This document shows positions 1 through 64,000 of a DNA stretch of 64,000 bases, one piece after another. A program made the translations under genes and the position numbers. Positions within the stretch are counted from its first letter, which is position 1; every line of letters begins with the position of its first letter. This DNA comes from Candidatus Uhrbacteria bacterium (lineage in GTDB: Bacteria > Patescibacteriota > Patescibacteriia > UBA9934). Below the pieces are notes generated by a model that was given only the letters and a program-made list of their open reading frames with translations, was not told where the DNA came from and ran no database searches. Location of the stretch: positions 8,008-72,007 of the forward strand of contig CALRGY010000001.1 of the NCBI GenBank assembly GCA_943358395.1. The letters are read 5' to 3'.

Positions 1-113
1 TCGCATCCATCGAGGCGCAACGCACTCGCGTCATCGATCGCTGCAATTGCGGGAATCGATGCAGGAAACTCTTCGATCGCATCCGTGAGAAATTTCACCG
101 CTAATCGCTTTCT

Positions 114-926
114 ATGTTGAACGCTCTTCTTTCCATTATTCACGTCGATCTCTTACTCTGGTGTGAAGCCGCACTCATCGGCATTCTCCTCATCGGTGCA
201 TTCCTTACGAGTTTGGGCACATCGATGAAGAAGATGACGATCGCCTCAGGCGTTCTTCAGTCGGCGCTTCCCGTTATTCTCTTCATTGCTGCATTACGTG
301 TTCTTCGTTCTCTTGATGTCGATGCAGAACAATTTTTCCAGTATTTCGGCATCCTGCTTTTGCTTTCAGCCATTACGGGATTCATTTGGAAAACATCACG
401 AAAGAGTACGCTAGAACTTTCTCGCCTTCAGCACATCGGTCTCGTCGCATTCATGATCGGTGCTGGCCCTGCTGGGGCGATTCCTGCAATGATTCATCTC
501 TTCGGGCAAGCGATTGGTCACTCGGCGTTGTGGTACGCCATGCAGCGCAAGGAATCGATCGCGGCACATCGGGGAATTCGATTCTCTGTCATTGCGCTCA
601 TCGCAGCAATGTTCGGCGCACCGTTTTCAATGCTGTTTGTGAGCGAGCTTGTCGGAATCGGCTATGCATTGCAAGCGCATACCGCTCTTGCACTTGGCGT
701 GTTTGCAGCAGTCGTCGTTATGAATATTCTTGTGATGCGAAGGGTGTTGAATTTCTTCGCCGAGCCACGGTCGGAATCTGTATTACCGATGACAAAAAAT
801 GAAAAGGTCTTTACCGGTGTACTTGCTGCTCATGCGGTAATCCTCTTTGGCGCTGGAACATATCTCCTTACACAGCCCGGTATTCAATTCGCTGTTACCG
901 TTGCACAGAATATTGCAGCGCTCTAG
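114..926 (+). CDS. Multi-pass membrane protein, possibly a short proton-conducting (HyfF/NuoL-M-like) subunit
   Basis: 270-aa hydrophobic ORF; GAPFSMLFVSE resembles the P(P)F.xF.SE motif of antiporter-like subunits; family call tentative. Confidence 0.5.
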   Translation: MLNALLSIIHVDLLLWCEAALIGILLIGAFLTSLGTSMKKMTIASGVLQSALPVILFIAALRVLRSLDVDAEQFFQYFGILLLLSAITGFIWKTSRKSTLELSRLQHIGLVAFMIGAGPAGAIPAMIHLFGQAIGHSALWYAMQRKESIAAHRGIRFSVIALIAAMFGAPFSMLFVSELVGIGYALQAHTALALGVFAAVVVMNILVMRRVLNFFAEPRSESVLPMTKNEKVFTGVLAAHAVILFGAGTYLLTQPGIQFAVTVAQNIAAL

Positions 927-930
927 CCCC

Positions 931-3867
931 ATGTCGTCCCTCCTCGATAATCTCAATGCCGAGCAGCAGGCGGCAGTCACGCATGGCGAAGGGCCACTCA
1001 TGATTATTGCTGGCGCAGGAACAGGGAAGACGACGGTGATTACCAAGCGCATCGCGTGGCTCGTCGAACAGGGGAAAGCAATGCCTGAGAATATTCTTGC
1101 CCTTACCTTCACCGATAAAGCAGCGAATGAAATGGAAGAGCGTGTTGATGTGTTGTTACCAATGGGATACGTCGACCTTTCTATTTCCACATTTCATGCG
1201 TTTTGTGAAAAGGTTTTGCGCGAACACGGCGTCGATATCGGCATTCCGCAAGATTTTACTGTGGCATCGGAAGTGGACGGTTGGCTGTTCATGCGTCGTC
1301 ATCTTGCCGATTTCGCCCTCGATTACTATAAACCACGAGGAACACCAACGAAGTTTTTTAAGGTGTTATTGTCACATTTTTCACGAGCAAAAGATGAAGG
1401 CATTACGCCGGAGCACTACATTGACCACGTTGAAGCTCAGATTTCGGCGATCACTTCCGGATCGGAAGAAGCGTTCGATGCATTGCCAGAGGAAGAGCGA
1501 CTAGAGTGGATGAAACACAGGGAGGTCGGGCGTGCCTACAAAACGTATCAAGACATTCTCATTGCCGAAGACGCGCTCGATTTCGGTGATCTTCTCGCGT
1601 ACACCGTTGAACTTTTCAAAACACGCCCCAACATTCTTGCAGAATATCGCAAACGTTTTACCTATATCGTCGTTGACGAGTTTCAAGACACGAATAGCGT
1701 GCAGTACGAGCTCGTAAAGCTTCTTGCATCGCCAAGAAATAATCTGACGATCGTGGGTGACGATGATCAGGCGATTTACAAGTTCCGCGGAGCAGCACTC
1801 GCAAACATTCTTACGTTCCGATCAGATTTCCCAGATACAACAAAGATCGTGCTCGTTCATAATTATCGGAGCGGTCGAAGTATTCTTGATGCTGCATATG
1901 CATCGATTACCAAGAATAATCCGCATCGGCTTGAAGTGTCGGAAGGATTATCGAAACAATTGATTTCGAATATCGAACACGCTGGAAACGTGCATCACAT
2001 TCATGCGGCGACATTGGAAGATGAGGTTGCTACTGTCGTCGAAACGATCACGAAGCTTCACGATGAGTCTGGAGCGAACTGGAAAGACTTCGCGATCCTT
2101 GCGCGTGGCAATGATCACGTCGATCCGTTTCTTGAAGCATTGGAACGTGCTGGCATTCCGTACCGTTTCATGGCGCTTTCCGGCTTGTACACCATGCCGA
2201 TTATTCTGGATGCCATCAGCTATCTTCGTGTCATCGCTGCACCGCACGACTCACCATCGTTGTACCGCATTCTCTCTCATCCCCGATTGGGATTATCGCA
2301 AGAAGATCTCACGGCGCTCATGTTCTATGCTCGTCGGAAGGGAATGAGTCTCTTCGATTTGCTGACGTATGCCGACGCTGCACGCATTTCGATGACCGGT
2401 CGAAACACCATCATCGATCTCCAACAGAAACTTGCCGAGCTCCGAAACAAAGCAAAGCGATTACCGATCACTGAATTATTCGTGGTGATGATGAAAGAGA
2501 CGGGATTGCTTGGCGATTGCCAGCACGCTTCGGAAATGGAGCAGCAAGAATTGTATCGATTCCTTGAACGTTTCTTTAATCGCCTGAAGCGATTCGTTGC
2601 GATGAATGATGACGCAACGTTGCCGCGATTCATCGAGGAGTTTGATGCAGAGCGCGCGGCAGGGGAAAGTGGCGCCGTGGCGCAAGATCCAGAAGAAGGA
2701 CCTGACGTTGTATCGGTCATGACCGTTCATGGATCGAAAGGCTTAGAGTTCCGATACGTTTTTGTGATCAATCTCGTCGAACAACGTTTTCCATCGGTAT
2801 CACGATCACAAGCGATTGATTTTCCTCCGGGATTAATGGGTGAGGAAATCGAAGGGAATGATCATGTCGCCGAAGAGCGTCGGTTGCTGTATGTAGCGAT
2901 GACGCGGGCAAAAGAGGGGTTGTACCTGATGAGCGCTGAAGATTACGGCGGTTCACGAAAGCGAAAAGTTTCGCGATTCCTCGACGAGCTTGGATACACG
3001 AATACGGTGACGATGACGCGACCGAGCAGTATCGCCGATGCACTCGCTTTGGAAATCGGGAAAAAGAAAACCGGTGATGCGAATATTCATATTCCTGACA
3101 AAATCAGTTTTTCGCAGATTGCGGCATTCAGTACATGTCCGTTGCAATACAAGTATGCACATATCATTGGTGTGCCGTCGTACGGCAAGCATCAGATGAG
3201 CTTTGGAAAGTCGATGCACAACGCGTTGCAAGCCTTCATGGAGCGCATTGTTGCCTCGAGTGCAGCGCATCAGGTGACATTGTTTAACGCATCAAGTGAT
3301 ACCGTGGCTCTTCCGACTCTGCACGATCTTCTGGAGATGTATGCTCGATCGTGGATCGATGAATGGTACCCGGACGATGCTACGCGGGATGAATATCGGA
3401 ATCGTGGTACAGAGATCATGAAAGAATATTATCGCGTTGTTACTGAAAATCCTCCTTCACCGAAATTTATCGAGAAAGGATTCACGCTGAAGATCGATGG
3501 TATCTTGGTGAAGGGGAGAATCGATCGCATCGACGACGTGGAGGGTGGTATCGAAATCATCGATTACAAAACTGGTCAACCAAAAGAAAAACTCGATTGG
3601 GACGACAGGCGGCAGTTAATTCTCTACGCGATTGCTGCAGAAGAAAGCTTCGTTCCACCCCTCGTCGTCAAAAAGCTTACGTACTATTATCTCGAATCGA
3701 ATACTGCGGTGAGTTTTGAGCCGAAAGACGCGGAAAAGGAAAAGCTGAAGCTCCAGATTCGGGAAAGTATGGCAAAGATTCGTGAATCAACATTTTCTGC
3801 CACGCCGGGGCCACACTGCCAATATTGTGATTTTAAAGACATTTGCCCGTATGCAAGAGCCGGTTAA
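931..3867 (+). CDS. UvrD/PcrA-family helicase with C-terminal PD-(D/E)XK nuclease (AddA/AdnB-like)
   Basis: AGAGTGKT, VDEFQD, GDDDQAIY, MTVHGSKGLEF, EERRLLYVAMTRAK; GRIDRID..IDYKTG and CQYCDFKDICP; ATG 931 chosen as start. Confidence 0.92.
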   Translation: MSSLLDNLNAEQQAAVTHGEGPLMIIAGAGTGKTTVITKRIAWLVEQGKAMPENILALTFTDKAANEMEERVDVLLPMGYVDLSISTFHAFCEKVLREHGVDIGIPQDFTVASEVDGWLFMRRHLADFALDYYKPRGTPTKFFKVLLSHFSRAKDEGITPEHYIDHVEAQISAITSGSEEAFDALPEEERLEWMKHREVGRAYKTYQDILIAEDALDFGDLLAYTVELFKTRPNILAEYRKRFTYIVVDEFQDTNSVQYELVKLLASPRNNLTIVGDDDQAIYKFRGAALANILTFRSDFPDTTKIVLVHNYRSGRSILDAAYASITKNNPHRLEVSEGLSKQLISNIEHAGNVHHIHAATLEDEVATVVETITKLHDESGANWKDFAILARGNDHVDPFLEALERAGIPYRFMALSGLYTMPIILDAISYLRVIAAPHDSPSLYRILSHPRLGLSQEDLTALMFYARRKGMSLFDLLTYADAARISMTGRNTIIDLQQKLAELRNKAKRLPITELFVVMMKETGLLGDCQHASEMEQQELYRFLERFFNRLKRFVAMNDDATLPRFIEEFDAERAAGESGAVAQDPEEGPDVVSVMTVHGSKGLEFRYVFVINLVEQRFPSVSRSQAIDFPPGLMGEEIEGNDHVAEERRLLYVAMTRAKEGLYLMSAEDYGGSRKRKVSRFLDELGYTNTVTMTRPSSIADALALEIGKKKTGDANIHIPDKISFSQIAAFSTCPLQYKYAHIIGVPSYGKHQMSFGKSMHNALQAFMERIVASSAAHQVTLFNASSDTVALPTLHDLLEMYARSWIDEWYPDDATRDEYRNRGTEIMKEYYRVVTENPPSPKFIEKGFTLKIDGILVKGRIDRIDDVEGGIEIIDYKTGQPKEKLDWDDRRQLILYAIAAEESFVPPLVVKKLTYYYLESNTAVSFEPKDAEKEKLKLQIRESMAKIRESTFSATPGPHCQYCDFKDICPYARAG

Positions 3868-4198
3868 ACGTCGCAGAAGTTCACTCACGCAAATAAGCAA
3901 AATGCTGGAAGGCACGCTAAAACGCCACGGCATTACGAAGCAAGTCACCGCGGCGATCATTGTAGACCGGGCAAAAGAAATTCTTGCGGAAATGGTTGCC
4001 GGCTCACCGCTCGCGCAAGATGTCCGCGTTTCCAGCTACGCCTCTGGCATTCTTATTCTTGGCTGTGACAACGCTGCCGCAACCTTCGACATCGACGGCA
4101 TGATCCCAACGTTGCTCTCCCGCATCCAATCAGAAATCCCCGAAGCCGATATCACAAAAATCATCGCACGGGTACAAAAGGAGAAGGGGAATTTTTGA
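3851..4198 (+). CDS. DciA/DUF721-like protein
   Basis: 115 aa from ATG 3851 overlapping the helicase end; size and pattern (G.L.L.C..A....D) fit DUF721. Confidence 0.5.
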   Translation: MQEPVKRRRSSLTQISKMLEGTLKRHGITKQVTAAIIVDRAKEILAEMVAGSPLAQDVRVSSYASGILILGCDNAAATFDIDGMIPTLLSRIQSEIPEADITKIIARVQKEKGNF

Positions 4199-4215
4199 TG
4201 CTATACTTTCCCTGT

Positions 4216-4596
4216 ATGTCTCTTCGTCAATATGTGGTGATGCTTGCGCTGGGAACGGCGATTAGTATTTCGGCGTGGTGTATTGTGATGATTTCTATTG
4301 ATCCAAGCACGGCAGGCGTGTTTGCGTTCTTTGTGTTCTACCTTACGCTTGGGGCAGGTATTGCGGGGCTTTTCACCATTGGTGGCACAATGATTCGGGC
4401 AAGAAAGTATGCGGAAGAGGAGGTTCATGCTGCCGTGGCACGTTCTTTTCGCCAAGGGGTGATGTTGTCTCTGCTGTTTCTCACATGCCTGTTTTTGCTG
4501 TCCCGTAATCTGTTTTCCCTCGGTACCATGGTGCTGCTTATCGTATTAGTAGGACTGATTGAGTTTTTGATGATGAGTGTGAGGAGGGAAACGTGA
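4216..4596 (+). CDS. Hypothetical 4-TM membrane protein
   Basis: Hydrophobic ORF in operon context; SFRQG motif. Confidence 0.7.
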   Translation: MSLRQYVVMLALGTAISISAWCIVMISIDPSTAGVFAFFVFYLTLGAGIAGLFTIGGTMIRARKYAEEEVHAAVARSFRQGVMLSLLFLTCLFLLSRNLFSLGTMVLLIVLVGLIEFLMMSVRRET

Positions 4597-4870
4597 GGGG
4601 AATCTTTGGAGGGTGTTGGGAATGGGATGTGAAGGTGAAGTGATTTTTGAGGGTCGATGAGGGTGTTCATTATGCAATATCTGAGATGTTAGATCGACCT
4701 AACATTTTGTATGCAAAAAATCCAATGATTTGATGAGTTTAATGTTAGATGGACGTAACATCTTCAGAATCGCACATTGAAGTATCGGATCGGTACATAA
4801 AGATCGCCGACAACCCACATCCCGTCATTTCCCTCATTCACAACCTCTCCAAGACTCCCTCCCCATCATT
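4597..4870. repeat. Small foldback element FB1
   Basis: GGAATCTTTGGAGGGTGTTGGGAATG mirrored by CATTCACAACCTCTCCAAGACTCCC; inner inverted pair CTGAGATGTTAGATCGACCTAACATT / AATGTTAGATGGACGTAACATCTTCAG. Confidence 0.65.
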
Positions 4871-4941
4871 TCTCATCTCACGTCAGTTGTGGATAGATCC
4901 ATTTCGAATATTCCCAATCCCTGGCAACATCATGGTTGCCT

Positions 4942-5997
4942 ATGTTGAATCGCTTCTTTGGTCGATTTTCGGAAGATATCGGCATCGACCTTGGTACATC
5001 ACATACTCGTGTATTCGTGAAGGACAAGGGCATCGTCATGAACGAGCCTTCTATTGTTGCGATTAACACGCGCACAAACCATATCCTTGCCGTGGGAAAA
5101 ACGGCAAAAGACATGGTGGGAAAGACTCCCCCTCATATTCAAATTACTCGCCCCTTAACCAAGGGGGTTATTTCCGACTTTGAAGTAACGGAAAAAATGC
5201 TCAAGTACTTCATCGACAAAATCCATGACGATGCCTTTACGCTCGTCCCACGCCCCCGCATCGTGATGTCCGTTCCCATGGAAATTACGGAAGTTGAGCG
5301 CAAGGCAGTTGAAGATGCCGCGCTTGCGGCAGGGGCACGGCAAGCACTGTTGGTGGAAGCACCGCTTGCTGCGGCACTGGGCGCAGGTTTACCCATTGAA
5401 GAATCCTTGGGCAGCATGATTGTGGATATTGGCGGAGGAACGACCGAAATTGCAGTGATTGCGCTTTCTGGCATTGTGACATGGAAGTCGCTTACCGTGG
5501 CAGGCGACGAAATGACGAAACATATTCTGCAGTACACGCGCGACGTGTTTAACCTTCTTCTTGGTGAACGGGTCGCCGAAGAAGTGAAGTGCCACATTGG
5601 GAGCAGCTTGGATACGGGAGAAGGGTTGCGTATGACCATGCGGGGAAGGGATTTAATCACAGGCCTTCCAAAAGAAGTCACGGTAAACGACGGGCAAATT
5701 CGTGAAGCATTACACAAATCAGTTCGTGCAATTATTGAAAGCATTAAAGCGACGATTGAAATAACGCCACCGGAATTGGTGGCAGACATTTACGAACGAG
5801 GAATTGTTCTTGTTGGTGGAGGCAGCCTGTTGCGCGGCTTAGAACGCTCAATTTCCAAAGAAACCGATATTCCTGTGCGTTGTGCAGAAGATCCTCATAC
5901 CGCCGTGGTACGGGGCTGTGGGTTGCTGCTTAGTGATCAGAATCTGCTGAATACCATCGTGTTACCAGCAACAGGAGGAAACGATAATCATCGCTAA
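4942..5997 (+). CDS. mreB: Rod shape-determining protein MreB
   Basis: DIGIDLGT, VDIGGGTTE, LVGGGSLL motifs. Confidence 0.97.
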   Translation: MLNRFFGRFSEDIGIDLGTSHTRVFVKDKGIVMNEPSIVAINTRTNHILAVGKTAKDMVGKTPPHIQITRPLTKGVISDFEVTEKMLKYFIDKIHDDAFTLVPRPRIVMSVPMEITEVERKAVEDAALAAGARQALLVEAPLAAALGAGLPIEESLGSMIVDIGGGTTEIAVIALSGIVTWKSLTVAGDEMTKHILQYTRDVFNLLLGERVAEEVKCHIGSSLDTGEGLRMTMRGRDLITGLPKEVTVNDGQIREALHKSVRAIIESIKATIEITPPELVADIYERGIVLVGGGSLLRGLERSISKETDIPVRCAEDPHTAVVRGCGLLLSDQNLLNTIVLPATGGNDNHR

Positions 5998-6000
5998 TGT

Positions 6001-6819
6001 ATGCCAAGAGCGTGGTACACCGCTGATCGTATCCGTGTACGCACCAAGCGTATTGGTATCTTTTTCGGTGTGCTGGTTTTGGTATGGCTCCTGTCACACA
6101 CCACGGCGGGAGCAAACGTATTCCACGGAATTCAAGAGCGTCTGTATCGCGCGGGTGCTGCAATTGGCCGCGTAACGTCACGCATGTTCACCTCGGAAGA
6201 CTCACTCTCTGCCCAGCTGAACATCTGCACGAACAGGCTTGGCGCAGCCGTCGCCCAGTCTGCAGATGCATTTGCATATCAGCGGGAAACAACGGAATGG
6301 AGAGCGCTTGTGCACTATAAAGAGCGAACCGCACAGCAAGGCGTGGCAGCGCATATTATTGCCAGAGATACCCCAGAAGAAGCCATCGTTACTATTAACC
6401 GCGGTTCCCAAGATGGTATTGGGGAAGGTGCTGCGGTGGTGGTGGGGGACGGCATGTTATTTGGCGTGATTGATACCGTTACAGAAACATCGTCTACTGT
6501 ACGGCTTACCGCACACGCCGCGAGCGCAATTCCAGGAGCTATTTTGGGCACAGAAACCACAATCGGTTTAGTGATTGGTAAAGAAGGTGTATTGCTTTCC
6601 ATGGAATACATCCCACAAAGCACTGTTCTTGCTACACATGACATTGTGGTCACTAGCGGACTTGGCGGAAAGATTCAAAGCGGAATTGTGATTGGCACCG
6701 TTGACGACGTCATTGCTGCCCCAAGCGCTCCATTTCTTCGCGCCGCAATTCGTCCGGTACACGACTCTCGTGTATGGACAACGGTGCTTGTGATGCCGTA
6801 CCCAGAACAAGGACTATGA
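6001..6819 (+). CDS. mreC: Rod shape-determining protein MreC
   Basis: N-terminal TM, INRGSQDGI, VVTSGLGG; follows mreB. Confidence 0.9.
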   Translation: MPRAWYTADRIRVRTKRIGIFFGVLVLVWLLSHTTAGANVFHGIQERLYRAGAAIGRVTSRMFTSEDSLSAQLNICTNRLGAAVAQSADAFAYQRETTEWRALVHYKERTAQQGVAAHIIARDTPEEAIVTINRGSQDGIGEGAAVVVGDGMLFGVIDTVTETSSTVRLTAHAASAIPGAILGTETTIGLVIGKEGVLLSMEYIPQSTVLATHDIVVTSGLGGKIQSGIVIGTVDDVIAAPSAPFLRAAIRPVHDSRVWTTVLVMPYPEQGL

Positions 6820-7271
6820 AAACCGGGAGCATTCTTGCATGCCTGTTTCTTCTCTTTCTTCTTGGAGAAGCATCTTTTATTCACGCATTTCCAGGCATTC
6901 TTTCCCATATCCCTCTCATGACGATTGCAGGTATGATTGTGATGCAGCGTGTTGGTATGGAAGAGGGGGCAGCATGGTTTCTGGCGCTTGCACTCTTTCA
7001 TAGCGATATTTCTGCCTTGTGTATTGCAATCATTGGGCCGATACTGATCACTCGCTTATTCACCACACGTTCTGTGTATGCACTGATAGGGTTCGGTATC
7101 AGCGCATACAGTGCTGTGCTCCTTATTGCTCTGATATTCCCACCCCATTCCGTTACGGCAGCACTTCAGTCTGAACTGTTACTTCTTCCAGGATTGTTGA
7201 TTGGTATCAGTATGGTGCGCTTTTGTGAACGTTCTCTTTTTACTCGAATTGCCTTACGTCCCTCGTCATGA
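6816..7271 (+). CDS. mreD: MreD-like membrane protein
   Basis: Hydrophobic 151 aa between mreC and mrdA with ATGA overlaps; mainly positional call. Confidence 0.6.
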   Translation: MKTGSILACLFLLFLLGEASFIHAFPGILSHIPLMTIAGMIVMQRVGMEEGAAWFLALALFHSDISALCIAIIGPILITRLFTTRSVYALIGFGISAYSAVLLIALIFPPHSVTAALQSELLLLPGLLIGISMVRFCERSLFTRIALRPSS

Positions 7272-9184
7272 TGTTTCGCAAAAAACCACATGATCAGCGC
7301 GTATTCTTTCTCCACGATGACGGTACCATCGGGGATATTTCTCGTCATACCGATGACGCAACGTTCGACGATGCGTTGTCACAACGGTCATCGGATACGT
7401 TGTTTACTGGAACATTTGTGGGGAATTTTGCTGCACGGCGCATGCAATGGCTGGCGGGTGCGCTGGTACTTGTGCTGTTTGGAGGAGCGTTGTTTCGCAT
7501 TGGATATTGGCAGGTGATACACGGAGATACGTATCGCGCTATTGCAGACAATAACCGCACTCGCACAAAAACAATTATCCCGGATCGTGGCATTATTGCA
7601 GACAGAAACGGAGTAACACTTGCGTGGAATACTCCCGTCTTTCATGTGCTTGCGCATCGTGCTGACCTTCCAGAAGCAGGAGAAGATCGAAGAAGCTTGT
7701 TTCAAGCCATCGGTGAATCGCTCGGCATTGCATTCGAGGATTTTGAAACACGATACCAAAATTCTGGAACAGATCAAACAATCTTACTCGCTGAAACCGT
7801 TCCGTATGCTGCCGCACTTGCATTCGAGGCAGGTCATCAACCGTTTCCCGGAATCACCATGGAGCTTGCCTCAGCACGAACATACGCCACGAATGCAATG
7901 CCAACGCTTTCGCATGTATTGGGCTTTACGGGATCAATTCCAGAAACATCGTATGACGAGCTGAAATCATTAGGGTACCGCCGTTTTGACAGCATTGGTA
8001 AGCAGGGAACGGAGCAGCAATATGAATCATTGTTGCGGGGAACGCCTGGTGTGGAAATTACGGAGGTTGATTCGGAAGGAAGAGCATTGCGTACCCTGGA
8101 GAAAACAGACGTGATTCATGGCGAGAACCTTACGCTCACCATCGATGCAGGGCTCACGGCGGCTATTGAGGGCATCGTGGAACGTAAGCTCGCCAACGCA
8201 AAAGTAAAGAAGGCGGCCGTTGTGGTAAGTAATCCAAAAAATGGGGAAGTGCTCGCGGTGGTATCGTACCCAGCATACGACGTGAATCTCTTTGCTCGTG
8301 GCATTACGCAGGCAGAATATTCGGCGCTGCTTGCAGACCCGAATGCCCCACTTTTTCCACGAGCGACTCAAGGAGAATATCCATGCGGCTCCACCATGAA
8401 ACCAATCTACGCTGCTGCTGCACTCATCGAGCACATCATTACGCCGTCAACCAGCGTTCTTTCTACTGGTGGCATCTGGCTTGGGAATCGTCTTTTTCCG
8501 GATTGGCGCAGAAATGGCCATGGCTATACCAACGTGTATCACGCCATTGCGGATTCTGTGAACACGTTTTTTTACACCATCGGCGGGGGAACAGAGGCAT
8601 TTGAGGGGCTGGGGGTCGATCGTTTAATGCGTTATGCAAGTATGTTCGGCTTTGGGGCAACCAGCGGGCTTGGGTTCCCGAATGAAGCCGATGGCTTTCT
8701 TCCGTCGAAGGCATGGAAAGAGGCAACCAAAGGCGAGCCATGGTACGTCGGCGACACGTACAACGTTTCTATCGGCCAAGGCGACGTTCTCGTCACACCG
8801 CTCCAAATGAATCGTGCCACGGCAGTATTTGCAAACGGGGGAATGTTGATAACGCCGCATCTGCTGAAAGATACCCCTCAAGACGCAAAAAAGATTATTC
8901 CCGACGATGTCGCAGCAGTCATAAAAGATGCCATGCGCGAAACCGTCACAAACGGAAGCTCTGTTGCACTGAATACACTTTCGCAGCCGGTAGCAGGTAA
9001 AACAGGAACAGCGCAATGGGCAACAGGCAGAGATGAACACACTTGGTTCACCGGATTCGGTCCGTTCGATGACCCAACGCTCACCATTACCGTTGTGGTT
9101 GAAGAAGGCGGAGCAAATTATTATGCAACTCCGATAGCGGGAGAGATCTTTGAATGGTATTTCCAAAACCGTGACGTGAAATAA
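7268..9184 (+). CDS. mrdA: Penicillin-binding protein 2
   Basis: STMK (SxxK), SVN (SxN), KTGT; RGIIADRNG dimerisation domain. Confidence 0.95.
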   Translation: MMFRKKPHDQRVFFLHDDGTIGDISRHTDDATFDDALSQRSSDTLFTGTFVGNFAARRMQWLAGALVLVLFGGALFRIGYWQVIHGDTYRAIADNNRTRTKTIIPDRGIIADRNGVTLAWNTPVFHVLAHRADLPEAGEDRRSLFQAIGESLGIAFEDFETRYQNSGTDQTILLAETVPYAAALAFEAGHQPFPGITMELASARTYATNAMPTLSHVLGFTGSIPETSYDELKSLGYRRFDSIGKQGTEQQYESLLRGTPGVEITEVDSEGRALRTLEKTDVIHGENLTLTIDAGLTAAIEGIVERKLANAKVKKAAVVVSNPKNGEVLAVVSYPAYDVNLFARGITQAEYSALLADPNAPLFPRATQGEYPCGSTMKPIYAAAALIEHIITPSTSVLSTGGIWLGNRLFPDWRRNGHGYTNVYHAIADSVNTFFYTIGGGTEAFEGLGVDRLMRYASMFGFGATSGLGFPNEADGFLPSKAWKEATKGEPWYVGDTYNVSIGQGDVLVTPLQMNRATAVFANGGMLITPHLLKDTPQDAKKIIPDDVAAVIKDAMRETVTNGSSVALNTLSQPVAGKTGTAQWATGRDEHTWFTGFGPFDDPTLTITVVVEEGGANYYATPIAGEIFEWYFQNRDVK

Positions 9185-9309
9185 TAGGACTGCAACATTT
9201 TCGACCAGTTTCGGTGCGCATCGAGCAAATTTCGTGAGACGTACTTCACGGTACGTTGAACGAATTTGCGATGATGCAAGCCGAAAATGGGCAAAATGCT
9301 GCAGTCCTA
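9185..9309 (+). mobile_element. HP125 hairpin element, copy 1
   Basis: TAGGACTGCA...GAGACGTAC-ttcacg-GTACGTTGAA...TGCAGTCCTA, 125 bp. Confidence 0.85.
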
Positions 9310-9314
9310 CACGG

Positions 9315-9385
9315 TTGACCCTCATTGGTCGTCATGGGATACTGTTCGATGAACCCGCCGGATGCATTCGGCGGAATTGTTTTTA
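9315..9385 (+). promoter_or_regulatory. Putative greA promoter with terminator-like leader hairpin
   Basis: TTGACC-N17-GATACT with TG extension, then CCGCCG-N8-CGGCGG-AATTGTTTTT. Confidence 0.45.
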
Positions 9386-9421
9386 GAGAATGCTGACATT
9401 CTCAACGTATTACGATTTCTT

Positions 9422-9883
9422 ATGGACAATACACAAACATACATTTCTGCACTCGGATTACAAAAGATCAAAGACGAGCTTGTACACCGCATCAAAGTGT
9501 TGCGCCCAGAAATTGCTCAAAAGATTAGTGATGCAAAGGAAATGGGGGACTTGAGCGAAAACTTTGCATACCACGAGGCAAAGGAACAACAAGCACAAAA
9601 TGAAATGCGCATTGTTGATATTCAAGACATGGTTGTGAGTGCGGTGGTGGTAGAGGAAAAAATAGGCGGCGCCATTGGGCTTGGCTCTACATTCGTTGTG
9701 CGAGTGAACAATGCAGAAAAAACATACGAAATTGTGGGAGAGAACGAGGCAGACCCTATGGCAGGGAAAATTAGCAACATGTCGCCGCTCGGCAGTGCTT
9801 TCATGGGAAAGAAGATCGGTGACGCAGTGCATGCCGAAGTACCATCGGGAACTATCGAGTATAGTATTGTTGACGTGAAATAA
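9422..9883 (+). CDS. greA: Transcription elongation factor GreA
   Basis: GDLSENFAYHEAKE, ISNMSPLGSAF. Confidence 0.96.
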   Translation: MDNTQTYISALGLQKIKDELVHRIKVLRPEIAQKISDAKEMGDLSENFAYHEAKEQQAQNEMRIVDIQDMVVSAVVVEEKIGGAIGLGSTFVVRVNNAEKTYEIVGENEADPMAGKISNMSPLGSAFMGKKIGDAVHAEVPSGTIEYSIVDVK

Positions 9884-9893
9884 TGACTCACAT

Positions 9894-11387
9894 ATGACCA
9901 ATGAAGAAGTGGTACGGCGAGAACGATTAACGGCGATCGAGGCACGCGGCATTGATGCGTACCCTGCGGGAAGCACACGCACCGCAATGATCGCTGAAGT
10001 GCTTACAGCGTTCGATCAGCATCTTTCCGCAAGCGACACATGCACGATTGCCGGAAGAATTACGGCGATGCGCCATATTGGTGCCCTTTCTTTTGTGCGT
10101 ATTTTGGACGGCTCTGCACATATGCAGGCCGTTTTGCGTAAAGAAGACCTTGGTGAACAATATACATTTTGCGTGGATCATCTCGACGTCGGTGATATTG
10201 TTGAAGTGACAGGAATTGCGTACCTCACAAAAACTCAAGAGAAGTCGATTCTTGCTCAATCGGTTATTGTCGCCGCAAAAGCACTACAGCCGTTGCCGGA
10301 AAAGTGGCACGGACTTCAGGACGTAGAGATTCGCTATCGTCATCGAGAGCTTGACCTTATTACCAATCCAGAAGTGCGTGATCGTTTCGTGATGCGTTCA
10401 AAGTTCATTGCCGCAATGCGCCGGTTCCTTGACGATTCTGGCTACTTAGAAGTGGAAACGCCTATCCTTCAAGCTATTCCTGGCGGAGCAAGTGCGCGAC
10501 CGTTCATTACCCACCACAATGCACTCGATGCACAATTTTATTTACGGATTGCTACAGAACTCTATTTGAAACGTTTAGTCGTTGGTGGCATGGAAAAGGT
10601 GTACGAAATCGGGCGATGCTTCCGCAATGAAGGCATCGATTACTCCCACAATCCTGAATTCACGATGCTGGAGCTTTATTGCGCATACGCTAAAAAAGAA
10701 GAATTTATTACATTCAACGAAGAGATTCTCCGCAAGTCACTGCATGGAGCAACGGGATCGATGATTGTAACGATCGATGGAGTTGCTGTGGATTTTGCAC
10801 AGGCCTTTCCACGAATGACGTTCCGTGAATCTATTCTTCGTGCGTGCGACATCGACATCGACACATTGCACACCGAAGATGATGTGATGCGTGCTGCAAA
10901 AGATCGTGGGCTTTCCGTCGATTGTACTGGATGTCTTGGGTTCGGCGAATTCCTCGACGCGCTCTATAAAAAAACCGGTCGTGCTGCCATTACTACGCCA
11001 ACATGGATTTTCGACTATCCCGTTGAACTCAAGCCCCTTGCACGCCAGAATCCAGAAGATGCGTCAAAGAGCGCATGCGCACAGCTTGTTATTCTTGGTG
11101 CAGAAATCGTGAATCTCTATTATCACGAGCTGAATAATCCTATTGATCAGCGTGCGCGATTCGAGGTACAGGAATCGCTCCGTGAACAGGGAAGTGAAGA
11201 GGCGCAATTCATGGATGAAGACTTTTTGGCTGCGCTCGAGCACGGCATGCCACCAACCAGCGGAGTAGGGATCGGCATTGATCGCCTCATTGCGATTCTC
11301 ACTGGTGCGCCGAATTTGAAAGAGGTGATTGCGTTCCCTACGCTCAAGCCAAAAAACGAGCATGGCGGCGCTACCGATCAATCGTGA
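9894..11387 (+). CDS. lysS: Lysyl-tRNA synthetase class II
   Basis: PLPEKWHGL, FRNEGID..HNPEF, GMPPTSGVGIGIDRL. Confidence 0.97.
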   Translation: MTNEEVVRRERLTAIEARGIDAYPAGSTRTAMIAEVLTAFDQHLSASDTCTIAGRITAMRHIGALSFVRILDGSAHMQAVLRKEDLGEQYTFCVDHLDVGDIVEVTGIAYLTKTQEKSILAQSVIVAAKALQPLPEKWHGLQDVEIRYRHRELDLITNPEVRDRFVMRSKFIAAMRRFLDDSGYLEVETPILQAIPGGASARPFITHHNALDAQFYLRIATELYLKRLVVGGMEKVYEIGRCFRNEGIDYSHNPEFTMLELYCAYAKKEEFITFNEEILRKSLHGATGSMIVTIDGVAVDFAQAFPRMTFRESILRACDIDIDTLHTEDDVMRAAKDRGLSVDCTGCLGFGEFLDALYKKTGRAAITTPTWIFDYPVELKPLARQNPEDASKSACAQLVILGAEIVNLYYHELNNPIDQRARFEVQESLREQGSEEAQFMDEDFLAALEHGMPPTSGVGIGIDRLIAILTGAPNLKEVIAFPTLKPKNEHGGATDQS

Positions 11388-11395
11388 ATATAAAT

Positions 11396-11806
11396 ATGAC
11401 CACCGGTTTACTTTTTGGCACATTTGATGGTCTTCACGAAGGGCATATCGCTATGCTTACCGAGGCTCGAACACATGCACCGCGAATCATCATCGCCTTA
11501 CCAAAAGACACAAACGTTCTTGCCGCAAAAGGCCACCTTCCAATGTTTTCATGGAACGAACGTGCATCGGGATTACAGGAATCGGGACTCGTGCACGATA
11601 TTTACGCCGGCGATGACGTGCTCGGCGAGTATCATATCCTCGACCAGGTGAAGCCTGATGTCATCCTGCTCGGATACGATCAAACCGAGCTTTCTCTCAG
11701 CCTAAAGCAATACTTCGTTCTGCATCCAGAATCCACACTTCCGATGATTACTCTCGCCCCCCATCAGCCCGATCGCTATAAATCATCACTTTTAAACCCC
11801 GTATGA
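11396..11806 (+). CDS. Cytidylyltransferase-family protein (FAD synthase/TagD-like)
   Basis: FGTFDGLHEGH (HxGH), KPDVILLGYDQ. Confidence 0.85.
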   Translation: MTTGLLFGTFDGLHEGHIAMLTEARTHAPRIIIALPKDTNVLAAKGHLPMFSWNERASGLQESGLVHDIYAGDDVLGEYHILDQVKPDVILLGYDQTELSLSLKQYFVLHPESTLPMITLAPHQPDRYKSSLLNPV

Positions 11807-13065
11807 TCGACATCAAACTCCTCCGCGAACACCCTGAAGTCATCCGCAATGCCGCAAAGGCAAAAGGCGTCACCATCGACACCGATCGCATTCTCGAATT
11901 AGATCGCGGTGCGCGATTACTTCTTAGAGAAATCGAATCAACAAAGGCAAAGAAGAATGCGGCATCGGATGCTATCGCGAAGGCGAATCCAGAGGAACGA
12001 AAGGCGCTCATCGAGGCAATGCGTGCCGTGGACCAAGAATCTCAAGGGAAAGATGCGGAATACGCCGTAATTGATTCTGAGCTGCAAAGCCTGCTGCTTC
12101 GTATCCCTAATCCAGCACTTGCCGATGTCATCATCGGCGCATCGGATGAAGAAAACACTGTTCTTCGTACGGTTGGCGAGCCACCAAAGTTTGATTTCGA
12201 GCCTAAAGATCATCAAACACTCGGCGAGAACCTCGGTATTATCGACATGAAGCGTGCCGCAAAAGTGAGTGGCGCGCGGTTTGTCTATTACGTTGGCGAC
12301 GGGGCATTGCTTGAGCTGGCATTAGTCGATTTTGGCCTTCGCTTAGCCATGAAGCACGGTTTTATTCCCGTCACCGTTCCGCACCTCATTAACTCACGAT
12401 CGATGGCTGCCATGGGCTACCTTGAACATGGTGGACAGGATGAAATTTATTATCTTCAAAAAGACGATCTTTATCTCATCGGCACGTCAGAACAAGCTAT
12501 CGGTCCCATGCACATGGACGAAATTCTCGACGTTGCGAAGCTTCCACTTCGATATGTCGGTGTATCACCATGCTACCGCCGGGAATCGGGGAGCGCAGGA
12601 AAAGATACGAAGGGTGTGATTCGCGTTCACCAATTTACCAAGGTGGAAATGTTCGGCTTCTGTAAGGCGGAAGATTCTGTTGCAGAGCACGAAGCAATTC
12701 TGGCTATCGAAGAAGAGCTCCTCAAAGCCCTGGGTTTGCCCTATCACGTTCTCAATATTTGTACCGGTGACCTTGGTCTTCCTGCGGCAAAAAAGTGGGA
12801 CACCGAAGTATGGTTCCCGGCGCAGAATCGTTATCGAGAAGTCACGTCGACAAGCAACTGTACTGACTTCCAGGGTCGTCGCCTGAATACCCGATACCGA
12901 ACAGGGGAGGGAACTGAGGTGATTCACACCGTGAATGGCACCGCATTCTCTGGAAGACCAATCGCGGCGATTCTTGAAAACTTCCAAAATGCCGACGGCA
13001 GCGTAACCATTCCCGAAGTTCTTCGGCCATTCATGGGCGGAAAGGAACGCATTATTGCTGCGTAA
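11803..13065 (+). CDS. serS: Seryl-tRNA synthetase
   Basis: LYLIGTSE, CYRRESG, RVHQFTKVE, SNCTDFQGRRL. Confidence 0.97.
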   Translation: MIDIKLLREHPEVIRNAAKAKGVTIDTDRILELDRGARLLLREIESTKAKKNAASDAIAKANPEERKALIEAMRAVDQESQGKDAEYAVIDSELQSLLLRIPNPALADVIIGASDEENTVLRTVGEPPKFDFEPKDHQTLGENLGIIDMKRAAKVSGARFVYYVGDGALLELALVDFGLRLAMKHGFIPVTVPHLINSRSMAAMGYLEHGGQDEIYYLQKDDLYLIGTSEQAIGPMHMDEILDVAKLPLRYVGVSPCYRRESGSAGKDTKGVIRVHQFTKVEMFGFCKAEDSVAEHEAILAIEEELLKALGLPYHVLNICTGDLGLPAAKKWDTEVWFPAQNRYREVTSTSNCTDFQGRRLNTRYRTGEGTEVIHTVNGTAFSGRPIAAILENFQNADGSVTIPEVLRPFMGGKERIIAA

Positions 13066-13067
13066 AT

Positions 13068-14213
13068 ATGGCAGTACATGGGGCAAAAACATGGGTAGAA
13101 GTTTCGCGAAGCGCCATGGCGCAGAATATCGCGGCATTGCGAACATTCTTAAAACCGGAATCCGTGTTTTGCGCCGTTGTGAAGGCGAATGCCTATGGAT
13201 GCGGTGTACGCGAGGCATCAGGTATCGCCTCAGATTGCACCGTCGACACGTTTGCCGTTGATAGCATCGACGAGGCAGTCGTCCTTCGCGAAATATTGCC
13301 ACATGCAACGATCTTTATTTTGGGATATACCGTTCCCGAGAGACTATGCGATGTTGTGAGTATCGATGCCATTCAAACCGTATACGACACAGAAACCATT
13401 CTTGAAATCACGAAACACGCGCATCGGTTCAATAGGCCGGCGCGTGTTTCGTTGAAAGTTGAAACCGGTTTGCATCGGCAAGGCGCAACAGCGCGAGGGC
13501 TCACCGCAATGCTTGATGCGATTCGCGCCGCAGGGCAATCGGTTGTTGTTGAAGGAGTTGGCTCTCATTTTGCAAGTGCAGAGGAACCAACTGATCCTAT
13601 GAATACGTTTCAATTGGAGCATTTCGCTCACGCCATACACACGGTTCGCGCCGCAGGGCATACACCACGCTATGAACACATTGCCTGCTCTGCTGCAGGA
13701 ATTGCACACAGTGCCGCACAAGGAACGATGACCAGGTTTGGCATTGCGCTTTATGGGTTATGGTCGAGCAAGAATTTGAAACGTCATGTGATGCTTGGTC
13801 GTCAAAACATTGAATTGCATCCAGTGCTCAGCTGGAAAACACGTATCGCGCAAATCAAAGACATTCCAGCCGGTGCTGCAATTGGATACGGGGGAACGCA
13901 TGTAACCAATCGACCGATCCGCATCGCGGTGCTTCCGGTAGGGTATTATGATGGATACGATCGTGGGCTTTCAGGAAAAGGTGAAGTGCTCATTCGTGGG
14001 AAAAAGTGCGCAGTGCTTGGAAGGGTGTGTATGAATATGATTATGGTAGACGTTTCTGGAGTGCCTGCGCTTTCAGTGAATGACTGCGCAACACTCATCG
14101 GAAAAGACGGCATGCACACCGTTACGGCAGACGACATCGCCACCATACTCGGCACCATCAATTACGAGGTTGTTTCCCGCATCAATCCATTGTTGCCACG
14201 AGTGATATGCTAA
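13068..14213 (+). CDS. alr: Alanine racemase
   Basis: AVVKANAYG PLP-lysine motif, PVGYYDG, GRVCMN, GTINYE. Confidence 0.95.
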   Translation: MAVHGAKTWVEVSRSAMAQNIAALRTFLKPESVFCAVVKANAYGCGVREASGIASDCTVDTFAVDSIDEAVVLREILPHATIFILGYTVPERLCDVVSIDAIQTVYDTETILEITKHAHRFNRPARVSLKVETGLHRQGATARGLTAMLDAIRAAGQSVVVEGVGSHFASAEEPTDPMNTFQLEHFAHAIHTVRAAGHTPRYEHIACSAAGIAHSAAQGTMTRFGIALYGLWSSKNLKRHVMLGRQNIELHPVLSWKTRIAQIKDIPAGAAIGYGGTHVTNRPIRIAVLPVGYYDGYDRGLSGKGEVLIRGKKCAVLGRVCMNMIMVDVSGVPALSVNDCATLIGKDGMHTVTADDIATILGTINYEVVSRINPLLPRVIC

Positions 14214-15088
14214 AAAAACAACGTGATTTTCTTCGGCTATGGCATGCGAAAGAGCACGGAAACGGCATTCGAAAAAACCCCTTCTTTTTTAGAGCACCTC
14301 CTAAAAAGTGGCTTATCATCACCGGTATCGTTCTTGGTATAGTAGGGATCATCGGCGGCTGTATTGGCACAACCTATCTTTCATATTTTCGCATAACAGG
14401 AATAACCGTACAGGGCGCAACCATCACCCGCGCTGAAGATATTCAACAGAACGCATGGGAAACGATCACCACTCACTCGTACCCCTTTATTGCAAAAGAA
14501 AACGTCTTTCTCATCCGTGTCCAACGTATCGAACAGGAGCTCATGAAACGTTTTGCTCTTGAATCAGCGGTAGTGAGCCGTTCCGGGCGCACGTTGAATA
14601 TTGCTCTGGTTGAAAAAGTAACCACTCTTGCTCTTCGCACACAAGAAAAAACCGTGTTCCTTGATCTCTCCGGAACATATATTCGAGATGCTACTGCAGA
14701 AGAATCCCGAGCAATTGATGTTCGCATCGGCACAGCCGTTCCCACAGAAGGGGAAGTGATCGCACCATTACATGCCGAAATGCCAATCATTCTTGATACG
14801 CAAACAGATCCAGCCACATCGCTCCCCATACAAAGCGTCGAACACATTCTTGCGCTCACATCATCACTGCATAATCAGGGAATAACCGTAAAGACATATA
14901 CGCTAAACGGAGTGCATGCTCCTTTTGTTCGCCTTGATACCAATCAGCCGTACAGTCTCTTCTTTGACCTCAACCGCCCCGTCAATGAACAGATCAGCGC
15001 ACTGACCACCATCACTTCCTCACCATCCTTCATTCCTCCCGCAGAATACATCGATCTCCGCTTTGGAGCGTATGTGTATATGAAATAG
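14207..15088 (+). CDS. ftsQ: FtsQ/DivIB-like cell division protein
   Basis: Single TM, POTRA-like ITVQG, C-terminal EYIDLRFG. Confidence 0.75.
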   Translation: MLKKQRDFLRLWHAKEHGNGIRKNPFFFRAPPKKWLIITGIVLGIVGIIGGCIGTTYLSYFRITGITVQGATITRAEDIQQNAWETITTHSYPFIAKENVFLIRVQRIEQELMKRFALESAVVSRSGRTLNIALVEKVTTLALRTQEKTVFLDLSGTYIRDATAEESRAIDVRIGTAVPTEGEVIAPLHAEMPIILDTQTDPATSLPIQSVEHILALTSSLHNQGITVKTYTLNGVHAPFVRLDTNQPYSLFFDLNRPVNEQISALTTITSSPSFIPPAEYIDLRFGAYVYMK

Positions 15089-15210
15089 GACTTCCTCATT
15101 TTGTCTATTTTCGACTCAGATCATCGGAAAATCGTTCAACGTACCATAAAGTACGTCTCACGAATTTTCCTCGATCTTCATCGAAACTAGCCTAAAATGA
15201 GAAAGTCCTA
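15086..15210 (-). mobile_element. HP125 copy 2 (reverse); first TAG is the ftsQ stop
   Basis: TAGGACTTCC...TTCAACGTAC-cataaa-GTACGTCTC...AAAGTCCTA, 125 bp. Confidence 0.85.
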
Positions 15211-15220
15211 CAAAATAAGT

Positions 15221-16150
15221 ATGATCATCCTCTCCGCAGGAAAAGCGTTTAATGACATCGATGCGTTTGCATGCGCCCTGGCGTATCGCGAACTTCTCAT
15301 CAAAGAAGGGAAGGAATGCTGCGTTGTTTTTCCTGGTCCACTCAACCATTCTGTTACACCTCTCGCAAAACAACAGGATACGGATTTCATCATTGATTAT
15401 GAACTGAAAACCGATGATCGTATCGTATACGTCGATCTTTCTGATCCAGAACACTTTGCGTTCGGGAAAGAAAATGAATCACGGATCGATGAGCTCTACG
15501 ATCATCACTACGGATTCGAGGAATACTGGCGCGATCGACTTGGCGACCGATCACATATTGAACGGCTTGGTGCAGCGGCAACATTAATTTGGGAAGAATA
15601 TATAAAACGGGGTTTCGCTGATTCGATTTCAGCAGAATCCGCAAATCTTCTTTCAATCGCGATTCTTCAGAACACCCTCAACTTTACCTCAACCGAAACG
15701 CACAATCGCGATCGAACCGCGTACTCCGAGCTCGCAAACCATCGATCGATGGCTGATGGATGGGAGACGCAGTATTTCCGAGAATGTGCGGAGGGGATGG
15801 AAGAAAGCTTCGATGACGCACTCCGAAACGATACAAAAAAGATCGAACATCTCTTTGATGGCGCACTTCTCGTCTTTTCGCAGCTCGAGATCACCGAAGA
15901 TCCAAAGGATTTTCTTGAGAAATACTCGAAAAATATCCTTGCGTATTGGTCCGAATTCCCGCGGGAACACTGTATACTTAATATCGCCGATATATCATCA
16001 AAGACATCGCTGATATTCTCCAATGATGATCAATGGCTTACAGAAACCATTATTCCGCTTTTCTCGTCGATGATTGAAAAAGGCGCGGGATGGATCAGGA
16101 TACCAATTCACCAAAGAAAGCAGATTCTCAAACTCATTCAACAACGATAA
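15221..16150 (+). CDS. DHH-family phosphoesterase (PpaC-like)
   Basis: DIDAFACA, YDHH, GAAATLIWEE; start trimmed to ATG after HP125. Confidence 0.8.
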   Translation: MIILSAGKAFNDIDAFACALAYRELLIKEGKECCVVFPGPLNHSVTPLAKQQDTDFIIDYELKTDDRIVYVDLSDPEHFAFGKENESRIDELYDHHYGFEEYWRDRLGDRSHIERLGAAATLIWEEYIKRGFADSISAESANLLSIAILQNTLNFTSTETHNRDRTAYSELANHRSMADGWETQYFRECAEGMEESFDDALRNDTKKIEHLFDGALLVFSQLEITEDPKDFLEKYSKNILAYWSEFPREHCILNIADISSKTSLIFSNDDQWLTETIIPLFSSMIEKGAGWIRIPIHQRKQILKLIQQR

Positions 16151-16160
16151 TCATCTATAT

Positions 16161-16628
16161 ATGAAAGCAGCTCATTTCACATTGAACGATCAGGTGGGGA
16201 AGGTGCATGAACTGAAGAGTTATGAGGGGAAGTGGGTGATTCTGTACTTTTATCCGAAGGACATGACCCCGGGGTGTACGCAGGAGGCGTGTGATTTTCG
16301 GGATAATATCAATCGTTTAGCATCTGCGAACGTTGTAGTGTTTGGCATTTCGGCAGATGATGAGAAGCGACATGCGAAATTTGCACAAAAAGAATCGTTA
16401 ACGTTTCCATTGCTTGCTGATACCGATCATGCGGTATGTACAGCGTATGGCGTGTGGCAGAAAAAGAAATTCATGGGGCGTGAATACGACGGCATTGTTC
16501 GCACGACGCTCATCATCGATCCAGAAGGGAACATAGCGAAGCGATATGACGAAGTGAAGGTCGGCGGGCACGTCGAAGAGGTACTGAAGGATCTTACAGA
16601 GCTTCAGAAAGGCATTCACCAATCATAA
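16161..16628 (+). CDS. bcp: Peroxiredoxin BCP/PrxQ
   Basis: LYFYPKDMTPGCTQEACDFRD. Confidence 0.95.
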   Translation: MKAAHFTLNDQVGKVHELKSYEGKWVILYFYPKDMTPGCTQEACDFRDNINRLASANVVVFGISADDEKRHAKFAQKESLTFPLLADTDHAVCTAYGVWQKKKFMGREYDGIVRTTLIIDPEGNIAKRYDEVKVGGHVEEVLKDLTELQKGIHQS

Positions 16629-16703
16629 AACTGGTCACAAACGAGAAACGTTCTAATAACAAATCCAATAACGCATCCTCGAGCAGAATCGATTGTGAGC
16701 GGA

Positions 16704-16737
16704 GAAGGGCACAGAGCTTTCGCACTCTGTGCTTTTT
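16704..16737 (+). terminator. Intrinsic terminator after bcp
   Basis: GAAGGGCACAGAG-loop-CTCTGTGCTTTTT. Confidence 0.7.
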
Positions 16738-17069
16738 GCTTTGCAGTCATCAATGATGAGTGTATTCTGGGGTGTCGTACAATATATCATTTACGAACCT
16801 TAACTACTTTTTCCTACAATACCTCATCACTATCACAATCAAATACCTCATCATAAACCCCCATACAAGTGAATCTTTGCACTTTAATGAGTGCACTCAT
16901 CATCGGAACCTCCTCAGCGATCTTCGGCTATCCTCGATAATCTTCAACTGAACGATATGCAATGCGCCGAATGAACTGCTAAAGCCCTTTATTCTCCGAG
17001 CCATTTAAACGCCCCAGGTTAAAATAGACCTAGTCTAGTGGCTCTAAAACTCAACAGAATGAAGAGAAG

Positions 17070-18281
17070 TTATTCCGTGGGCAAATACGGTAGCGGATTT
17101 ACTGGTATACCATTCAGGCGTACTTCAAAGTGGGTATGCGGCCCTGTTGAAAAACCAGCTCCCACGGTACCTGGCCTTCCGCCTGAGAGCCCTATAACTT
17201 GGCCACGGGAAACGTATTGGTCTTGTTCGACGTCAATGCGAGACATGTGAGCATACAATGTTGCAAAACCATTCGCATGAATCAGTAAAACATAATAGCC
17301 ATACTGTTGACCCTTGTAGACTCGTCCAACATATCCAGGAGCCGCTGCTTCAATTGCAGTACCTTGAGGAACGGCGATATCTAAACCGGGATGTTCAAAG
17401 AGATTACGGAAAGGATACGAAGGGTCGTGAAATAATGCGGTGATAACCCCGTGTACTGGCCAAGAAATAACCGTGTCGCCAACTTGGTCGCCATCTCGGG
17501 CCCTTAGCTTATCTTGCAGTGTGTCCTGCAGCCCGGAAACCTCGCTCGTAATTGATTGCTGCTCCGTACGAAGCTCACTCATGAGCGTTCGATATTGATT
17601 CTCCGACTCTTCCGTGGCGTTCACAAGTACGAGCTTTGCATTCTTCCGCATGTCCAAATCATTTGCCTTCTTTTGGAGAATCTTCGCTGTATCCCCCAAA
17701 TCTACCACCTTTTCTTCATGAAGTGCTTTATGCGCATACAAGGTATCTTTCGTCATTTTTGTCGCTTCCAGAGCAGATTTCATGTCGTCATTCACCCGTG
17801 TTAATTGTGCTGTGGCATCAAAAACATCGAACATGTTTTCCGCGTTAGCAACAAAGCTCAACACCCCCTGATTATCGTTCCGCTGTAACGCAACAAGAAG
17901 ATCGGCAAGCATGGCACGACGACGAGCAAGTTCATCTTCCGTTGTTTGAATACGGCTATCAAGAATACGGAGCTCTAGCGTTTCTTCATCCATGGCATTC
18001 TGTGTTGCAGCAAGGTCTAAAGTGGCAAGCGCAGTTTCGTTCTCTAAAAGAGCAACGTCGTTCTGCAAGGAAGCCCCCTTCCCTGCCAAGGCACGAATCT
18101 TTTCACGATACGCATCAAGTTGCGCATTCAACGTTGCGATCGATGCTTTTTTCTCTGCAATAGATTGCTGCAGCTGTGCAACATCAGTATTCGCCGCGAA
18201 GACAGATGCAGGAACGCAAAACGCAAAGAAAGTGAAGATAAAAACTCCAGTAACGATGATGCGCACCCCCCTTCTCTCCAT
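17070..18281 (-). CDS. M23 peptidase with coiled coil (EnvC-like architecture)
   Basis: Signal peptide, coiled coil, HPGLD, TLYAH, GPHTHFEVR. Confidence 0.9.
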   Translation of the reverse strand: MERRGVRIIVTGVFIFTFFAFCVPASVFAANTDVAQLQQSIAEKKASIATLNAQLDAYREKIRALAGKGASLQNDVALLENETALATLDLAATQNAMDEETLELRILDSRIQTTEDELARRRAMLADLLVALQRNDNQGVLSFVANAENMFDVFDATAQLTRVNDDMKSALEATKMTKDTLYAHKALHEEKVVDLGDTAKILQKKANDLDMRKNAKLVLVNATEESENQYRTLMSELRTEQQSITSEVSGLQDTLQDKLRARDGDQVGDTVISWPVHGVITALFHDPSYPFRNLFEHPGLDIAVPQGTAIEAAAPGYVGRVYKGQQYGYYVLLIHANGFATLYAHMSRIDVEQDQYVSRGQVIGLSGGRPGTVGAGFSTGPHTHFEVRLNGIPVNPLPYLPTE

Positions 18282-18293
18282 ATAACAGACGCG

Positions 18294-19751
18294 TTACTGC
18301 AACACCGCGATAGCATGCTCTATGCGACGAAGCGATTCTTCTTTTCCTAATACCCACAACACTTCAAACGGAGTTGCCGACTTTTCTTGCCCAGAAAGTG
18401 CAACGCGCAGCGGCCACAACGTGTTCCCATTCTGCATGCCTTCACGAGTAATATACTCCTTTATTGCCGCTTCGAGGAGATCAACTGTGCCAAAAATATT
18501 CTCATCGATGTCCGTAAGCAACGTCAGTATTCGCTGAAGATGCGCCGAAGCATCTGCGGCATCCGCCTTTTTCCACACCAAAATCGACGCATCGTACGGC
18601 AACAATGCCAAATATGGCGCAATCGCGACATCAAAGTCCGTTAATCGCGATACTCTTGAGCGCTCCACAAACAACGCCCGTTGCACAAGGATATTAGTAA
18701 GATCCGCCGATACGAATCCTTGTGCTCGTTCTGCCAGCTGCTCAATCGAGAGCGCCATCAAATAATGACGATTCATCCAATCTAACTTTTCCATGTTCAG
18801 AATTGCTCCCGCACTATTCACCTTCGACAAATCAAACTTCTCAATCAACTCTTCGATGGTAAAAATTTCTTGGTCAGCCGATGGGTTGAAGCCAAGAGTT
18901 CCCACAAAGTTTATGAGCGCTTCCTTCAAATACCCATGATTAAAATACTCTTCAACAGCAGTATCACCCGTTCGTTTCGAGAGTTTTTTCTTATCCGATC
19001 CAAGAAGAAGTGGAACGTGCGCAAAGATTGGCGCCTTCCAACCAAACATCTTGCACAACAGTAAAGATTTTGGAGTAGAAGAAATCCATTCCTCGCCACG
19101 CAAAACGTGAGAAATGCTCATGAGCTGATCGTCAACTGTCGCGGCAAGATAGTACGTTGGGAACCCGTCCGATTTCAAAATAATACAGTCATCAACTTCC
19201 GAATTATCAAACGTAATATCGCCGCGAATCGCATCACAAAACGTCGTCGATCCTTCTGGAACCTTGATGCGAATAACGCACCCCTCTCCACCCATCATGC
19301 GTTCCTCGGCTTCGGTCTTCGTGAGACTCAAACATTTACGATCATACTTCGTCGTCTGCTTCAACGCCGTTTGCGCTTTACGCATCTCATCCAATCGCTC
19401 AACCGTACAAAAACACGGATACGCCAAGCCTTTTTCTACCAGTTCCTTGGCATGTTGCTTATAAATATCCAGGCGAGCGGACTGATAGTACGGCCCACAA
19501 GAGCCAACTTCAGTAATTGTGCCGTCCTCTTGAAGAACCGGTCCCTCGTCCGGTGTGATACCGAGAGCCTTAAACATGCGCAGAAGATACTCAATGGCTC
19601 CTGGGACTAAGCGTTCTTGATCTGTATCTTCAATGCGCAACAAAAACTGACCACCACTTTGACGGGCGAGAAAGTAATCAAAAAGTGCCGTTCGGAAATT
19701 CCCAATGTGCACTTTTCCGGTCGGTGACGGTGCTAAACGAGTACGAACCAT
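18294..19751 (-). CDS. gltX: Glutamyl-tRNA synthetase
   Basis: RLAPSPTGKVHIGN, LRIEDTD, KLSKR. Confidence 0.97.
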   Translation of the reverse strand: MVRTRLAPSPTGKVHIGNFRTALFDYFLARQSGGQFLLRIEDTDQERLVPGAIEYLLRMFKALGITPDEGPVLQEDGTITEVGSCGPYYQSARLDIYKQHAKELVEKGLAYPCFCTVERLDEMRKAQTALKQTTKYDRKCLSLTKTEAEERMMGGEGCVIRIKVPEGSTTFCDAIRGDITFDNSEVDDCIILKSDGFPTYYLAATVDDQLMSISHVLRGEEWISSTPKSLLLCKMFGWKAPIFAHVPLLLGSDKKKLSKRTGDTAVEEYFNHGYLKEALINFVGTLGFNPSADQEIFTIEELIEKFDLSKVNSAGAILNMEKLDWMNRHYLMALSIEQLAERAQGFVSADLTNILVQRALFVERSRVSRLTDFDVAIAPYLALLPYDASILVWKKADAADASAHLQRILTLLTDIDENIFGTVDLLEAAIKEYITREGMQNGNTLWPLRVALSGQEKSATPFEVLWVLGKEESLRRIEHAIAVLQ

Positions 19752-19760
19752 AGAGAAAGA

Positions 19761-20591
19761 TTAGGATCGAGAAAGGAAATGAGAGCGTAATTCTTGAAAC
19801 ACACTCACAAGAGCTCGAAGAAAGCGTTGCTTCGCCATTGTATCGCGCGCGACAACGATTGGAAAGATGAACGCCGCGGAAAAAATACGCCGAAAACGCC
19901 ATGGCTCCATGCACAATCGCCATGCCCATTCAAATCCAAAACGTCGGAATATCATCGGGGCACGGCGAATACGCCCAGAAAGCACGTTAAATGCCCCACC
20001 AACACCGATGACGATTCGAGCATTTGGTACAGAGGATGCGATCTGCGATGCAACGAATTCTTGTTTTCCTTGCGATGCCCCACTTCCCTGCCCGAGCGCA
20101 ACGGCAATCACGCAAGGGCCAAACCCGCGCATTCGTTCAATGATTCCCTCTTCAATACAAGGATTCTGGTGAGAAATACTTCCAGGATTGATGGCGATGA
20201 TTTTTATCCCTTGGAATAGTGTCGTAAAATACAGTTGAATTTGCACCAAAATATCATCGGTGCCGCCGAGCAACACCAGTGGCACTTCTCGATCACGGCA
20301 GATTTCTGCCAACATCGGTAATACATCAATTCCCGGATATCGATGAAGATCATGGAGATCGTGCAGAGCTGCCGCGGCAAAACGCAGCGCTACCCCATCT
20401 GGCAGCGAAAGCGCACTCGAATTCAACACCGTTCGAAACTCCGGGCTCGATCGTGCTGCCAGAAGAAATTCCGGATTCGGCGTTACCACTAAGCTTGGCT
20501 CTGATCGATGAAACAAATCCAAAAAACGAGCAGAAAGCTCGTTTGGTGATAGATCGTCAATTCGTACCCCGAGCAGAGAAATCGAGCGCAT
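19761..20591 (-). CDS. WecB/TagA/CpsF glycosyltransferase
   Basis: VVTPNPE, PDG, GVGGAF, EWAWRLCMEPWR. Confidence 0.9.
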   Translation of the reverse strand: MRSISLLGVRIDDLSPNELSARFLDLFHRSEPSLVVTPNPEFLLAARSSPEFRTVLNSSALSLPDGVALRFAAAALHDLHDLHRYPGIDVLPMLAEICRDREVPLVLLGGTDDILVQIQLYFTTLFQGIKIIAINPGSISHQNPCIEEGIIERMRGFGPCVIAVALGQGSGASQGKQEFVASQIASSVPNARIVIGVGGAFNVLSGRIRRAPMIFRRFGFEWAWRLCMEPWRFRRIFSAAFIFPIVVARDTMAKQRFLRALVSVFQELRSHFLSRS

Positions 20592-20593
20592 AC

Positions 20594-21025
20594 TTACGCA
20601 ATCTTCCTCCACGACAACCACGCAACCAAAGCCCCAAGTGAATCATTCAACAAATCATCCATCGTATCAGGCAAGCCCATTTGCGCCTGACCAAATTCAG
20701 CAACAATTCTCATGGCGAATTGATCAAAAAGAAACTCATACCACTCCCACGCCACGCCAACAGCAAGCACAACACCAAGAACGAAGACGCCTTCAAGAAG
20801 CACAAGGGCTCGTCCAGCTCCATCAACACGCTTACCTTGAATACTCACCCGTTCGCTCACCCAGCCGTACAACGCCATGCCCAGCAACGCAATCACATAC
20901 CCACCCAAAAAGTGCATCATCACGTCAAACCATGAAATTTGATAATAGAGCCCATGAAACACTGCAACTGCGTGCACCAAAAGCACAATACCAATTCCCA
21001 GAAATCCGTAGCGAAATTTCATCAT
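20594..21025 (-). CDS. Membrane protein (DUF2238/VanZ-like)
   Basis: WFDVMMHFLGG, WEWYEF, DTMDDLLNDSLGA. Confidence 0.7.
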   Translation of the reverse strand: MMKFRYGFLGIGIVLLVHAVAVFHGLYYQISWFDVMMHFLGGYVIALLGMALYGWVSERVSIQGKRVDGAGRALVLLEGVFVLGVVLAVGVAWEWYEFLFDQFAMRIVAEFGQAQMGLPDTMDDLLNDSLGALVAWLSWRKIA

Positions 21026-21075
21026 ACTGTGCCAATCTTAGCACAATTTTATACACAAGGAAACCACATTTTCTT

Positions 21076-21116
21076 TTGACAGTGCAAAATTAGCACTCTA
21101 TAATAGAGACTGCTAA
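21076..21116 (+). promoter_or_regulatory. sigma70 promoter overlapped by CIRCE (HrcA operator)
   Basis: TTGACA(21076)-N17-TATAAT(21099); TTAGCACTC-N9-GACTGCTAA (21090-21116), one mismatch to CIRCE consensus, upstream of clpB. Confidence 0.88.
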
Positions 21117-21118
21117 TG

Positions 21119-21243
21119 TCGGACTTCCCCATTTTGCCCATTTTCGGCTTGCATCATCGGAAACTTCTTCAACGTACCAAGAAGTACGTCTCAGAAGATT
21201 TCCTCGACGCGCACCGAAACTGGTCGAAAATGAGAAAGTCCTA
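21119..21243 (-). mobile_element. HP125 copy 3 (reverse), in clpB 5' UTR
   Basis: TCGGACTTCC...CAACGTAC-caagaa-GTACGTCTC...AAAGTCCTA, 125 bp. Confidence 0.85.
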
Positions 21244-21262
21244 CCGTCCCCTTTCTTCTCCT

Positions 21263-23893
21263 ATGATCCCCAATAATTTCACCAGCAAATCTCAAGAAGC
21301 CATTCAAAATGCCCAAGCCTTCTCCGAGGAACACGGTCAGCACGGTATTGAACCCATTCATCTTTTAGCGGCGCTTACCCGTCAGGAAGGCGGGTTTGTG
21401 GTAACAATCTTTCAAAAAATGGCAACAAGTTTGCCGGCATTGCTGGGCGACGTTGACCGTATGTGTGATGCACTCCCCAAGCATGGCAACCCCGAACGTG
21501 GCGGCATTGGCCAGATTATCCTTACCCCTGCTCTTGCCGCCGTGCTCCAGGCCTCTGCAAAAGTCTCCAAACACTTCGGTGACGAATACATTTCAACAGA
21601 ACATCTTTTACTCGGACTTCTCGTCGACCGCCCCATTGCTGCCATGCTTGCAGAACACGCAGTAACAGAGGCTGCCATTCTTGCCGCACTCAAAGATCTT
21701 CGGGGCAGCCAACGCGTTGACTCTCAAGACCCAGAAACCAAATATCAAGCCATCGAAAAATACAGCATGAACCTTACGGAACGTGCTCGCCACGGCAAGC
21801 TCGACCCGGTGATCGGTCGCGATGAAGAAATTCGGCGCGTCATGCAAGTACTTTCCCGTCGTACGAAAAATAATCCAGTGCTTATTGGCGAAGCGGGCGT
21901 TGGAAAAACAGCGATTGTTGAAGGCTTGGCTATTCGCATTGTTGCCGGCGATGTACCGGAAACGCTCAAGAACAAAGAAGTTGTTTCGCTCGACTTAGGA
22001 TCGCTTATTGCGGGAACCAAATTCCGTGGCGAATTTGAAGAGCGACTCAAGGCGGTAATGCGTGAAGTTTCTCAGTCCGATGGCAAGTACATTCTTTTCA
22101 TCGACGAGCTTCATATGCTGGTTGGTGCCGGGAAAGGCGATGAATCGCCCATGGATGCAAGCAATTTGCTCAAACCCGCCCTTGCCCGGGGCGAGCTTCG
22201 GGTGATTGGCGCCACCACCACAAAGGAATATCAACGACATATTGAAAAAGACCAAGCGCTCGAACGTCGCTTTCAGCCCATTATGGTTGAAGAGCCTTCG
22301 GTTGACGACGCAATCGCCATCCTTCGCGGCATTAAAGAACGCTACGAAATTCATCACGGCGTACGCATTTCAGACAACGCTATTGTTGCCGCCGTTACCC
22401 TTTCTGCACGGTATATTCCCGACCGCCAGCTCCCCGATAAAGCTATTGATCTCATCGATGAAGCCGCCGCCGGACTTCGATTACAGATCGATTCCATGCC
22501 TGAAGAGCTCGATCGCATGAATCGCGAAGAAATGCGCCTACAGATTGAACGCCAAGCCCTACTCAAAGAAGATGATCGTGCATCGAAAGAACGCCTGAAA
22601 GAAATCGAGAAGCTCATTGCAGACAGCAAGGAGCAATCATCGGAATTGACATTGCGATGGACGAACGAAAAAAACCTTATTGCCGCAATTCGGGAAAGCA
22701 AAAGCGCCATCGATAAACTCATGAACGAAGCAGAATACGAAGAACGTCGTGGCAATCTGGAACGCGTTGCCGAAATTCGGTACAGCGAGCTTCCGCACCA
22801 ACGGGAAGCACTCCAAGCAAAAGAAGGCGAATTAAAGCAATTTCAAACAGAACGTGGCTTGCTCAAAGAAGTGATCGCCGAAGAAGATATTGCAAGCGTC
22901 GTGGGCAGATGGACGCATATTCCCGTCTCCAAAATGCTGGAAAGCGACATGGTAAAGCTCGCCCGTATGGAGGAAGAGTTGCAACAGCGTGTAGTGGGGC
23001 AACAAGAAGCCATCACCGCCGTCAGCAATGCGTTGCGCCGTTCACGAGCCGGATTGTCAGAGGAAAAACGTCCGATTGGTTCCTTCATGTTCCTAGGGCC
23101 AACGGGTGTGGGGAAAACCGAACTTGCCCGTGCGCTGGCAACGTTTATGTTTAACGACGAAAAGGCACTGATTCGCTTAGACATGAGCGAATACATGGAA
23201 AAGCACAGCGTAAGCAAAATGATCGGTTCCCCGCCGGGGTATGTGGGATACGAAGAAGGCGGGCAGCTCTCCGAAAAAATTCGAAAGCATCCGTACTCGG
23301 TCATACTCCTCGATGAGATCGAAAAGGCGCACCCAGACGTGTTTAACATGCTGCTGCAAATTTTAGACGACGGCAGGCTTACCGATTCCAAAGGTCGCAC
23401 CGTCAACTTCAAAAATACCATCGTTATCATGACGAGCAACATCGGTAGTGACATCATTCTGAACAGCGGGCGCCGTATTGGATTCATTGAAAGTGAAGGG
23501 GTCAAAACAGATGCCACCCGTGAAAAGGTGCTCGAAATGCTTCGCGATCACTTCCGCCCAGAATTCTTGAACCGCATCGATGAAACCATTGTGTTCCACG
23601 CACTCGATGCAGAGCATATTGCCGCAATCGTGCATCTTCAGCTTGCCCTTGTCACCAATCGTCTGAAAGAAGCGCGCAATATCGCTGTAACCTTTACGGC
23701 ACGGGCAAAGAAGTACATCGCCGAACATGGATACGACCCTCTGTACGGCGCTCGCCCGTTAAAGCGAATTATTCAATCAAAAGTCCTCGACCCCTTGGCA
23801 CTCGAAATCGTCAAAGGTACAATTGGCATAGATTCGGCTGTAACGGTTGATGTCAAAAAAGACGCCGTATTCTTCACCACCACAACCCCATGA
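21263..23893 (+). CDS. clpB: Chaperone ClpB
   Basis: Two AAA+ modules ([16 protein letters not shown]), coiled M-domain; start MIPNNFT. Confidence 0.96.
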
Positions 23894-24576
23894 CCACTTC
23901 GGCAAAACACATCTTCCTCCTTGATAGCATCGCGATCCTGATCTTTGGTGGGTATTTCGCTTTTCTCTCTGTGAGTCTTGCAACGATGCATCTTCATCCC
24001 GTCACCACGCTCATCGCTGCCCTTCTAGGCTACGTTCTCGCCGACCTTATCTCTGGACTTGTCCACTTTCTTGGCGACACCTTTGGCAGCAAGAATACCC
24101 CCATTGTTGGCGCAGCGTTTATTGAACCGTTTCGCTATCATCACATTGATCCCGAAGACATCACCAAACACGGATTCGTTGAAACCAATGGGCATAATTG
24201 TCTGGTCTCGATTCCGATCCTGATGATCATGACGCATATTCTTCTGAAATACGTTGCCACATCTGCACTTGCTGGGTTTGCCCTTGCCACATCATATTTC
24301 CTTGTGCTCGGCGTATTCCTCACCAACCAATTCCACAAATGGGCACACACCCCAACGCCACCACGATTCATTCAGTTCCTTCAGCACCATCGCATTATTC
24401 TCTCCCCCAACCATCACCGCATCCACCACACCTCCCCCTTCACCCGCTATTTCTGCATCACCACCGGCTGGCTGAACAGCCTCCTCGACTCCCTCAACTT
24501 CTTCCCCCTCACCAAATCCCTCCTCCGCAAAATCCCCTTCATGTTGAAACCCGCGGAGGAGTACGAGGCACGGTAA
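23890..24576 (+). CDS. CarF/TMEM189-family lipid desaturase
   Basis: [45 protein letters not shown]. Confidence 0.85.
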
Positions 24577-24588
24577 CTTCAAAAATCT

Positions 24589-25296
24589 ATGTCTCTTGCA
24601 GAAGAAGCGATCCTCTTCGCAAAGCACAACAAAAAAGAAATCTCCCGCCGGCTGACGAGTCTGGAAGAATACCCACCCAGCGATTCACCCGTCACCATAT
24701 TCATGGCCGGTTCGCCAGGGGCAGGAAAAACAGAGTATTCAAAAAGTTTACTCGCCTACCTCATAAAAAACACAAGTGATCGACCTATTCGTATTGATAG
24801 CGACGAGCTTCGCGGGGAAATTCCCGGATACACAGGGGAAAATTCATCGGAAATGCAGGGGGCTGTCTCCATTCTCCTGAGCGAAATGTACGACCGTGCA
24901 TTAAAGAACCGACAAACCGCTATTATCGACGGGACGTTATCACATTACGGAAAGGCTAAAGAGAACATCGAACGGTCTCTCAAGCGCAATCGGCAAGTGC
25001 TTATTTTCTACATCTACCAGCATCCAGAAGTCGCATGGCAGTTTACCGTTGCACGAGAGCACATTGAGGGACGAAACATTCCAAAACGTGCGTTTATTGA
25101 AAAATTTCTCGGCTCAAAAGCAACCGTCAATCAGATTTATCGGGAATTCAGCGACCGCATAACGCTCTTCTTGGCAAGAAAAAACTTCCAAACGCACGCC
25201 ATTGAAACAGTAGAAATCGTGAGTCCTCAACATTCGGGATTGGACGCATATCTCCCGGAAACATATACTGAAGAGGAATTAGCAAAATTACTATGA
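24589..25296 (+). CDS. Zeta-toxin-family P-loop kinase
   Basis: FMAGSPGAGKTE, IDSDELR, IIDGTL, REHIEGRNIP. Confidence 0.85.
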   Translation: MSLAEEAILFAKHNKKEISRRLTSLEEYPPSDSPVTIFMAGSPGAGKTEYSKSLLAYLIKNTSDRPIRIDSDELRGEIPGYTGENSSEMQGAVSILLSEMYDRALKNRQTAIIDGTLSHYGKAKENIERSLKRNRQVLIFYIYQHPEVAWQFTVAREHIEGRNIPKRAFIEKFLGSKATVNQIYREFSDRITLFLARKNFQTHAIETVEIVSPQHSGLDAYLPETYTEEELAKLL

Positions 25297-25466
25297 AAAT
25301 CCTATACTTTTTGAAAAAGTCTCTCAAAAAGAATCGTGGAGCTGCCGATTTCTTTCTTCACACTTCAAAGAAAAAGAAGATCAAAATTTTGAATGAAATC
25401 GGTCAAGAAGCAAACACAGCTCAATGGGAGTTGGTCAAACAAAGCGAAGCTCTCAAGTCAGCATAA
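25293..25466 (+). CDS. 57-aa basic protein coupled to the zeta-like gene
   Basis: ATGA overlap; MKILYFLKKSLKKNRGAADFFLHTSKKKKIKILNEIGQEANTAQWELVKQSEALKSA*; followed by terminator; below ORF-track cutoff. Confidence 0.6.
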   Translation: MKILYFLKKSLKKNRGAADFFLHTSKKKKIKILNEIGQEANTAQWELVKQSEALKSA

Positions 25467-25470
25467 TCTC

Positions 25471-25499
25471 AAAAATCCCCAGGAAAACCTGGGGATTTT
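25471..25499 (+). terminator. Intrinsic terminator
   Basis: AAAATCCCCAGG-AAAA-CCTGGGGATTTT. Confidence 0.75.
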
Positions 25500-25557
25500 G
25501 TTATAGTCCAGAATTTTCTCTCAAAACCCATTTCTCCCACTTTTCCCCATACCCCAA

Positions 25558-25797
25558 TCGACAAAACCCCATTTTTATGCTAATATTAGCGGTTCCTCTA
25601 CCTGTACGGACACATTGTCCGTAGGCAAGAACATCACAAAAAACACTGGAGGAGCGGATGCCGCTCACCCTTTTCTGGCTCATTGCCAGTTTCTTCCTTG
25701 GGTGTTCGCAAGAACCCCAAACCATCGTGTACGTCATCGCGGGTGCCCCCCCCTTCTGCGGTTATTTCGCAGGAGGAAGGAGCATTTGCCGAGGACG
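25558..25797 (+). repeat. Promoter/leader module copy 1 (with C8 tract 25746-25753)
   Basis: TCGACA-N17-TAATAT with TG extension; direct repeat of 27226-27377. Confidence 0.85.
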
Positions 25798-27098
25798 CAC
25801 CGGTGGAAACTCTCACCGACGCCCCCGCTGCCTATGATGGCGGCAACGGAGACGCATGCGATCTCGACGGGATCGATCCCTATGATCCCGAAAAAGTCAT
25901 CGCTTACGAGATCGTGAATCTCACCGACGAGCAGATCGCAGAGCTCGAGAGCATTGGATACTCATGGTGGGATACCTATTCGCAAATCCCAGAAGCTACT
26001 GTCAATGTCGACATCAACATAACAGTGAGTGAATGCGAAACAGTTTCCTTCACCGATGTAAACCTCGAGATCGGGCGGGAAATGGGTTATGTCGCCCCCT
26101 CTGCCAGCGGAGAAACAAGCTGGCGAGTGGACTATAACGACAGTAATTCCGCTCAAAAAATCGGTGGGTACGACAACGCGAGATGGTGGGCAGAAATCTA
26201 CAGCGGTCCGGTAGCGGAACCGTTTCTGTACCAATACGCCATCAAGTACTTACCGGAAACGCGTGGTCGACGATCTGCGTGGATGACGCTCTCAACGAAT
26301 TATTGGCCTGCGAATTTCGCGGCTGCCTATAACGCGTTTGAACCGTACAGTGAAGACATGATGGATCGGGATTACGGGAAAAACGGGTGGATCTCCATGT
26401 ACGAAGGCGACCCCGCGTACATGACCTGCCAAGTCGGAACCTGCGACGACACGCGCCTCAATGCGTGTTTGACCAAAGTTTACGACATCGAAGCCCTGGA
26501 TGCATCCGATTCACTCGTCGCAGAAACCGGTGACTGCTTCGACTGGTCCAACATCGCAGCAACATACGCTTGGGAGGTCTACTTCAGCCACTGGGACGGA
26601 TTCATGAGTCCGCACAATGGCTACGTAGAAGAATTGGGAGATTCGGCTTCGCCGGACACATCTCGATTCAGCCTCCGAATCGCAGGCGTGGATCTGGTAA
26701 ACCCCAACTGGGTAAGTGTTGAGGAGGTCACGTTTTACTCGTGGTCGACTCTCTACCCACCCTGCTGGAAGGATCAGTCTGAAGGTGGTTGCAGAGCGAT
26801 GCTCGTCGCCGATCTGCAGATCCTAATCGAAGCAGGACGAAGCGGAAAGATGGCGAGTGACCTCGACAAGGTTGCTGCATCCCGCCAAGCCCTCGGGCTC
26901 TGGTGGGAAGGGGTCGACGAGGGCTGGTACAACGACGAACGGGACTGGCTCACCGCCAGACCCGATTACGTCGAAATGGCCCTCACCGATGCTCTCGACC
27001 CCTGCAACGACTGGACTGCCGCAGGGTACAACCCCTGGGACACCGGTCTTGCAGGAGAATGTGGGGACACCGGGTTCATCGATACCGGAAAACCGTAA
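25658..27098 (+). CDS. CotH-kinase-like lipoprotein, interrupted by a +1 frameshift at C8
   Basis: GGAGG + ATG 25658 gives lipoprotein signal MPLTLFWLIASFFLGC but stops at 25837; the long ORF is in the +1 frame; SMYEG and EVYFSHWDGF..HNGY resemble CotH motifs. Confidence 0.6.
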
Positions 27099-27127
27099 AA
27101 GGCTCAAAAAAAGCGAGGTAGAACAAC

Positions 27128-27170
27128 GAAGCCCCCGAGCTGCTATTACGCTGCAGCCCGGGGGTTTTCT
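27128..27170 (+). terminator. Terminator of cassette 1
   Basis: GAAGCCCCCGAGCTGC-loop-GCAGCCCGGGGGTTTT; homologous to 28111-28159. Confidence 0.75.
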
Positions 27171-27225
27171 ATTTCAACAACCCTTTCTCCAAACTCCCCC
27201 ATTTCTCTTTTCCACACCCCCCTCG

Positions 27226-27377
27226 TCGACAAAACCCCATTTTTATGCTAATATTAACGGTTCCTCTGCCTGTACGGATGTTCCGTAAACAGACATGAAG
27301 AACCCAACAATTCGTGTCCTCGCGTATGCCCCCCCCTTCTGCATTTCAGCATGAGGACGGAGCATTTGCCGAGGACG
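27226..27377 (+). repeat. Promoter/leader module copy 2 (with C8 tract 27329-27336)
   Basis: TCGACAAAACCCCATTTTTATGCTAATATT identical to copy 1; GCCCCCCCCTTCTGC...GGAGCATTTGCCGAGGACG shared. Confidence 0.85.
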
Positions 27378-27387
27378 TGGAGAAGTC

Positions 27388-28092
27388 ATGAAGATTTTGA
27401 TTTTTTTGTTTACGCTTCTGGTCGGTGCCTCCTGCACCAACAAGGGTGCCGTCGACCGCACCCCCGACACCGAAACCTTCGACACGGGGGTGGCAGCGTC
27501 TGCCACCCCCGACGACGATGGCGACGGCTACACCGACGACGAGGACTGTGACGACACCGACCCCGCCGTCAACCCGGGAGCCACCGAGATCTGCGACAAT
27601 GTCGACAACGATTGTAACAGCCTCATCGACGATGCCGATCCCGACCTCGATCTCAGTACCGGCACCACCTGGTACGCGGACACCGACCGTGATGGGTACG
27701 GCCAGGGCACCGACCGCCCCACAAGCACCACCACCGCCTGCGACCAACCCGGCGGCTATGTCGCCGACAACACCGACTGCTACGACAACGACCCAGGAAA
27801 TTTTCCCGGGGCTACGGAAGCTTGTGACGGCATCGACAATGACTGCGATGGGGTGGTGGACGAGGGTTTCACGTATTACTACGCCACCCTCGACGAGGAT
27901 GGCGATGGCTGGGGCGGCAACGCCGACGCCGCTTCCGGTTGCCCGGGAACAAAGCCCCCGGACTACTCGGAGAACGTCGGCGACTGCGACGACACCGACC
28001 CCACCGTCAACCCAGAGGCCACCGAGATCTGTAACAACATTGACGATGACTGCGACACCCTCATCGACGAGGAGGAGATCTGCGTGCCATAG
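27388..28092 (+). CDS. Lipoprotein with MopE-type putative metal-binding repeats
   Basis: Signal LLVGASC; three DCDD.DP.VNP.ATEIC..ID.DC...ID-type repeats; GC-rich codons. Confidence 0.85.
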   Translation: MKILIFLFTLLVGASCTNKGAVDRTPDTETFDTGVAASATPDDDGDGYTDDEDCDDTDPAVNPGATEICDNVDNDCNSLIDDADPDLDLSTGTTWYADTDRDGYGQGTDRPTSTTTACDQPGGYVADNTDCYDNDPGNFPGATEACDGIDNDCDGVVDEGFTYYYATLDEDGDGWGGNADAASGCPGTKPPDYSENVGDCDDTDPTVNPEATEICNNIDDDCDTLIDEEEICVP

Positions 28093-28110
28093 GAGGCGGT
28101 GCGCAGCAAA

Positions 28111-28159
28111 AACGAAACCCCCGAGCTGCAATACGGCAAGCTCGGGGGTCTTCAGTTTT
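28111..28159 (+). terminator. Terminator of cassette 2 (possibly bidirectional with ppa)
   Basis: GAAACCCCCGAGCT-loop-AGCTCGGGGGTCTTC. Confidence 0.75.
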
Positions 28160-28166
28160 ACGGACA

Positions 28167-28754
28167 TTAGTCTTTGATCTTGGGCAGAATCTCTTTTTGG
28201 TATCTCTCAATACACTCTTCGATCACATTCACTGCTTCGTCCGCGTCGTAGAAGCCGAGGACTTTGCAGGTGCCTGGCTTTTTCAGGTGTTTGTAGAATT
28301 CGAAGTAGTGTGCGGTTTCTTTTGCCCAGTGCTCGCCGAGGTCTGTATATGACGTGATGTGATCAGCGCGCTTGTCGTCGGAAAGCACGCAAATTACTTT
28401 GTCGTCGGTTTCTCCCCCGTCTTCAAATTTCATGATGCCGATGACGCGGACTTCCACGAGCGATCCTGGAATAAGTGGCTCGACAACATTCGCGACGAGA
28501 ATATCCAGCATGTCGTTATCCTGATCCCACGTTTGAGGGATTAAGCCGTACACCGTTGGATACGCTAACGAAGAATACCCCACGCGGTCGAGCTTCAAGT
28601 GACCCGTTTCCGTAATAAACTCGTATTTATTAATACTGCCAGCATTGATTTCCACCAATCCGTTCAACACACGCTTTTCCTTATCTGCCCATGGAGAGAG
28701 CAAGTGCAGCAAGTTCGGCATGAATTTGTGAATCGGCACATCAAGATTTGCCAT
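28167..28754 (-). CDS. ppa: Inorganic pyrophosphatase family I
   Basis: NKYE, LDRV, YGLIPQT..DNDMLD, DGGETDDK. Confidence 0.92.
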   Translation of the reverse strand: MANLDVPIHKFMPNLLHLLSPWADKEKRVLNGLVEINAGSINKYEFITETGHLKLDRVGYSSLAYPTVYGLIPQTWDQDNDMLDILVANVVEPLIPGSLVEVRVIGIMKFEDGGETDDKVICVLSDDKRADHITSYTDLGEHWAKETAHYFEFYKHLKKPGTCKVLGFYDADEAVNVIEECIERYQKEILPKIKD

Positions 28755-28850
28755 AGTTTTCGAAAAAAGAATGAAGAATTCCTACCAGGAATGATGCGTC
28801 CCCAACTCTTTCGTGTCAACGAGGCAGTTTTTCGATATACTGGGAGGCAT

Positions 28851-30221
28851 ATGAAGCATCGCTATTCTTTGTTCATTCTTCCTGCTGTTCTTGCGGCATT
28901 CCTTCTTCCATCCTCATCCCTCGCCTTCGACCCCAACTACATCCTTTCCGACGAAGACCTGACCGATGCGCAATCGATGGATCTGAATCAGATCCAAGCT
29001 TTTCTGGAACGCGGAACATTGGCGACGTACCAAGCCCCAGACTGGGAAGGGAGAACACGCTATGCTGCAGAAATTATTTGGCGCACAGCGCAAGCACACA
29101 ACATCAATCCTCGATTCCTTTTAGTGCTCCTGCAAAAAGAACAAAGCCTTATTGAAGATGCAGACCCAACCCAGAAACAATATGACTGGGCGACGGGATA
29201 CGGTGTGTGTGACAGCTGCTCGATGAACGATGGAGCATTGGCGCGCTGGCAAGGATTTGGAAAACAAGTGAATTCTGCAGCGATGCAATTTACGGAAGGC
29301 TACATGGTGGACATCGAAAAAAACGGTGTGACCGCAGGGAAATACGGCCCAAACATTCCAGTGACCATCGACAAAACCACCGTTACTCCAGAAAACGCTG
29401 CCACTGCCGCAATGTACGCCTACACGCCGCACATTCACGGCAATAAAAACTTTGTCGCGATTTGGGACAAATGGTTTGGCAAAGAATATCCAAACGGAAC
29501 CCTTCTCCAAGCTGCGGGTGATGAAGGCGTTTGGCGCATTGAACAGGGGTATCGCCGCCCTATTACCAGCAAAGCTGCACTCACATCCCGCTATAACAGC
29601 GCATTCATCATTACCGTTTCAAAAACCACTCTTGAGCAATACCCCACCGGCACACCAATCTCGTTACCGAATTATTCCCTTGTGGAAGACGAAAACGGGA
29701 ATCGATATCTTTTAGTGGACGACGGCATGCGCCACATTGCAAGCCTGGAAGCATTTCGCAACATCGGCTTTTCTGAAGATGAACTCGTGGAAATTACCGC
29801 AGCCGAAGTTGCGGAATATGCCGTCGGAACCCCCATTACCATTGCAACACAAGACCCAACGGGAAAAGTCGTCAAACTCTCTACGAATGGCGCAATGTTT
29901 TACCTGAAAGACGGCATTCGCCAAGCTATTCTTGACGAAGCGGTGCTCACAGCGAACTTTCCAAATGCCACCGTGGAGAAAGCTCTGCCCGTGGAAATCG
30001 AACAATATCGCGAAGGTGCATTCCTCAAGCTTCCCGATGGAACCCTCGTTCGATCCATCGAAAACCCAACCGTGTACGTTGTTGCCGACGGGGAACGCCA
30101 CGCCATTCCCAGCGAATCGATATTTCTTGATTACGGCTACGAATGGCCAAACATCATCTTCGTTCAAGACGACGTGCTGAACCTCCATAAAGTCGGCACC
30201 GACCTTGGAACATCGGCATAG
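28851..30221 (+). CDS. Secreted cell-surface protein with repeated beta-modules
   Basis: GGAGG SD, signal peptide, AFDPNYILSD, INPRFLLVLLQKEQSL, AMYAYTPH, PDGTLV repeats. Confidence 0.75.
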   Translation: MKHRYSLFILPAVLAAFLLPSSSLAFDPNYILSDEDLTDAQSMDLNQIQAFLERGTLATYQAPDWEGRTRYAAEIIWRTAQAHNINPRFLLVLLQKEQSLIEDADPTQKQYDWATGYGVCDSCSMNDGALARWQGFGKQVNSAAMQFTEGYMVDIEKNGVTAGKYGPNIPVTIDKTTVTPENAATAAMYAYTPHIHGNKNFVAIWDKWFGKEYPNGTLLQAAGDEGVWRIEQGYRRPITSKAALTSRYNSAFIITVSKTTLEQYPTGTPISLPNYSLVEDENGNRYLLVDDGMRHIASLEAFRNIGFSEDELVEITAAEVAEYAVGTPITIATQDPTGKVVKLSTNGAMFYLKDGIRQAILDEAVLTANFPNATVEKALPVEIEQYREGAFLKLPDGTLVRSIENPTVYVVADGERHAIPSESIFLDYGYEWPNIIFVQDDVLNLHKVGTDLGTSA

Positions 30222-30239
30222 TATATAACCTATCTTATC

Positions 30240-30364
30240 GAGGACTTTCTCATTTTAGGCTAGTTTCGATGAAGATCGAGGAAAATTCGTGAGACGTACT
30301 TCATGGTACGTTGAACGATTTTCCGATGATCTGAGTCGAAAATAGACAAAATGAGGAAGGACTA
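30240..30364 (+). mobile_element. HP125 copy 4
   Basis: GAGGACTTTCTC...GAGACGTAC-ttcatg-GTACGTTGAA...GAAGGACTA, 125 bp. Confidence 0.85.
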
Positions 30365-30371
30365 CATTTCT

Positions 30372-31163
30372 ATGATCGTTTTTGCTGGAATTGTGCCATG
30401 CTCACCGCTACTTCTTCCATCGGTAAACCCCGAACGAGTTGGGCTACTTGAAAAAACGCGCAACGCCATGCGTGAACTGTCTGAAGAGCTTTTCGCTGCG
30501 CATCCCGACACCATCGTGCTCTTTTGTGAACACACGCAATCCCCTGCAGACGCATTCGCCATGAATGTTGCAGACCCATATACCGCAAGCCTCGCAGCGT
30601 TTGGAGACTTAGGCTACACGCAAACATATCACCCGGATTTCATGCTTGCAGACAAAGCTCAACGCGATCTGCGTGGCGGCGGCGTTCCTATCACAATGAT
30701 CACAGAAGACGCACTTCCCTTTGGGGCAACCGTTCCCCTGGAATTCCTTCGCGAGCATCTTCCTTCGGCTCGCATTGTACCGATCGCGCCATGTGGATTA
30801 TCCGCGAAAGAACATTTCGACTTTGGCGCAGCGTTGAACAACACGTTAGTAGAAAGCCCGAAACGCATCGCCATTATTGCAGCAGGAGATTGCTCTCACA
30901 CCCGCTCAACCGAGGCTCCCGACGGGCTCCATGCAGAAGGAAAACAATCGGACGATCTGCTCGAAACACTCATTGCCCAAAAAAATACCGCAGGGCTTTT
31001 GCAGTTCGACGCCACACTTTTGCATGAAGGAAAAGACGGAGCATACCGTCAAATCGTTATGCTCTTCGGCGCATTGGATGGATCACCCGTCGAAGCACGC
31101 ATCCTTTCTCACGAAGCGCCACTCGGAATCGGTCAGATCGTTGCCGAGCTCATTCTCCGATAA
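30372..31163 (+). CDS. LigB/MEMO-fold protein
   Basis: PDTIVL, GATVPL, IIAAGDCSH, EAPLGIG; several metal ligands appear substituted. Confidence 0.75.
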   Translation: MIVFAGIVPCSPLLLPSVNPERVGLLEKTRNAMRELSEELFAAHPDTIVLFCEHTQSPADAFAMNVADPYTASLAAFGDLGYTQTYHPDFMLADKAQRDLRGGGVPITMITEDALPFGATVPLEFLREHLPSARIVPIAPCGLSAKEHFDFGAALNNTLVESPKRIAIIAAGDCSHTRSTEAPDGLHAEGKQSDDLLETLIAQKNTAGLLQFDATLLHEGKDGAYRQIVMLFGALDGSPVEARILSHEAPLGIGQIVAELILR

Positions 31164-31169
31164 TCCACT

Positions 31170-32918
31170 GTGTTCGCTCACGTCTATCCCCTCATAAAGC
31201 TCCCCCGCCGTTTTGGGGTATTCGATTATCGCATCCCAGAACATCTTGTCGTGCAGGTTGGCGACGTCATTCAGATTCCTTTTCGCCATCGGACGATTCT
31301 GGGCGTTGTGAAATCGATCACTGCATCATCGAACGAGCCACGAATTCTCGAGATCGCATCAGGTTCGATCGGCTTCAGCATGCCAGACATCGATCTCAAG
31401 CGCATAGAGTCCATCGCATCAGGGCTCGGGCAATCCGTCTCATCGATTCTTGCCGTTGCCTACGAAGGCCTCAGCCCCTTCCCCGCATCGGCAGAATCTT
31501 TGCATCGGCAGACCAATACCGCAACGTCATCACCAAGGATCGATAAAGAAACAATCACCACAGTGCACCATCTCCTCGAACGGCTCAAAATCGATCGCAT
31601 GATGAATGTGATGTGTGACGACGAGACATTCTGCGTGCTTGCACATGCACTGTGTAAAACAATCACCGATCAGATCCTCATTATTGTTCCCAGGGAACGT
31701 GATGCGCGAATCATTGCAAACATCCTCACCTCATTCTCCCCAATGATTCTGACGGGGAAAGTACCCCCCCGCGATCGAAATCGCATCATCCGATCCTGGA
31801 GCAAAGGCTCAATTCGATTCCTCATCAGCACACGGCAAGGAGCATTGATCACGCCCCAATCCCTGGGCGCCGTTCTCGTCTACCAATCCGGGTGCAGCGA
31901 TCATCACAGCCCTCTTCGCAACCCTCACATTCATGCCGTACGCGCCGCAGAAGCATTAGCAACATCAGCAGAATCAATCTGTATTCTTGCGGATGCTCTT
32001 CCGCCACCACACGCATCACTGCCACTGTGCGCTCATCACGATGGGGCAAACGTGCAGATCATCGACGTCATGCACAAAGGCGAACGCTCGCCATATCCCC
32101 TCATCAGTACTACGCTCCTTACCGCAATCGAAACCGCCCTCTCCGATCATCGGAAAGTGCTTCTCTCGTTTAATCGTAAGGGCGTGGCAAAGCGCATAGA
32201 ATGCAAAGCGTGTGGCCACGTTCCCTTTTGCGGAACGTGTGGCAGCTTACCAGTGGTACGCATCGATGATTTGCTCTGTGCAGCATGCGGAACGGAAATG
32301 TGGAAGCCAACAACGTGCCCAGCATGTGGCTCTCCAAAAATCGGATTAAAGTCCATTGGCGGCGCCAAAATCGCTGATGATCTCAAGAAAGCATTTCCTT
32401 ATGCAATCATCGGACATATTGAAAAAGGACGTATCGACCGCACTGCCGACATTCTCCTAGCAACAGAATATTTCTTTTCCAGCGTCATCGAACCTTTTGC
32501 TCCATGGGGGTTTGGCGTGGTAGCAGAAATTCTTGGCGACCTTGCATTTACCCCGGGCGACTATCGCGGCGCCGAAAACGCCGCCCGCCAGATTGCCCGC
32601 CTGCGCAACTATGCCAAACACGAAGGCGCGGAATGCATTATTCAAACGCTCACTCGTGACCGCATGCAATCACTCCTTGGCGCCGAATACGTCAACGCCA
32701 CAGAGCTCAACACACGAAAAACGTATTCCCTCCCACCATTTGGCGTCATCATCGAATTTGAAGGGGGCACAAAAGCGGATTTCCCCCAAGAAATCGCATC
32801 ACAAATCATAGAAAAGGACGGTCTTTTCATCGCAAAAATTGATCATCTTCTCTTTACGCATTGGCAAACCCTCTTCCCGATCATCCCGGATTCGATTAAA
32901 ATACGGATATACGAATAA
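31170..32918 (+). CDS. priA: Primosomal protein N' (degenerate helicase motifs)
   Basis: FDYRIP N-domain, FNRKG, four CxxC motifs, LPPFG; no Walker A or DEEH. Confidence 0.8.
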   Translation: MFAHVYPLIKLPRRFGVFDYRIPEHLVVQVGDVIQIPFRHRTILGVVKSITASSNEPRILEIASGSIGFSMPDIDLKRIESIASGLGQSVSSILAVAYEGLSPFPASAESLHRQTNTATSSPRIDKETITTVHHLLERLKIDRMMNVMCDDETFCVLAHALCKTITDQILIIVPRERDARIIANILTSFSPMILTGKVPPRDRNRIIRSWSKGSIRFLISTRQGALITPQSLGAVLVYQSGCSDHHSPLRNPHIHAVRAAEALATSAESICILADALPPPHASLPLCAHHDGANVQIIDVMHKGERSPYPLISTTLLTAIETALSDHRKVLLSFNRKGVAKRIECKACGHVPFCGTCGSLPVVRIDDLLCAACGTEMWKPTTCPACGSPKIGLKSIGGAKIADDLKKAFPYAIIGHIEKGRIDRTADILLATEYFFSSVIEPFAPWGFGVVAEILGDLAFTPGDYRGAENAARQIARLRNYAKHEGAECIIQTLTRDRMQSLLGAEYVNATELNTRKTYSLPPFGVIIEFEGGTKADFPQEIASQIIEKDGLFIAKIDHLLFTHWQTLFPIIPDSIKIRIYE

Positions 32919-32936
32919 ATCGAGTTCATAAAGCAT

Positions 32937-33078
32937 TGTTGGACTTGGCGACTCGGGTGCATGTTTTTCCGCTGTGCTCAAGGACGCCACGCTGCGACGT
33001 CTCGCTATCGCTCGACTGCAGCTGGGCATCCGGTGAGCTCGCTGCAAAACATGCACCCTCGTCCCCTAACGTCCAACA
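32937..33078. repeat. 142-bp long imperfect hairpin
   Basis: TGTTGGAC/GTCCAACA, GGGTGCATGTTTT/AAAACATGCACCC, GCTCA/TGAGC, GCTGC/GCAGC. Confidence 0.75.
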
Positions 33079-33085
33079 CAGATAT

Positions 33086-33556
33086 ATGCCAAGACCCGTT
33101 CTCCATAACCCAGATCCAAAGCTTCGTATCAAAAGCGAACCGGTTTCGGCTGAACGCATCAATACGCCGGAAATGACGTTGCTCATTCAAGAGCTCAAAG
33201 AAACGATGGTAAAAGAAAACGGGGTAGGAATTGCTGCGCCGCAAATTGGAGTACACGATCGAGTCATCATCGCCGAAATCGATGACGTTGCTACGGCATT
33301 CATCAATCCCGTTATTACGGAGCGATCGTTCCGAAAGATTGATAGTGAGGAGGGTTGCTTATCTGTGCCAGGAACCTGGGGCGTCGTAGAACGCTGCCGT
33401 TCGGTTACCGTAACGGCACTCAATGAATCTGGCGAGCCGGTGACAATTAAAGCTCAAGGATTTGATGCGACGATTTTTCAGCATGAAATTGATCACTTGG
33501 ACGGTATTCTTTTCATCGACCGTGCAGAAGATATTCAAAAAGCATCGCGCCTCTAA
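33086..33556 (+). CDS. def: Peptide deformylase
   Basis: GVGIAAPQIG, EGCLS, QHEIDHLDG. Confidence 0.96.
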   Translation: MPRPVLHNPDPKLRIKSEPVSAERINTPEMTLLIQELKETMVKENGVGIAAPQIGVHDRVIIAEIDDVATAFINPVITERSFRKIDSEEGCLSVPGTWGVVERCRSVTVTALNESGEPVTIKAQGFDATIFQHEIDHLDGILFIDRAEDIQKASRL

Positions 33557-33559
33557 ACT

Positions 33560-34483
33560 ATGCGCGTTCTTTTTTTTGGTACTCCAACCCTTGCCTGCGC
33601 CATTCTTGAAGCCCTCATCGCCGATCATGACATCGACGTCGTTGGCGTGGTGTGCCAGCCCGATGAGCCCGTTGGACGAAAAGCGATTCTTACCGCTCCA
33701 CCCACAAAGCACGTTGCGATGACTCATGGAATTCCCGTGTTCCAACCAATAAAACTGAAAGACGAATCTTTTCTTGCCGCCATCGACTCCCTTCACGCTG
33801 ATGTCGCTGTCGTACTGGCATACGGCAGAATTCTGCCGTCGGCACTCCTTAATCGTATCCCTCACGGCTTCGTGAATGTTCACCCATCATTACTACCCAA
33901 ATATCGTGGTCCCTCTCCAATTCAATCGGCGATTCTTGCTGGGGATTCCGTCACTGGAGTTTCGATTATGGTACTCGACACCGGAATGGACACCGGCGCA
34001 CTCCTTACACAATCAGTGATCGACATCGCTTCAGACGAGACATCAGAAACACTCACAGAAAAAGTGATCGATGTAAGCGCTCCCCTCCTGATCACAACGC
34101 TCAAAGGATTCTTCGCAGGATCGATCACGCCGATTCCCCAAAGCACCGAAGGCGTTTCGGTCTGCAACATGCTTTCTCGCGAGGATGGGAAAATATCGTG
34201 GAATGAATCTGTGCACGTCATTGATCGAAAGATTCGTGCATTGAATCCTTGGCCGGGTACGTCAACAACGTGGATTATCGGAGAGAAAGAAATCGGAGTG
34301 AAGATTCTGAAGGTGGCATTGATGGAGGGATCGAGGGGGGCTCACATCGGAATCCCTCGATTCGAATCTGGGGTACTACTCATCGACGCTGCCGATGGGA
34401 CACTGGAGATTCTGGAGCTTCAACCCGCTGGAGGAAACCGAATGAACGGAAGCAGTTTTGCGCGCGGGTATTTGAAATCGTAA
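33560..34483 (+). CDS. fmt: Methionyl-tRNA formyltransferase
   Basis: FFGTP, NVHPSLLPKYRGPSP, RALNPWP. Confidence 0.96.
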   Translation: MRVLFFGTPTLACAILEALIADHDIDVVGVVCQPDEPVGRKAILTAPPTKHVAMTHGIPVFQPIKLKDESFLAAIDSLHADVAVVLAYGRILPSALLNRIPHGFVNVHPSLLPKYRGPSPIQSAILAGDSVTGVSIMVLDTGMDTGALLTQSVIDIASDETSETLTEKVIDVSAPLLITTLKGFFAGSITPIPQSTEGVSVCNMLSREDGKISWNESVHVIDRKIRALNPWPGTSTTWIIGEKEIGVKILKVALMEGSRGAHIGIPRFESGVLLIDAADGTLEILELQPAGGNRMNGSSFARGYLKS

Positions 34484-36013
34484 AATATTCTCCGATGCCA
34501 CTGCAGTCAACGGTTCCTGCTTCCATGGGAAAAACGGAAGCACAAACACCATGAACCCTAATCCGATCGGGTGATTCAAATACGGGGAAAACACGTGCGC
34601 CACAAAAAGCGCAAGAACACCACAGGCTAAACCAATCGAAAGCCAGCGCGTTTCTTCTTGTGCAATAATAGATCGGCGCCCAGCACGGAAGATGGTGAAG
34701 AAATAAAAGCCAAAGGCAAGAAGACCGGGAATCCCCATCTTGAGCCAAATGTCTTGATAGCCCCATTCAAATCGATACGTGGTGTATTCGCCGGTGCCAT
34801 TCATTGCCCGAATACGAGGGTCGTCCGAAATATACGTCACCGGTGTGCCAAACCCGCTTCCCCATAACGGATTTTCGCCAATCTTTTCCATCATTGGTGG
34901 AAGCAAATTCCATCGGCTCGATACCGCAAGCTCCCGCGTATCGTCATTCTTTCCTTTATAATATTGGCTACCCGTGAGATCTGGTCGTGAAGGAATTGGA
35001 AAAACAACGAGCGCCCATACTCCAAGAAGGGCAATGCCCAATGCAACAATTCCTGTTACCTTTAAACGAATAATTTCTTTCACCGATGTTCTTTGCCAAA
35101 GCGTTACTATCGCCATCACTCCTCCTGCCGCAATCAATCCCAACCAAAAGCTTCTTGACTGCCCAGACACATCAACCGCAAGCATCAACGCCAAGGGCAA
35201 GAGCAACGACGCACGCTCTTTCCACGTCTTTGCAACAAAAATCATGGCAGCCATTATCACCAGCGTAAAAATCATCACCGTAAACTGCCCCTGTTCAAAC
35301 ACACGGAAATACCATGGACCATTCGGGAAAAGATTCATCAGCCATTCCGGATTCGAAAGAATAGTCACCTCCGCTAATCGGGCATCGCGCACAAAGCCAT
35401 ACAATGCCCAAATGCCTTCCACGGGAAGATGCGTAAAAAGAAATACAAGGAAAAGAGAGGAACCAGCAACCCACGTTGCCCCAAGAGCAAGCGTCCAGAT
35501 CAGGACACGTTTCGCTTCTTGCGTCCATACAATCATGGCAACAGGAAGAAGATACGCCAACGTTGCATACCCGTTCATGTCGTCAAACGCCGCACTCATG
35601 CTGTTTCGCGCAAAGCCAGTAATTGTTCCTAATGCAATCGCGATCAAAAGCACAACAAACGGAAGATCACGTTCCTGAAGAAACCGGGGGCGCACATGGT
35701 GAACAACGATGTGATACACCGTGCCCAGCATCACTGCTACAAAAATTCCCTGCCGAATACCTAAAGCAAACCCACCAAGCGATACATCAATACAATGACC
35801 ATGGCCGCCAATGAATATCTCAAGCATCGCAAATGCCAATCCCCACACCAACGATCGCCGTGTCACGATGAATGCAGCAAGAACGATCGCGAAAAATGGA
35901 ATTGCGCTCCAGACGGTATGTTGCGTAAGCCATGCAACAATGTGAAGGGAAAGAATCCCCCCAAGACCATACAGCGTATTGCGATCAAAGAATTGTTTGA
36001 GGACTGGAATCAT
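34376..36013 (-). CDS. O-antigen ligase/polymerase-family membrane protein
   Basis: Multi-TM, SQSRSFW-like motif, ENPLWGSGFG; within glycosylation operon. Confidence 0.75.
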   Translation of the reverse strand: MIPVLKQFFDRNTLYGLGGILSLHIVAWLTQHTVWSAIPFFAIVLAAFIVTRRSLVWGLAFAMLEIFIGGHGHCIDVSLGGFALGIRQGIFVAVMLGTVYHIVVHHVRPRFLQERDLPFVVLLIAIALGTITGFARNSMSAAFDDMNGYATLAYLLPVAMIVWTQEAKRVLIWTLALGATWVAGSSLFLVFLFTHLPVEGIWALYGFVRDARLAEVTILSNPEWLMNLFPNGPWYFRVFEQGQFTVMIFTLVIMAAMIFVAKTWKERASLLLPLALMLAVDVSGQSRSFWLGLIAAGGVMAIVTLWQRTSVKEIIRLKVTGIVALGIALLGVWALVVFPIPSRPDLTGSQYYKGKNDDTRELAVSSRWNLLPPMMEKIGENPLWGSGFGTPVTYISDDPRIRAMNGTGEYTTYRFEWGYQDIWLKMGIPGLLAFGFYFFTIFRAGRRSIIAQEETRWLSIGLACGVLALFVAHVFSPYLNHPIGLGFMVFVLPFFPWKQEPLTAVASENILRFQIPARKTASVHSVSSSGLKLQNLQCPIGSVDE

Positions 36014-36016
36014 ATT

Positions 36017-37735
36017 TTATAATCGATGTTTCTTCATAATCACTTCCCGTGCCGCTTCATATTTTGCTACACGCTTGGGCTTCCATCCCACATATTTCCA
36101 GGGCAAGCGATACACGAACGACGGCAGCCACGATGACCCAATTCGTGATTCCCCATCGATCAGCACACGGCACCACACGCCGGGAACCAATACACCGATG
36201 TGCTGCTGCTCAAGCATAGTGAGCCACACATCCCAATCTTGAAAACGTTTCATGTGAGGGTCGAAACCAGGGAAATCCTTTCGACGAACCAGAGATGTGG
36301 TGTGCACAAAATTCATCTGTCGTAATCGGTCAGCATGAAATGCAACACCACGAAATACTTTCCACCCAAATCGGAATCCTCCATAGGCATAGCTTGCCCG
36401 TGAATTACTGTTCAATTGCTGAACGAATCGTTCAATCATGCTTGGCTTCATCACCACATCTGCATCGCAAAACATCACAAACTCCCCTGTTGCCTCGGCA
36501 AGCCCTCGATTCCGTGCCGCATTCGCTCCAGCATTTTCTTGATGAATGGCTCGAATCTTCCCCGCAAATTCCTTCAACACTATCGCAGTATCATCAGTCG
36601 ACCCATCATCAACCACAATGATTTCGATTGGTGCGTATGTTTGATGCAGAATCGATGTGATGCATCGTCGAATCGTTTTCGCGTGCTGATACGTTGGGAT
36701 CACAATGGAAACACGTGATGATCCACGGAAAGCGCGCTCAGTGAATCCGGTCATTGTTTTCTCCCTCGTGAATTCCCTCATTACTCGTTCACGACCGTTT
36801 TTTCCCAATCGGTTGCGCAATGATGCATCGGTAGCGAGTGCAGTGATCGCATGCACAAGATCATGAAGCGTATCCTCGATAAGCAATCCTGTTTCTTCAT
36901 GAATCACCGCCTCATCAACTCCCGGTTGATTCGTTGCAATCACCGGAAGTCCAAACAACGCAGCCTCAATGGCAACAATCCCGAAACCCTCACGATCGGT
37001 ATCCAGTTTTGTTGACGGCATTAAAAAGATATCGTGTGTTGTATACATTTCTGGAAGCTTTCCATCAGAAACATGTTGAAGAACGGTAACCCGAGATTCG
37101 AGATCGAGCGCCGTGATCGCATCGAGAATCTCCTTCTTCATCGGTCCATCACCCACAATCGTGTACGTAGAATTCGGAATCTGCTTCATCGCCTCTACAA
37201 CTTTCATGTGCCCCTTCCGAGGAACAAGCCTGCCAACCGTCAACAATCGAATCACGTCCGGATTCGGAGCACGAACAAGAACATCAGCAGCCTCCACAAA
37301 CTCATCGGTCACACACGGGTACATGACGTTGCACGATCGATGAGAAAAAGTAGACACTTCATTAGCTAATGATCGTGAATTTGCAAAAACACGCCGCGCA
37401 AAGAAAAGAACGATTCTCATCGCGAAGCGTTTACGAGGCACCGATCGTGCTGCATCAAAATCTAATCCATGCAGGATCACATCGTACGGCTTCCCTGTCA
37501 TGCATCGAAACATACATGCCGCGGTACCAACCGGAAGCACATGGCTCGTCAACACCACATCATACTCTTTTCGACGAGACCAAAACTCTCTCATCATCTC
37601 CCGATATGACGGAAACGATTTCCAAAGCAACGGCTGAATCGATTCCGGGAATGTGGAAACAAGCGCAGAAAGATACCGCGCAACCCCTCCTCGCTTTGGC
37701 GGATAATCAGGTGTTGGAAGAAGGAATCGCTCCAT
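36017..37735 (-). CDS. Fused GT4 + GT2 glycosyltransferase
   Basis: DYPPKRGGV, VGRLVPRKG, EGFGIVAIEA (GT4); VSIVIPTY, VVDDGSTD, FCDAD (GT2). Confidence 0.9.
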   Translation of the reverse strand: MERFLLPTPDYPPKRGGVARYLSALVSTFPESIQPLLWKSFPSYREMMREFWSRRKEYDVVLTSHVLPVGTAACMFRCMTGKPYDVILHGLDFDAARSVPRKRFAMRIVLFFARRVFANSRSLANEVSTFSHRSCNVMYPCVTDEFVEAADVLVRAPNPDVIRLLTVGRLVPRKGHMKVVEAMKQIPNSTYTIVGDGPMKKEILDAITALDLESRVTVLQHVSDGKLPEMYTTHDIFLMPSTKLDTDREGFGIVAIEAALFGLPVIATNQPGVDEAVIHEETGLLIEDTLHDLVHAITALATDASLRNRLGKNGRERVMREFTREKTMTGFTERAFRGSSRVSIVIPTYQHAKTIRRCITSILHQTYAPIEIIVVDDGSTDDTAIVLKEFAGKIRAIHQENAGANAARNRGLAEATGEFVMFCDADVVMKPSMIERFVQQLNSNSRASYAYGGFRFGWKVFRGVAFHADRLRQMNFVHTTSLVRRKDFPGFDPHMKRFQDWDVWLTMLEQQHIGVLVPGVWCRVLIDGESRIGSSWLPSFVYRLPWKYVGWKPKRVAKYEAAREVIMKKHRL

Positions 37736-39164
37736 ACGTTTTTCGTTGCATCAATGCTTTTGCCTGAACCCAGTGGCTTTTTGTAAGCGATCGCGTCCCA
37801 ATCGACGTTCCAATAAAGATCATCGCCCCAATGGGAATCGTTATCATCCACGGCATCATCTGCTTCAACACAAGAACCACAATCATCATAGTAAAACCAG
37901 CACAAATAAATCCGCCAACTGCTCGCATCCACTCGTTCACCGTCACGTGGATGGTAGAACGCAATGCCCATACGCCCATACCGAACATCGCCACAAAACT
38001 TATTATCGCCGAAACACTTGCTCCAGGAATGCTCATCCACGGAATAAGCACCATATTTGCAGCAACATTGATGATCATCGTCATGCCCATGATTTTTGTT
38101 TTCGTCATTTGACGACCTGTTGCATTGAGCAATGCACCGATCGGGAAATCACAAAAAATTGGGAGCAATACAAAAATGAGAAGCATTAAGGAAAGAATCG
38201 AAGCGCCATAGTCGTTTCCATACACCGTCTGCACAATTTCTGGCGCAAGGGCAGCAATACCGAACACGATGGGCGAAGCTAAGAGTGCAAGATACCATTG
38301 TGCATGAAGGAAAACGCTCTTGAGCTCATCGGGATTTTTCGCAAGAAGAGACATCCGCGGATACAGCGCACCAATAAAGGCGAGTGGCAAGAATTGAAAC
38401 GCGTATGTCAGCTTATACGCAACGCTATACAAGCCAACCGCAGCATCACCGATTACTGTCTTCAATGTAAACGAATCAACGTACGAGTAAATCTTCACAA
38501 AGACCGCAGCAAGGAAAAACGGGAATGCTGCAGCGAGCACTGGTCGAGCATTTTGCATGCTCGGAACCAACGATCGTACGCCAAGGCGACGAACAACCTG
38601 CACGCCCGAGAAAATCGCGTTCCAAATACTTCCAGTCACAAGTGCGAGAATCAGAAGCGCGATCGATTTCATCGGCGAGAAGATGACGATGATCCCGACA
38701 ATGCTCGAGAGCGATTGACCGACAAAGATACCGAACGATTCATATCGCAATTCCTCCATCCCACGCAGCACACCATAGAATGTTAACGACAACGAATCCG
38801 CAATCATGATGGGAATCGCGAGCCAGATAAGAACGATATTCGATGAATCGAATCCGAGCACCGCTGGAAACGCCGCAGCAATGCCGATTGCGAGCAGGAT
38901 CGCGATCCACTTCACACCAAGGGTTTTCTGCAAAATCGATCGTGCTTCAGATCGATTCGCGGCCACGTCACGAATAAGCACCGATGTCACGCCAAGATCA
39001 GCGAACACCGCAACAGATGTAATGACAGCAAGGGTAAGAAAGTACACACCCGTATCTTCCACACCAAGAAATCGCGCCAAAATGGCAAAATATACAAACG
39101 CCACCACCTTCTGGAGAATGCTCGCGCCCGTCAAAAAAACAGTATTTTTCACAAGTGTCGACAT
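37707..39164 (-). CDS. Wzx-type polysaccharide flippase
   Basis: ARFLGVEDTG, ADLG, VGLYSVAYKL; multi-TM. Confidence 0.88.
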   Translation of the reverse strand: MSTLVKNTVFLTGASILQKVVAFVYFAILARFLGVEDTGVYFLTLAVITSVAVFADLGVTSVLIRDVAANRSEARSILQKTLGVKWIAILLAIGIAAAFPAVLGFDSSNIVLIWLAIPIMIADSLSLTFYGVLRGMEELRYESFGIFVGQSLSSIVGIIVIFSPMKSIALLILALVTGSIWNAIFSGVQVVRRLGVRSLVPSMQNARPVLAAAFPFFLAAVFVKIYSYVDSFTLKTVIGDAAVGLYSVAYKLTYAFQFLPLAFIGALYPRMSLLAKNPDELKSVFLHAQWYLALLASPIVFGIAALAPEIVQTVYGNDYGASILSLMLLIFVLLPIFCDFPIGALLNATGRQMTKTKIMGMTMIINVAANMVLIPWMSIPGASVSAIISFVAMFGMGVWALRSTIHVTVNEWMRAVGGFICAGFTMMIVVLVLKQMMPWMITIPIGAMIFIGTSIGTRSLTKSHWVQAKALMQRKTYGAIPSSNT

Positions 39165-39275
39165 GGCACTATATTACGCTCTTTTTTCTACAGATACAAC
39201 GTCTTTCCAACCCAAAAGTATTGATTTCTTGGCTAATATATGCTATTATTTCCGGTTCACTTTCTTCACCGTCGT

Positions 39276-39386
39276 ATGACCAATCTCCAACCAAGCCTCG
39301 ATTATCGTATTGCCGCCGGTATAACCAAAATCCTCGTCGCACTGCTTTTAGCATTGAACATTGCCTCAGTAATCCCTGCCCGATAA
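39276..39386 (+). CDS. 36-aa single-TM small protein
   Basis: MTNLQPSLDYRIAAGITKILVALLLALNIASVIPAR*; promoter TTGATT(39221)-N17-TATTAT with TG; terminator follows. Confidence 0.5.
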   Translation: MTNLQPSLDYRIAAGITKILVALLLALNIASVIPAR

Positions 39387-39412
39387 GTGCCTGCCTGAAT
39401 CTGCCCTCATCG

Positions 39413-39446
39413 AATCACGATCCCGAATAAAGGATCGTGATTTTTT
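39413..39446 (+). terminator. Intrinsic terminator
   Basis: AATCACGATCC-loop-GGATCGTGATTTTTT. Confidence 0.75.
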
Positions 39447-39449
39447 ATG

Positions 39450-39574
39450 TAGGACTTTCTCATTTTAGGCTAGTTTCGATGAAGATCGAGGAAAATTCGT
39501 GAGACGTACTTCATGGTACGTTGAACGATTTTCTGATGATCTGAGTCGAAAATAGACAAAATGAGAACGTCCTA
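39450..39574 (+). mobile_element. HP125 copy 5
   Basis: TAGGACTTTCTC...GAGAACGTCCTA, 125 bp; nearly identical to copy 4. Confidence 0.85.
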
Positions 39575-40279
39575 TTATTGACGAATCAACCCCGGATGAT
39601 CCGGCATCAATTCAGCGATCATGCCTGACGCTTGGCGATACCATTCAGCAACGGCATCGACGTGGGACATGCCAGAAGATTCAAGCGACCGAAGAAGGGC
39701 AAATTTTCTCTCGAAAAGCTCGTGATGTTTTGCGAGGCGATCGGGGGATTCAAGAGCCCAAAGTGATCCTTGAATCTCAACCTGCTCTTTGCGATCGATA
39801 ATCGCTTCATCCAGATAGCGATTCACTGAAACATCAAAATCAATCGGCTCAACAGTAATTGAACCCGAACCATCAAAAACAGCGGCAGAAACACGTTGAA
39901 TCCGTTGATCCCGCGTTGCTTCACAAAAGATTGTAACCGATTCTCCGTCGTCTTCTCTATCGATGATCTCCTTAGCGAACATAAGATTCTCTAGCGTTGA
40001 AAGCGATCGATCTTCAAGCGTAATCAACCAATCCTTACATCGATTCCCCATCACGGAGCGATCGACGAGCTTCTGCATATACTCACCGATGACTGCTGCC
40101 TCGGTTCCCTCATACGGCGGTGCGCAATTCGTTGGGCCGCCACAAGGGATGATCAACGCCTTTTCACCTTTAGCAGAGGCATAGATGCGATTAAACGCGA
40201 CGTGAAGGTACGTAAGATAGTTCTGATCCCGCTCAATGAATTCTGGAATGCCGTAGCCGGGAATGATGAAAACCTTCAT
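39575..40279 (-). CDS. YdcF/DUF218-like protein
   Basis: IIPCGG, TEAAVI, LEDRSLSTLENL. Confidence 0.65.
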   Translation of the reverse strand: MKVFIIPGYGIPEFIERDQNYLTYLHVAFNRIYASAKGEKALIIPCGGPTNCAPPYEGTEAAVIGEYMQKLVDRSVMGNRCKDWLITLEDRSLSTLENLMFAKEIIDREDDGESVTIFCEATRDQRIQRVSAAVFDGSGSITVEPIDFDVSVNRYLDEAIIDRKEQVEIQGSLWALESPDRLAKHHELFERKFALLRSLESSGMSHVDAVAEWYRQASGMIAELMPDHPGLIRQ

Positions 40280-40761
40280 ACTTTTTTGATTTCGATCGCA
40301 CGCTGACGAATATGTTTTCCAATTATTCCCCAATGAATATACTCATCCCACTCTTCGAGATCGATCAGTGTAATCTTCGTAATAGAGCCAGCGGGATCGC
40401 TTACAAAATCACCTAAAGGCTCAACGATGCAACACGAACGCAATTGGATTATCGATGAACCATCTTCGGAAAAGATTTCTTGATAACCGATTGGAACGCG
40501 CATAACGATCGTCATATTCGATTCCTCTCGAACTTCACGAACCAATGCATCATTTATCAATTCCCCAGACTCTACGGTTCCGCCAGGAAGGCTCCACGCC
40601 TTTCTTCGTTCATCCCAACATATCACGATTTTTTCTCCTACAAAACAAACGCCATAATGCTGACGGATCTTTTCGTACGGCAATCCATCGAATGTATCGC
40701 AGTCGTGATACACGACGTGATATGGGACGTCACTCCACACGACATCTTCCTCCATCTTCAT
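40276..40761 (-). CDS. NUDIX hydrolase
   Basis: PGGTVESGELINDALVREVREES Nudix box. Confidence 0.9.
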   Translation of the reverse strand: MKMEEDVVWSDVPYHVVYHDCDTFDGLPYEKIRQHYGVCFVGEKIVICWDERRKAWSLPGGTVESGELINDALVREVREESNMTIVMRVPIGYQEIFSEDGSSIIQLRSCCIVEPLGDFVSDPAGSITKITLIDLEEWDEYIHWGIIGKHIRQRAIEIKKV

Positions 40762-41240
40762 AGTCTTTTTGATTTACAGAACACTACAATCGCCCAAACG
40801 ATGATCGCGAGCTCAGCAAGAAACGACCAATGTGTGATGAAGCTGAACACCCAAAAGGCGTGAGTCGCGGGAACGGTTACCAAAGAAATACTCTGCGAGC
40901 TCCAAGGATACAACCAGGAGATTCCTCCAGCGAATGTATCGAGAATGAGGTGAAGAAAAATGTTCGAGAAGAAGATGAGAGCGATCGTAGAAACGATGCG
41001 GCTTTTGTAATACAGATTTCCGATCGTGACCGTCACCCATAGCGTGATCCAAAAAATTGGAAGGTGCGTCCAATATTCGTGATGGGGCGTCTGGCGGTGA
41101 TCAATAAAATAAAAATAGAACAAATCAATGTCCGGCAACACACTCGCCACCAAACCAATCCAAAAATACTTCGTTTGGCGGATTCGATCTTGAATTCCCT
41201 TCGTCAAAAGATATCCGGCGGGCAAGTGCGCAAGAAACAT
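40758..41240 (-). CDS. Membrane metal-dependent hydrolase (YdjM-like)
   Basis: MFLAHLPAGY, PDID, HHEYWTH, HLILD. Confidence 0.8.
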   Translation of the reverse strand: MFLAHLPAGYLLTKGIQDRIRQTKYFWIGLVASVLPDIDLFYFYFIDHRQTPHHEYWTHLPIFWITLWVTVTIGNLYYKSRIVSTIALIFFSNIFLHLILDTFAGGISWLYPWSSQSISLVTVPATHAFWVFSFITHWSFLAELAIIVWAIVVFCKSKRL

Positions 41241-41360
41241 ACTCAGAAGAGTGTACACGAAATCTGAAGAAACCGACCATCCGATCCACCCCTACTGTAA
41301 GTGTCGTAAAACTTATACAGTATGCCATCATCCCCTCACGATCATGTATACTTTTCCTAT

Positions 41361-41630
41361 ATGAAGAGAAGAACACTTGGAATACTGTGTTTGGTAGTTC
41401 CTATTTCACTTATTGTTTGCACACTCTCACTATACGCAATCCTCAGCTTCATTCTTGCAAGCGTCATGGGTTCATCGGGTGAGGCTTCTTCCGCCACAGT
41501 TCTTTTTGGAGGAATTGTGAAAGCTATTCTTAGCGCACTCGGATTGATAGCAGTTTTCGGTATTCCGCTCGGCATTCCTATAGGAATATATCTTCTGTGC
41601 ACACCAGAAAAATTAAAGGGAACTAAATAG
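41361..41630 (+). CDS. Small 2-TM membrane protein
   Basis: MKRRTLG... hydrophobic 89 aa. Confidence 0.6.
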   Translation: MKRRTLGILCLVVPISLIVCTLSLYAILSFILASVMGSSGEASSATVLFGGIVKAILSALGLIAVFGIPLGIPIGIYLLCTPEKLKGTK

Positions 41631-41633
41631 AAT

Positions 41634-41758
41634 TAGGACTTTCTCATTTTAGACCAGTTTCGATGAAGATCGAGGAAATCGTCTGAGACGTACTTCATGG
41701 TACGTTGAAGACGTTTCCGATGATCTGAGTCGAAAATGGGCAAAATGAGGAAGTCCTA
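41634..41758 (+). mobile_element. HP125 copy 6
   Basis: TAGGACTTTCTC...GAGGAAGTCCTA, 125 bp. Confidence 0.85.
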
Positions 41759-41764
41759 AAGTAC

Positions 41765-41799
41765 AAAAAATACCTCACCAATATGATGAGGTATTTTCT
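41765..41799 (-). terminator. Terminator after rpsI
   Basis: AAAAAATACCTCA-loop-TGAGGTATTTT. Confidence 0.7.
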
Positions 41800-41804
41800 T
41801 CTGC

Positions 41805-42203
41805 TTAACGCTTGCGCCACTGTGGTGAACGGCGGGCACCGCGCTTTCCGAACTTCTTACGTTCCTTTTTGCGAGGATCGCGGGTCATGAGACCAGCTGC
41901 TTTGAGCGCTGTTTTCAATTCCACTTCGGAAAGAACGAGCGCACGAGCAATACCGAGACGGGCGGCATCGGCCTGACCGATCGATCCCCCGCCGCTTGTT
42001 TTGATTGTAACGTCGAATTTTTCAGTTGCACCAACTTCTTTCAATGGGCGCATGACCATCCGTTGCAATTCTGCCGTTGGGAAGAAAACCTCAAATGGCT
42101 TTTCGTTCACCGTCATTTTTCCAGAACCCGATGGGTAGAGGCGTACCTGAGCGGTTGCCGTCTTTCTGCGACCGAGAGCCTGAATATATTTCGTGGTTGC
42201 CAT
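41805..42203 (-). CDS. rpsI: 30S ribosomal protein S9
   Basis: GRRKTATA, TRDPRKKERKK, PQWRKR. Confidence 0.97.
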   Translation of the reverse strand: MATTKYIQALGRRKTATAQVRLYPSGSGKMTVNEKPFEVFFPTAELQRMVMRPLKEVGATEKFDVTIKTSGGGSIGQADAARLGIARALVLSEVELKTALKAAGLMTRDPRKKERKKFGKRGARRSPQWRKR

Positions 42204-42205
42204 AA

Positions 42206-42565
42206 TTACTTGGAAATGGTGAGGCGGAGCATGCGTGCCGTGCGATGCTTATTCTTTGGAAGCATGCGACTTACTGCAGCTTTGAGAACTTCGCGAGGGT
42301 CTTTCTCCCACATTTGGCGCATGGTCTTCGTCTTCAATCCACCTGGGTATCCAGAGTGATGATGATATTCCTTCTCCTCGTACTTCTTTCCTGTGACGAG
42401 AATCTTTTCACAGTTCGTCACAATCACGTCGTCTCCAGCATCGATGTTCGATTGGAAATTTGCATTCGTCTTGCCCATGAGGTGCATGGCAATATCGGTT
42501 GCAAGACGCCCAAGAATTTTTCCGGAAGCATCGACCGAGTAGGTTTTTCGAGTAATGATTGCCAT
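42206..42565 (-). CDS. rplM: 50S ribosomal protein L13
   Basis: DASGKILGRLA, HSGYPGGLK, MLPKN. Confidence 0.96.
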   Translation of the reverse strand: MAIITRKTYSVDASGKILGRLATDIAMHLMGKTNANFQSNIDAGDDVIVTNCEKILVTGKKYEEKEYHHHSGYPGGLKTKTMRQMWEKDPREVLKAAVSRMLPKNKHRTARMLRLTISK

Positions 42566-42566
42566 A

Positions 42567-42917
42567 TTAGACGAATTCAATAACAGCGACTTCTGCGGCA
42601 TCACCCTGACGAATACCCATCTTTGTCAGACGAGTGTATCCACCATTGCGATCCTTAAACCGTGGCGCAAGAACTTCGATAAGCTTTTTCACCGGCTGCT
42701 CTGTTGAGAAGTAGGCTAAAAGCTGACGACGAGATGCAAGAGTATTGGTTTTTGCTACCGTAATCATCTTTTCGACGACTGGACGAAAAACCTTTGCCTT
42801 GCCAGCGGTGACTTCAATACGCTCATATGTAACCATCGCCGTAACGAGGTCACGAATGAGAGCTTTGCGAGCCGAGGACTTTCGCCCTAATGTTTTTGTA
42901 GTATTTCTGTGGCGCAT
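42567..42917 (-). CDS. rplQ: 50S ribosomal protein L17
   Basis: MRHR..LGR, RNGGYTR, RQGDAA. Confidence 0.97.
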
Positions 42918-42921
42918 ACAA

Positions 42922-43668
42922 TTATTCTTGTGGTGCGTCTTCCGCAGCACGAGTAATTTGTTCCGTAAGACTTGCGTGGCTCAACTGACCTTGAATCCAC
43001 GTAAAATGGTTCAATAAAATTTTCGTTGTCTGTTCAACCGCTTCCTGAGGAGTAACGGTTCCGTCGGTGGTGATATTCATGATGAGCTTATCGTAGTTGG
43101 TGATTTCTCCAACGCGAGTATTCTCCACACGGAATCCTACGTTCCGCACTGGGCTAAACATTGCATCAACAGCGATGACGCCAATTTCCGTTGGCGCGCT
43201 GTCACGTTCTTCCGTGGGAACGTACCCACGACCACGAGAAACAGTGATTTCCATATCGAACGGTGTCTTTGCATCTGTAATGGTTGCAATTTCAAGTTCT
43301 GGATTTGCGATATCGACATCGGCATTCTTTTCAATTGCCGCAGCAGTCACAACACCAACTTTATTTGTTACAAGTTTGAGAACAACTGGTTCTTCGCTGT
43401 GCACACGCATGCGAAGCTTCTTGATATTGAGCATGATGTCGAGCACATCTTCTTTCACCCCAGGAACCGTAGAAAACTCGTGTTGAACGCCTTTGATTTT
43501 CATTGCCGTAACAGCCGCACCAGGAAGTGATGACAAAAGAACACGACGGAGCGAATTCCCAACCGTTGTTCCGTATCCGTGATGGAGCGGTTCAATGGTT
43601 AAAATTGATTCGTTTGCAACAACGCCGGGGGCGAAGTGCATCTTTGACGGAAGAAAAATGGTCTCCAT
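42922..43668 (-). CDS. rpoA: RNA polymerase alpha subunit (NTD only)
   Basis: [37 protein letters not shown]; 248 aa. Confidence 0.95.
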
Positions 43669-43693
43669 AGGGAAGGTTATGAGACGAATGCGA

Positions 43694-44314
43694 TTACCGC
43701 ATTGAGTAAAACTCGATAATGAGCTTTGGATCGTATGCTTCCTTCAAATCATCCCCCATTGGAAGACTCACCACTTTACCAACCAAATCGTCACGATGTA
43801 ACCAACCAGCAACACGATGCGTCTTCAAACGCTCTTCAAGATCTGTAAACACTTTCTTCTCTTTCTTGCTTGCCTTAATTTCAATCACGTCATTCACCTG
43901 CACAGTATACGATGGAATGTTTAATTTCTTTCCATTCACAAAGAACATGCAGTGGCTTACCATTTGACGCGCCTGAGGACGAGTCTTTGCAAAGCCAAGG
44001 CGATATACCGTGTTATCCAATCGCTGCTCAAGCAAACGACCAAGATTTTCCCCGGTGTTCCCTTCCATGCGTGTTGCCTTGACGAAATAATTACGGAACT
44101 GTCGCTCCATAATACCGTACAATCGCTTTGCCTTCTGCTTTTCGCGCAATTGAGTGCCGAAAACAGAAACTTTCGCTGGACGACCGCCCGCTTTTCCGTG
44201 AACGCCAGGAGCGTACGGACGCTTTTGCATGACCTTAAGCACGCTCGTAGATGCCGACAATGCGACACCCTCACGACGGCTCATCTTTCCCATTGGAATA
44301 AGAGTCTTTCCCAT
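43694..44314 (-). CDS. rpsD: 30S ribosomal protein S4
   Basis: QLREKQKAK, LEQRLDNTVYRLG. Confidence 0.97.
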   Translation of the reverse strand: MGKTLIPMGKMSRREGVALSASTSVLKVMQKRPYAPGVHGKAGGRPAKVSVFGTQLREKQKAKRLYGIMERQFRNYFVKATRMEGNTGENLGRLLEQRLDNTVYRLGFAKTRPQARQMVSHCMFFVNGKKLNIPSYTVQVNDVIEIKASKKEKKVFTDLEERLKTHRVAGWLHRDDLVGKVVSLPMGDDLKEAYDPKLIIEFYSMR

Positions 44315-44317
44315 AGA

Positions 44318-44776
44318 TTACATGCGACGAGCACGACGTGGACGGCAGCCATTGTGTGGCACCGGTGTCGTGTCTTTAATGGAGAGAACGTTGAATCCCA
44401 CTGTGTTGAGTGCGCGTACTGCAGCATCTCGGCCGTTACCGATACCCGTCACAAATACATGCACATCCTTCAAGCCAAACTGTTCCACTTTCTCAAACAC
44501 CTTCTTCACAATAACGCTTGCTGCGAAAGGCGTTGCCTTCTTTGGACCTTTAAAGCCACAATTTCCAGCACTGGACCACGCAACAATGTTTCCGTTCGGA
44601 TCAGTCAACGATACAATGGTGTTGTTGAAACTTGCATGAACGTACGCGCGGCCTTGAGGAATCTGACGCACCGCCTTTTTCTTCCCTTTTACCGCTCCAC
44701 GTGCCGGCTTTCCAGCTACCGTCTTTGCGTCGCCGTCAGTTACAGCAGCAGGAGTAATGATTTCTTCTTCAGTCAT
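44318..44776 (-). CDS. rpsK: 30S ribosomal protein S11
   Basis: ASFNNTIV, TPFAA, PHNGCRP. Confidence 0.97.
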   Translation of the reverse strand: MTEEEIITPAAVTDGDAKTVAGKPARGAVKGKKKAVRQIPQGRAYVHASFNNTIVSLTDPNGNIVAWSSAGNCGFKGPKKATPFAASVIVKKVFEKVEQFGLKDVHVFVTGIGNGRDAAVRALNTVGFNVLSIKDTTPVPHNGCRPRRARRM

Positions 44777-44779
44777 AGC

Positions 44780-45166
44780 TTAGGTCTTAGCAAGAGTACG
44801 ACGACCACTTCCAGCAGTCTTACGAACATTCCCACGAACAGTACGGGAATTAGACTTTGTTCGCTGACCACGAACCGGCAAGCCACGCGTGTGACGGGTT
44901 CCGCGGTATGACGCGATGTCTTTTAATCGCTTAATGTTCGAAAGAACATCTCGACGAAGCTCGCCTTCAACGCGATATTCCTTTTCCACAATCACACGAA
45001 CTGCATTTTCTTGATCCAATGTGAGGTCCTTCACTCGAAGGTTACCATCAACACCGGAGCGAGTGAGAACATCTGCGGATCGCTTTTCGCCGATACCGTA
45101 AATATACTGCAATGCAACGTATAATTTCTTCTGCGTTGGTAATGTAACACCAGCAATACGTGCCAT
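44780..45166 (-). CDS. rpsM: 30S ribosomal protein S13
   Basis: MARIAGV, GLPVRGQRTK. Confidence 0.97.
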   Translation of the reverse strand: MARIAGVTLPTQKKLYVALQYIYGIGEKRSADVLTRSGVDGNLRVKDLTLDQENAVRVIVEKEYRVEGELRRDVLSNIKRLKDIASYRGTRHTRGLPVRGQRTKSNSRTVRGNVRKTAGSGRRTLAKT

Positions 45167-45170
45167 AGAT

Positions 45171-45284
45171 TTAGCCTTGACGTTGCTTATGCTTAGGAGT
45201 CTTACAAATCACCCGTACCCGACCCTCACGACGGATCGTCTGGCAATCACGACACATTTTCTTCACGGAAGCGCGAACCTTCAT
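45171..45284 (-). CDS. rpmJ: 50S ribosomal protein L36
   Basis: Manual translation [37 protein letters not shown]. Confidence 0.96.
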
Positions 45285-45384
45285 AAGGAGGTACTAATTA
45301 CGTTACGCAGTGATAAAAGACAAAATCATCTGAAACAACTTCAAGATGATTGTGAATGAGGCTCGAGATTCCGTCTCAGATGAG

Positions 45385-45509
45385 TTAAACGGTTCCAGTT
45401 TAGGCGAGTTTCGATGCGCATCGAGCAAAGCTTCCGAGACGTACTTCACGGTACGTTGAGGAAGTTTGCGATGATGCAAGTCGAAAATCAACAAACTGGG
45501 GCCGTTTAA
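45385..45509 (+). mobile_element. HP125 copy 7 (divergent termini); contains infA stop
   Basis: TTAAACGGTTCCAGTTT...GAGACGTAC-ttcacg-GTACGTTGAG...AAACTGGGGCCGTTTAA, 125 bp. Confidence 0.82.
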
Positions 45510-45721
45510 AATCTGAACGTGATTCGTGCTTTCGTGAGATCATACGGACTGATCTCAACTTTGACGTCGTCACCAGGAAGGACTCGAATGCGATTTTTTC
45601 GCAACTTCCCTGCCAAGTGACCAACAACTTCGCGGTCATTTTCGAGCTTTACCCGGAAGCTTCCACCAGGAAGGCTTTCCAGAATCTCACCGCGCATTTC
45701 AATAAAATCTTTTTCTGCCAT
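45506..45721 (-). CDS. infA: Translation initiation factor IF-1
   Basis: [24 protein letters not shown]. Confidence 0.97.
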
Positions 45722-45789
45722 AACTAGCGAGAGTATACCACATTCGCTTTGCAGCGAGCGCGGTACTACCGCGAAAGTAAAGCACGAAA

Positions 45790-45818
45790 AGTATAAGATA
45801 CCCCCACCGAAGTGTCAA
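45790..45818 (-). promoter_or_regulatory. sigma70 promoter of infA operon
   Basis: Minus strand TTGACA-N17-TATACT. Confidence 0.65.
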
Positions 45819-47714
45819 TCATTTACCCCCATATTCACTCTTTCTTCCCAAAATTGCCTTTATTCTACGTACTCCCGCAGAAACTGCCTCTTCCTTCACA
45901 AGAGTAATTCCACCAAGTTCTCCCGTGTGCTCTACATGAGGTCCCCCGCAAATTTCTTTACTAAAATCCCCAACAGAATACACCTTAATCTTGTCACCGA
46001 TCGTCGCGTACTTGTCGCCGAAGAGCCCAATAGCGCCACGATCCTTCGCCTCATCCACCGTGAGCATCTCAAATTTCACCGGAAGATCCTTCGTGATCTG
46101 TTCATTGATGATCTTTTCAACCTCAGTAACCTGTTCAGGAGTCATCTTTTCACCGTGGCTAAAGTCAAACCGCAGTCGTTCCGCCGTGATATTACTGCCT
46201 TTTTGGGCGACATGATTACCGAGCACCGTCCGCAACGCCTGATGCAAAAGATGCGTCGCTGTATGCAATTTCGTGGTTTCCACGGAATGATCGGCTAATC
46301 CCCCGGCGAACTTCTGCTCCGATCCGGCACGAGACAAATCTTGGTGTTTCTTAAAATCAACCGCGAATTGATCGGCGTCGACGTTGAGACTATACGATCG
46401 CTGCAACTCTTCCGTTGTCAGTTCCAACGGAAAACCAAAGCTTTGATACAGGTTAAACGCATCCGTCCCCGTCACCCCGTTCCCGCGATCCACAATCTTC
46501 TTCAGCTCACGAAGCCCCTGCTCAATAGTCTTCGCAAACTTTGTTTCCTCGGTTTCGATGGCACCCAGGATCGCTTCTCGCTTTTCATCGAGATTCGGAT
46601 ACGCCTCCTTATACATCTCGATGTAGGCCTCAGAAACCGATCGCACGATGGCATTCGCGACTCCGAGCTTCCGGGCAAAACGCACAGCTCTTCGAAGCAA
46701 ACGGCGAACGAAATACCCCTGATCCTTATTCCCCGGCAACACCCCGTCACCAATAAGGAATGTTGCAGCACGAATATGATCAAGAATCACCCGGAATGCG
46801 TAGGTATCCTCGTCATTCGACCCATAAGTCTTATTTGTCGAATGTTCGAGTGCTGCTCGTGCTGATGAAAACGCATCAATCAAAAACACATCCGGATTCC
46901 CATTCACCGCAGCCGCAATACGCTCTAATCCCCCACCGAAATCAACATTTCTCTGTGGCAATGCCTTAAATCCTTCTGCCGTTTTCACGTACTGCATGAA
47001 CACGTTGTTGCCGATCTCCATGAATCGGCCGCAATCACAGTTCACATGACACACAGGATCGGCGAGTGGAGACTGTTCATGAAGACCAAGTTCTACGCCA
47101 AAATCCCAAAACATTTCTGTATCTGGACCACCGGGTTCACCAATTGGCATGTTCGCTGGAACTCCAGCACGGCTCCACCAGTTTTTCTTTTCAGGGTACG
47201 TAAAAATACGACCACCCTGTAATCCGTTCGTATCCGCATCTTCGATAACAGACGTATCGATTCCAGAATCCGCGAAACATTTCGTCCAAAGCGCAATCGC
47301 CTCGTCATCACGACCCACTCCGATGTCGGAGTTTCCGCGAAACACCGTCACGTACAAATTCTTCGGCTCGAGTTTCAATTCGCCGATCAAAAACTCATAC
47401 ATCCACGGAATCTGTTCGTTCTTGAAGTAGTCGCCCAGACTCCAGTTGCCGAGCATTTCAAAGAATGTGGTGTGGCGGTTGTCGCCGACTTCTTCGATGT
47501 CTCCAGAACGGAAGCACTTCTGACTATCGGCAATACGGGTTCCCGCGGCGTGTTTCTCGCCAAGAAGATACTGAATCATCGGCTGCATCCCCGATCCCGT
47601 AAAAAGGGTTGTTGGATCATTTTCCGGCAATAATGACGACGACGGGATAACGGCATGCCCGTGTTTTTTAAAGAAATCAAGGTATTTTTGACGAATGTCG
47701 TTGGTGGTAAGCAT
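45819..47714 (-). CDS. alaS: Alanyl-tRNA synthetase, short form
   Basis: HTTFFEMLGNWS, HTATHLL, EICGGPH, GVRRIKA; no C-Ala domain. Confidence 0.96.
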   Translation of the reverse strand: MLTTNDIRQKYLDFFKKHGHAVIPSSSLLPENDPTTLFTGSGMQPMIQYLLGEKHAAGTRIADSQKCFRSGDIEEVGDNRHTTFFEMLGNWSLGDYFKNEQIPWMYEFLIGELKLEPKNLYVTVFRGNSDIGVGRDDEAIALWTKCFADSGIDTSVIEDADTNGLQGGRIFTYPEKKNWWSRAGVPANMPIGEPGGPDTEMFWDFGVELGLHEQSPLADPVCHVNCDCGRFMEIGNNVFMQYVKTAEGFKALPQRNVDFGGGLERIAAAVNGNPDVFLIDAFSSARAALEHSTNKTYGSNDEDTYAFRVILDHIRAATFLIGDGVLPGNKDQGYFVRRLLRRAVRFARKLGVANAIVRSVSEAYIEMYKEAYPNLDEKREAILGAIETEETKFAKTIEQGLRELKKIVDRGNGVTGTDAFNLYQSFGFPLELTTEELQRSYSLNVDADQFAVDFKKHQDLSRAGSEQKFAGGLADHSVETTKLHTATHLLHQALRTVLGNHVAQKGSNITAERLRFDFSHGEKMTPEQVTEVEKIINEQITKDLPVKFEMLTVDEAKDRGAIGLFGDKYATIGDKIKVYSVGDFSKEICGGPHVEHTGELGGITLVKEEAVSAGVRRIKAILGRKSEYGGK

Positions 47715-47744
47715 AGAAAGATGAAGGAATTGTAGCCGAAGCAT

Positions 47745-48583
47745 TGATGGGATGGAAGGGAATCGGAGGAAAAGTGTGTGAAAGTGAAGGGAGTCTTTGG
47801 AGGGGGTTGGGAAGAAGTGAGTCTTGGAATGGGCTGTGAACGGGGAGTCGGAGGGGGTGGGGCTTGCGTTTTCAAAAGGGGCATCCTACTAATGCAACTG
47901 AGTTGCATGTAGGGGATGGGATAGCGATTGGGATTCGATGAGGATCGATTGTGTTTATCGAGAATGATCGAGATTCTGATGGAGACGGTCGATGTGATGT
48001 TTCATAGGTTTTTTTGCGTACCATCGATCGTGTTGATCGATTTTCACCATCGGAATCTGACCATATGCTTTGAAAAAAGAGTGCTCTCGCTAACGCGAAT
48101 GATTCGCGATAAGGAAACGGTCATCGATATTCGGTGCCCCGATGAGGTACGGCGACAAGGCGTAGAATCGACGATTCATGATCGTGAGCATTACAGTCGT
48201 CTTTCGCTGATTTCACTGTTACGCCGTGTTCAGATGGAAAGTTTTTCAACCCTCAAAAGCGAGGGCGCCTTCACAAAACGCGATACCCAAGCTGCCGAAT
48301 ATACCCGTCGATAGCACCTATCGCATCACGTTCGCTTCCTAATCTCAAACCCATTCCAAAGATTCCCATCACTTCACGATCCCTCACCCTCTCCAACTCC
48401 CCCTTCCCACTTCGCTCTTCGAGCTTCGAGGGACAAGTGGCAGGAGGAGGGTTCTCATCCAACTCTCACAACCCACCCCAAAGACTCACATCACTTCCCA
48501 TTTCACGTTCCCGTCACCACATTCCCAACACCCTCCAAAGACTCACCTCACTTCCCATTCCCAACCCCTTCAAAAGATCACTC
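47745..48583. repeat. Large foldback element FB2
   Basis: Purine-rich left arm (GAGTCTTTGGAGGGGGTTGGGAA) mirrored by right arm (TTCCCAACACCCTCCAAAGACTC); core homologous to reverse complement of FB3 core. Confidence 0.75.
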
Positions 48584-49246
48584 TCACGTCCCCTCATCCC
48601 ACGTCACCCTCCCATCCCCAGCACTATCAATATCCTCCCCCAATACTCGTGGCGACGCATGCGTTATCACATCAATCATCGCTTTTACATTCGCGAATAT
48701 TTCGCGTGCGGTATACCGAACAATGCCCCGATATGTTCGACGATCTGCCGCAACACCTTGCGCCTCAATCCCGAATGCATTCGCAAGATACAGTGCTCTG
48801 GGAAGATGGTACGCCTGCGTGACAATAATCGCCTTCGTCACACCAAAGACGTTCTTTGCCCGAATCATCGAATCGTACGTATCAAACCCAGCGTGGTCGA
48901 GAAAAATGTCGTCAGGGTCAACATTCGCTCCAAGCAAATACAGACGCATCGCATTCACTTCATCGTATTCGATTTGCCCATCATCGCCACTCACCAAAAT
49001 CTTCTCAATGAATCCTGCACGATACAAATCAACTGCCGTCACCAAACGATCCCGTAAAATGTCCGACGGCTCACCATTCGCTCTCACACTTGCCCCAAGC
49101 ACAATAGCAATTGGCGCATAGCTCACCTGATCTATTGGTACAATCGCCGATCGGAACTGAAAAATAATCACATTCATTCCCAACGCCACACACGCCCAAA
49201 AGGCTACAATACACCCCAAAAAGACCAATACTCGTCTTTTCCTCAT
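48584..49246 (-). CDS. SanA/ElyC (DUF218) family protein
   Basis: IVLGASV, ILVSGD, DHAGFDTYDS, TQAYHLPRA. Confidence 0.9.
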   Translation of the reverse strand: MRKRRVLVFLGCIVAFWACVALGMNVIIFQFRSAIVPIDQVSYAPIAIVLGASVRANGEPSDILRDRLVTAVDLYRAGFIEKILVSGDDGQIEYDEVNAMRLYLLGANVDPDDIFLDHAGFDTYDSMIRAKNVFGVTKAIIVTQAYHLPRALYLANAFGIEAQGVAADRRTYRGIVRYTAREIFANVKAMIDVITHASPRVLGEDIDSAGDGRVTWDEGT

Positions 49247-50850
49247 ACCACCGTACTTACTACCTCTACCGGCGCTGAACGCCGAAACATCTTTCGATGA
49301 ATGCTGCGAGTAAACGCTGTCATATCTTCGTTGCGTAGCACGAGACCGCACGCAATGTATGCCGCAAAACCTAAGCCCCCAGCGAATGCCGTCTGCACAA
49401 ACACGCTTATCCATGAATTTAACGGAATCAACCCCACCACCGCATATTTCACACCTTGAGTAACGACGCCGCCGATCACTGCGGCAATTGAAATGATGAA
49501 TGTTGTTCGGAGAATACGTTTTTCATCCAACGCCCCCACTTTGTGCCGCAAACACACCCACAACAGCGCGATCTGAACAATCGCTGAAATACTGAATGCT
49601 GCACTCAACCCAATAACACCAAAATGCGGAGCCAACACCGAGCCAAGCCCGATGTTCACCACTGTCGAAATTATCGCCACGACAAACGGCGTTTTTGCAT
49701 CTTCAAGGGCAAAGAATGCACGCACCAAAATAGTCACCAATGCCTGTGCTGCAAAGCTCATGGTAAATAATGCCAAGGTATCCGCGGTGGTCACCGTGGC
49801 AGCCCAATCAAAGTTCTTTCCCCCAAACGCCAAACGTACCAGCTGTGCACGCAGAAGCAAAAACATCACCGTTGCCGGCACAATCCAGAGCAAAACATTT
49901 CGAACAGCACTGGAAAACGTCTGCACAAACCCAAGCATATCTTTTGCAGCGACTCGCTCACAAAGCATAGGAAACGATGCCACGGCATACGCCATTGCAA
50001 TCACGCCAATCGGAAACGAATTGAGGTTATACGCCAGCTTAAACACTGTTGTTGACCCAGCAAGAAGCACGCTTGCCATTGCCGTCATCACCACAAAATT
50101 CCCCTGGCTCACCGCAAGCCCCAGTACCCGAGGAATCATTTGAATCGCGGTGGTGCGGAGGTCAGGATCTCGCAGATTAAACACAGGGCGATAGGTATAC
50201 CCCAAGGCATACACGCCAATCCCCTGAAGAAGCGCGTGCATCATCGCGCCAAGAACACTCCCCCACGCCAAACCAATCGGACCAAGTACTGGAACAAAAA
50301 TGATGACACCGACGATGATGCCGATATTGTTGACGATGGGGGCAAGAGCATACAAGAAGAACCGACGGGTTCCCTGCAGCACCGAACCAAACACCATCGA
50401 TGCCGCAAAGAATAGCTCCGCGATATACATCACACGGCTCATCGAAACCGTCATTGCCATCTTCTCTACACCGTATCCTGGCGCAATAATCGGCACCGTC
50501 CATGGAGCAGTCAGTATTGCAAGCCCTGCTGCCACCGCAAACACCACACCAAACACATTGAAAATAGTATTCGTAAACCGCCACGCTTTCTCAGCATCAT
50601 GATGATAATGCTTGGCAAAAATGGGAATAAAGCTTGCAGAAAGGGCGCCAAGAATGAGCAACTGCAGGAGCAAATCGGGAATAAGGAACGCGCTGGTATA
50701 CGCATCAAGTGTATCCCCTGCTCCAAACGTTCCTGCCAAAATATAATCCCGCAATGCGCCAAAGAGTCGCGACACCATCGATAGCCCACCGATGATGAAG
50801 GCAGCACTCGTAATGCTTCCAGCTTTACTCGTGAAAAGCTTCTTGATCAT
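49243..50850 (-). CDS. murJ: Lipid II flippase MurJ
   Basis: SRLFGALRD, DAYTSAFLIPD, GALSASFIP, RAFFALEDAKTP. Confidence 0.93.
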   Translation of the reverse strand: MIKKLFTSKAGSITSAAFIIGGLSMVSRLFGALRDYILAGTFGAGDTLDAYTSAFLIPDLLLQLLILGALSASFIPIFAKHYHHDAEKAWRFTNTIFNVFGVVFAVAAGLAILTAPWTVPIIAPGYGVEKMAMTVSMSRVMYIAELFFAASMVFGSVLQGTRRFFLYALAPIVNNIGIIVGVIIFVPVLGPIGLAWGSVLGAMMHALLQGIGVYALGYTYRPVFNLRDPDLRTTAIQMIPRVLGLAVSQGNFVVMTAMASVLLAGSTTVFKLAYNLNSFPIGVIAMAYAVASFPMLCERVAAKDMLGFVQTFSSAVRNVLLWIVPATVMFLLLRAQLVRLAFGGKNFDWAATVTTADTLALFTMSFAAQALVTILVRAFFALEDAKTPFVVAIISTVVNIGLGSVLAPHFGVIGLSAAFSISAIVQIALLWVCLRHKVGALDEKRILRTTFIISIAAVIGGVVTQGVKYAVVGLIPLNSWISVFVQTAFAGGLGFAAYIACGLVLRNEDMTAFTRSIHRKMFRRSAPVEVVSTVV

Positions 50851-51976
50851 ACCGTCGGCGAAGAGCGAAATATGCCCAAACGCAACCGCACACTACCGCA
50901 AGCAGTAGCCCGATCACGCATAAAACCAACGGATTCTCTAAGTGAAAAAATGAAACGTCAATCACCTGCGCATCGGAAAGCACACTGCCATCTGCGTTCA
51001 CAATAGCGAGTGTGACGGTATACGTTCCTGGCCCGGAAAAGGCGTGGGTAATATGCGGCTGCACGCTGGTGGCGCCATCACCAAAATCCCAGCTCAACTG
51101 CACACCACTTTTCGGCTGCTCCACTACCGTAAATTCATACGTCCGCCAATCAGTCTGCCACGTGGTAAACCGGGCAAACGGTGATACAACAAGCTTCGAA
51201 ATCGATGCAAAAGGATTAAACTTTGATGCCTCGACAGCAGCCGATGACGGAGCGGTGGTTTGCGAAGTCACCGTAGCCGGATTCGATGATGCAGAGGCGG
51301 TGCTCGGAGTTTGCGATGAAACGGTTGGTGCTGATGACGCTGGTATCGGCGTTGCCGGCGTTGGGGAAACAGCAGGCGTTGGCACAACAATCCCAGTCAC
51401 CGTTGCATCTTCCGGCGCAGGGTCGTCGCCATCTATTACGCCATCATTGTCGTCATCCACATCGCACACGTCACCCTTCCCATCACCGTCTGCATCACGC
51501 TGATCTGCATTCGCGTCATTCACACACGTATCTTGTTCATCGATGATGCCGTCCCGATCTGCATCAGAAATTGCGGTGTACAAGGGCGTAATCGCCGAAT
51601 CATTCTCCGCATTCACATCCTGGGGCGTAGAGCCCTGCAGCACCGCGCGAATGTTAAATGTGCCAGTAGGCACTGTAAAATCAACAAAAACATCGTCTGG
51701 GTTCCCATTCGCACGCAAGGAAACCGCCTGCGATTGCCCAATAACCATTCCCCCCTGGTAAAACAGCACCGATGCCGTGGTATCAACATCCCCCACATTC
51801 CGTATCCTGGCATAAATCCGAATCGTATCGCCGGCATAAAGCGTCGGCACCGAAAAGGAAATATGATTCGCATCGAGCGCAAGATCGGGGGACGAAGCCC
51901 GTGCACCAAGCGGAATCGTAAGAACGATCATGGAAACGCCGATGATCCAAGAACGAAATCGATGAGATTGAAGCAT
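50825..51976 (-). CDS. Surface protein: CARDB-like + TSP3 repeats + PKD + C-terminal TM
   Basis: IRNVGDVD, DADGDGKGDVCD, P/T/S linker, WDFGDG..HAFSGPGTYTVTL. Confidence 0.8.
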   Translation of the reverse strand: MLQSHRFRSWIIGVSMIVLTIPLGARASSPDLALDANHISFSVPTLYAGDTIRIYARIRNVGDVDTTASVLFYQGGMVIGQSQAVSLRANGNPDDVFVDFTVPTGTFNIRAVLQGSTPQDVNAENDSAITPLYTAISDADRDGIIDEQDTCVNDANADQRDADGDGKGDVCDVDDDNDGVIDGDDPAPEDATVTGIVVPTPAVSPTPATPIPASSAPTVSSQTPSTASASSNPATVTSQTTAPSSAAVEASKFNPFASISKLVVSPFARFTTWQTDWRTYEFTVVEQPKSGVQLSWDFGDGATSVQPHITHAFSGPGTYTVTLAIVNADGSVLSDAQVIDVSFFHLENPLVLCVIGLLLAVVCGCVWAYFALRRRYDQEAFHE

Positions 51977-51997
51977 AGTAAAGAAATGAAAATCGTC

Positions 51998-52122
51998 TAG
52001 AAACAGATTATTTTCGACCAGTTTCGGTGCGCATCGAGGAAATGTCGTGAGACGTACTTCATGGTACGTTGAACGACTTTCCGATGATGCAAGCCGAAAA
52101 TGGGCAAAATAATCCGTTTCTA
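51998..52122 (+). mobile_element. HP125 copy 8; terminal CTA is the pduL stop
   Basis: TAGAAACAGATTATTTT...AAAATAATCCGTTTCTA, 125 bp. Confidence 0.85.
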
Positions 52123-52701
52123 GTGTTGAATATCCCTGATTCGAACATGCGCACCGGAATGCAGCCACATCTCACGAGCAAGATCCTGATGAATATGCAA
52201 ACGAGCACGATACGTTGGATGCACCCGAACAATCACCCCCTCGATGACGCACGTGGCATCCCCAACCACGTCCACCCGCACCACCGCACCATGTGCAAGC
52301 CGCAACGCCGTTGCTTCACTATCGGAAAGATGCAAATGCGGTTTTGGAACAATCACCGATGCCTGAGCATCAACAGTGCCATGCGCAGTACGCAAACGGC
52401 AGGGCTTCGCTGCAGCCAAGTCGCCAGACTTTGCCAGCGGCGCATCAATCCCCAGGAGTCGCGCTTCCGTAGGCGTAAGCTCTACCTGCGTTGCTTTCCG
52501 GTGCGGCCCCAGCACCCGCAACGTCACACACTCTCCATTCGCCCCAATCACATCCACCATTTCCGCATACGCAAACTGCCCAGCCTGCGAAAGCTCGTAC
52601 CGCACCGTCCCCGCATTCCCCTCACCAAAAAGCACCTCATGATGCGCCGCCGAAACATGCACATGCGACGGAATAACTTCTACAGGAATAGGACGAGACA
52701 T
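52120..52701 (-). CDS. pduL: PduL-family phosphotransacylase
   Basis: SHVHVS, LSQAGQFA, RVLGPHRKATQVEL, SGDL, HLHLS. Confidence 0.85.
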   Translation of the reverse strand: MSRPIPVEVIPSHVHVSAAHHEVLFGEGNAGTVRYELSQAGQFAYAEMVDVIGANGECVTLRVLGPHRKATQVELTPTEARLLGIDAPLAKSGDLAAAKPCRLRTAHGTVDAQASVIVPKPHLHLSDSEATALRLAHGAVVRVDVVGDATCVIEGVIVRVHPTYRARLHIHQDLAREMWLHSGAHVRIRDIQH

Positions 52702-52727
52702 ACCGGAAAAGTATATCACGGCATGGA

Positions 52728-53441
52728 CTACTTCTTCTCCTCATACCCAAACCCATATTTAAACTTGTCTCCACGGATAGGGCCGAGGAAGATGAGATGA
52801 AGTTCGGCGAGAATGTATTTGATGCCCATGGAAAAGCGGCCGTCGCGCTCTTGACGACGAGTGGTGACGAAAATTTTCACCGAATCAAGGAATCCAAAGG
52901 TGCTGATCTTTGCCGCTCTGCCGGCATATTCATGGTCTTCACAAAACATAATGGATTCATCGAAACCGCCAATCTTCTCATGCACCGATCGCTGAACAAA
53001 AATGCAAAAGCCCGGGGCATGGGGGTGAAACGCGCCAAGCAGCCGGGCATACCTATTATAAAATTTGTGCACAAACACATCGTACGTATTGCCATCAATC
53101 ACCCCCAAATTACAGGAAGCAATGCCAAATCCTCGTTTATGAAACTCTGCCAACGCCTTCTCCAAAAATTGATCGTCTTGAATAACCACGTCAGCGTCGA
53201 AGAAAAAAATCACCTCCCCCGTCGCAACCTTCGCCCCTCTGTTCCGTCCGGTACTCGGTAAACCCCCATCGACCACTCGAGCACCGTGCTGTTCTGCGAT
53301 CACCCGTGTGTCATCCGTCGAATGCGCATCTGCCACAATAATCTCTTGTGGCTGAAGCGTTTGACGACGTATTGCCTCAAGCACGCCAGGCAAATAGCGC
53401 TGTTCGTTTTTGGTGGGGATGACAATGGAAAGTGTAGGCAT
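52728..53441 (-). CDS. GT2 glycosyltransferase
   Basis: LSIVIPTKNE, VADAHSTD, FFDAD, GGFDE; start trimmed below the tRNA. Confidence 0.9.
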   Translation of the reverse strand: MPTLSIVIPTKNEQRYLPGVLEAIRRQTLQPQEIIVADAHSTDDTRVIAEQHGARVVDGGLPSTGRNRGAKVATGEVIFFFDADVVIQDDQFLEKALAEFHKRGFGIASCNLGVIDGNTYDVFVHKFYNRYARLLGAFHPHAPGFCIFVQRSVHEKIGGFDESIMFCEDHEYAGRAAKISTFGFLDSVKIFVTTRRQERDGRFSMGIKYILAELHLIFLGPIRGDKFKYGFGYEEKK

Positions 53442-53460
53442 AGCAACGTTGTGCATACTG

Positions 53461-53534
53461 TGCGTCTGGCGTGATTCGAACACACGACCTCTTCCTTCGG
53501 AGGGAAGCGCTCTATCCAGCTGAGCTACAAACGC
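53461..53534 (-). tRNA. tRNA-Arg(CCG), CCA not encoded
   Basis: GCGTTTG-TA-GCTC-AGCTGGATA-GAGC-G-CTTCC-CTCCGAA-GGAAG-AGGTC-GTGTG-TTCGAAT-CACGC-CAGACGC-A cloverleaf. Confidence 0.95.
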
Positions 53535-53556
53535 ACGGTCGGCACAACGTCACAGG

Positions 53557-53681
53557 TAGGACTTCCTCATTTTGTCTATTTTCGACTCAGATCATCGGAA
53601 AATTGTTCAACGTACCAGGTAGTACGTCTCACGAATTTTCCTCGATCTTCATCGAAACTAGCCTAAAATGAGAAAGTCCTA
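53557..53681 (-). mobile_element. HP125 copy 9 (reverse); terminal CTA is the TrmH-gene stop
   Basis: TAGGACTTCC...AAAGTCCTA, 125 bp; nearly identical to copy 2. Confidence 0.85.
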
Positions 53682-54116
53682 TTCTTTTCTACTACAGAGA
53701 TACATCGCCACACCGCTTGCGACGGAAACATTCAACGACCGCTTCTTATCCATCGGAATCTCCACAATCCCATCAAGCATAGCACGGGTTGCTGCATCGA
53801 TTCCCTCAACTTCGCTCCCCAGAACCAATGCAAGCTTTTTCACCCCACATTCTGTAATTGGCACTGCGCCCTCTCCGGTTTCCAAGCCCCACACAGCATA
53901 CCCCTCTGCCCGCACCTCGTCGATCACCTCCCGAATCTCCTCCGCCTCCCACGGCACCAAATCCTCTGCTCCTAAAGAAACCTTCGCAATCTCCTTTCGT
54001 GGCGGCACCCCCGTAATTCCCGTCAAATACACCTTTTCCACCCCAAACGCCGCCGCATTCCGCAAAATAGACCCCACATTGTGCAAACTTCGAATATTGT
54101 GCGCGATGATGATCAT
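53679..54116 (-). CDS. SpoU/TrmH RNA methyltransferase
   Basis: HNVGSILR, LVLGSEVEGI, SLNVSVA. Confidence 0.92.
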   Translation of the reverse strand: MIIIAHNIRSLHNVGSILRNAAAFGVEKVYLTGITGVPPRKEIAKVSLGAEDLVPWEAEEIREVIDEVRAEGYAVWGLETGEGAVPITECGVKKLALVLGSEVEGIDAATRAMLDGIVEIPMDKKRSLNVSVASGVAMYLCSRKE

Positions 54117-54119
54117 AAT

Positions 54120-54368
54120 CTACGTAATATGCTCATCAAATTCCTCCTGCGTGCATACACCCCCCTTCACCAACCAATCGCGAAATCCCTTCACGATATA
54201 TTTATTCACCTCTCGGTGACTCAAAGGCAATGGAAACGCCGATCCGGTCGATGCTTGTACTTTGATGTTATGCCGACCTCCCGGGTCAAGAGTGATTCCA
54301 GGCTTCCTCGAAAGCCACTGAAGAAACTGGGAAAGCTTTTTCGATGAAATATTTGCGTATTCCCCCAT
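54120..54368 (-). CDS. HicA-like protein
   Basis: 82 aa, GGRH loop, P.SHREV; adjacent to HicB-like gene. Confidence 0.5.
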   Translation of the reverse strand: MGEYANISSKKLSQFLQWLSRKPGITLDPGGRHNIKVQASTGSAFPLPLSHREVNKYIVKGFRDWLVKGGVCTQEEFDEHIT

Positions 54369-54370
54369 AT

Positions 54371-54784
54371 TTACGCTGCCGTCACCATTTCAGACGGGAA
54401 TGACAATAATCCAAAATTCGACTGCAATACGTCGGAATTCTCCAATTTTTCTCGTTCGATTCGGGAGGGAGCGAAAAGCCCATTCGCAAGAATCACCGTG
54501 GAATATTCTATTGGAACGTTCAGGACAACCAACAATCCTTCGTTGATCATCCGAATAAAATCCTCTGCATTTTTGCCTTGAGTCGGAAATGTTAACGCAC
54601 CAGCCTCGACGTTTCCAACAATATATCCGTCATCTCGCCACCAAGAAACCTGAATATTCGAAGGAAGCTTTTGATAATACGCCACCAAAACCTCTGGAAT
54701 AATTTCCGGAGGCACTACCTTCGATCGAACATGTTTGAACCACGTTTGTATGCGTAAAACGGTTAAAAACATAAAATTCAGCAA
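54371..54784 (-). CDS. HicB-like protein (partial RNase H fold)
   Basis: DDGYIV...PTQGKNAEDFIRMINEG resembles the HicB TQG.T.EE motif; start uncertain. Confidence 0.5.
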   Translation of the reverse strand: MLNFMFLTVLRIQTWFKHVRSKVVPPEIIPEVLVAYYQKLPSNIQVSWWRDDGYIVGNVEAGALTFPTQGKNAEDFIRMINEGLLVVLNVPIEYSTVILANGLFAPSRIEREKLENSDVLQSNFGLLSFPSEMVTAA

Positions 54785-54842
54785 TATATCTTATGTGAAC
54801 CATATCAAAAAAACCGCTTTTCGGCTATCCTCACTGCCATCT

Positions 54843-56021
54843 ATGAACACCCTTTGCCCAAAGCCTGATGTGTGCGGTTCGTGTGGTTGGAGCCATATTC
54901 CGTACGAAAAGCAGTTGCAGCAAAAGCTTTCAGACATTAATGGTTCATTTGCCATCAAAAAGCTTAAGCTCCACGTTGACGACATCTTCGCTTCCCCAAA
55001 AACGTCGCATTATCGCAATCGAATGGACTTTGTTATTAACTTCAAGGGCGAAATGGGGCTACGAGAAAAGGGAAAGTGGTGGAAGGTCATCGACGATCAT
55101 ACGTGCTTTTTGGGCGACGAAAAGATCGAAGCATTGTTCCCCATTGTTCGCGAATGGGTGCAGTCGTCTGGACTTTCATTCTTCGATCGGAAGTCCAACA
55201 TCGGTACCCTTCGCTACGCAGTGATTCGTTCAACAAGCATTGGCGAAACCATGATTATCATCGTCACCAGCGCGCCAAATGGTGAATCGCAAACTGGCGA
55301 GGGGAATGTTTCAATGATCGTAGAAACAAATGATGATACGGTGAAAATCGAGGCTGCACTCGCCGATCTTGCATCCAAGGCCAATACAACAACCCTTGTT
55401 TGGTCGATTAATCACACCATTTCCGACGTCTCCTTTGGTGATGATCTTCGCGTGATCAGTGGCGCAGGCGCGATCAACGAAATCATCGACGGAAAGAAAT
55501 TCCGTATTTCGCCCAACGCGTTCTTCCAAACAAATTCGTACGCTGCGCCGATGCTCCTCTCAACGGTACGCGAATTTGCTGGCGATCTTACGGGAAAAAC
55601 GCTTCTCGATTTGTACTGCGGCACCGGATTCTTTGCCGTGGCTCTTGCCGATGATGCCGCAAAAACCATCGGTGTCGAGCTCGTTCCTGATGCGATTCGC
55701 GACGCACGAGTCAATGCGGAGCTGAATGGAGGAGAGGTCACGTTCCATGACGCAAAGACGGAAAACTTCGACTGGATGGCGCTTGGTGCCGATGTCGTCA
55801 TTCTCGATCCCCCACGTTCCGGCATGCACGATAAAGCCCTTGCCGACGTCATTGCCGCAAAGCCCGCCCGTATTGTCTACATCTCCTGCAACTACAAAAA
55901 CTTCGCCCGCGAAATGGTAGAGCTTTCAAAATACTACACCGTCGAAGCCATCCGCGCCGTCGACATGTTCCCCCACACGCCACACGTGGAATTAGTAACG
56001 GCGTTGGTGTTGAAAAAGTGA
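54843..56021 (+). CDS. rlmD: 23S rRNA m5U1939 methyltransferase RlmD family (no TRAM domain)
   Basis: CGSC, YRNRM, AFFQTN, DLYCGTG, DPPRSG, YISCN, DMFPHTPHVE. Confidence 0.88.
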   Translation: MNTLCPKPDVCGSCGWSHIPYEKQLQQKLSDINGSFAIKKLKLHVDDIFASPKTSHYRNRMDFVINFKGEMGLREKGKWWKVIDDHTCFLGDEKIEALFPIVREWVQSSGLSFFDRKSNIGTLRYAVIRSTSIGETMIIIVTSAPNGESQTGEGNVSMIVETNDDTVKIEAALADLASKANTTTLVWSINHTISDVSFGDDLRVISGAGAINEIIDGKKFRISPNAFFQTNSYAAPMLLSTVREFAGDLTGKTLLDLYCGTGFFAVALADDAAKTIGVELVPDAIRDARVNAELNGGEVTFHDAKTENFDWMALGADVVILDPPRSGMHDKALADVIAAKPARIVYISCNYKNFAREMVELSKYYTVEAIRAVDMFPHTPHVELVTALVLKK

Positions 56022-56924
56022 CCTCTCCCCCATTTATGGGGGAGTCGGAGGGGGAGAGGGAAAGTGAAGTGAGTCTTTGGAGGGGTTAAGTGGTGACAGG
56101 AATCGGAGCAGCCAGATCCTGAGGCTCCGCCGAAGGACCCCGAACGAACCTACTCGTAAACAATTCGGGGCGTGAGGGATGGGAGTCTTGGAAGGGGTTG
56201 TGAGTCCGGACGTGAACCTGGACGTGAACTCTCCTCCATTTATGGGGGAGTTAGGAGGGGGCTGAATCGGAGGGGGTCTCATTTTGAAATGACACCCCCC
56301 CATTTTCGACCTTTTTCAACAGGACACTCTGCCGCGACGTGATCGTGAAATCGGCGAAAAGTGTCTTAAATGGGGACGCACGGAAATCATCAACGGCATA
56401 CGTCATCACTTACCCTGGATCGTTATCATCGGTATCGACCAACGGTTTCTTCTTGCGAATGATTCGCATTAGCAAGAAGCCTCTTTGGAAAACCACATAG
56501 TCAAATTCCGACCTCAAAAACTGATCACCTCAATCGGCTATACACAAAAGAATCAATAAAACATCACGTCGACTGTCTTCATCGGAATCCTCCTCACATA
56601 CGATGATAATAGTCCCTTCTCATCGAATCCCGATCATCATCCCGTCCTCTACATGCAACTCAGTTGCATTAGCAGGACCCCCCTTTTTAAATCGCAACCC
56701 CCTCTGGTTCAGATCCCTCCGATTCACAACCCTTTCAAAGACTCACCTCCCGAATCGTTTACCCGTCAGCTCATTTGAGGTCCTTCCCACTGCGCTAAAG
56801 CTTCGTGGGGACAGGTCGGCGTAGCCTCAGGATCTGGGACGCTCCGATTCCTGTTCTCCCTCCAACCCCATTCAAAGATCACCCTCCTCTCACCGCCTAC
56901 CCCCAACCCCTTCAAAGACTCCCC
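56022..56924. repeat. Large foldback element FB3
   Basis: ACAGGAATCGGAGC..CCAGATCCTGAGGCT.CGCCGA (56096-56133) pairs with 56816-56854; GTAAAC.ATTCGGG..GAGTCTT.GAA.GGGTTGTGA pairs with 56722-56762. Confidence 0.8.
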
Positions 56925-57260
56925 TCACTTTCGATTCTTCCGAGCCAGCGTCACGTGAAGCGTTGCGGCATTAAGCATGGTATTGAAACGTTCGTAATAA
57001 GGGGCATGATCTTTAGGATCAATGCCTTCTATTGTTTTCTGAAACGCTGCCCGCATAAAGTCATTTGCTCGACGAAAATCATGACCAGTGCGCTGGGCAC
57101 TGGAAACAACCTGCTCAAATCGACGAAAAAATATTTCCTCCACAAGAAAATCCTCCGCAGCCTGCATCATCGTCGGCGACTCTTTTGGAGTCAAAGCCTC
57201 AGAAAAAAATTCCTGCGAAGACGGAACACGCGAATCCTCCAATCGCCAAGGCTTTCCCAT
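56925..57260 (-). CDS. Hypothetical protein
   Basis: 111-aa ORF 2 nt downstream of the J-domain gene. Confidence 0.55.
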   Translation of the reverse strand: MGKPWRLEDSRVPSSQEFFSEALTPKESPTMMQAAEDFLVEEIFFRRFEQVVSSAQRTGHDFRRANDFMRAAFQKTIEGIDPKDHAPYYERFNTMLNAATLHVTLARKNRK

Positions 57261-57262
57261 AT

Positions 57263-58060
57263 TTAATCGTCTTCACCAAACTCCCTCACAATCGCCCGCG
57301 CCAACATTGCTTTAAATTGCTCACGCAATGGTTCTCGAGATTTCACACTCATACCTTGAATGACCTGTTCAAACTTCCTCTGCACCTCAACGACTACTCC
57401 TATTCTGGCACCATAATTATTGCCCATGGCACGCATAAATATCTGAGCAAAAGCCTCTGGCTCAAGAAACGCTTCGACGTATTCCCGACAACACGTTTGC
57501 GCCAAATCTTCAAAACGGATCGAAAATGCTACCCGATCCCGGTACGGCACCCCCTCCAAATACGTCTCAAATTCGCCCCGTAACTTGTTCCTGGCATCAA
57601 GAGTGATGCCCTTACAGTCTTTCATCGCATCAGCAAACCGGGCAGAAAAGAAGGTGACATTCAAAAAGTTGCGCATTTGCTGTTCTTTTGGCGAAAGCGC
57701 ATCGATCCCCATCCGCTCGCGGGGTGGCGGAGGTTTCACCGCTTTCCTTGTACGAGAAACCGCCGGAGTCGTATTCTGAAGAGCATCATAAACACGTCGT
57801 TTCTTTTCATCACCGAGAACCTCATAAGCATCGGCAAACGCTCGAAATCGAGCCTCCGCCTCAGGATCATTCGGATGTCGATCGGGATGCGTTTCCATGA
57901 CCGCCTTTCTCCATGCACTTTTGATCGCTCGATCATCTGCGTCTTTTAATACGCCAAGCACAGCATAGTGATCAATCGGTGTATGCAATTCTACCGATGG
58001 CGCATTTCTTCCTCCTTCAAAACCTCTTCCCGATCGAGTCATATATTGCGACGTATTCAT
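57263..58060 (-). CDS. J-domain (DnaJ-like) protein
   Basis: DHYAVLGV, HPD motif, AYEVLGDEKKRRVYD; unknown C-terminal domain. Confidence 0.85.
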   Translation of the reverse strand: MNTSQYMTRSGRGFEGGRNAPSVELHTPIDHYAVLGVLKDADDRAIKSAWRKAVMETHPDRHPNDPEAEARFRAFADAYEVLGDEKKRRVYDALQNTTPAVSRTRKAVKPPPPRERMGIDALSPKEQQMRNFLNVTFFSARFADAMKDCKGITLDARNKLRGEFETYLEGVPYRDRVAFSIRFEDLAQTCCREYVEAFLEPEAFAQIFMRAMGNNYGARIGVVVEVQRKFEQVIQGMSVKSREPLREQFKAMLARAIVREFGEDD

Positions 58061-58135
58061 TGACCAAAACGCACTTTTCCGCTAACATAAGCCCATTATC
58101 TTTTGTTTCATCGTTCATTGCGATGAAGATCACCT

Positions 58136-58990
58136 ATGCTCAAGTCTGGAATGGTTGCGATTGTGGGACGTTCCAATGTGGGAAAATCCACGTTAATCAA
58201 TACGCTCGTTGGTACAAAGGTTGCGATTACCACACCAAAGCCACAAACAACTCGTAGACCTATACAGGGTATCATTACGCGCCAAGAGGGGCAGGTGGTG
58301 TTTGTGGATACTCCTGGCATCATGCAAAAGGCGCGCGACACATTGACGAATAAGCTCAATGCGTACGCCAAGGATTCGCTTCGTGACGTGAATGCTGTCA
58401 TGTACGTCGTCGATCCTACACGTCCCATCGGCGATGAAGAAAAGCAAGCGTTCCGACTCGTCGAAAAAATCACTACCCCAAAATTGCTCGTCATCAACAA
58501 AATCGACGACAAGGCGTCAAAAAACTTCATCGACTACTACCGCGATCTCGCAACGAAATTCGATGCATATGTGGAGGTATCGGCAATGACATCGAAAAAT
58601 ACCGATCTCATCGAGAAGTGGATTTGGGAACAGATGCCAGAAGGCGAATTTTTGTACCCTGAATTCCAACTGACCAGTATGGGCAACGAGGAATGGCTTG
58701 CGGAATTGATCCGTGAAAAACTCTTTCTCCGATTACGAGAAGAGGTTCCCTACTCAACCCACGTTGAAGTGAATAGCATCGATATTCAAGACAACGGCAC
58801 CGTGTTCGTGGACGCAACCATTTATACGCATTCCGAACGGTACAAGCCGATGATCATCGGTGCGGGCGGGCGGGGCATTAAAGAGATTGGTCAGTCGACG
58901 CGTCGGGAGCTGGAGACGGTGACGGGGAAGAAGTACTTTCTTCAGTTGCAGGTTGCGGTTGACTCTCGGTGGGTGGAGCGGATGGAGTAG
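58136..58990 (+). CDS. era: GTPase Era
   Basis: GRSNVGKST, PQTTR, DTPG, NKID, EEVPYS, KH-domain IIGAGG. Confidence 0.96.
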   Translation: MLKSGMVAIVGRSNVGKSTLINTLVGTKVAITTPKPQTTRRPIQGIITRQEGQVVFVDTPGIMQKARDTLTNKLNAYAKDSLRDVNAVMYVVDPTRPIGDEEKQAFRLVEKITTPKLLVINKIDDKASKNFIDYYRDLATKFDAYVEVSAMTSKNTDLIEKWIWEQMPEGEFLYPEFQLTSMGNEEWLAELIREKLFLRLREEVPYSTHVEVNSIDIQDNGTVFVDATIYTHSERYKPMIIGAGGRGIKEIGQSTRRELETVTGKKYFLQLQVAVDSRWVERME

Positions 58991-59189
58991 GTTCAGCAGA
59001 ATCCGACTGAATAATATCGTAAATCGCCTGAACCTTTTCCATAGTCTTCTGGGCGCTTTCAATGGCTGCGGATATTTCCGCAGCTTTTGTTTTTACCGAA
59101 TCCGTCACCGCATGAATCGAAGCAACAGCATCATCCGTGCAGCCAGCACCGAGGAGAGTGAATAGAGTAATGATGAAAATGTATTTCAT
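58878..59189 (-). CDS. Small lipoprotein
   Basis: MKYIFIITLFTLLGAGC lipobox; acidic P/S tail overlaps era antisense. Confidence 0.6.
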   Translation of the reverse strand: MKYIFIITLFTLLGAGCTDDAVASIHAVTDSVKTKAAEISAAIESAQKTMEKVQAIYDIIQSDSAEPTPSAPPTESQPQPATEESTSSPSPSPAPDASTDQSL

Positions 59190-59199
59190 AGTATTGCAT

Positions 59200-59281
59200 C
59201 CCAGACCCTGAGCGCAGCGAAGGGTCTCGCATGGGACTACGGTATGCTCATTTGGGATCCTTCCTATCGTCAGGATCTGGG
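59200..59281. repeat. REP-like inverted doublet
   Basis: CCCAGACCCTGAGCGCAGCGAAGGGTCTC ... GGGATCCTTCCTATCGTCAGGATCTGGG; related to FB3 arm motif. Confidence 0.65.
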
Positions 59282-59283
59282 CT

Positions 59284-59574
59284 TCATGTTCTCGATTCTC
59301 CAATCCCCGCCACTTTCTCCCCCTTTGCCCAGGCCGTCACCGTTACCTCATCGCTGGAGCCACAGATAAAAGCTTTTGTTTCCGTGTTATAAAAAAATGG
59401 CACACCACCGCACAAACCATCATCAATAGCTTCAAGACGCTTGGCATTCTCCGCATTATTCCAAACCTCCAGCTTTTCAATGGTGATTCCGAGGTCGGAT
59501 TCGATCTTCTCGATCATCGGCTTCATTTCAACGCAGTGCGGACACGTGTCACCGTAGAATTCAAGGAGAGACAT
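59284..59574 (-). CDS. Thioredoxin-like protein
   Basis: FYGDTCPHC, CGGVPFFYN. Confidence 0.85.
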   Translation of the reverse strand: MSLLEFYGDTCPHCVEMKPMIEKIESDLGITIEKLEVWNNAENAKRLEAIDDGLCGGVPFFYNTETKAFICGSSDEVTVTAWAKGEKVAGIGESRT

Positions 59575-59586
59575 AATAATTACATT

Positions 59587-59711
59587 AAAGGTTTTTTCAT
59601 TTTGTCTCTTTTCGGCTTGCTGCGTCGCAAATTCGTTCAACGTACCGTTAAGTACGTCTCACGAACTTTGCTCCTTGCGCACCGAAAATAGCCTAAAATG
59701 AGAAAACCTCA
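59587..59711 (-). mobile_element. HP125 copy 10 (reverse, most diverged)
   Basis: AGGTTTTTTCATTTT...TTCAACGTAC-cgttaa-GTACGTCTC...AAAATGAGAAAACCT. Confidence 0.8.
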
Positions 59712-59715
59712 CTTC

Positions 59716-60657
59716 TCATGTCACATCACCGAATAAGAATACCTCATTTCGTCGCCGTTCCACGATCCCTTCGTCCACAAGCTTCGCAATCAGTGTTGTA
59801 AAACGCTGTTCATCGATGTCGTTCATCGGCGATCGTGCGCGTAATGCCTTCAGTGTCATCGATCCTTCACGTAATGCGTCAACGATGCGTCCGCGGAAGT
59901 AGCGATCGGTGCGTTCAAAGGGAATCGGAACCCCCTCCTTACTCCCCCTTTGCAGGGGGAGGGTACGCAACTGTTTCGGTTCCCTTCCTCCATGAAGTGG
60001 GGCTAATGGGCATAGTCCCCAGATATGACCTCGCGCCGAGCAATGCAGTGCGCCGATATCCATGAGCGCATGGTTCCATGTCCATACATCGCTGGGTCGA
60101 ATCAATTGCGCCAATTGCTGCATCGATTTCGGGTCGGATTTGTGCCGAGGAAATACTCGGCGGAAGATTCTCAGAATATTCGTATCCACCGGTGCGGCAT
60201 TGGGATTATGAAACGCAAACGCCGCAATGGCATTCGCGGTGTAGTCACCGATTCCTGGGAGCTGCTTCATCGCATGAATATCATTAGGAAGTTCTCCTCC
60301 AAGCTCGATCACCGCCTTCGCAAGCCGATGCAGCATAACGGCACGACGGTTGTACCCCAGCCCTTGCCATAATCGGAGCACATCGGCAGTGGATGCTGCG
60401 GCGAGGTCTGCCCACGTTGGAAATGCAAGTAAAAACGCTCGCCACTTTGGAATAACGCGATCGACTTGCGTTTGCTGCAGCATCATTTCTGAAAGCGCAA
60501 TAGCATACGGATCCGTGGTTCTTCGCCACGGCAAATCTCGCTTGTGTGCCGCAAACCATTCAAAGACGATGACGTAAAACCGTTCAACGCGCCCATTTGT
60601 AGAACGCTTTGACGCTTTCACTTTCCGTGTTGAATTCGATGGGTTTCGGGTTTTCAT
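59716..60657 (-). CDS. mutY: A/G-specific adenine glycosylase, short form
   Basis: RDLPWR, SEMMLQQTQV, WQGLGYNRRA, LPGIGDYTA, VDTNI; start uncertain. Confidence 0.88.
   Translation of the reverse strand: MKTRNPSNSTRKVKASKRSTNGRVERFYVIVFEWFAAHKRDLPWRRTTDPYAIALSEMMLQQTQVDRVIPKWRAFLLAFPTWADLAAASTADVLRLWQGLGYNRRAVMLHRLAKAVIELGGELPNDIHAMKQLPGIGDYTANAIAAFAFHNPNAAPVDTNILRIFRRVFPRHKSDPKSMQQLAQLIRPSDVWTWNHALMDIGALHCSARGHIWGLCPLAPLHGGREPKQLRTLPLQRGSKEGVPIPFERTDRYFRGRIVDALREGSMTLKALRARSPMNDIDEQRFTTLIAKLVDEGIVERRRNEVFLFGDVT
59931..59963 (-). repeat. REP-like palindrome in-frame within mutY
   Basis: CCCTCCCCCTGCAAAGGGGGAGTAAGGAGGGGG on the minus strand. Confidence 0.7.
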
Positions 60658-61195
60658 ACGGCGGCAGTGTGTTAAAGCTCATCGAGGAACCCGCTTCGCA
60701 CTCCTCGACCCCCTCCGACTCCCCCTTGGCAGGGGGAGGGTTCACGACGGATACGGTCGATTCCATCGCAAGGACATCAACCCGGTACAACCATCCATAA
60801 TTCACTAAGGTCATAGTTCCTGCTGTGGTGAAGTGAAGATCGCGTACGTCGATGATGACGGAACCCTTTACAACGATTCGCCCGCCATACAACGCCAGCT
60901 CCTCCTTCCCCTCACGATCATTAATCACCACCAGGCTCGTGCCGTCGTCCATCCAAATCGTTGATGAACCAAACGCCACTTTCATCATCGATGAACACGA
61001 CAAAACATTCTGCCGCGAAACATCAACGCTTTCACATCCAAGATCGGTGGATGGTGCCGTCTGACTCACAATCGTAATCACAGATCGTGGACGATACCCA
61101 TCTCCCCCGGCAAAGCGCGCATCAAAATGCCTGCCAATCAACAGTGCCATCGAAAGCACAACAATCACACCGATGATCCATCGATTAGAGTTCAT
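60584..61195 (-). CDS. Membrane-anchored hypothetical protein (FecR-like beta region)
   Basis: N-terminal TM; STIWMDDGTSL..L..GRI pattern. Confidence 0.6.
   Translation of the reverse strand: MNSNRWIIGVIVVLSMALLIGRHFDARFAGGDGYRPRSVITIVSQTAPSTDLGCESVDVSRQNVLSCSSMMKVAFGSSTIWMDDGTSLVVINDREGKEELALYGGRIVVKGSVIIDVRDLHFTTAGTMTLVNYGWLYRVDVLAMESTVSVVNPPPAKGESEGVEECEAGSSMSFNTLPPYENPKPIEFNTESESVKAFYKWAR
60709..60740 (-). repeat. REP-like palindrome in-frame within the hypothetical gene
   Basis: CCCTCCCCCTGCCAAGGGGGAGTCGGAGGGGG on the minus strand. Confidence 0.7.
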
Positions 61196-62546
61196 ACGTT
61201 TGCGTCACCCGAGGAATCTCCGCTGCGATTCCGAGCTCGGTACGAAGATGCTCCGCAAACGCTTCTTTGATGCCTCCCTCACCATGCACCAGAAAAACAC
61301 GCTTCGGCAACACTCCACTCCCCCGCACAAACGTCGTTAATTTCTTTTGGTCGCCGTGGGCAGAAAACGCATCGATCGTCAGTACCTCGGCGCGTACCGT
61401 ATGTTTTTCCCCGTAAATATTCACCTCCGTTACGCCGTTCTGAATCTTTCGCCCCAACGTATGATCTGCCTGGTACCCAATAATCAGCACGCCCGATTTC
61501 TCATCGCTGATGTACCGCGCAAGATGATGCAGCACGCGCCCGCCCGTCATCATGCCGTTGCCCGCAATAATCACCTTTGGGCGAACATCGTCGTTAATCA
61601 CCTTCGATGCATCCGTGGAAAGCGTCTCAGTGAGCGATGGAAAGCGGAACCAATCATCATCCTTCCCCGGTGCAGCGGGATGGGTAAATGAAAGATAGTC
61701 ATGAAAAAATCGATACAACTCCGTGGCACGAATAGCAAGCGGGCTATCGAGGTAAATTGGTACCACTGTAATTTCGCCACGTTGGAACAGTTGATCCAGC
61801 GCAAAAAGCACTTCCTGTGTGCGCTCTACGGAAAACGCCGGAATAATCACCGTACCGTTTCTCCCAATCACCTTTTTGACGAAATCGGCAAGCATCGGCT
61901 CACGCACCGCAACCGGGTCATGATCCTTGGCACCATACGTCGATTCACAAATCAGCACATCTGCATCTGGCCGCGCCTCAGTATCTGGAAGAATCGGCAC
62001 GTCGTCGTTTCCAATGTCGCCGCTAAAAATGAACGTCTTTTGTTCCCCAGCATCTTTTACGCTTACGCGAATAAACGATGATCCCAAAATATGGCCCGCA
62101 TTGAAAAATTCAACCGTCACCCCCGGTAATACCACGGTAGGATGGTGATACGGCACCGCCACCACGCGTTCGAGCATGGCAGGAACATCTTCCTTTTCAT
62201 ACACCACAGGATCGCCGCATTTTCTTGCATTCTCTGCCATGACTCGCACCGAATCCTCAAGAACAAGTTGGGTCAGCGCCTTCGTGGGCGGTGTCATAAA
62301 AATCTTCCCCGCAAAGCCCTGCTTCACCACATCCGGCAAACGCCCCGTATGATCAAAATGTGCATGCGTCACCACCACGGCATCAACGGCATTCGGCGTA
62401 AACCCAAATGCTTCTAAATTTTTTGTGGAGCACATACGTTCCCCCTGATGCATTCCGCAGTCAATCAACAGCTTTCCCTGGGCTGTTTCGAGCAAAAAGC
62501 ACGAACCAGTCACGCTTTCTACCGCACCGTAGAATGTCAGCCTCAT
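61185..62546 (-). CDS. MBL-fold beta-CASP ribonuclease
   Basis: VTGSC, THAHFDHTG, AGHILGS, ESTYG, FSAHGD, LVHGE. Confidence 0.92.
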   Translation of the reverse strand: MRLTFYGAVESVTGSCFLLETAQGKLLIDCGMHQGERMCSTKNLEAFGFTPNAVDAVVVTHAHFDHTGRLPDVVKQGFAGKIFMTPPTKALTQLVLEDSVRVMAENARKCGDPVVYEKEDVPAMLERVVAVPYHHPTVVLPGVTVEFFNAGHILGSSFIRVSVKDAGEQKTFIFSGDIGNDDVPILPDTEARPDADVLICESTYGAKDHDPVAVREPMLADFVKKVIGRNGTVIIPAFSVERTQEVLFALDQLFQRGEITVVPIYLDSPLAIRATELYRFFHDYLSFTHPAAPGKDDDWFRFPSLTETLSTDASKVINDDVRPKVIIAGNGMMTGGRVLHHLARYISDEKSGVLIIGYQADHTLGRKIQNGVTEVNIYGEKHTVRAEVLTIDAFSAHGDQKKLTTFVRGSGVLPKRVFLVHGEGGIKEAFAEHLRTELGIAAEIPRVTQTYEL

Positions 62547-62617
62547 ATACAGTGATGGTACCATGGCAGCTTTTTCCTTGCCTTCTTCTCTCCCGTCGAC
62601 TTACACTAGGCACTTCT

Positions 62618-63589
62618 ATGAGTGCTATTGATTGGAAAAGCCTTGAACGCCCCATTATCGCATTGTCGCCCATGGCAGACATGACGGATAGTGCTTTTTG
62701 CCGAACAGTACGAAAGGTTACCGGTACCCACGCGCTCATCATGTTCCGCGAAATGGTGTCTTCAGAGGCCGTGGTGCGCAAAAACGACAAAACTCTTGGC
62801 ATGACTGCCATTCACCCAGATGAACGCCCACTGGTGCAGCAAATCTTTGGCAGCGATCCGGCAACCATGGCAGAAGCAGTACGCATCATCGAAGCCGAGC
62901 ACGCACCCGAAGGCTTTGACGTGAACATGGGCTGCCCGGTGTATAAAATCGTGCATAATTTTAACGGTGCTGCACTGATGAAGGAGCCGGAACGTGCGGC
63001 TGCCATCGTGAAAGCGATGAAAAGTGCAACGCAGCTCCCGGTATCAATCAAGATCAGATTAGGATGGAGCGATCCTACGGAAGCGATCACCTTCGCAAAA
63101 GTTCTCGAAGATGCTGGCGCAGATCTCATTACCGTCCATGGAAGAACCCGCATGCAAGGATATTCCGGCGTTGCAGATTGGGATATGATTCGCAAGGTGA
63201 AACACGCCGTGTCCATTCCGGTATTATGTAATGGTGACGTCCACAAAGCAGAACTGATTCCCCAAGCCCTCGCAACATCGGAATGCGACGGCGTGCTCAT
63301 TGCCCGAGGCGCACTGGGAAACCCGTGGATCTTTAAAGACTTCCAAAGTATCGCCAAAGGAAATACACCAGATCCGATCACCATCAAAGAACGGGTTCGC
63401 GTCGTCAAACAACACCTCGCGCTTCACATCGAGCAGTACGGCGCAGAATCAGTGACCACATTTCGTAAACATCTCTCGTGGTATTTCAAAGGCATTCCCC
63501 ATGTGAAGCCACATCGTGAGAAGATGATGACGGTAAAAACGCAGGAGGAACTCGATGTCATTCTCGATGGGATCGGTATAAACATTTAA
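62618..63589 (+). CDS. dusB: tRNA-dihydrouridine synthase (DusB-like)
   Basis: LSPMA, QIFGSDP, DVNMGCP, KIRLGW, VHGRT, NGD, ARGALGNPW. Confidence 0.9.
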   Translation: MSAIDWKSLERPIIALSPMADMTDSAFCRTVRKVTGTHALIMFREMVSSEAVVRKNDKTLGMTAIHPDERPLVQQIFGSDPATMAEAVRIIEAEHAPEGFDVNMGCPVYKIVHNFNGAALMKEPERAAAIVKAMKSATQLPVSIKIRLGWSDPTEAITFAKVLEDAGADLITVHGRTRMQGYSGVADWDMIRKVKHAVSIPVLCNGDVHKAELIPQALATSECDGVLIARGALGNPWIFKDFQSIAKGNTPDPITIKERVRVVKQHLALHIEQYGAESVTTFRKHLSWYFKGIPHVKPHREKMMTVKTQEELDVILDGIGINI

Positions 63590-63599
63590 CGGGCACCGT

Positions 63600-64000
63600 A
63601 TGCGAATTGGAATCTTGAGCTTCGTCACCAAAAAAGAATTTATCGCCGTAGGAACGGCAAGCATCATCGCGGAAGCAAAGCAACGGGGGCACAGTGTGAA
63701 AATGCTGTATGCGCAGAACGTTGGACTTATCTTCGGCAACGGAAAAACACTCACATACAAAGGCGACGTGCTGAACGCAGAAGATCTGGATGTGATTCTC
63801 GTTCGCCCAGGATTCACTGCCGATCCTAGCGTGAACGCCTCCATCATTAAACAATTCCAGCTTGCCGGCTTTTACGTCATCAATACATACATCGGCGTGT
63901 TCCGTGCAAAGAACAAAATTCGTACGCTCCAGATGTTGAATCATTTTGGCCTTCCGGTTCCCCGCACGCACGTGGTGGGCGACGCATCACTTTTAAAAAT
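63600..64000 (+). CDS. RimK-family ATP-grasp ligase, partial (runs off window)
   Basis: Manual translation MRIGILS...RGHSV...DVILVR...RAKNKIRTLQML...GLPVPRT. Confidence 0.8.
   Translation, partial: MRIGILSFVTKKEFIAVGTASIIAEAKQRGHSVKMLYAQNVGLIFGNGKTLTYKGDVLNAEDLDVILVRPGFTADPSVNASIIKQFQLAGFYVINTYIGVFRAKNKIRTLQMLNHFGLPVPRTHVVGDASLLK

What the first reader, a model, noticed from the sequence alone, without database searches (positions are those of the whole stretch)
9185..59711. HP125: ten dispersed 125-bp hairpins conserved in structure rather than terminal sequence
Seen: copies at 9185, 15086, 21119, 30240, 39450, 41634, 45385, 51998, 53557, 59587 align without indels by eye. The apex GAGACGTAC-N6-GTACGTTGA is invariant while stems covary: outer GGACTGCA/TGCAGTCC, GGACTTTC/GGAAGTCC, AAACGGTTCC/GGGGCCGTTT, GAAACAGATT/AATCCGTTTC; inner GCAAATTTCG/CGAATTTGC, GGAAATCGTC/GACGTTTCC, GCAAAGCTTCC/GGAAGTTTGC; GCATC/GATGC vs AGATC/GATCT. 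The loop TGAG/TGAA forms tandem G.A pairs on one strand only. Six copies are forward and four reverse, independent of host-gene direction; pairs 4/5 and 2/9 are nearly identical, implying recent spread. Known: ERICs and MITEs are similar in size but keep terminal sequence; structure-based recognition is typical of attC sites and HUH/RAYT substrates. Inference: an apparently undescribed non-autonomous mobile family recognised as folded ssDNA or RNA, with its mobiliser encoded elsewhere.
Basis: partly seen in the sequence, partly recalled or inferred. Interest (0 to 1): 0.85.

Follow-up and report, generated by a model that had tools for sequence, protein, structure and literature searches.

The report
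Hairpin MITE riding IS701 transposon ends
The ten hairpins are copies of a 125-base gene-less jumping element, present about 120 times in this tiny bacterial genome, whose ends and 5-base target duplication match IS701-type insertion sequences that likely move it, while its folded interior is kept across lineages that use other transposon ends and always faces neighbouring tRNA genes with the same end, for reasons not yet known.

Summary
Observation confirmed; interpretation half right. The ten 125-bp copies are real, among about 120 in this 0.9-Mb Ca. Uhrbacteria-like genome. Stems covary strongly (123 compensatory double changes versus 8-11 in slid controls). Terminal sequence does matter, however. 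Copies with near-consensus ends carry an AT-rich 5-bp target duplication (11 of 49, null 0.35). Their 19-bp ends match the inverted repeats of TAGGACTT-ended IS701-family elements, which duplicate 5-6 bp. Sites are empty in relatives. So it is a MITE, likely moved in trans by a DDE transposase; the cognate gene was not found in this assembly. Unusual features: (1) the same core carries IS5-type ends and a 4-bp duplication in other families; (2) it shares apex and loop motifs with ERIC and with hairpins on unrelated viral contigs (weak, post hoc); (3) 26 of 26 tRNA contacts use the same element end; (4) mini-hairpins nest at its G.A loops; (5) old copies rewrite their ends yet stay paired. The scan noted this family, and the IS5/ERIC link, before on other DNA.

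The parts
9185..9309 (+). Copy 1. Its 5' end directly follows the stop of the penicillin-binding protein gene (7268-9184); greA lies downstream. Partly diverged outer stem, no target duplication.
15086..15210 (-). Copy 2, young group. Its 3'-terminal CTA supplies the TAG stop of ORF 14207-15088 on the other strand.
21119..21243 (-). Copy 3, in the divergent gap upstream of the Clp ATPase gene.
30240..30364 (+). Copy 4, young group, between co-directional ORFs.
39450..39574 (+). Copy 5, young group. 4 of 5 bases of a target duplication remain (TTATG/TTATT); its 3' end abuts the stop of a DUF218 gene (39575-40333, -).
41634..41758 (+). Copy 6. Its 3' end abuts the terminator-like hairpin behind rpsI. 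This site is empty in the relatives that cover it; L001 has a separate insertion about 45 bp away, at the rpsI stop.
45385..45509 (+). Copy 7, rewritten outer stem. Its 3' end overlaps the stop of infA (named from its translation, no family search). Site filled in L002 and L004, empty in L001, L003, L005, L008, L010, L011, L036.
51998..52122 (+). Copy 8, rewritten outer stem. Its terminal CTA is the TAG stop of the PTAC gene (52120-52719, -). Site empty in 4 of 4 relatives that cover it.
53557..53681 (-). Copy 9, young group. Its 5' TAG is the stop of the SpoU methylase gene (53679-54116, -); its 3' end lies 22 bp upstream of tRNA-Arg(CCG).
59587..59711 (-). Copy 10, diverged ends, 4 bp behind the stop of an HhH-GPD gene.
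53461..53534 (-). tRNA-Arg(CCG) downstream of copy 9; the only Rfam match in the window.
15192..15210 (-). Example of the 19-bp terminal inverted repeat (5' end of copy 2): 14 of 19 identical to the best IS701-type end.
15136..15159 (-). Example of the conserved apex (copy 2): tandem G.A loop, 7-bp stem, 6-nt loop.

Best explanation
HP125 is a 125-bp non-coding element with IS701-type terminal inverted repeats and an AT-rich 5-bp target duplication, that is, a MITE, likely cut and pasted in trans by a DDE transposase of the TAGGACTT-ended IS701 subgroup, which was not found in this assembly. Shown: the ends, the duplication, empty sites, copy-number bursts, a covarying hairpin core, and the same core with IS5-type ends and a 4-bp duplication in other families. 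Inferred: (1) The core is a passenger that has acquired different transposon ends over time. (2) Both ends start with TAG, so insertions at the tail of a gene can supply its stop codon and survive in a compact genome. (3) Old copies lose the transposon signature but stay under constraint to remain paired, and they persist mainly beside tRNA genes. (4) The fixed polarity most likely reflects oriented target choice, steered by the strand-asymmetric core, followed by retention; this step is the weakest (about even odds).
For: Duplication: 11 of 49 near-consensus copies have a perfect 5-bp direct repeat (shuffled mean 0.35, maximum 3). No other length from 1 to 11 gives perfect repeats above the shuffles (lag 9 has raised mean identity, z 3.6, but no perfect repeats); 1 of 53 diverged copies has one. 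Perfect duplications go with TAG...CTA ends: 11 of 45 versus 1 of 56, p=0.001. Ends: three IS701-family elements (NF049921 above cut-off) begin TAG(G/A)ACTTAC and duplicate 5, 5 and 6 bp: one on Nostoc plasmid AP018224.1, one each in G601 and G640 of the same class. 64 of 101 copies match such an end at 13 or more of 19 positions, against 0.026% of random genome positions; the mean is 12.6, versus 7.0 against this genome's own IS701 ends or the IS5 ends. G034 copies match the Nostoc end at 15 of 15 and the G601 end at 18 of 19. Mobility: filled and empty orthologous sites interleave on the tree, with inserts of 128-130 bp; 0 to at least 86 model matches per genome across 41 relatives. End swap: cores scoring 85-90 bits in G025 and G033 end in, or close to, the 14-bp repeat of an IS5-family element found in G031 and G025, with a 4-bp duplication in 2 of 2 such copies in G033. 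Stops: 12 gene stops are the terminal 3 nt of a copy (crude gene calls). Old copies: outer ends differ 33% from their nearest neighbour versus 9% for the core, yet 11.9 of 14 pairs hold.
Against: No cognate transposase was found in this genome or its genus. Its only DDE_Tnp_1/IS701 match has different ends and, by eye from three pairs of contig ends, a 7-bp duplication; 0 of 13 genus relatives match NF049921 and 0 of 24 family relatives match PF01609. G601 and G640 were not searched for hairpin copies, so co-occurrence with the TAGGAC-ended transposase is not shown. G000 ends differ from the IS701 ends at about 5 of 19 positions. None of the ten window copies has a perfect duplication. In G025, 0 of 3 IS5-ended copies keep one, and G031 has the IS5 element but no hairpin match. 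No same-strain empty site was seen. A plain MITE model does not explain the conserved core, the polarity, or the compensation in old ends.
Confidence: 0.8

Rival explanations
1. The element moves as a folded single strand recognised by structure (HUH/RAYT, integron-like, or a small GIY-YIG ssDNA nuclease); the IS-like ends are incidental.
For: Strand-asymmetric fold in 68 of 68 copies; fixed apex and tandem G.A loops; polar contact with tRNA ends; four small GIY-YIG genes in the genome, one next to a 30-bp hairpin made only of HP125 ends and to a copy of a nested mini-hairpin. SsnA cleaves ssDNA hairpins strand-specifically (PMC11893778, Results part 1 and Discussion read).
Against: A fixed 5-bp duplication is a staggered-cut signature; HUH and tyrosine-recombinase insertion leave none (established knowledge, recalled). 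No Y1 transposase; one tyrosine recombinase match, as in hairpin-negative genomes; GIY-YIG genes also occur in two genomes without copies; no NTS/SRM motif in the element; no strand bias. Two separate IS families match the ends and the duplication length of two element subgroups.
Confidence: 0.08
2. The core is a host-useful structured RNA (pre-tRNA leader or trailer, or 3'-UTR stability element); transposition only seeds it, and selection on transcripts produces the conservation and the polarity.
For: The most diverged copies sit at tRNA ends: 5 of 5 found by an apex-only search, and 23 of 48 tRNA/tmRNA genes are abutted. 0 of 13 tRNA-abutting copies keep 4 or more of 5 duplication bases. Ends are compensated in place at the infA site, where the 5' arm tracks three different stop codons. 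Orientation-dependent effects on mRNA are reported for ERIC (PMC2229807, passages).
Against: The strand that would be transcribed differs between tRNA 5' contacts (sense) and 3' contacts (antisense). Sense and antisense are balanced overall (34:39). 7 of 41 relatives have no match. G-T over A-C bias is not significant. This rival is compatible with the best explanation for movement and competes only on why the core is kept.
Confidence: 0.3
3. The element retrotransposes through a hairpin RNA released from pre-tRNA (target-primed reverse transcription), which would explain why the 3' end always faces the gene.
For: Polarity of the 3' end; many copies end 0-7 bp before a tRNA 5' end.
Against: No reverse transcriptase in this assembly; RT presence does not track copy number (3 of 5 genomes tested, one of them hairpin-negative). 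Fixed element length, fixed duplication length, and IS-matching ends.
Confidence: 0.04
4. The copies are an assembly artefact or a static motif.
For: The genome is a draft metagenome assembly and contigs break inside copies.
Against: Contigs of two runs read into the copies from unique flanks without differences; all 68 full-length copies are distinct; occupancy differs between relatives.
Confidence: 0.01

Closest known systems
Bacterial MITEs with IS-derived ends (e.g. RUP with IS630-Spn1; Correia/NEMIS; QMITE2)
   Same: Short, non-coding, multicopy and intergenic, with inverted repeats matching an autonomous IS and a target duplication (definition from PMC2229807, PMC10969869, PMC11602168, passages read).
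   Different: Ends are of IS701 type. The interior is not IS-derived filler but a covarying hairpin that also occurs with IS5-type ends. Strict polarity at tRNA genes.
IS701-family insertion sequences (NCBIfam NF049921), TAGGACTT-ended subgroup
   Same: 19-bp ends, the G/A variant at position 4, and an AT-rich 5(-6)-bp duplication.
   Different: No transposase gene; about 5 of 19 terminal positions differ in this genome; no cognate element found here.
ERIC / IRU / RU-1 of enterobacteria
   Same: About 125-127 bp, a single long hairpin, a TAC/GTA apex stem above a tandem G.A loop, and a (C/G/A)(A/T)AGG...AC(G/A) internal-loop module 32-35 nt from the apex (12 of 19 ERICs, 15 of 53 diverged copies, background 27 of 25564, motif chosen after seeing both).
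   Different: ERIC is TA-flanked (PMC3184786, PMC2229807, passages), has a 6-bp apex stem and a 4-nt loop. The model scores ERICs at 29 bits at most, against antisense decoys up to 24, and finds 0 matches in E. coli K-12. The youngest copies here lack the loop module in its ERIC form.
Rickettsia RPE-1 and Bacillus cereus bcr1
   Same: Long palindromic repeats of similar size. A recalled RPE-1-like apex pattern pulled 6 of 6 similar hairpins from viral contigs. bcr mobility is tied to a 5-base TTTAT motif (PMC6542083, passage).
   Different: No real RPE-1 or bcr1 sequence was compared. HP125 is almost entirely intergenic (3 of 116 overlap a called ORF by more than 40 bp), and its duplication has no fixed sequence.
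REPINs with RAYT; attC sites; Ssn with NTS/SRM
   Same: Strand-asymmetric hairpins of similar size or shape.
   Different: No Y1 transposase, no cassette array, no CGTC-tagged motif; a fixed target duplication is present.

Membership tests
MITE | Short, non-coding, multicopy | tested here: met
   125 bp; 116 merged HMM hits plus 5 diverged copies; 3 of 116 overlap an ORF by more than 40 bp
MITE | Terminal inverted repeats | tested here: met
   Consensus ends; 49 of 102 within 3 mismatches of 28 nt
MITE | Target-site duplication | tested here: met
   5 bp, 11 of 49 perfect versus 0.35 expected
MITE | Empty orthologous sites in relatives | tested here: met
   infA, rpsI and PTAC sites; none within the same strain
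MITE | Mobilisation in trans demonstrated | not testable with these tools
   Needs a transposition assay
IS701-dependent element | Ends match IS701-family inverted repeats | tested here: met
   64 of 101 at 13 or more of 19; background 0.026%; G034 copies 15 of 15 and 18 of 19
IS701-dependent element | Same duplication length as those IS | tested here: met
   IS copies duplicate 5, 5 and 6 bp
IS701-dependent element | Cognate transposase in the same genome | tested here: not met
   The only match has other ends and is 28-32% identical to the TAGGAC-ended subgroup; assembly 97.6% complete
ERIC | ERIC consensus sequence | tested here: not met
   ERICs score 29 bits at most; 0 matches in E. coli K-12
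ERIC | TA-flanked termini | tested here: not met
   No signal at lag 2; signal at lag 5
ERIC | Long hairpin with TAC/GTA apex, tandem G.A loop and internal-loop module | tested here: inconclusive
   Shared features seen, but the motif was defined post hoc and homology is not established
REPIN/RAYT and IS200/IS605 (HUH) | Y1 transposase present; no target duplication; lagging-strand bias | tested here: not met
Integron attC | Co-oriented cassette array near an integron integrase | tested here: not met
   Dispersed on both strands (63:53); one PF00589 match, also present in hairpin-negative genomes
Ssn NTS/SRM | CGTC-tagged 20-50 nt hairpin next to an ssn gene | tested here: not met
   Motif from PMC11893778 is absent from the element as printed; GIY-YIG loci hold no full copy
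RPE-1 | RPE-1 sequence and in-frame coding insertion (TIGR01045) | not tested
   The translated scan failed on stop codons and was not repeated; the RPE paper was not held
Rfam families | Score above gathering threshold | tested here: not met
   Window: tRNA only; 12 related loci: only tRNA and rRNA above threshold

The most novel reading that the evidence does not exclude
HP125 is one branch of a cross-phylum superfamily of about 125-nt hairpin cores that includes ERIC. The core is a functional folded module (fixed apex, spaced tandem G.A loops, a shared internal loop) that binds a common host or transposase-associated factor, swaps terminal repeats to hitchhike on whichever IS family is available (IS701 here, IS5 in sister families), steers itself in one orientation to tRNA gene ends, and is itself parasitised by 24-33-bp mini-hairpins.
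Probability: 0.3. Interest if true: 0.85.

Novelty: new variant of a known kind. Interest (0 to 1): 0.55.

Why it matters
As a MITE it is a known kind of thing, but it names a testable transposase for a hairpin repeat that fills about 1.6% of a streamlined 0.9-Mb genome and touches 23 of its 48 tRNA/tmRNA genes. One folded core on the ends of two different IS families means that ends and interior evolve separately, which ordinary MITEs (deleted IS derivatives) do not predict. If the ERIC link holds, how ERIC-like repeats move and why their fold is kept becomes testable; a 2007 review noted no experimental support for their transposition (PMC2229807, passage). The 26-to-0 polarity at tRNA ends is a sharp signal that no model here fully explains.

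Tried and rejected
Rfam: no family. Y1 transposase: none. Reverse transcriptase: none in G000. Tyrosine recombinase and GIY-YIG genes: present with and without copies. IS1182/IS5 in this family: 0 of 24. This genome's own IS701: wrong ends and duplication length. Autonomous element with HP125 ends: 16 of 16 fetched terminal-motif sites in relatives were hairpins or their derivatives; 17 viral matches had no partner end; the one solo end in G034 lies in a kinase gene. Recurrent mobiliser gene among neighbours: none seen. Plasmid and phage BLAST: no match. Replication-strand bias: none. Pairing beyond the element boundary, as template switching might give: none. A -10 box upstream was seen for only 3 of 11 tRNA-leader copies, so the idea of a discrete small RNA is unsupported. 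One-sided adjacent deletion as the cause of polarity: duplications of 4 or more bases survive in 7 of 52 abutting versus 12 of 47 distant copies, inconclusive. Expression: no RNA holder listed. Same-strain empty sites: none in contigs of four runs; the one skip at infA carries a relative's sequence. Covariation was counted on extant pairs only, so it is not an R-scape test. Literature searches found no description of this family; ISfinder and three key papers (PMC524882, PMC186582, PMC1291288) were not available.
Full report
1. Observation. The ten copies are at the stated coordinates, 125 bp each, six forward and four reverse, all with the exact apex. They fold far better than shuffles (z -7.4 to -10.8, four copies on both strands) and match no Rfam family. 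The window lies in a 912-kb, 97.6% complete genome. Its closest named relatives by RpoA (96-98%) include records titled Candidatus Uhrbacteria, Patescibacteria. A profile from the ten copies gives 116 merged hits genome-wide (63 +, 53 -), and an apex-only search adds five diverged ones. Later counts use subsets that must be kept apart: 102 anchor-defined hits (101 after dropping one 237-bp mis-anchored row) and 68 ungapped 125-mers. Gene calls outside the window come from a crude codon-score caller (889 ORFs).

2. Structure. A single rod of about 50 pairs with three tandem G.A-type loops and a 7-bp apex stem. In 34 disjoint nearest pairs of extant copies there are 123 compensatory double changes, against 8-11 with slid partners and at most 29 with random re-pairing; this holds for outer (65) and inner (58) stems. 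On a 27-row cross-family alignment the covariation score is 0.40, versus 0.18 shuffled and 0.08-0.24 slid. These are not R-scape tests. The forward strand is more stable in 68 of 68 copies as RNA and as DNA; nothing here separates the two.

3. It is a MITE. Defining the element as TAG...CTA, 11 of 49 copies with near-consensus ends have a perfect AT-rich 5-bp direct repeat (null 0.35, maximum 3). Only that length gives perfect repeats above the shuffles, and 1 of 53 diverged copies has one. The infA site (copy 7) is filled in the window, L002 and L004, and empty in L001, L003, L005, L036 and the outgroups L008, L010, L011; filled and empty states interleave on the tree. L001 has its own insertion at the rpsI stop with a 4-of-5 duplication. 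A covariance model finds matches in 34 of 41 genomes of the order, from 0 to at least 86 (capped), and in 7 of 60 other genomes of the class, with bursts of 9-13. The exact consensus end occurs 48 times here and 0-8 times in 13 genus relatives, so the latest burst is specific to this lineage.

4. The likely mobiliser. Copies in G034 end in a variant two bases from the consensus here. An IS701-family element on Nostoc plasmid AP018224.1 has the same first 15 bases, the same G/A variant at position 4, and a perfect 5-bp duplication. Of nine NF049921 loci in 301 genomes of the class, two (G601, G640) show such ends at both sides, with 5- and 6-bp duplications; several others are cut by contig ends or have other ends. 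64 of 101 copies match one of these six IS ends at 13 or more of 19 positions (background 0.026%), and copies with a perfect duplication match better than the rest (13.5 vs 12.0, p=0.001). Against this: the cognate gene was not found here or in the genus. This genome's own IS701 has other ends, a 7-bp duplication read by eye from contig ends, and 28-32% identity to the TAGGAC-ended subgroup. Mobilisation in trans is therefore inferred, by a transposase that was lost, unassembled or transient.

5. The core changes its ends. An IS5-family element (NF033581 above cut-off) in G031 and G025 has 14-bp ends and, in G031, a 4-bp duplication. A pattern for that end gave 21 matches in five genomes (2 for the reversed control): eight are ends of five hairpins, three lie beside IS5-type transposase sequence, and ten are one repeated end in G031, mostly near contig edges, whose gene I did not see. 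The four of these hairpins tested score 85-90 bits with the core model. Both G033 copies keep a 4-bp duplication; none of three in G025 does; G031 has no hairpin match. G476, in another order, has ends like those here around a different core. Ends and core therefore assort separately.

6. Polarity. The element's 3' end abuts a gene end or hairpin in 60 of 101 copies, its 5' end in 22 (47 vs 9 discordant). At tRNA/tmRNA genes the score is 26 to 0, covering 23 of 48 genes: sense before the tRNA 5' end, antisense after the 3' end. The same rule holds in other families (9 of 32 copies examined abut a tRNA, all by the 3' end) and in loci of other orders and classes. There is no replication-strand bias (48:54). 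One DNA-level rule covers both tRNA ends, whereas selection on RNA would need opposite strands at the two ends, so I favour oriented target choice plus retention, at about even odds. Among the 12 copies with a perfect duplication, 5 abut a gene with the 3' end and 3 with the 5' end, too few to decide.

7. Old copies and parasites. Copies with rewritten ends differ 33% from their nearest neighbour in the outer 28 nt but 9% in the core, and keep 11.9 of 14 pairs. Constraint on pairing, with the core possibly homogenised among copies, is the simplest reading; it is not shown. Twenty-two mini-hairpins of 24-33 bp are nested on the 3' strand of the G.A loops, 19 with an exact 3-bp duplication. One related mini-hairpin lies outside, beside a tRNA-linked GIY-YIG gene, a lead for their separate mobiliser.

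8. Wider kin. A model built only from 53 Patescibacteria copies scores two viral-contig hairpins at 51 bits and six others at 28-38. These loci were selected by apex patterns, one of them recalled from RPE-1, so part of the score is built in. ERICs fetched by a recalled apex motif reach 27-29 bits in 2 of the 19 loci given, against antisense decoys up to 24, and E. coli K-12 gives no match. An internal-loop module at a similar distance from the apex occurs in 12 of 19 ERICs and 15 of 53 diverged copies (background 27 of 25564), with the same two variants (post hoc). This is suggestive, not proof. HP125 is not an ERIC: ERIC is TA-flanked (PMC3184786 and PMC2229807, passages).

9. Literature seen. 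Passages of PMC3184786, PMC3733652, PMC6542083, PMC2700814, PMC10969869, PMC2229807 and PMC11602168; abstract, first quarter of Results and Discussion of PMC11893778; search listings only for the rest. Ten searches gave no description of this family. Subscription papers, ISfinder and supplements were not seen; the alignments of multicopy repeats in the supplements of PMC2700814 and the MITE catalogue of PMC11602168 could hold relatives. General statements on HUH, integron and DDE signatures are recalled. Earlier notes of this scan describe the family in other Uhrbacteria (e1-1022435, e1-822579, e1-1579344) and IS5 ends with an ERIC-like interior (e1-2074181, e1-3771069; read after my own tests). 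They are not independent support, and the summaries I saw do not mention IS701 ends.

10. Verdict. A real, recently expanded MITE with IS701-type ends (confidence 0.8): a new variant of a known kind. Its interest lies in the end-swapping conserved core, the strict tRNA polarity and the possible ERIC link. Interest 0.55; novel case probability 0.3, interest 0.85 if true.

Noticed in passing
G000:C13:28949-30073 (L334) and ends of 8 other contigs: A multicopy IS701-family element with different ends and an apparent 7-bp duplication; it breaks the assembly, and no NF049921 match was found in 13 genus relatives.
   Followed up: partly
G000:C11:35600-36530 (L276); C5:16800-17300 (L277); C2:19090-19730 (L207): Small GIY-YIG genes beside tRNA-Trp and tRNA-Glu or between inverted hairpins. 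The C11 locus has a duplicated tRNA fragment holding the same kind of mini-hairpin that nests in HP125, and a 30-bp hairpin made only of HP125 ends.
   Followed up: partly
G000, 22 inserts within copies on C2, C5, C6, C7, C9, C12, C14, C17, C18, C24, C27: Nested mini-hairpins of 24-33 bp, all on the 3' strand of a G.A-type loop; 19 of 22 have an exact 3-bp duplication (two opposite-strand double counts removed). A groundwater contig shows another mini-hairpin at the same place.
   Followed up: partly
G000:C18:12981-13182: A copy whose core is replaced by a CGTC-type hairpin that itself holds a further mini-hairpin.
   Followed up: no
G000:C12:9172, C27:5527, C2:56682, C10:31518, C3 between tRNA-Leu and tRNA-Val, C6:3758/13202/14317: Internally deleted derivatives (68, 68, 68, 58 and about 39 bp; one 68-mer keeps a perfect duplication) and three solo 3' ends.
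   Followed up: partly
window about 32950-33065; 47790-48570; 56070-56855: Other repeat families: a roughly 110-bp hairpin at the start of the called deformylase ORF, with a second copy at C1:5887, and two GC-rich cassettes of about 750 bp bounded by inverted repeats.
   Followed up: no
G338 (L282-L298): A roughly 160-175-bp AT-rich version with the same apex, 24 model matches, in another class of the phylum.
   Followed up: partly
L258, L259/G439; L226-L231: Hairpins with the same apex on unrelated viral or proviral contigs. The L258 type scores 51 bits and carries the ERIC-like loop; G439 holds several copies, two with an inserted mini-hairpin.
   Followed up: partly
L029:7954-8077; L019:8174-8299: Distant relatives have separate insertions in the infA-rpmJ gap, L029 at the infA stop itself with another core type: a recurrent hot spot.
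   Followed up: partly
listing: Many records with RpoA 65-96% identical to this genome are titled Gammaproteobacteria or Kapaibacterium, though they group with Uhrbacteria records; the titles look unreliable.
   Followed up: no

Follow-up and report, generated by a model that had tools for sequence, protein, structure and literature searches.

In the genome of Candidatus Uhrbacteria bacterium (GCA_943358395.1, contig CALRGY010000001.1), two adjoining cassettes within a 64-kb window (the whole stretch of DNA that was analysed, 64,000 nucleotides) each carry a run of eight cytosines (C8), and in the first of them the run appears to interrupt a lipoprotein gene just behind its signal peptide. Our preferred interpretation, held tentatively and at somewhat less than even probability, is that cassette 1 is a slipped-strand C7/C8 switch caught in the OFF position; the weights given to this and all other readings are matters of judgement and were not computed. 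Under this interpretation, the signal peptide and the mature domain of cassette 1 lie in different frames, probably because the C-run slips during replication such that C7 or C10 is in frame and C8 or C9 is out of frame, and the locus would act as a simple-repeat ON/OFF switch that happened to be sampled OFF. Cassette 2 would be a local duplicate of the cassette-1 promoter and 5' end, reused in front of an intact MopE-repeat gene. A real switch would mean that an uncultivated bacterium with a small genome uses simple-repeat slippage, a strategy familiar from bacteria that live with hosts, to vary a CotH-like kinase anchored at its surface. In the open literature searched, we found no report of homopolymer phase variation in Patescibacteria, of programmed ribosomal frameshifting in the CPR or of lipoproteins in Uhrbacteria. 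The features of the locus are the following.

25558..25586, + strand: predicted sigma-70-like promoter of cassette 1 (TCGACA, 17 nt, TAATAT with TG)
25590..25633, + strand: predicted first leader hairpin, common to cassette 2 (core arms 25605-11 and 25617-23)
25626..25715, + strand: segment with SD, start codon and signal peptide, bounded by CAAGAAC direct repeats (25626-32, 25709-15), from sequence and alignment
25648..25837, + strand: SD GGAGG (25648-52) and 59-aa frame-0 ORF (ATG 25658, TGA 25835-37)
25722..25806, + strand: predicted, copy 1 of the long imperfect hairpin; the C8 lies in the 5' arm
25746..25753, + strand: C8 tract of cassette 1, the likeliest site of the frame break (in frame as C7 or C10)
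25743..27098, + strand: +1-frame ORF (P0001, 451 aa), annotated from GTG 25743; mature domain with a predicted CotH-kinase fold and zero internal stops
27132..27168, + strand: terminator-like GC-rich hairpin with T tail 3' of cassette 1, seen in the sequence and uncalled by a consensus scan
27226..27304, + strand: promoter of cassette 2, identical at 30/30 positions to that of copy 1, together with the first leader hairpin
27295..27354, + strand: 19-aa leader ORF of cassette 2, without SD, its AUG predicted to be mostly paired; translation doubtful
27311..27381, + strand: copy 2 of the long imperfect hairpin, a predicted 5' UTR structure; the C8 occupies 27329-36, and the base of the hairpin overlaps the MopE SD (GGAG 27379-82)
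27326..27391, + strand: 21-aa +1-frame ORF with its own ATG (27326), without SD; TGA 27389-91 overlaps the MopE ATG
27388..28092, + strand: intact lipoprotein of 234 aa that has MopE-type repeats (PF11617) and a signal peptide of its own
28118..28148, + strand: terminator-like hairpin 3' of cassette 2 (41 matches and 7 mismatches to that of cassette 1)

The coordinates, open reading frames and translations that an earlier note on this DNA had given are all present as it described them. The assembly contains no 16S rRNA from which an anti-SD sequence could be read. Motifs like the cassette 1 promoter are found in relatives before lipoprotein-like and other small genes.

Comparison with homologues shows that cassette 1 is a single lipoprotein gene split by a frameshift after its signal peptide. 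The frame-0 ORF, which forms the gene's true 5' end, encodes a lipoprotein signal with lipobox Cys16, followed by the first mature residues. Homologues of the +1 ORF were recovered both by word-based search (three) and among cluster representatives (six), and those with a complete N-terminus (P0002-P0004, P0006 and P0008) have a hydrophobic signal and a Cys in the same frame as the body. The homologous DNA loci L022, L023 and L024, which are 29-39% identical homologues (the DNA of the 57-61% identical ones lies outside this count), are all in frame, without C-run and without hairpin (3/3), and the tract lengths that the earlier note had proposed to compare in homologues do not exist there. The DNA of the closest homologues, P0002, P0003 and P0005, is absent from the GTDB, JGI and viral scans. 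When all possible junctions were scanned against P0003, which has the closest N-terminus, a plateau was obtained at residues 25-31 (25733-25753) that includes the C8 without singling it out. This places the junction within some 20 nt, short of single-base resolution, and the four other proteins tried gave no clear optimum. Within the frame-0 part, QTIVY matches QTVVY of P0003 (shuffle p 0.017), the +1 segment 3' of the tract taken alone matches P0003 weakly (p 0.48), and the frame-0 ORF found no match among longer proteins in what was a weak search. There are six C8/G8 runs in the 912-kb genome, so that a C8 inside the junction window is unlikely by chance; the break probably lies within the C8 itself. 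Of the earlier claim that removing one C fuses cassette 1, then, the split gene stands and the C8 falls in the best junction window, but the break is not placed to the base. A crude genome scan for other split lipoprotein genes produced five lipoprotein-like starts, among which cassette 1 alone is convincing. The candidate explanation that the offset came from a tandem duplication of 83-85 nt in the start region was rejected (p 0.0025 with the seed repeat and 0.11 without it). As a practical outcome, P0001 is annotated without its true N-terminus, and the annotation should be corrected by restoring it.

The body of cassette 1 is best described as a putative CotH-like kinase, as judged from its modelled fold. 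The predicted structure of P0001 (pLDDT 73) has as its top Foldseek matches 5jda and 5jd9, the CotH kinase of Bacillus cereus (E 1e-10, TM 0.57/0.69, 13% identity). D285 and D317 of P0001 are invariant in 9/9 aligned sequences, and the family's invariant W-D-G, N and D positions are all kept in the 447-codon body. According to PMC7821199, the catalytic residues of CotH in B. subtilis are D228 and D251, to which D285 and D317 of P0001 may correspond. P0001 itself has no Pfam match and a sequence search of the PDB with it returned nothing meaningful; its distant relatives match PF08757.

The two C8 tracts lie in similar long hairpins, as the earlier note had claimed. The predicted energies are -39.4 kcal/mol for copy 1 and -32.9 kcal/mol for copy 2 (z -4.3 and -4.9, with a second z value of -4.65 for copy 1), and 0/200 shuffles were as stable for either copy. 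With 297 windows from the bodies of the two GC-rich genes as background (mean -21.8, sd 6.2, minimum -39.7), these hairpins are strong but not unique. In both copies the C8 sits in the 5' arm and faces exactly 8 nt of the 3' arm, and the start codon that opens the +1 frame stands directly before the run (GTG 25743 and ATG 27326, respectively). The idea that the hairpin register favours C8 was rejected, as the folding energies of C7 and C8 are just 0.2 kcal/mol apart. A weak hairpin (-5.7 kcal/mol) ending just 5' of the C8 is predicted in copy 1 and not in copy 2; copy 1 is also alone in having a weak SD-like motif, GGGUG, ahead of the run. In the interval 24500-28500, Rfam gave 15 matches at E<=10, all under the gathering score, and no known cis-regulatory RNA.

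The C8 module is a local duplication and not a case of conservation across species. Similarity between the cassettes reaches past the module that had been noted, to the promoter, the first hairpin and the terminator-like hairpins, and an upstream pyrimidine tract aligns with 36 matches and 14 mismatches. Copy 2 has no counterpart of the segment between the CAAGAAC repeats, which holds the SD, start codon and signal peptide. On the simplest history, the 5' end of cassette 1 would have been duplicated, the start region deleted between the CAAGAAC repeats and the copy placed before the MopE gene. In the hairpin region, 7 substitutions and 7 indel events separate the two copies. Of these indels, 6 are not multiples of three, unlike what divergence of a coding frame would leave, and the similarity of the +1 peptides is therefore a by-product of DNA identity; the earlier proposal that this peptide is conserved as a peptide is not supported. 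The indels are found in the loop and flanks, and an indel-free inner stem (its boundaries drawn partly after the alignment had been seen) hints that structure has been kept. The element occurs exactly twice in this genome. It was found in 0/150 other genomes by a covariance model (built from 2 sequences, so that distant forms may escape it), and by exact pattern in 0/400 genomes of the class and nowhere in a scan of GTDB contigs. Partial matches of 17-22 nt were all that blastn returned, in 2/161 other genomes of the order; among viral contigs, 15 stretches have a short motif, none of them scoring (best E 0.62), and the 3' arm motif has 0 matches. Both copies go back to a single local duplication and therefore do not testify independently of each other. 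The locus illustrates a trap, namely that a second copy in the same genome can mimic conservation of a recoding signal although it is a recent local duplication. A lineage-wide lipoprotein switch operating through runs of C8 or longer was also considered for 13 genus genomes and rejected, as 0/19 loci proved to be a split lipoprotein gene. Seven of these 19 loci lie at the 5' end of reverse-transcriptase-like genes.

No match to MutS_I, MutL or NucS was found in this 97.6% complete genome, and MutS_I is matched in 1/68 genomes of the family; the missing matches would make reversible switching at a high rate plausible, with the frame break at C8 presumably reverting. For Campylobacter jejuni, which is without canonical mutS/mutL, PMC3401435 gives a switching rate of 4.2e-4 per division for a G8 tract. 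The same paper has G8 tracts mutating mainly by insertion, so that slippage would lead away from C7, which counts against a switch. The 447-codon body has no stop, and in neutral simulations at 6% divergence it stayed stop-free in 2.5% of runs, or about 0.2% with indels added; the duplicated leaders have diverged at least as much as the simulated 6%. An intact body in spite of this leader divergence argues that the gene has been under selection for most of the time since the duplication, which implies either that the tract has been in frame much of the time (phase variation or recent loss) or that the C8 is bypassed (recoding). No tract-length variant occurs in the contigs of 2 runs, both from a single study and both possibly the reads behind this assembly (contigs drop rare variants); P0001 is the 1 member of its 90% cluster, and no in-frame form of it has been recorded. 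Both copies are exactly C8 despite the 7 indels nearby, and a freely slipping tract explains this equality only by chance. As in SSR contingency loci, a homopolymer of switching-competent length near the 5' end of the coding sequence, in a gene for a surface protein, probably sets the frame here. Unlike in such loci, the tract does not recur at this place in the orthologues L022, L023 and L024. The locus works like a poly-C contingency locus; its membership of that class is unproven because no length variation has been seen and the orthologues lack the tract.

A switch has to be weighed against simple decay of the gene, which we place second and regard as somewhat unlikely. Here a C7 would have gained one C once in the lineage that was sampled, inactivating an accessory surface gene; cassette 2 would be a duplicated relic, its C8 either attained or retained on its own or owed to gene conversion. 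The homologous loci without C-run or hairpin, and the lack of variant alleles in the contigs and in the P0001 cluster, speak for a recent pseudogene. So does the clpB-ppa interval that holds this locus, in which 2/9 genus genomes fetched have a CotH-like in-frame lipoprotein gene and which is therefore a variable slot for such genes. The genome at large agrees as well, with 998, 114, 12, 6 and 0 C/G runs of length 5, 6, 7, 8 and 9+, so that a contingency-type peak of long runs is absent and the only excess is that of six C8 against about one to two extrapolated. Decay is less easily reconciled with the equal length of the tract in two diverged copies, which needs a second event, or with a tract that follows directly on a surface protein's signal peptide, a position that suits selected contingency loci, whose tracts are typically in the 5' part of surface-protein genes. 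A bias of homopolymers to gene 5' ends is described, for A/T runs, in PMC2831843. Fixed recoding, which we place third and consider unlikely, would have the C8 stable and inherited and some full-length lipoprotein made by +1 slippage on CCC-C/CCC-U or by transcriptional loss of a C, with the hairpin as pause or stimulator and cassette 2 merely inheriting the element. It stays alive because the C8, together with its frame offset, is the same in both diverged copies and the 447-codon body has remained intact through substantial divergence. The inner stem without indel against 7 in the loop and flanks (boundaries partly post hoc), the C8 opposite exactly 8 nt in both copies, and the weak GGGUG and small hairpin 5' of the tract in copy 1 also speak for it. 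The out-of-frame state, on the other hand, is kept in none of the 150 genomes searched by covariance model or the 400 searched by pattern; the A-site codon (CCC or UUC) is neither a stop nor rare, and tRNA-Pro GGG, CGG and UGG and TrmD are all present. The stem would be open when a tract inside its 5' arm is decoded, C7 and C8 fold almost equally well, and copy 2 has no predicted equivalent of the small hairpin 5' of the tract. TrmD loss or avoidance of CCC-C as an aid to slippage was discarded, with TrmD present and CCC-C at 0.93 of expected. Just as unlikely, in our estimate, is the fuller proposal that C8 and hairpin are a lineage-specific fixed recoding signal, with the kinase made only through slippage and the hairpin reused as a leader controlling MopE translation.

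The earlier note had proposed one selected +1 switch that works through fusion in cassette 1 and through translational coupling to the MopE start in cassette 2, a dual role that we think very improbable. The +1 frame of copy 2 does end in an ATGA overlap with the MopE start, the base of the hairpin covers the MopE SD, and a number of the substitutions affect third codon positions when read in the +1 frame (few, and not significant across three frames). The overlap of the stop, however, would arise about one time in three by chance given the ATG-A context. The accessible initiation site that leader-peptide coupling calls for was not found in cassette 2, as neither AUG 27295 nor AUG 27326 has an upstream SD and both are predicted to be mostly paired, and ATG 27326 would open the +1 frame without any shift. 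The frame-breaking character of 6/7 indel events between the copies and the absence of such a leader before the four other MopE genes of the genome weigh in the same direction. A GGAG stands five bases 5' of the MopE ATG, and the gene encodes a lipoprotein signal of its own, which leaves shift-dependent coupling unsupported and makes UGA readthrough from the leader into MopE (in the same frame) unnecessary; readthrough was set aside. The MopE SD is predicted to be paired both with and without the 5' arm, so that folding shows no switch, and any ribosome that reached the 5' arm would unfold the hairpin with no need of a shift. The cassette-2 copy likely serves only as promoter and structured 5' leader of the MopE gene, its 21-aa +1-frame ORF being likely a relic of cassette-1 coding sequence and its C8 probably having no role in frame. 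Equally remote, in our judgement, is that the C8 of cassette 1 is a sequencing or assembly error for a true C7, or that GTG 25743 is the real start of a signal-less kinase. Homopolymers are error-prone and gene callers do start P0001 at this GTG, but Logan contigs of 2 runs (a second assembly, possibly of the same reads) show a gapless C8 at both sites, GTG 25743 is without SD and predicted to be fully paired, and the homologues are lipoproteins. The earlier note had taken the identical C8 in both cassettes as an argument against sequencing error; an artefact is indeed unlikely given the second assembly, but the identity itself is not independent evidence, the copies sharing one duplication.

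Among known systems, the slipped-strand switch would have its nearest counterparts in contingency loci such as the pilC-type genes of Neisseria, which have homopolymer tracts in their 5' coding part. The poly-G/poly-C contingency loci of C. jejuni (PMC3401435) are likewise surface genes that a C/G run early in the coding sequence puts one base out of frame; there too mutS/mutL are not detectable, and a length of 8 is inside the switching range measured for cj1139. The locus described here differs from them in that no length variation is seen, no G9/G10 peak exists, relatives are without the tract, and the tract lies within a long hairpin and has a second copy, made by duplication, in the leader of the gene next door. 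In Roseiflexus IS630, stem-loop-dependent loss of a C at T5C5 occurs by transcriptional slippage, according to PMC5009743. Cassette 1 resembles it loosely in that loss of one C would restore the frame and that, in copy 1, a predicted nascent hairpin stops immediately upstream of the run; it differs in its motif, a C8 after G rather than T5C5, in an upstream hairpin that is weak and confined to copy 1, and in having no conservation across species. Likeness to +1 frameshifting of the prfB or CCC_UGA type (PMC5009743) lies in a P-site CCC that can re-pair in the +1 frame and the weak SD-like motif upstream in copy 1; unlike those sites, the tract is followed by no stop or rare A-site codon, TrmD and three tRNA-Pro are present, and relatives do without it. 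Set beside the CotH kinases (5jda, 5jd9; PF08757), P0001 is distinct in being lipoprotein-anchored, in belonging to a small-genome bacterium, and in its 13% identity and putative activity, and it is like them in its predicted fold and in the two invariant aspartates.

The split lipoprotein gene (cassette 1) is separated from a desaturase gene by an insertion that comprises a Zeta_toxin-family gene and a short basic ORF, neither of which was found in any of the nine genus regions compared. These and other features of the window are as follows.

24589-25296, gene for a P-loop protein of the Zeta_toxin family (PF06414, E 1.7e-36)
25293-25466, basic ORF of 57 aa, overlapping the end of the Zeta_toxin-family gene
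25701-25717, small GNRA-capped hairpin with a GCAA loop
21115-21242 and 30241-30368, palindromic repeat of roughly 125 nt, with further copies genome-wide (blastn)

Within cassette 1 itself, the codon for the lipobox Cys lies in the GNRA-capped hairpin, as does the second of the two CAAGAAC repeats. Throughout the order, the GACAAAA...TGCTA promoter motif of the cassettes also lies 5' of lipoprotein-like genes and of orphan genes (loci L002-L020), where structured leaders are often present.

Homopolymer runs occur in other settings as well. In 7 of the 19 loci examined, a G run is found at the 5' end of reverse-transcriptase-like ORFs (~340 aa, YADD motif), which we take to be of the DGR type; its length differs (G8-G10) among these loci, which belong to genus relatives (L085, L091, L093, L094, L095, L101 and L106), and tblastn found no match to the ORF in this genome. 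In a genus relative, a periplasmic binding-protein/ion-channel-like ORF (L083, G012:C5 near 29374) is apparently in two frames, split at a G9 run that is possibly a second homopolymer frameshift within the genus. C8 runs also lie in 5' leaders, a short distance 5' of an SD and start codon, once in this genome (G000:C11:8313-8320) and twice in relatives (L080, L088).

With a blastn cutoff of E<=1e-8, the palindromic repeat family has 100 matches genome-wide, of which 77 span 100 nt or more. The repeat is predicted to fold as a single long hairpin (-45 kcal/mol), and its size resembles that of ERIC/MITE elements.
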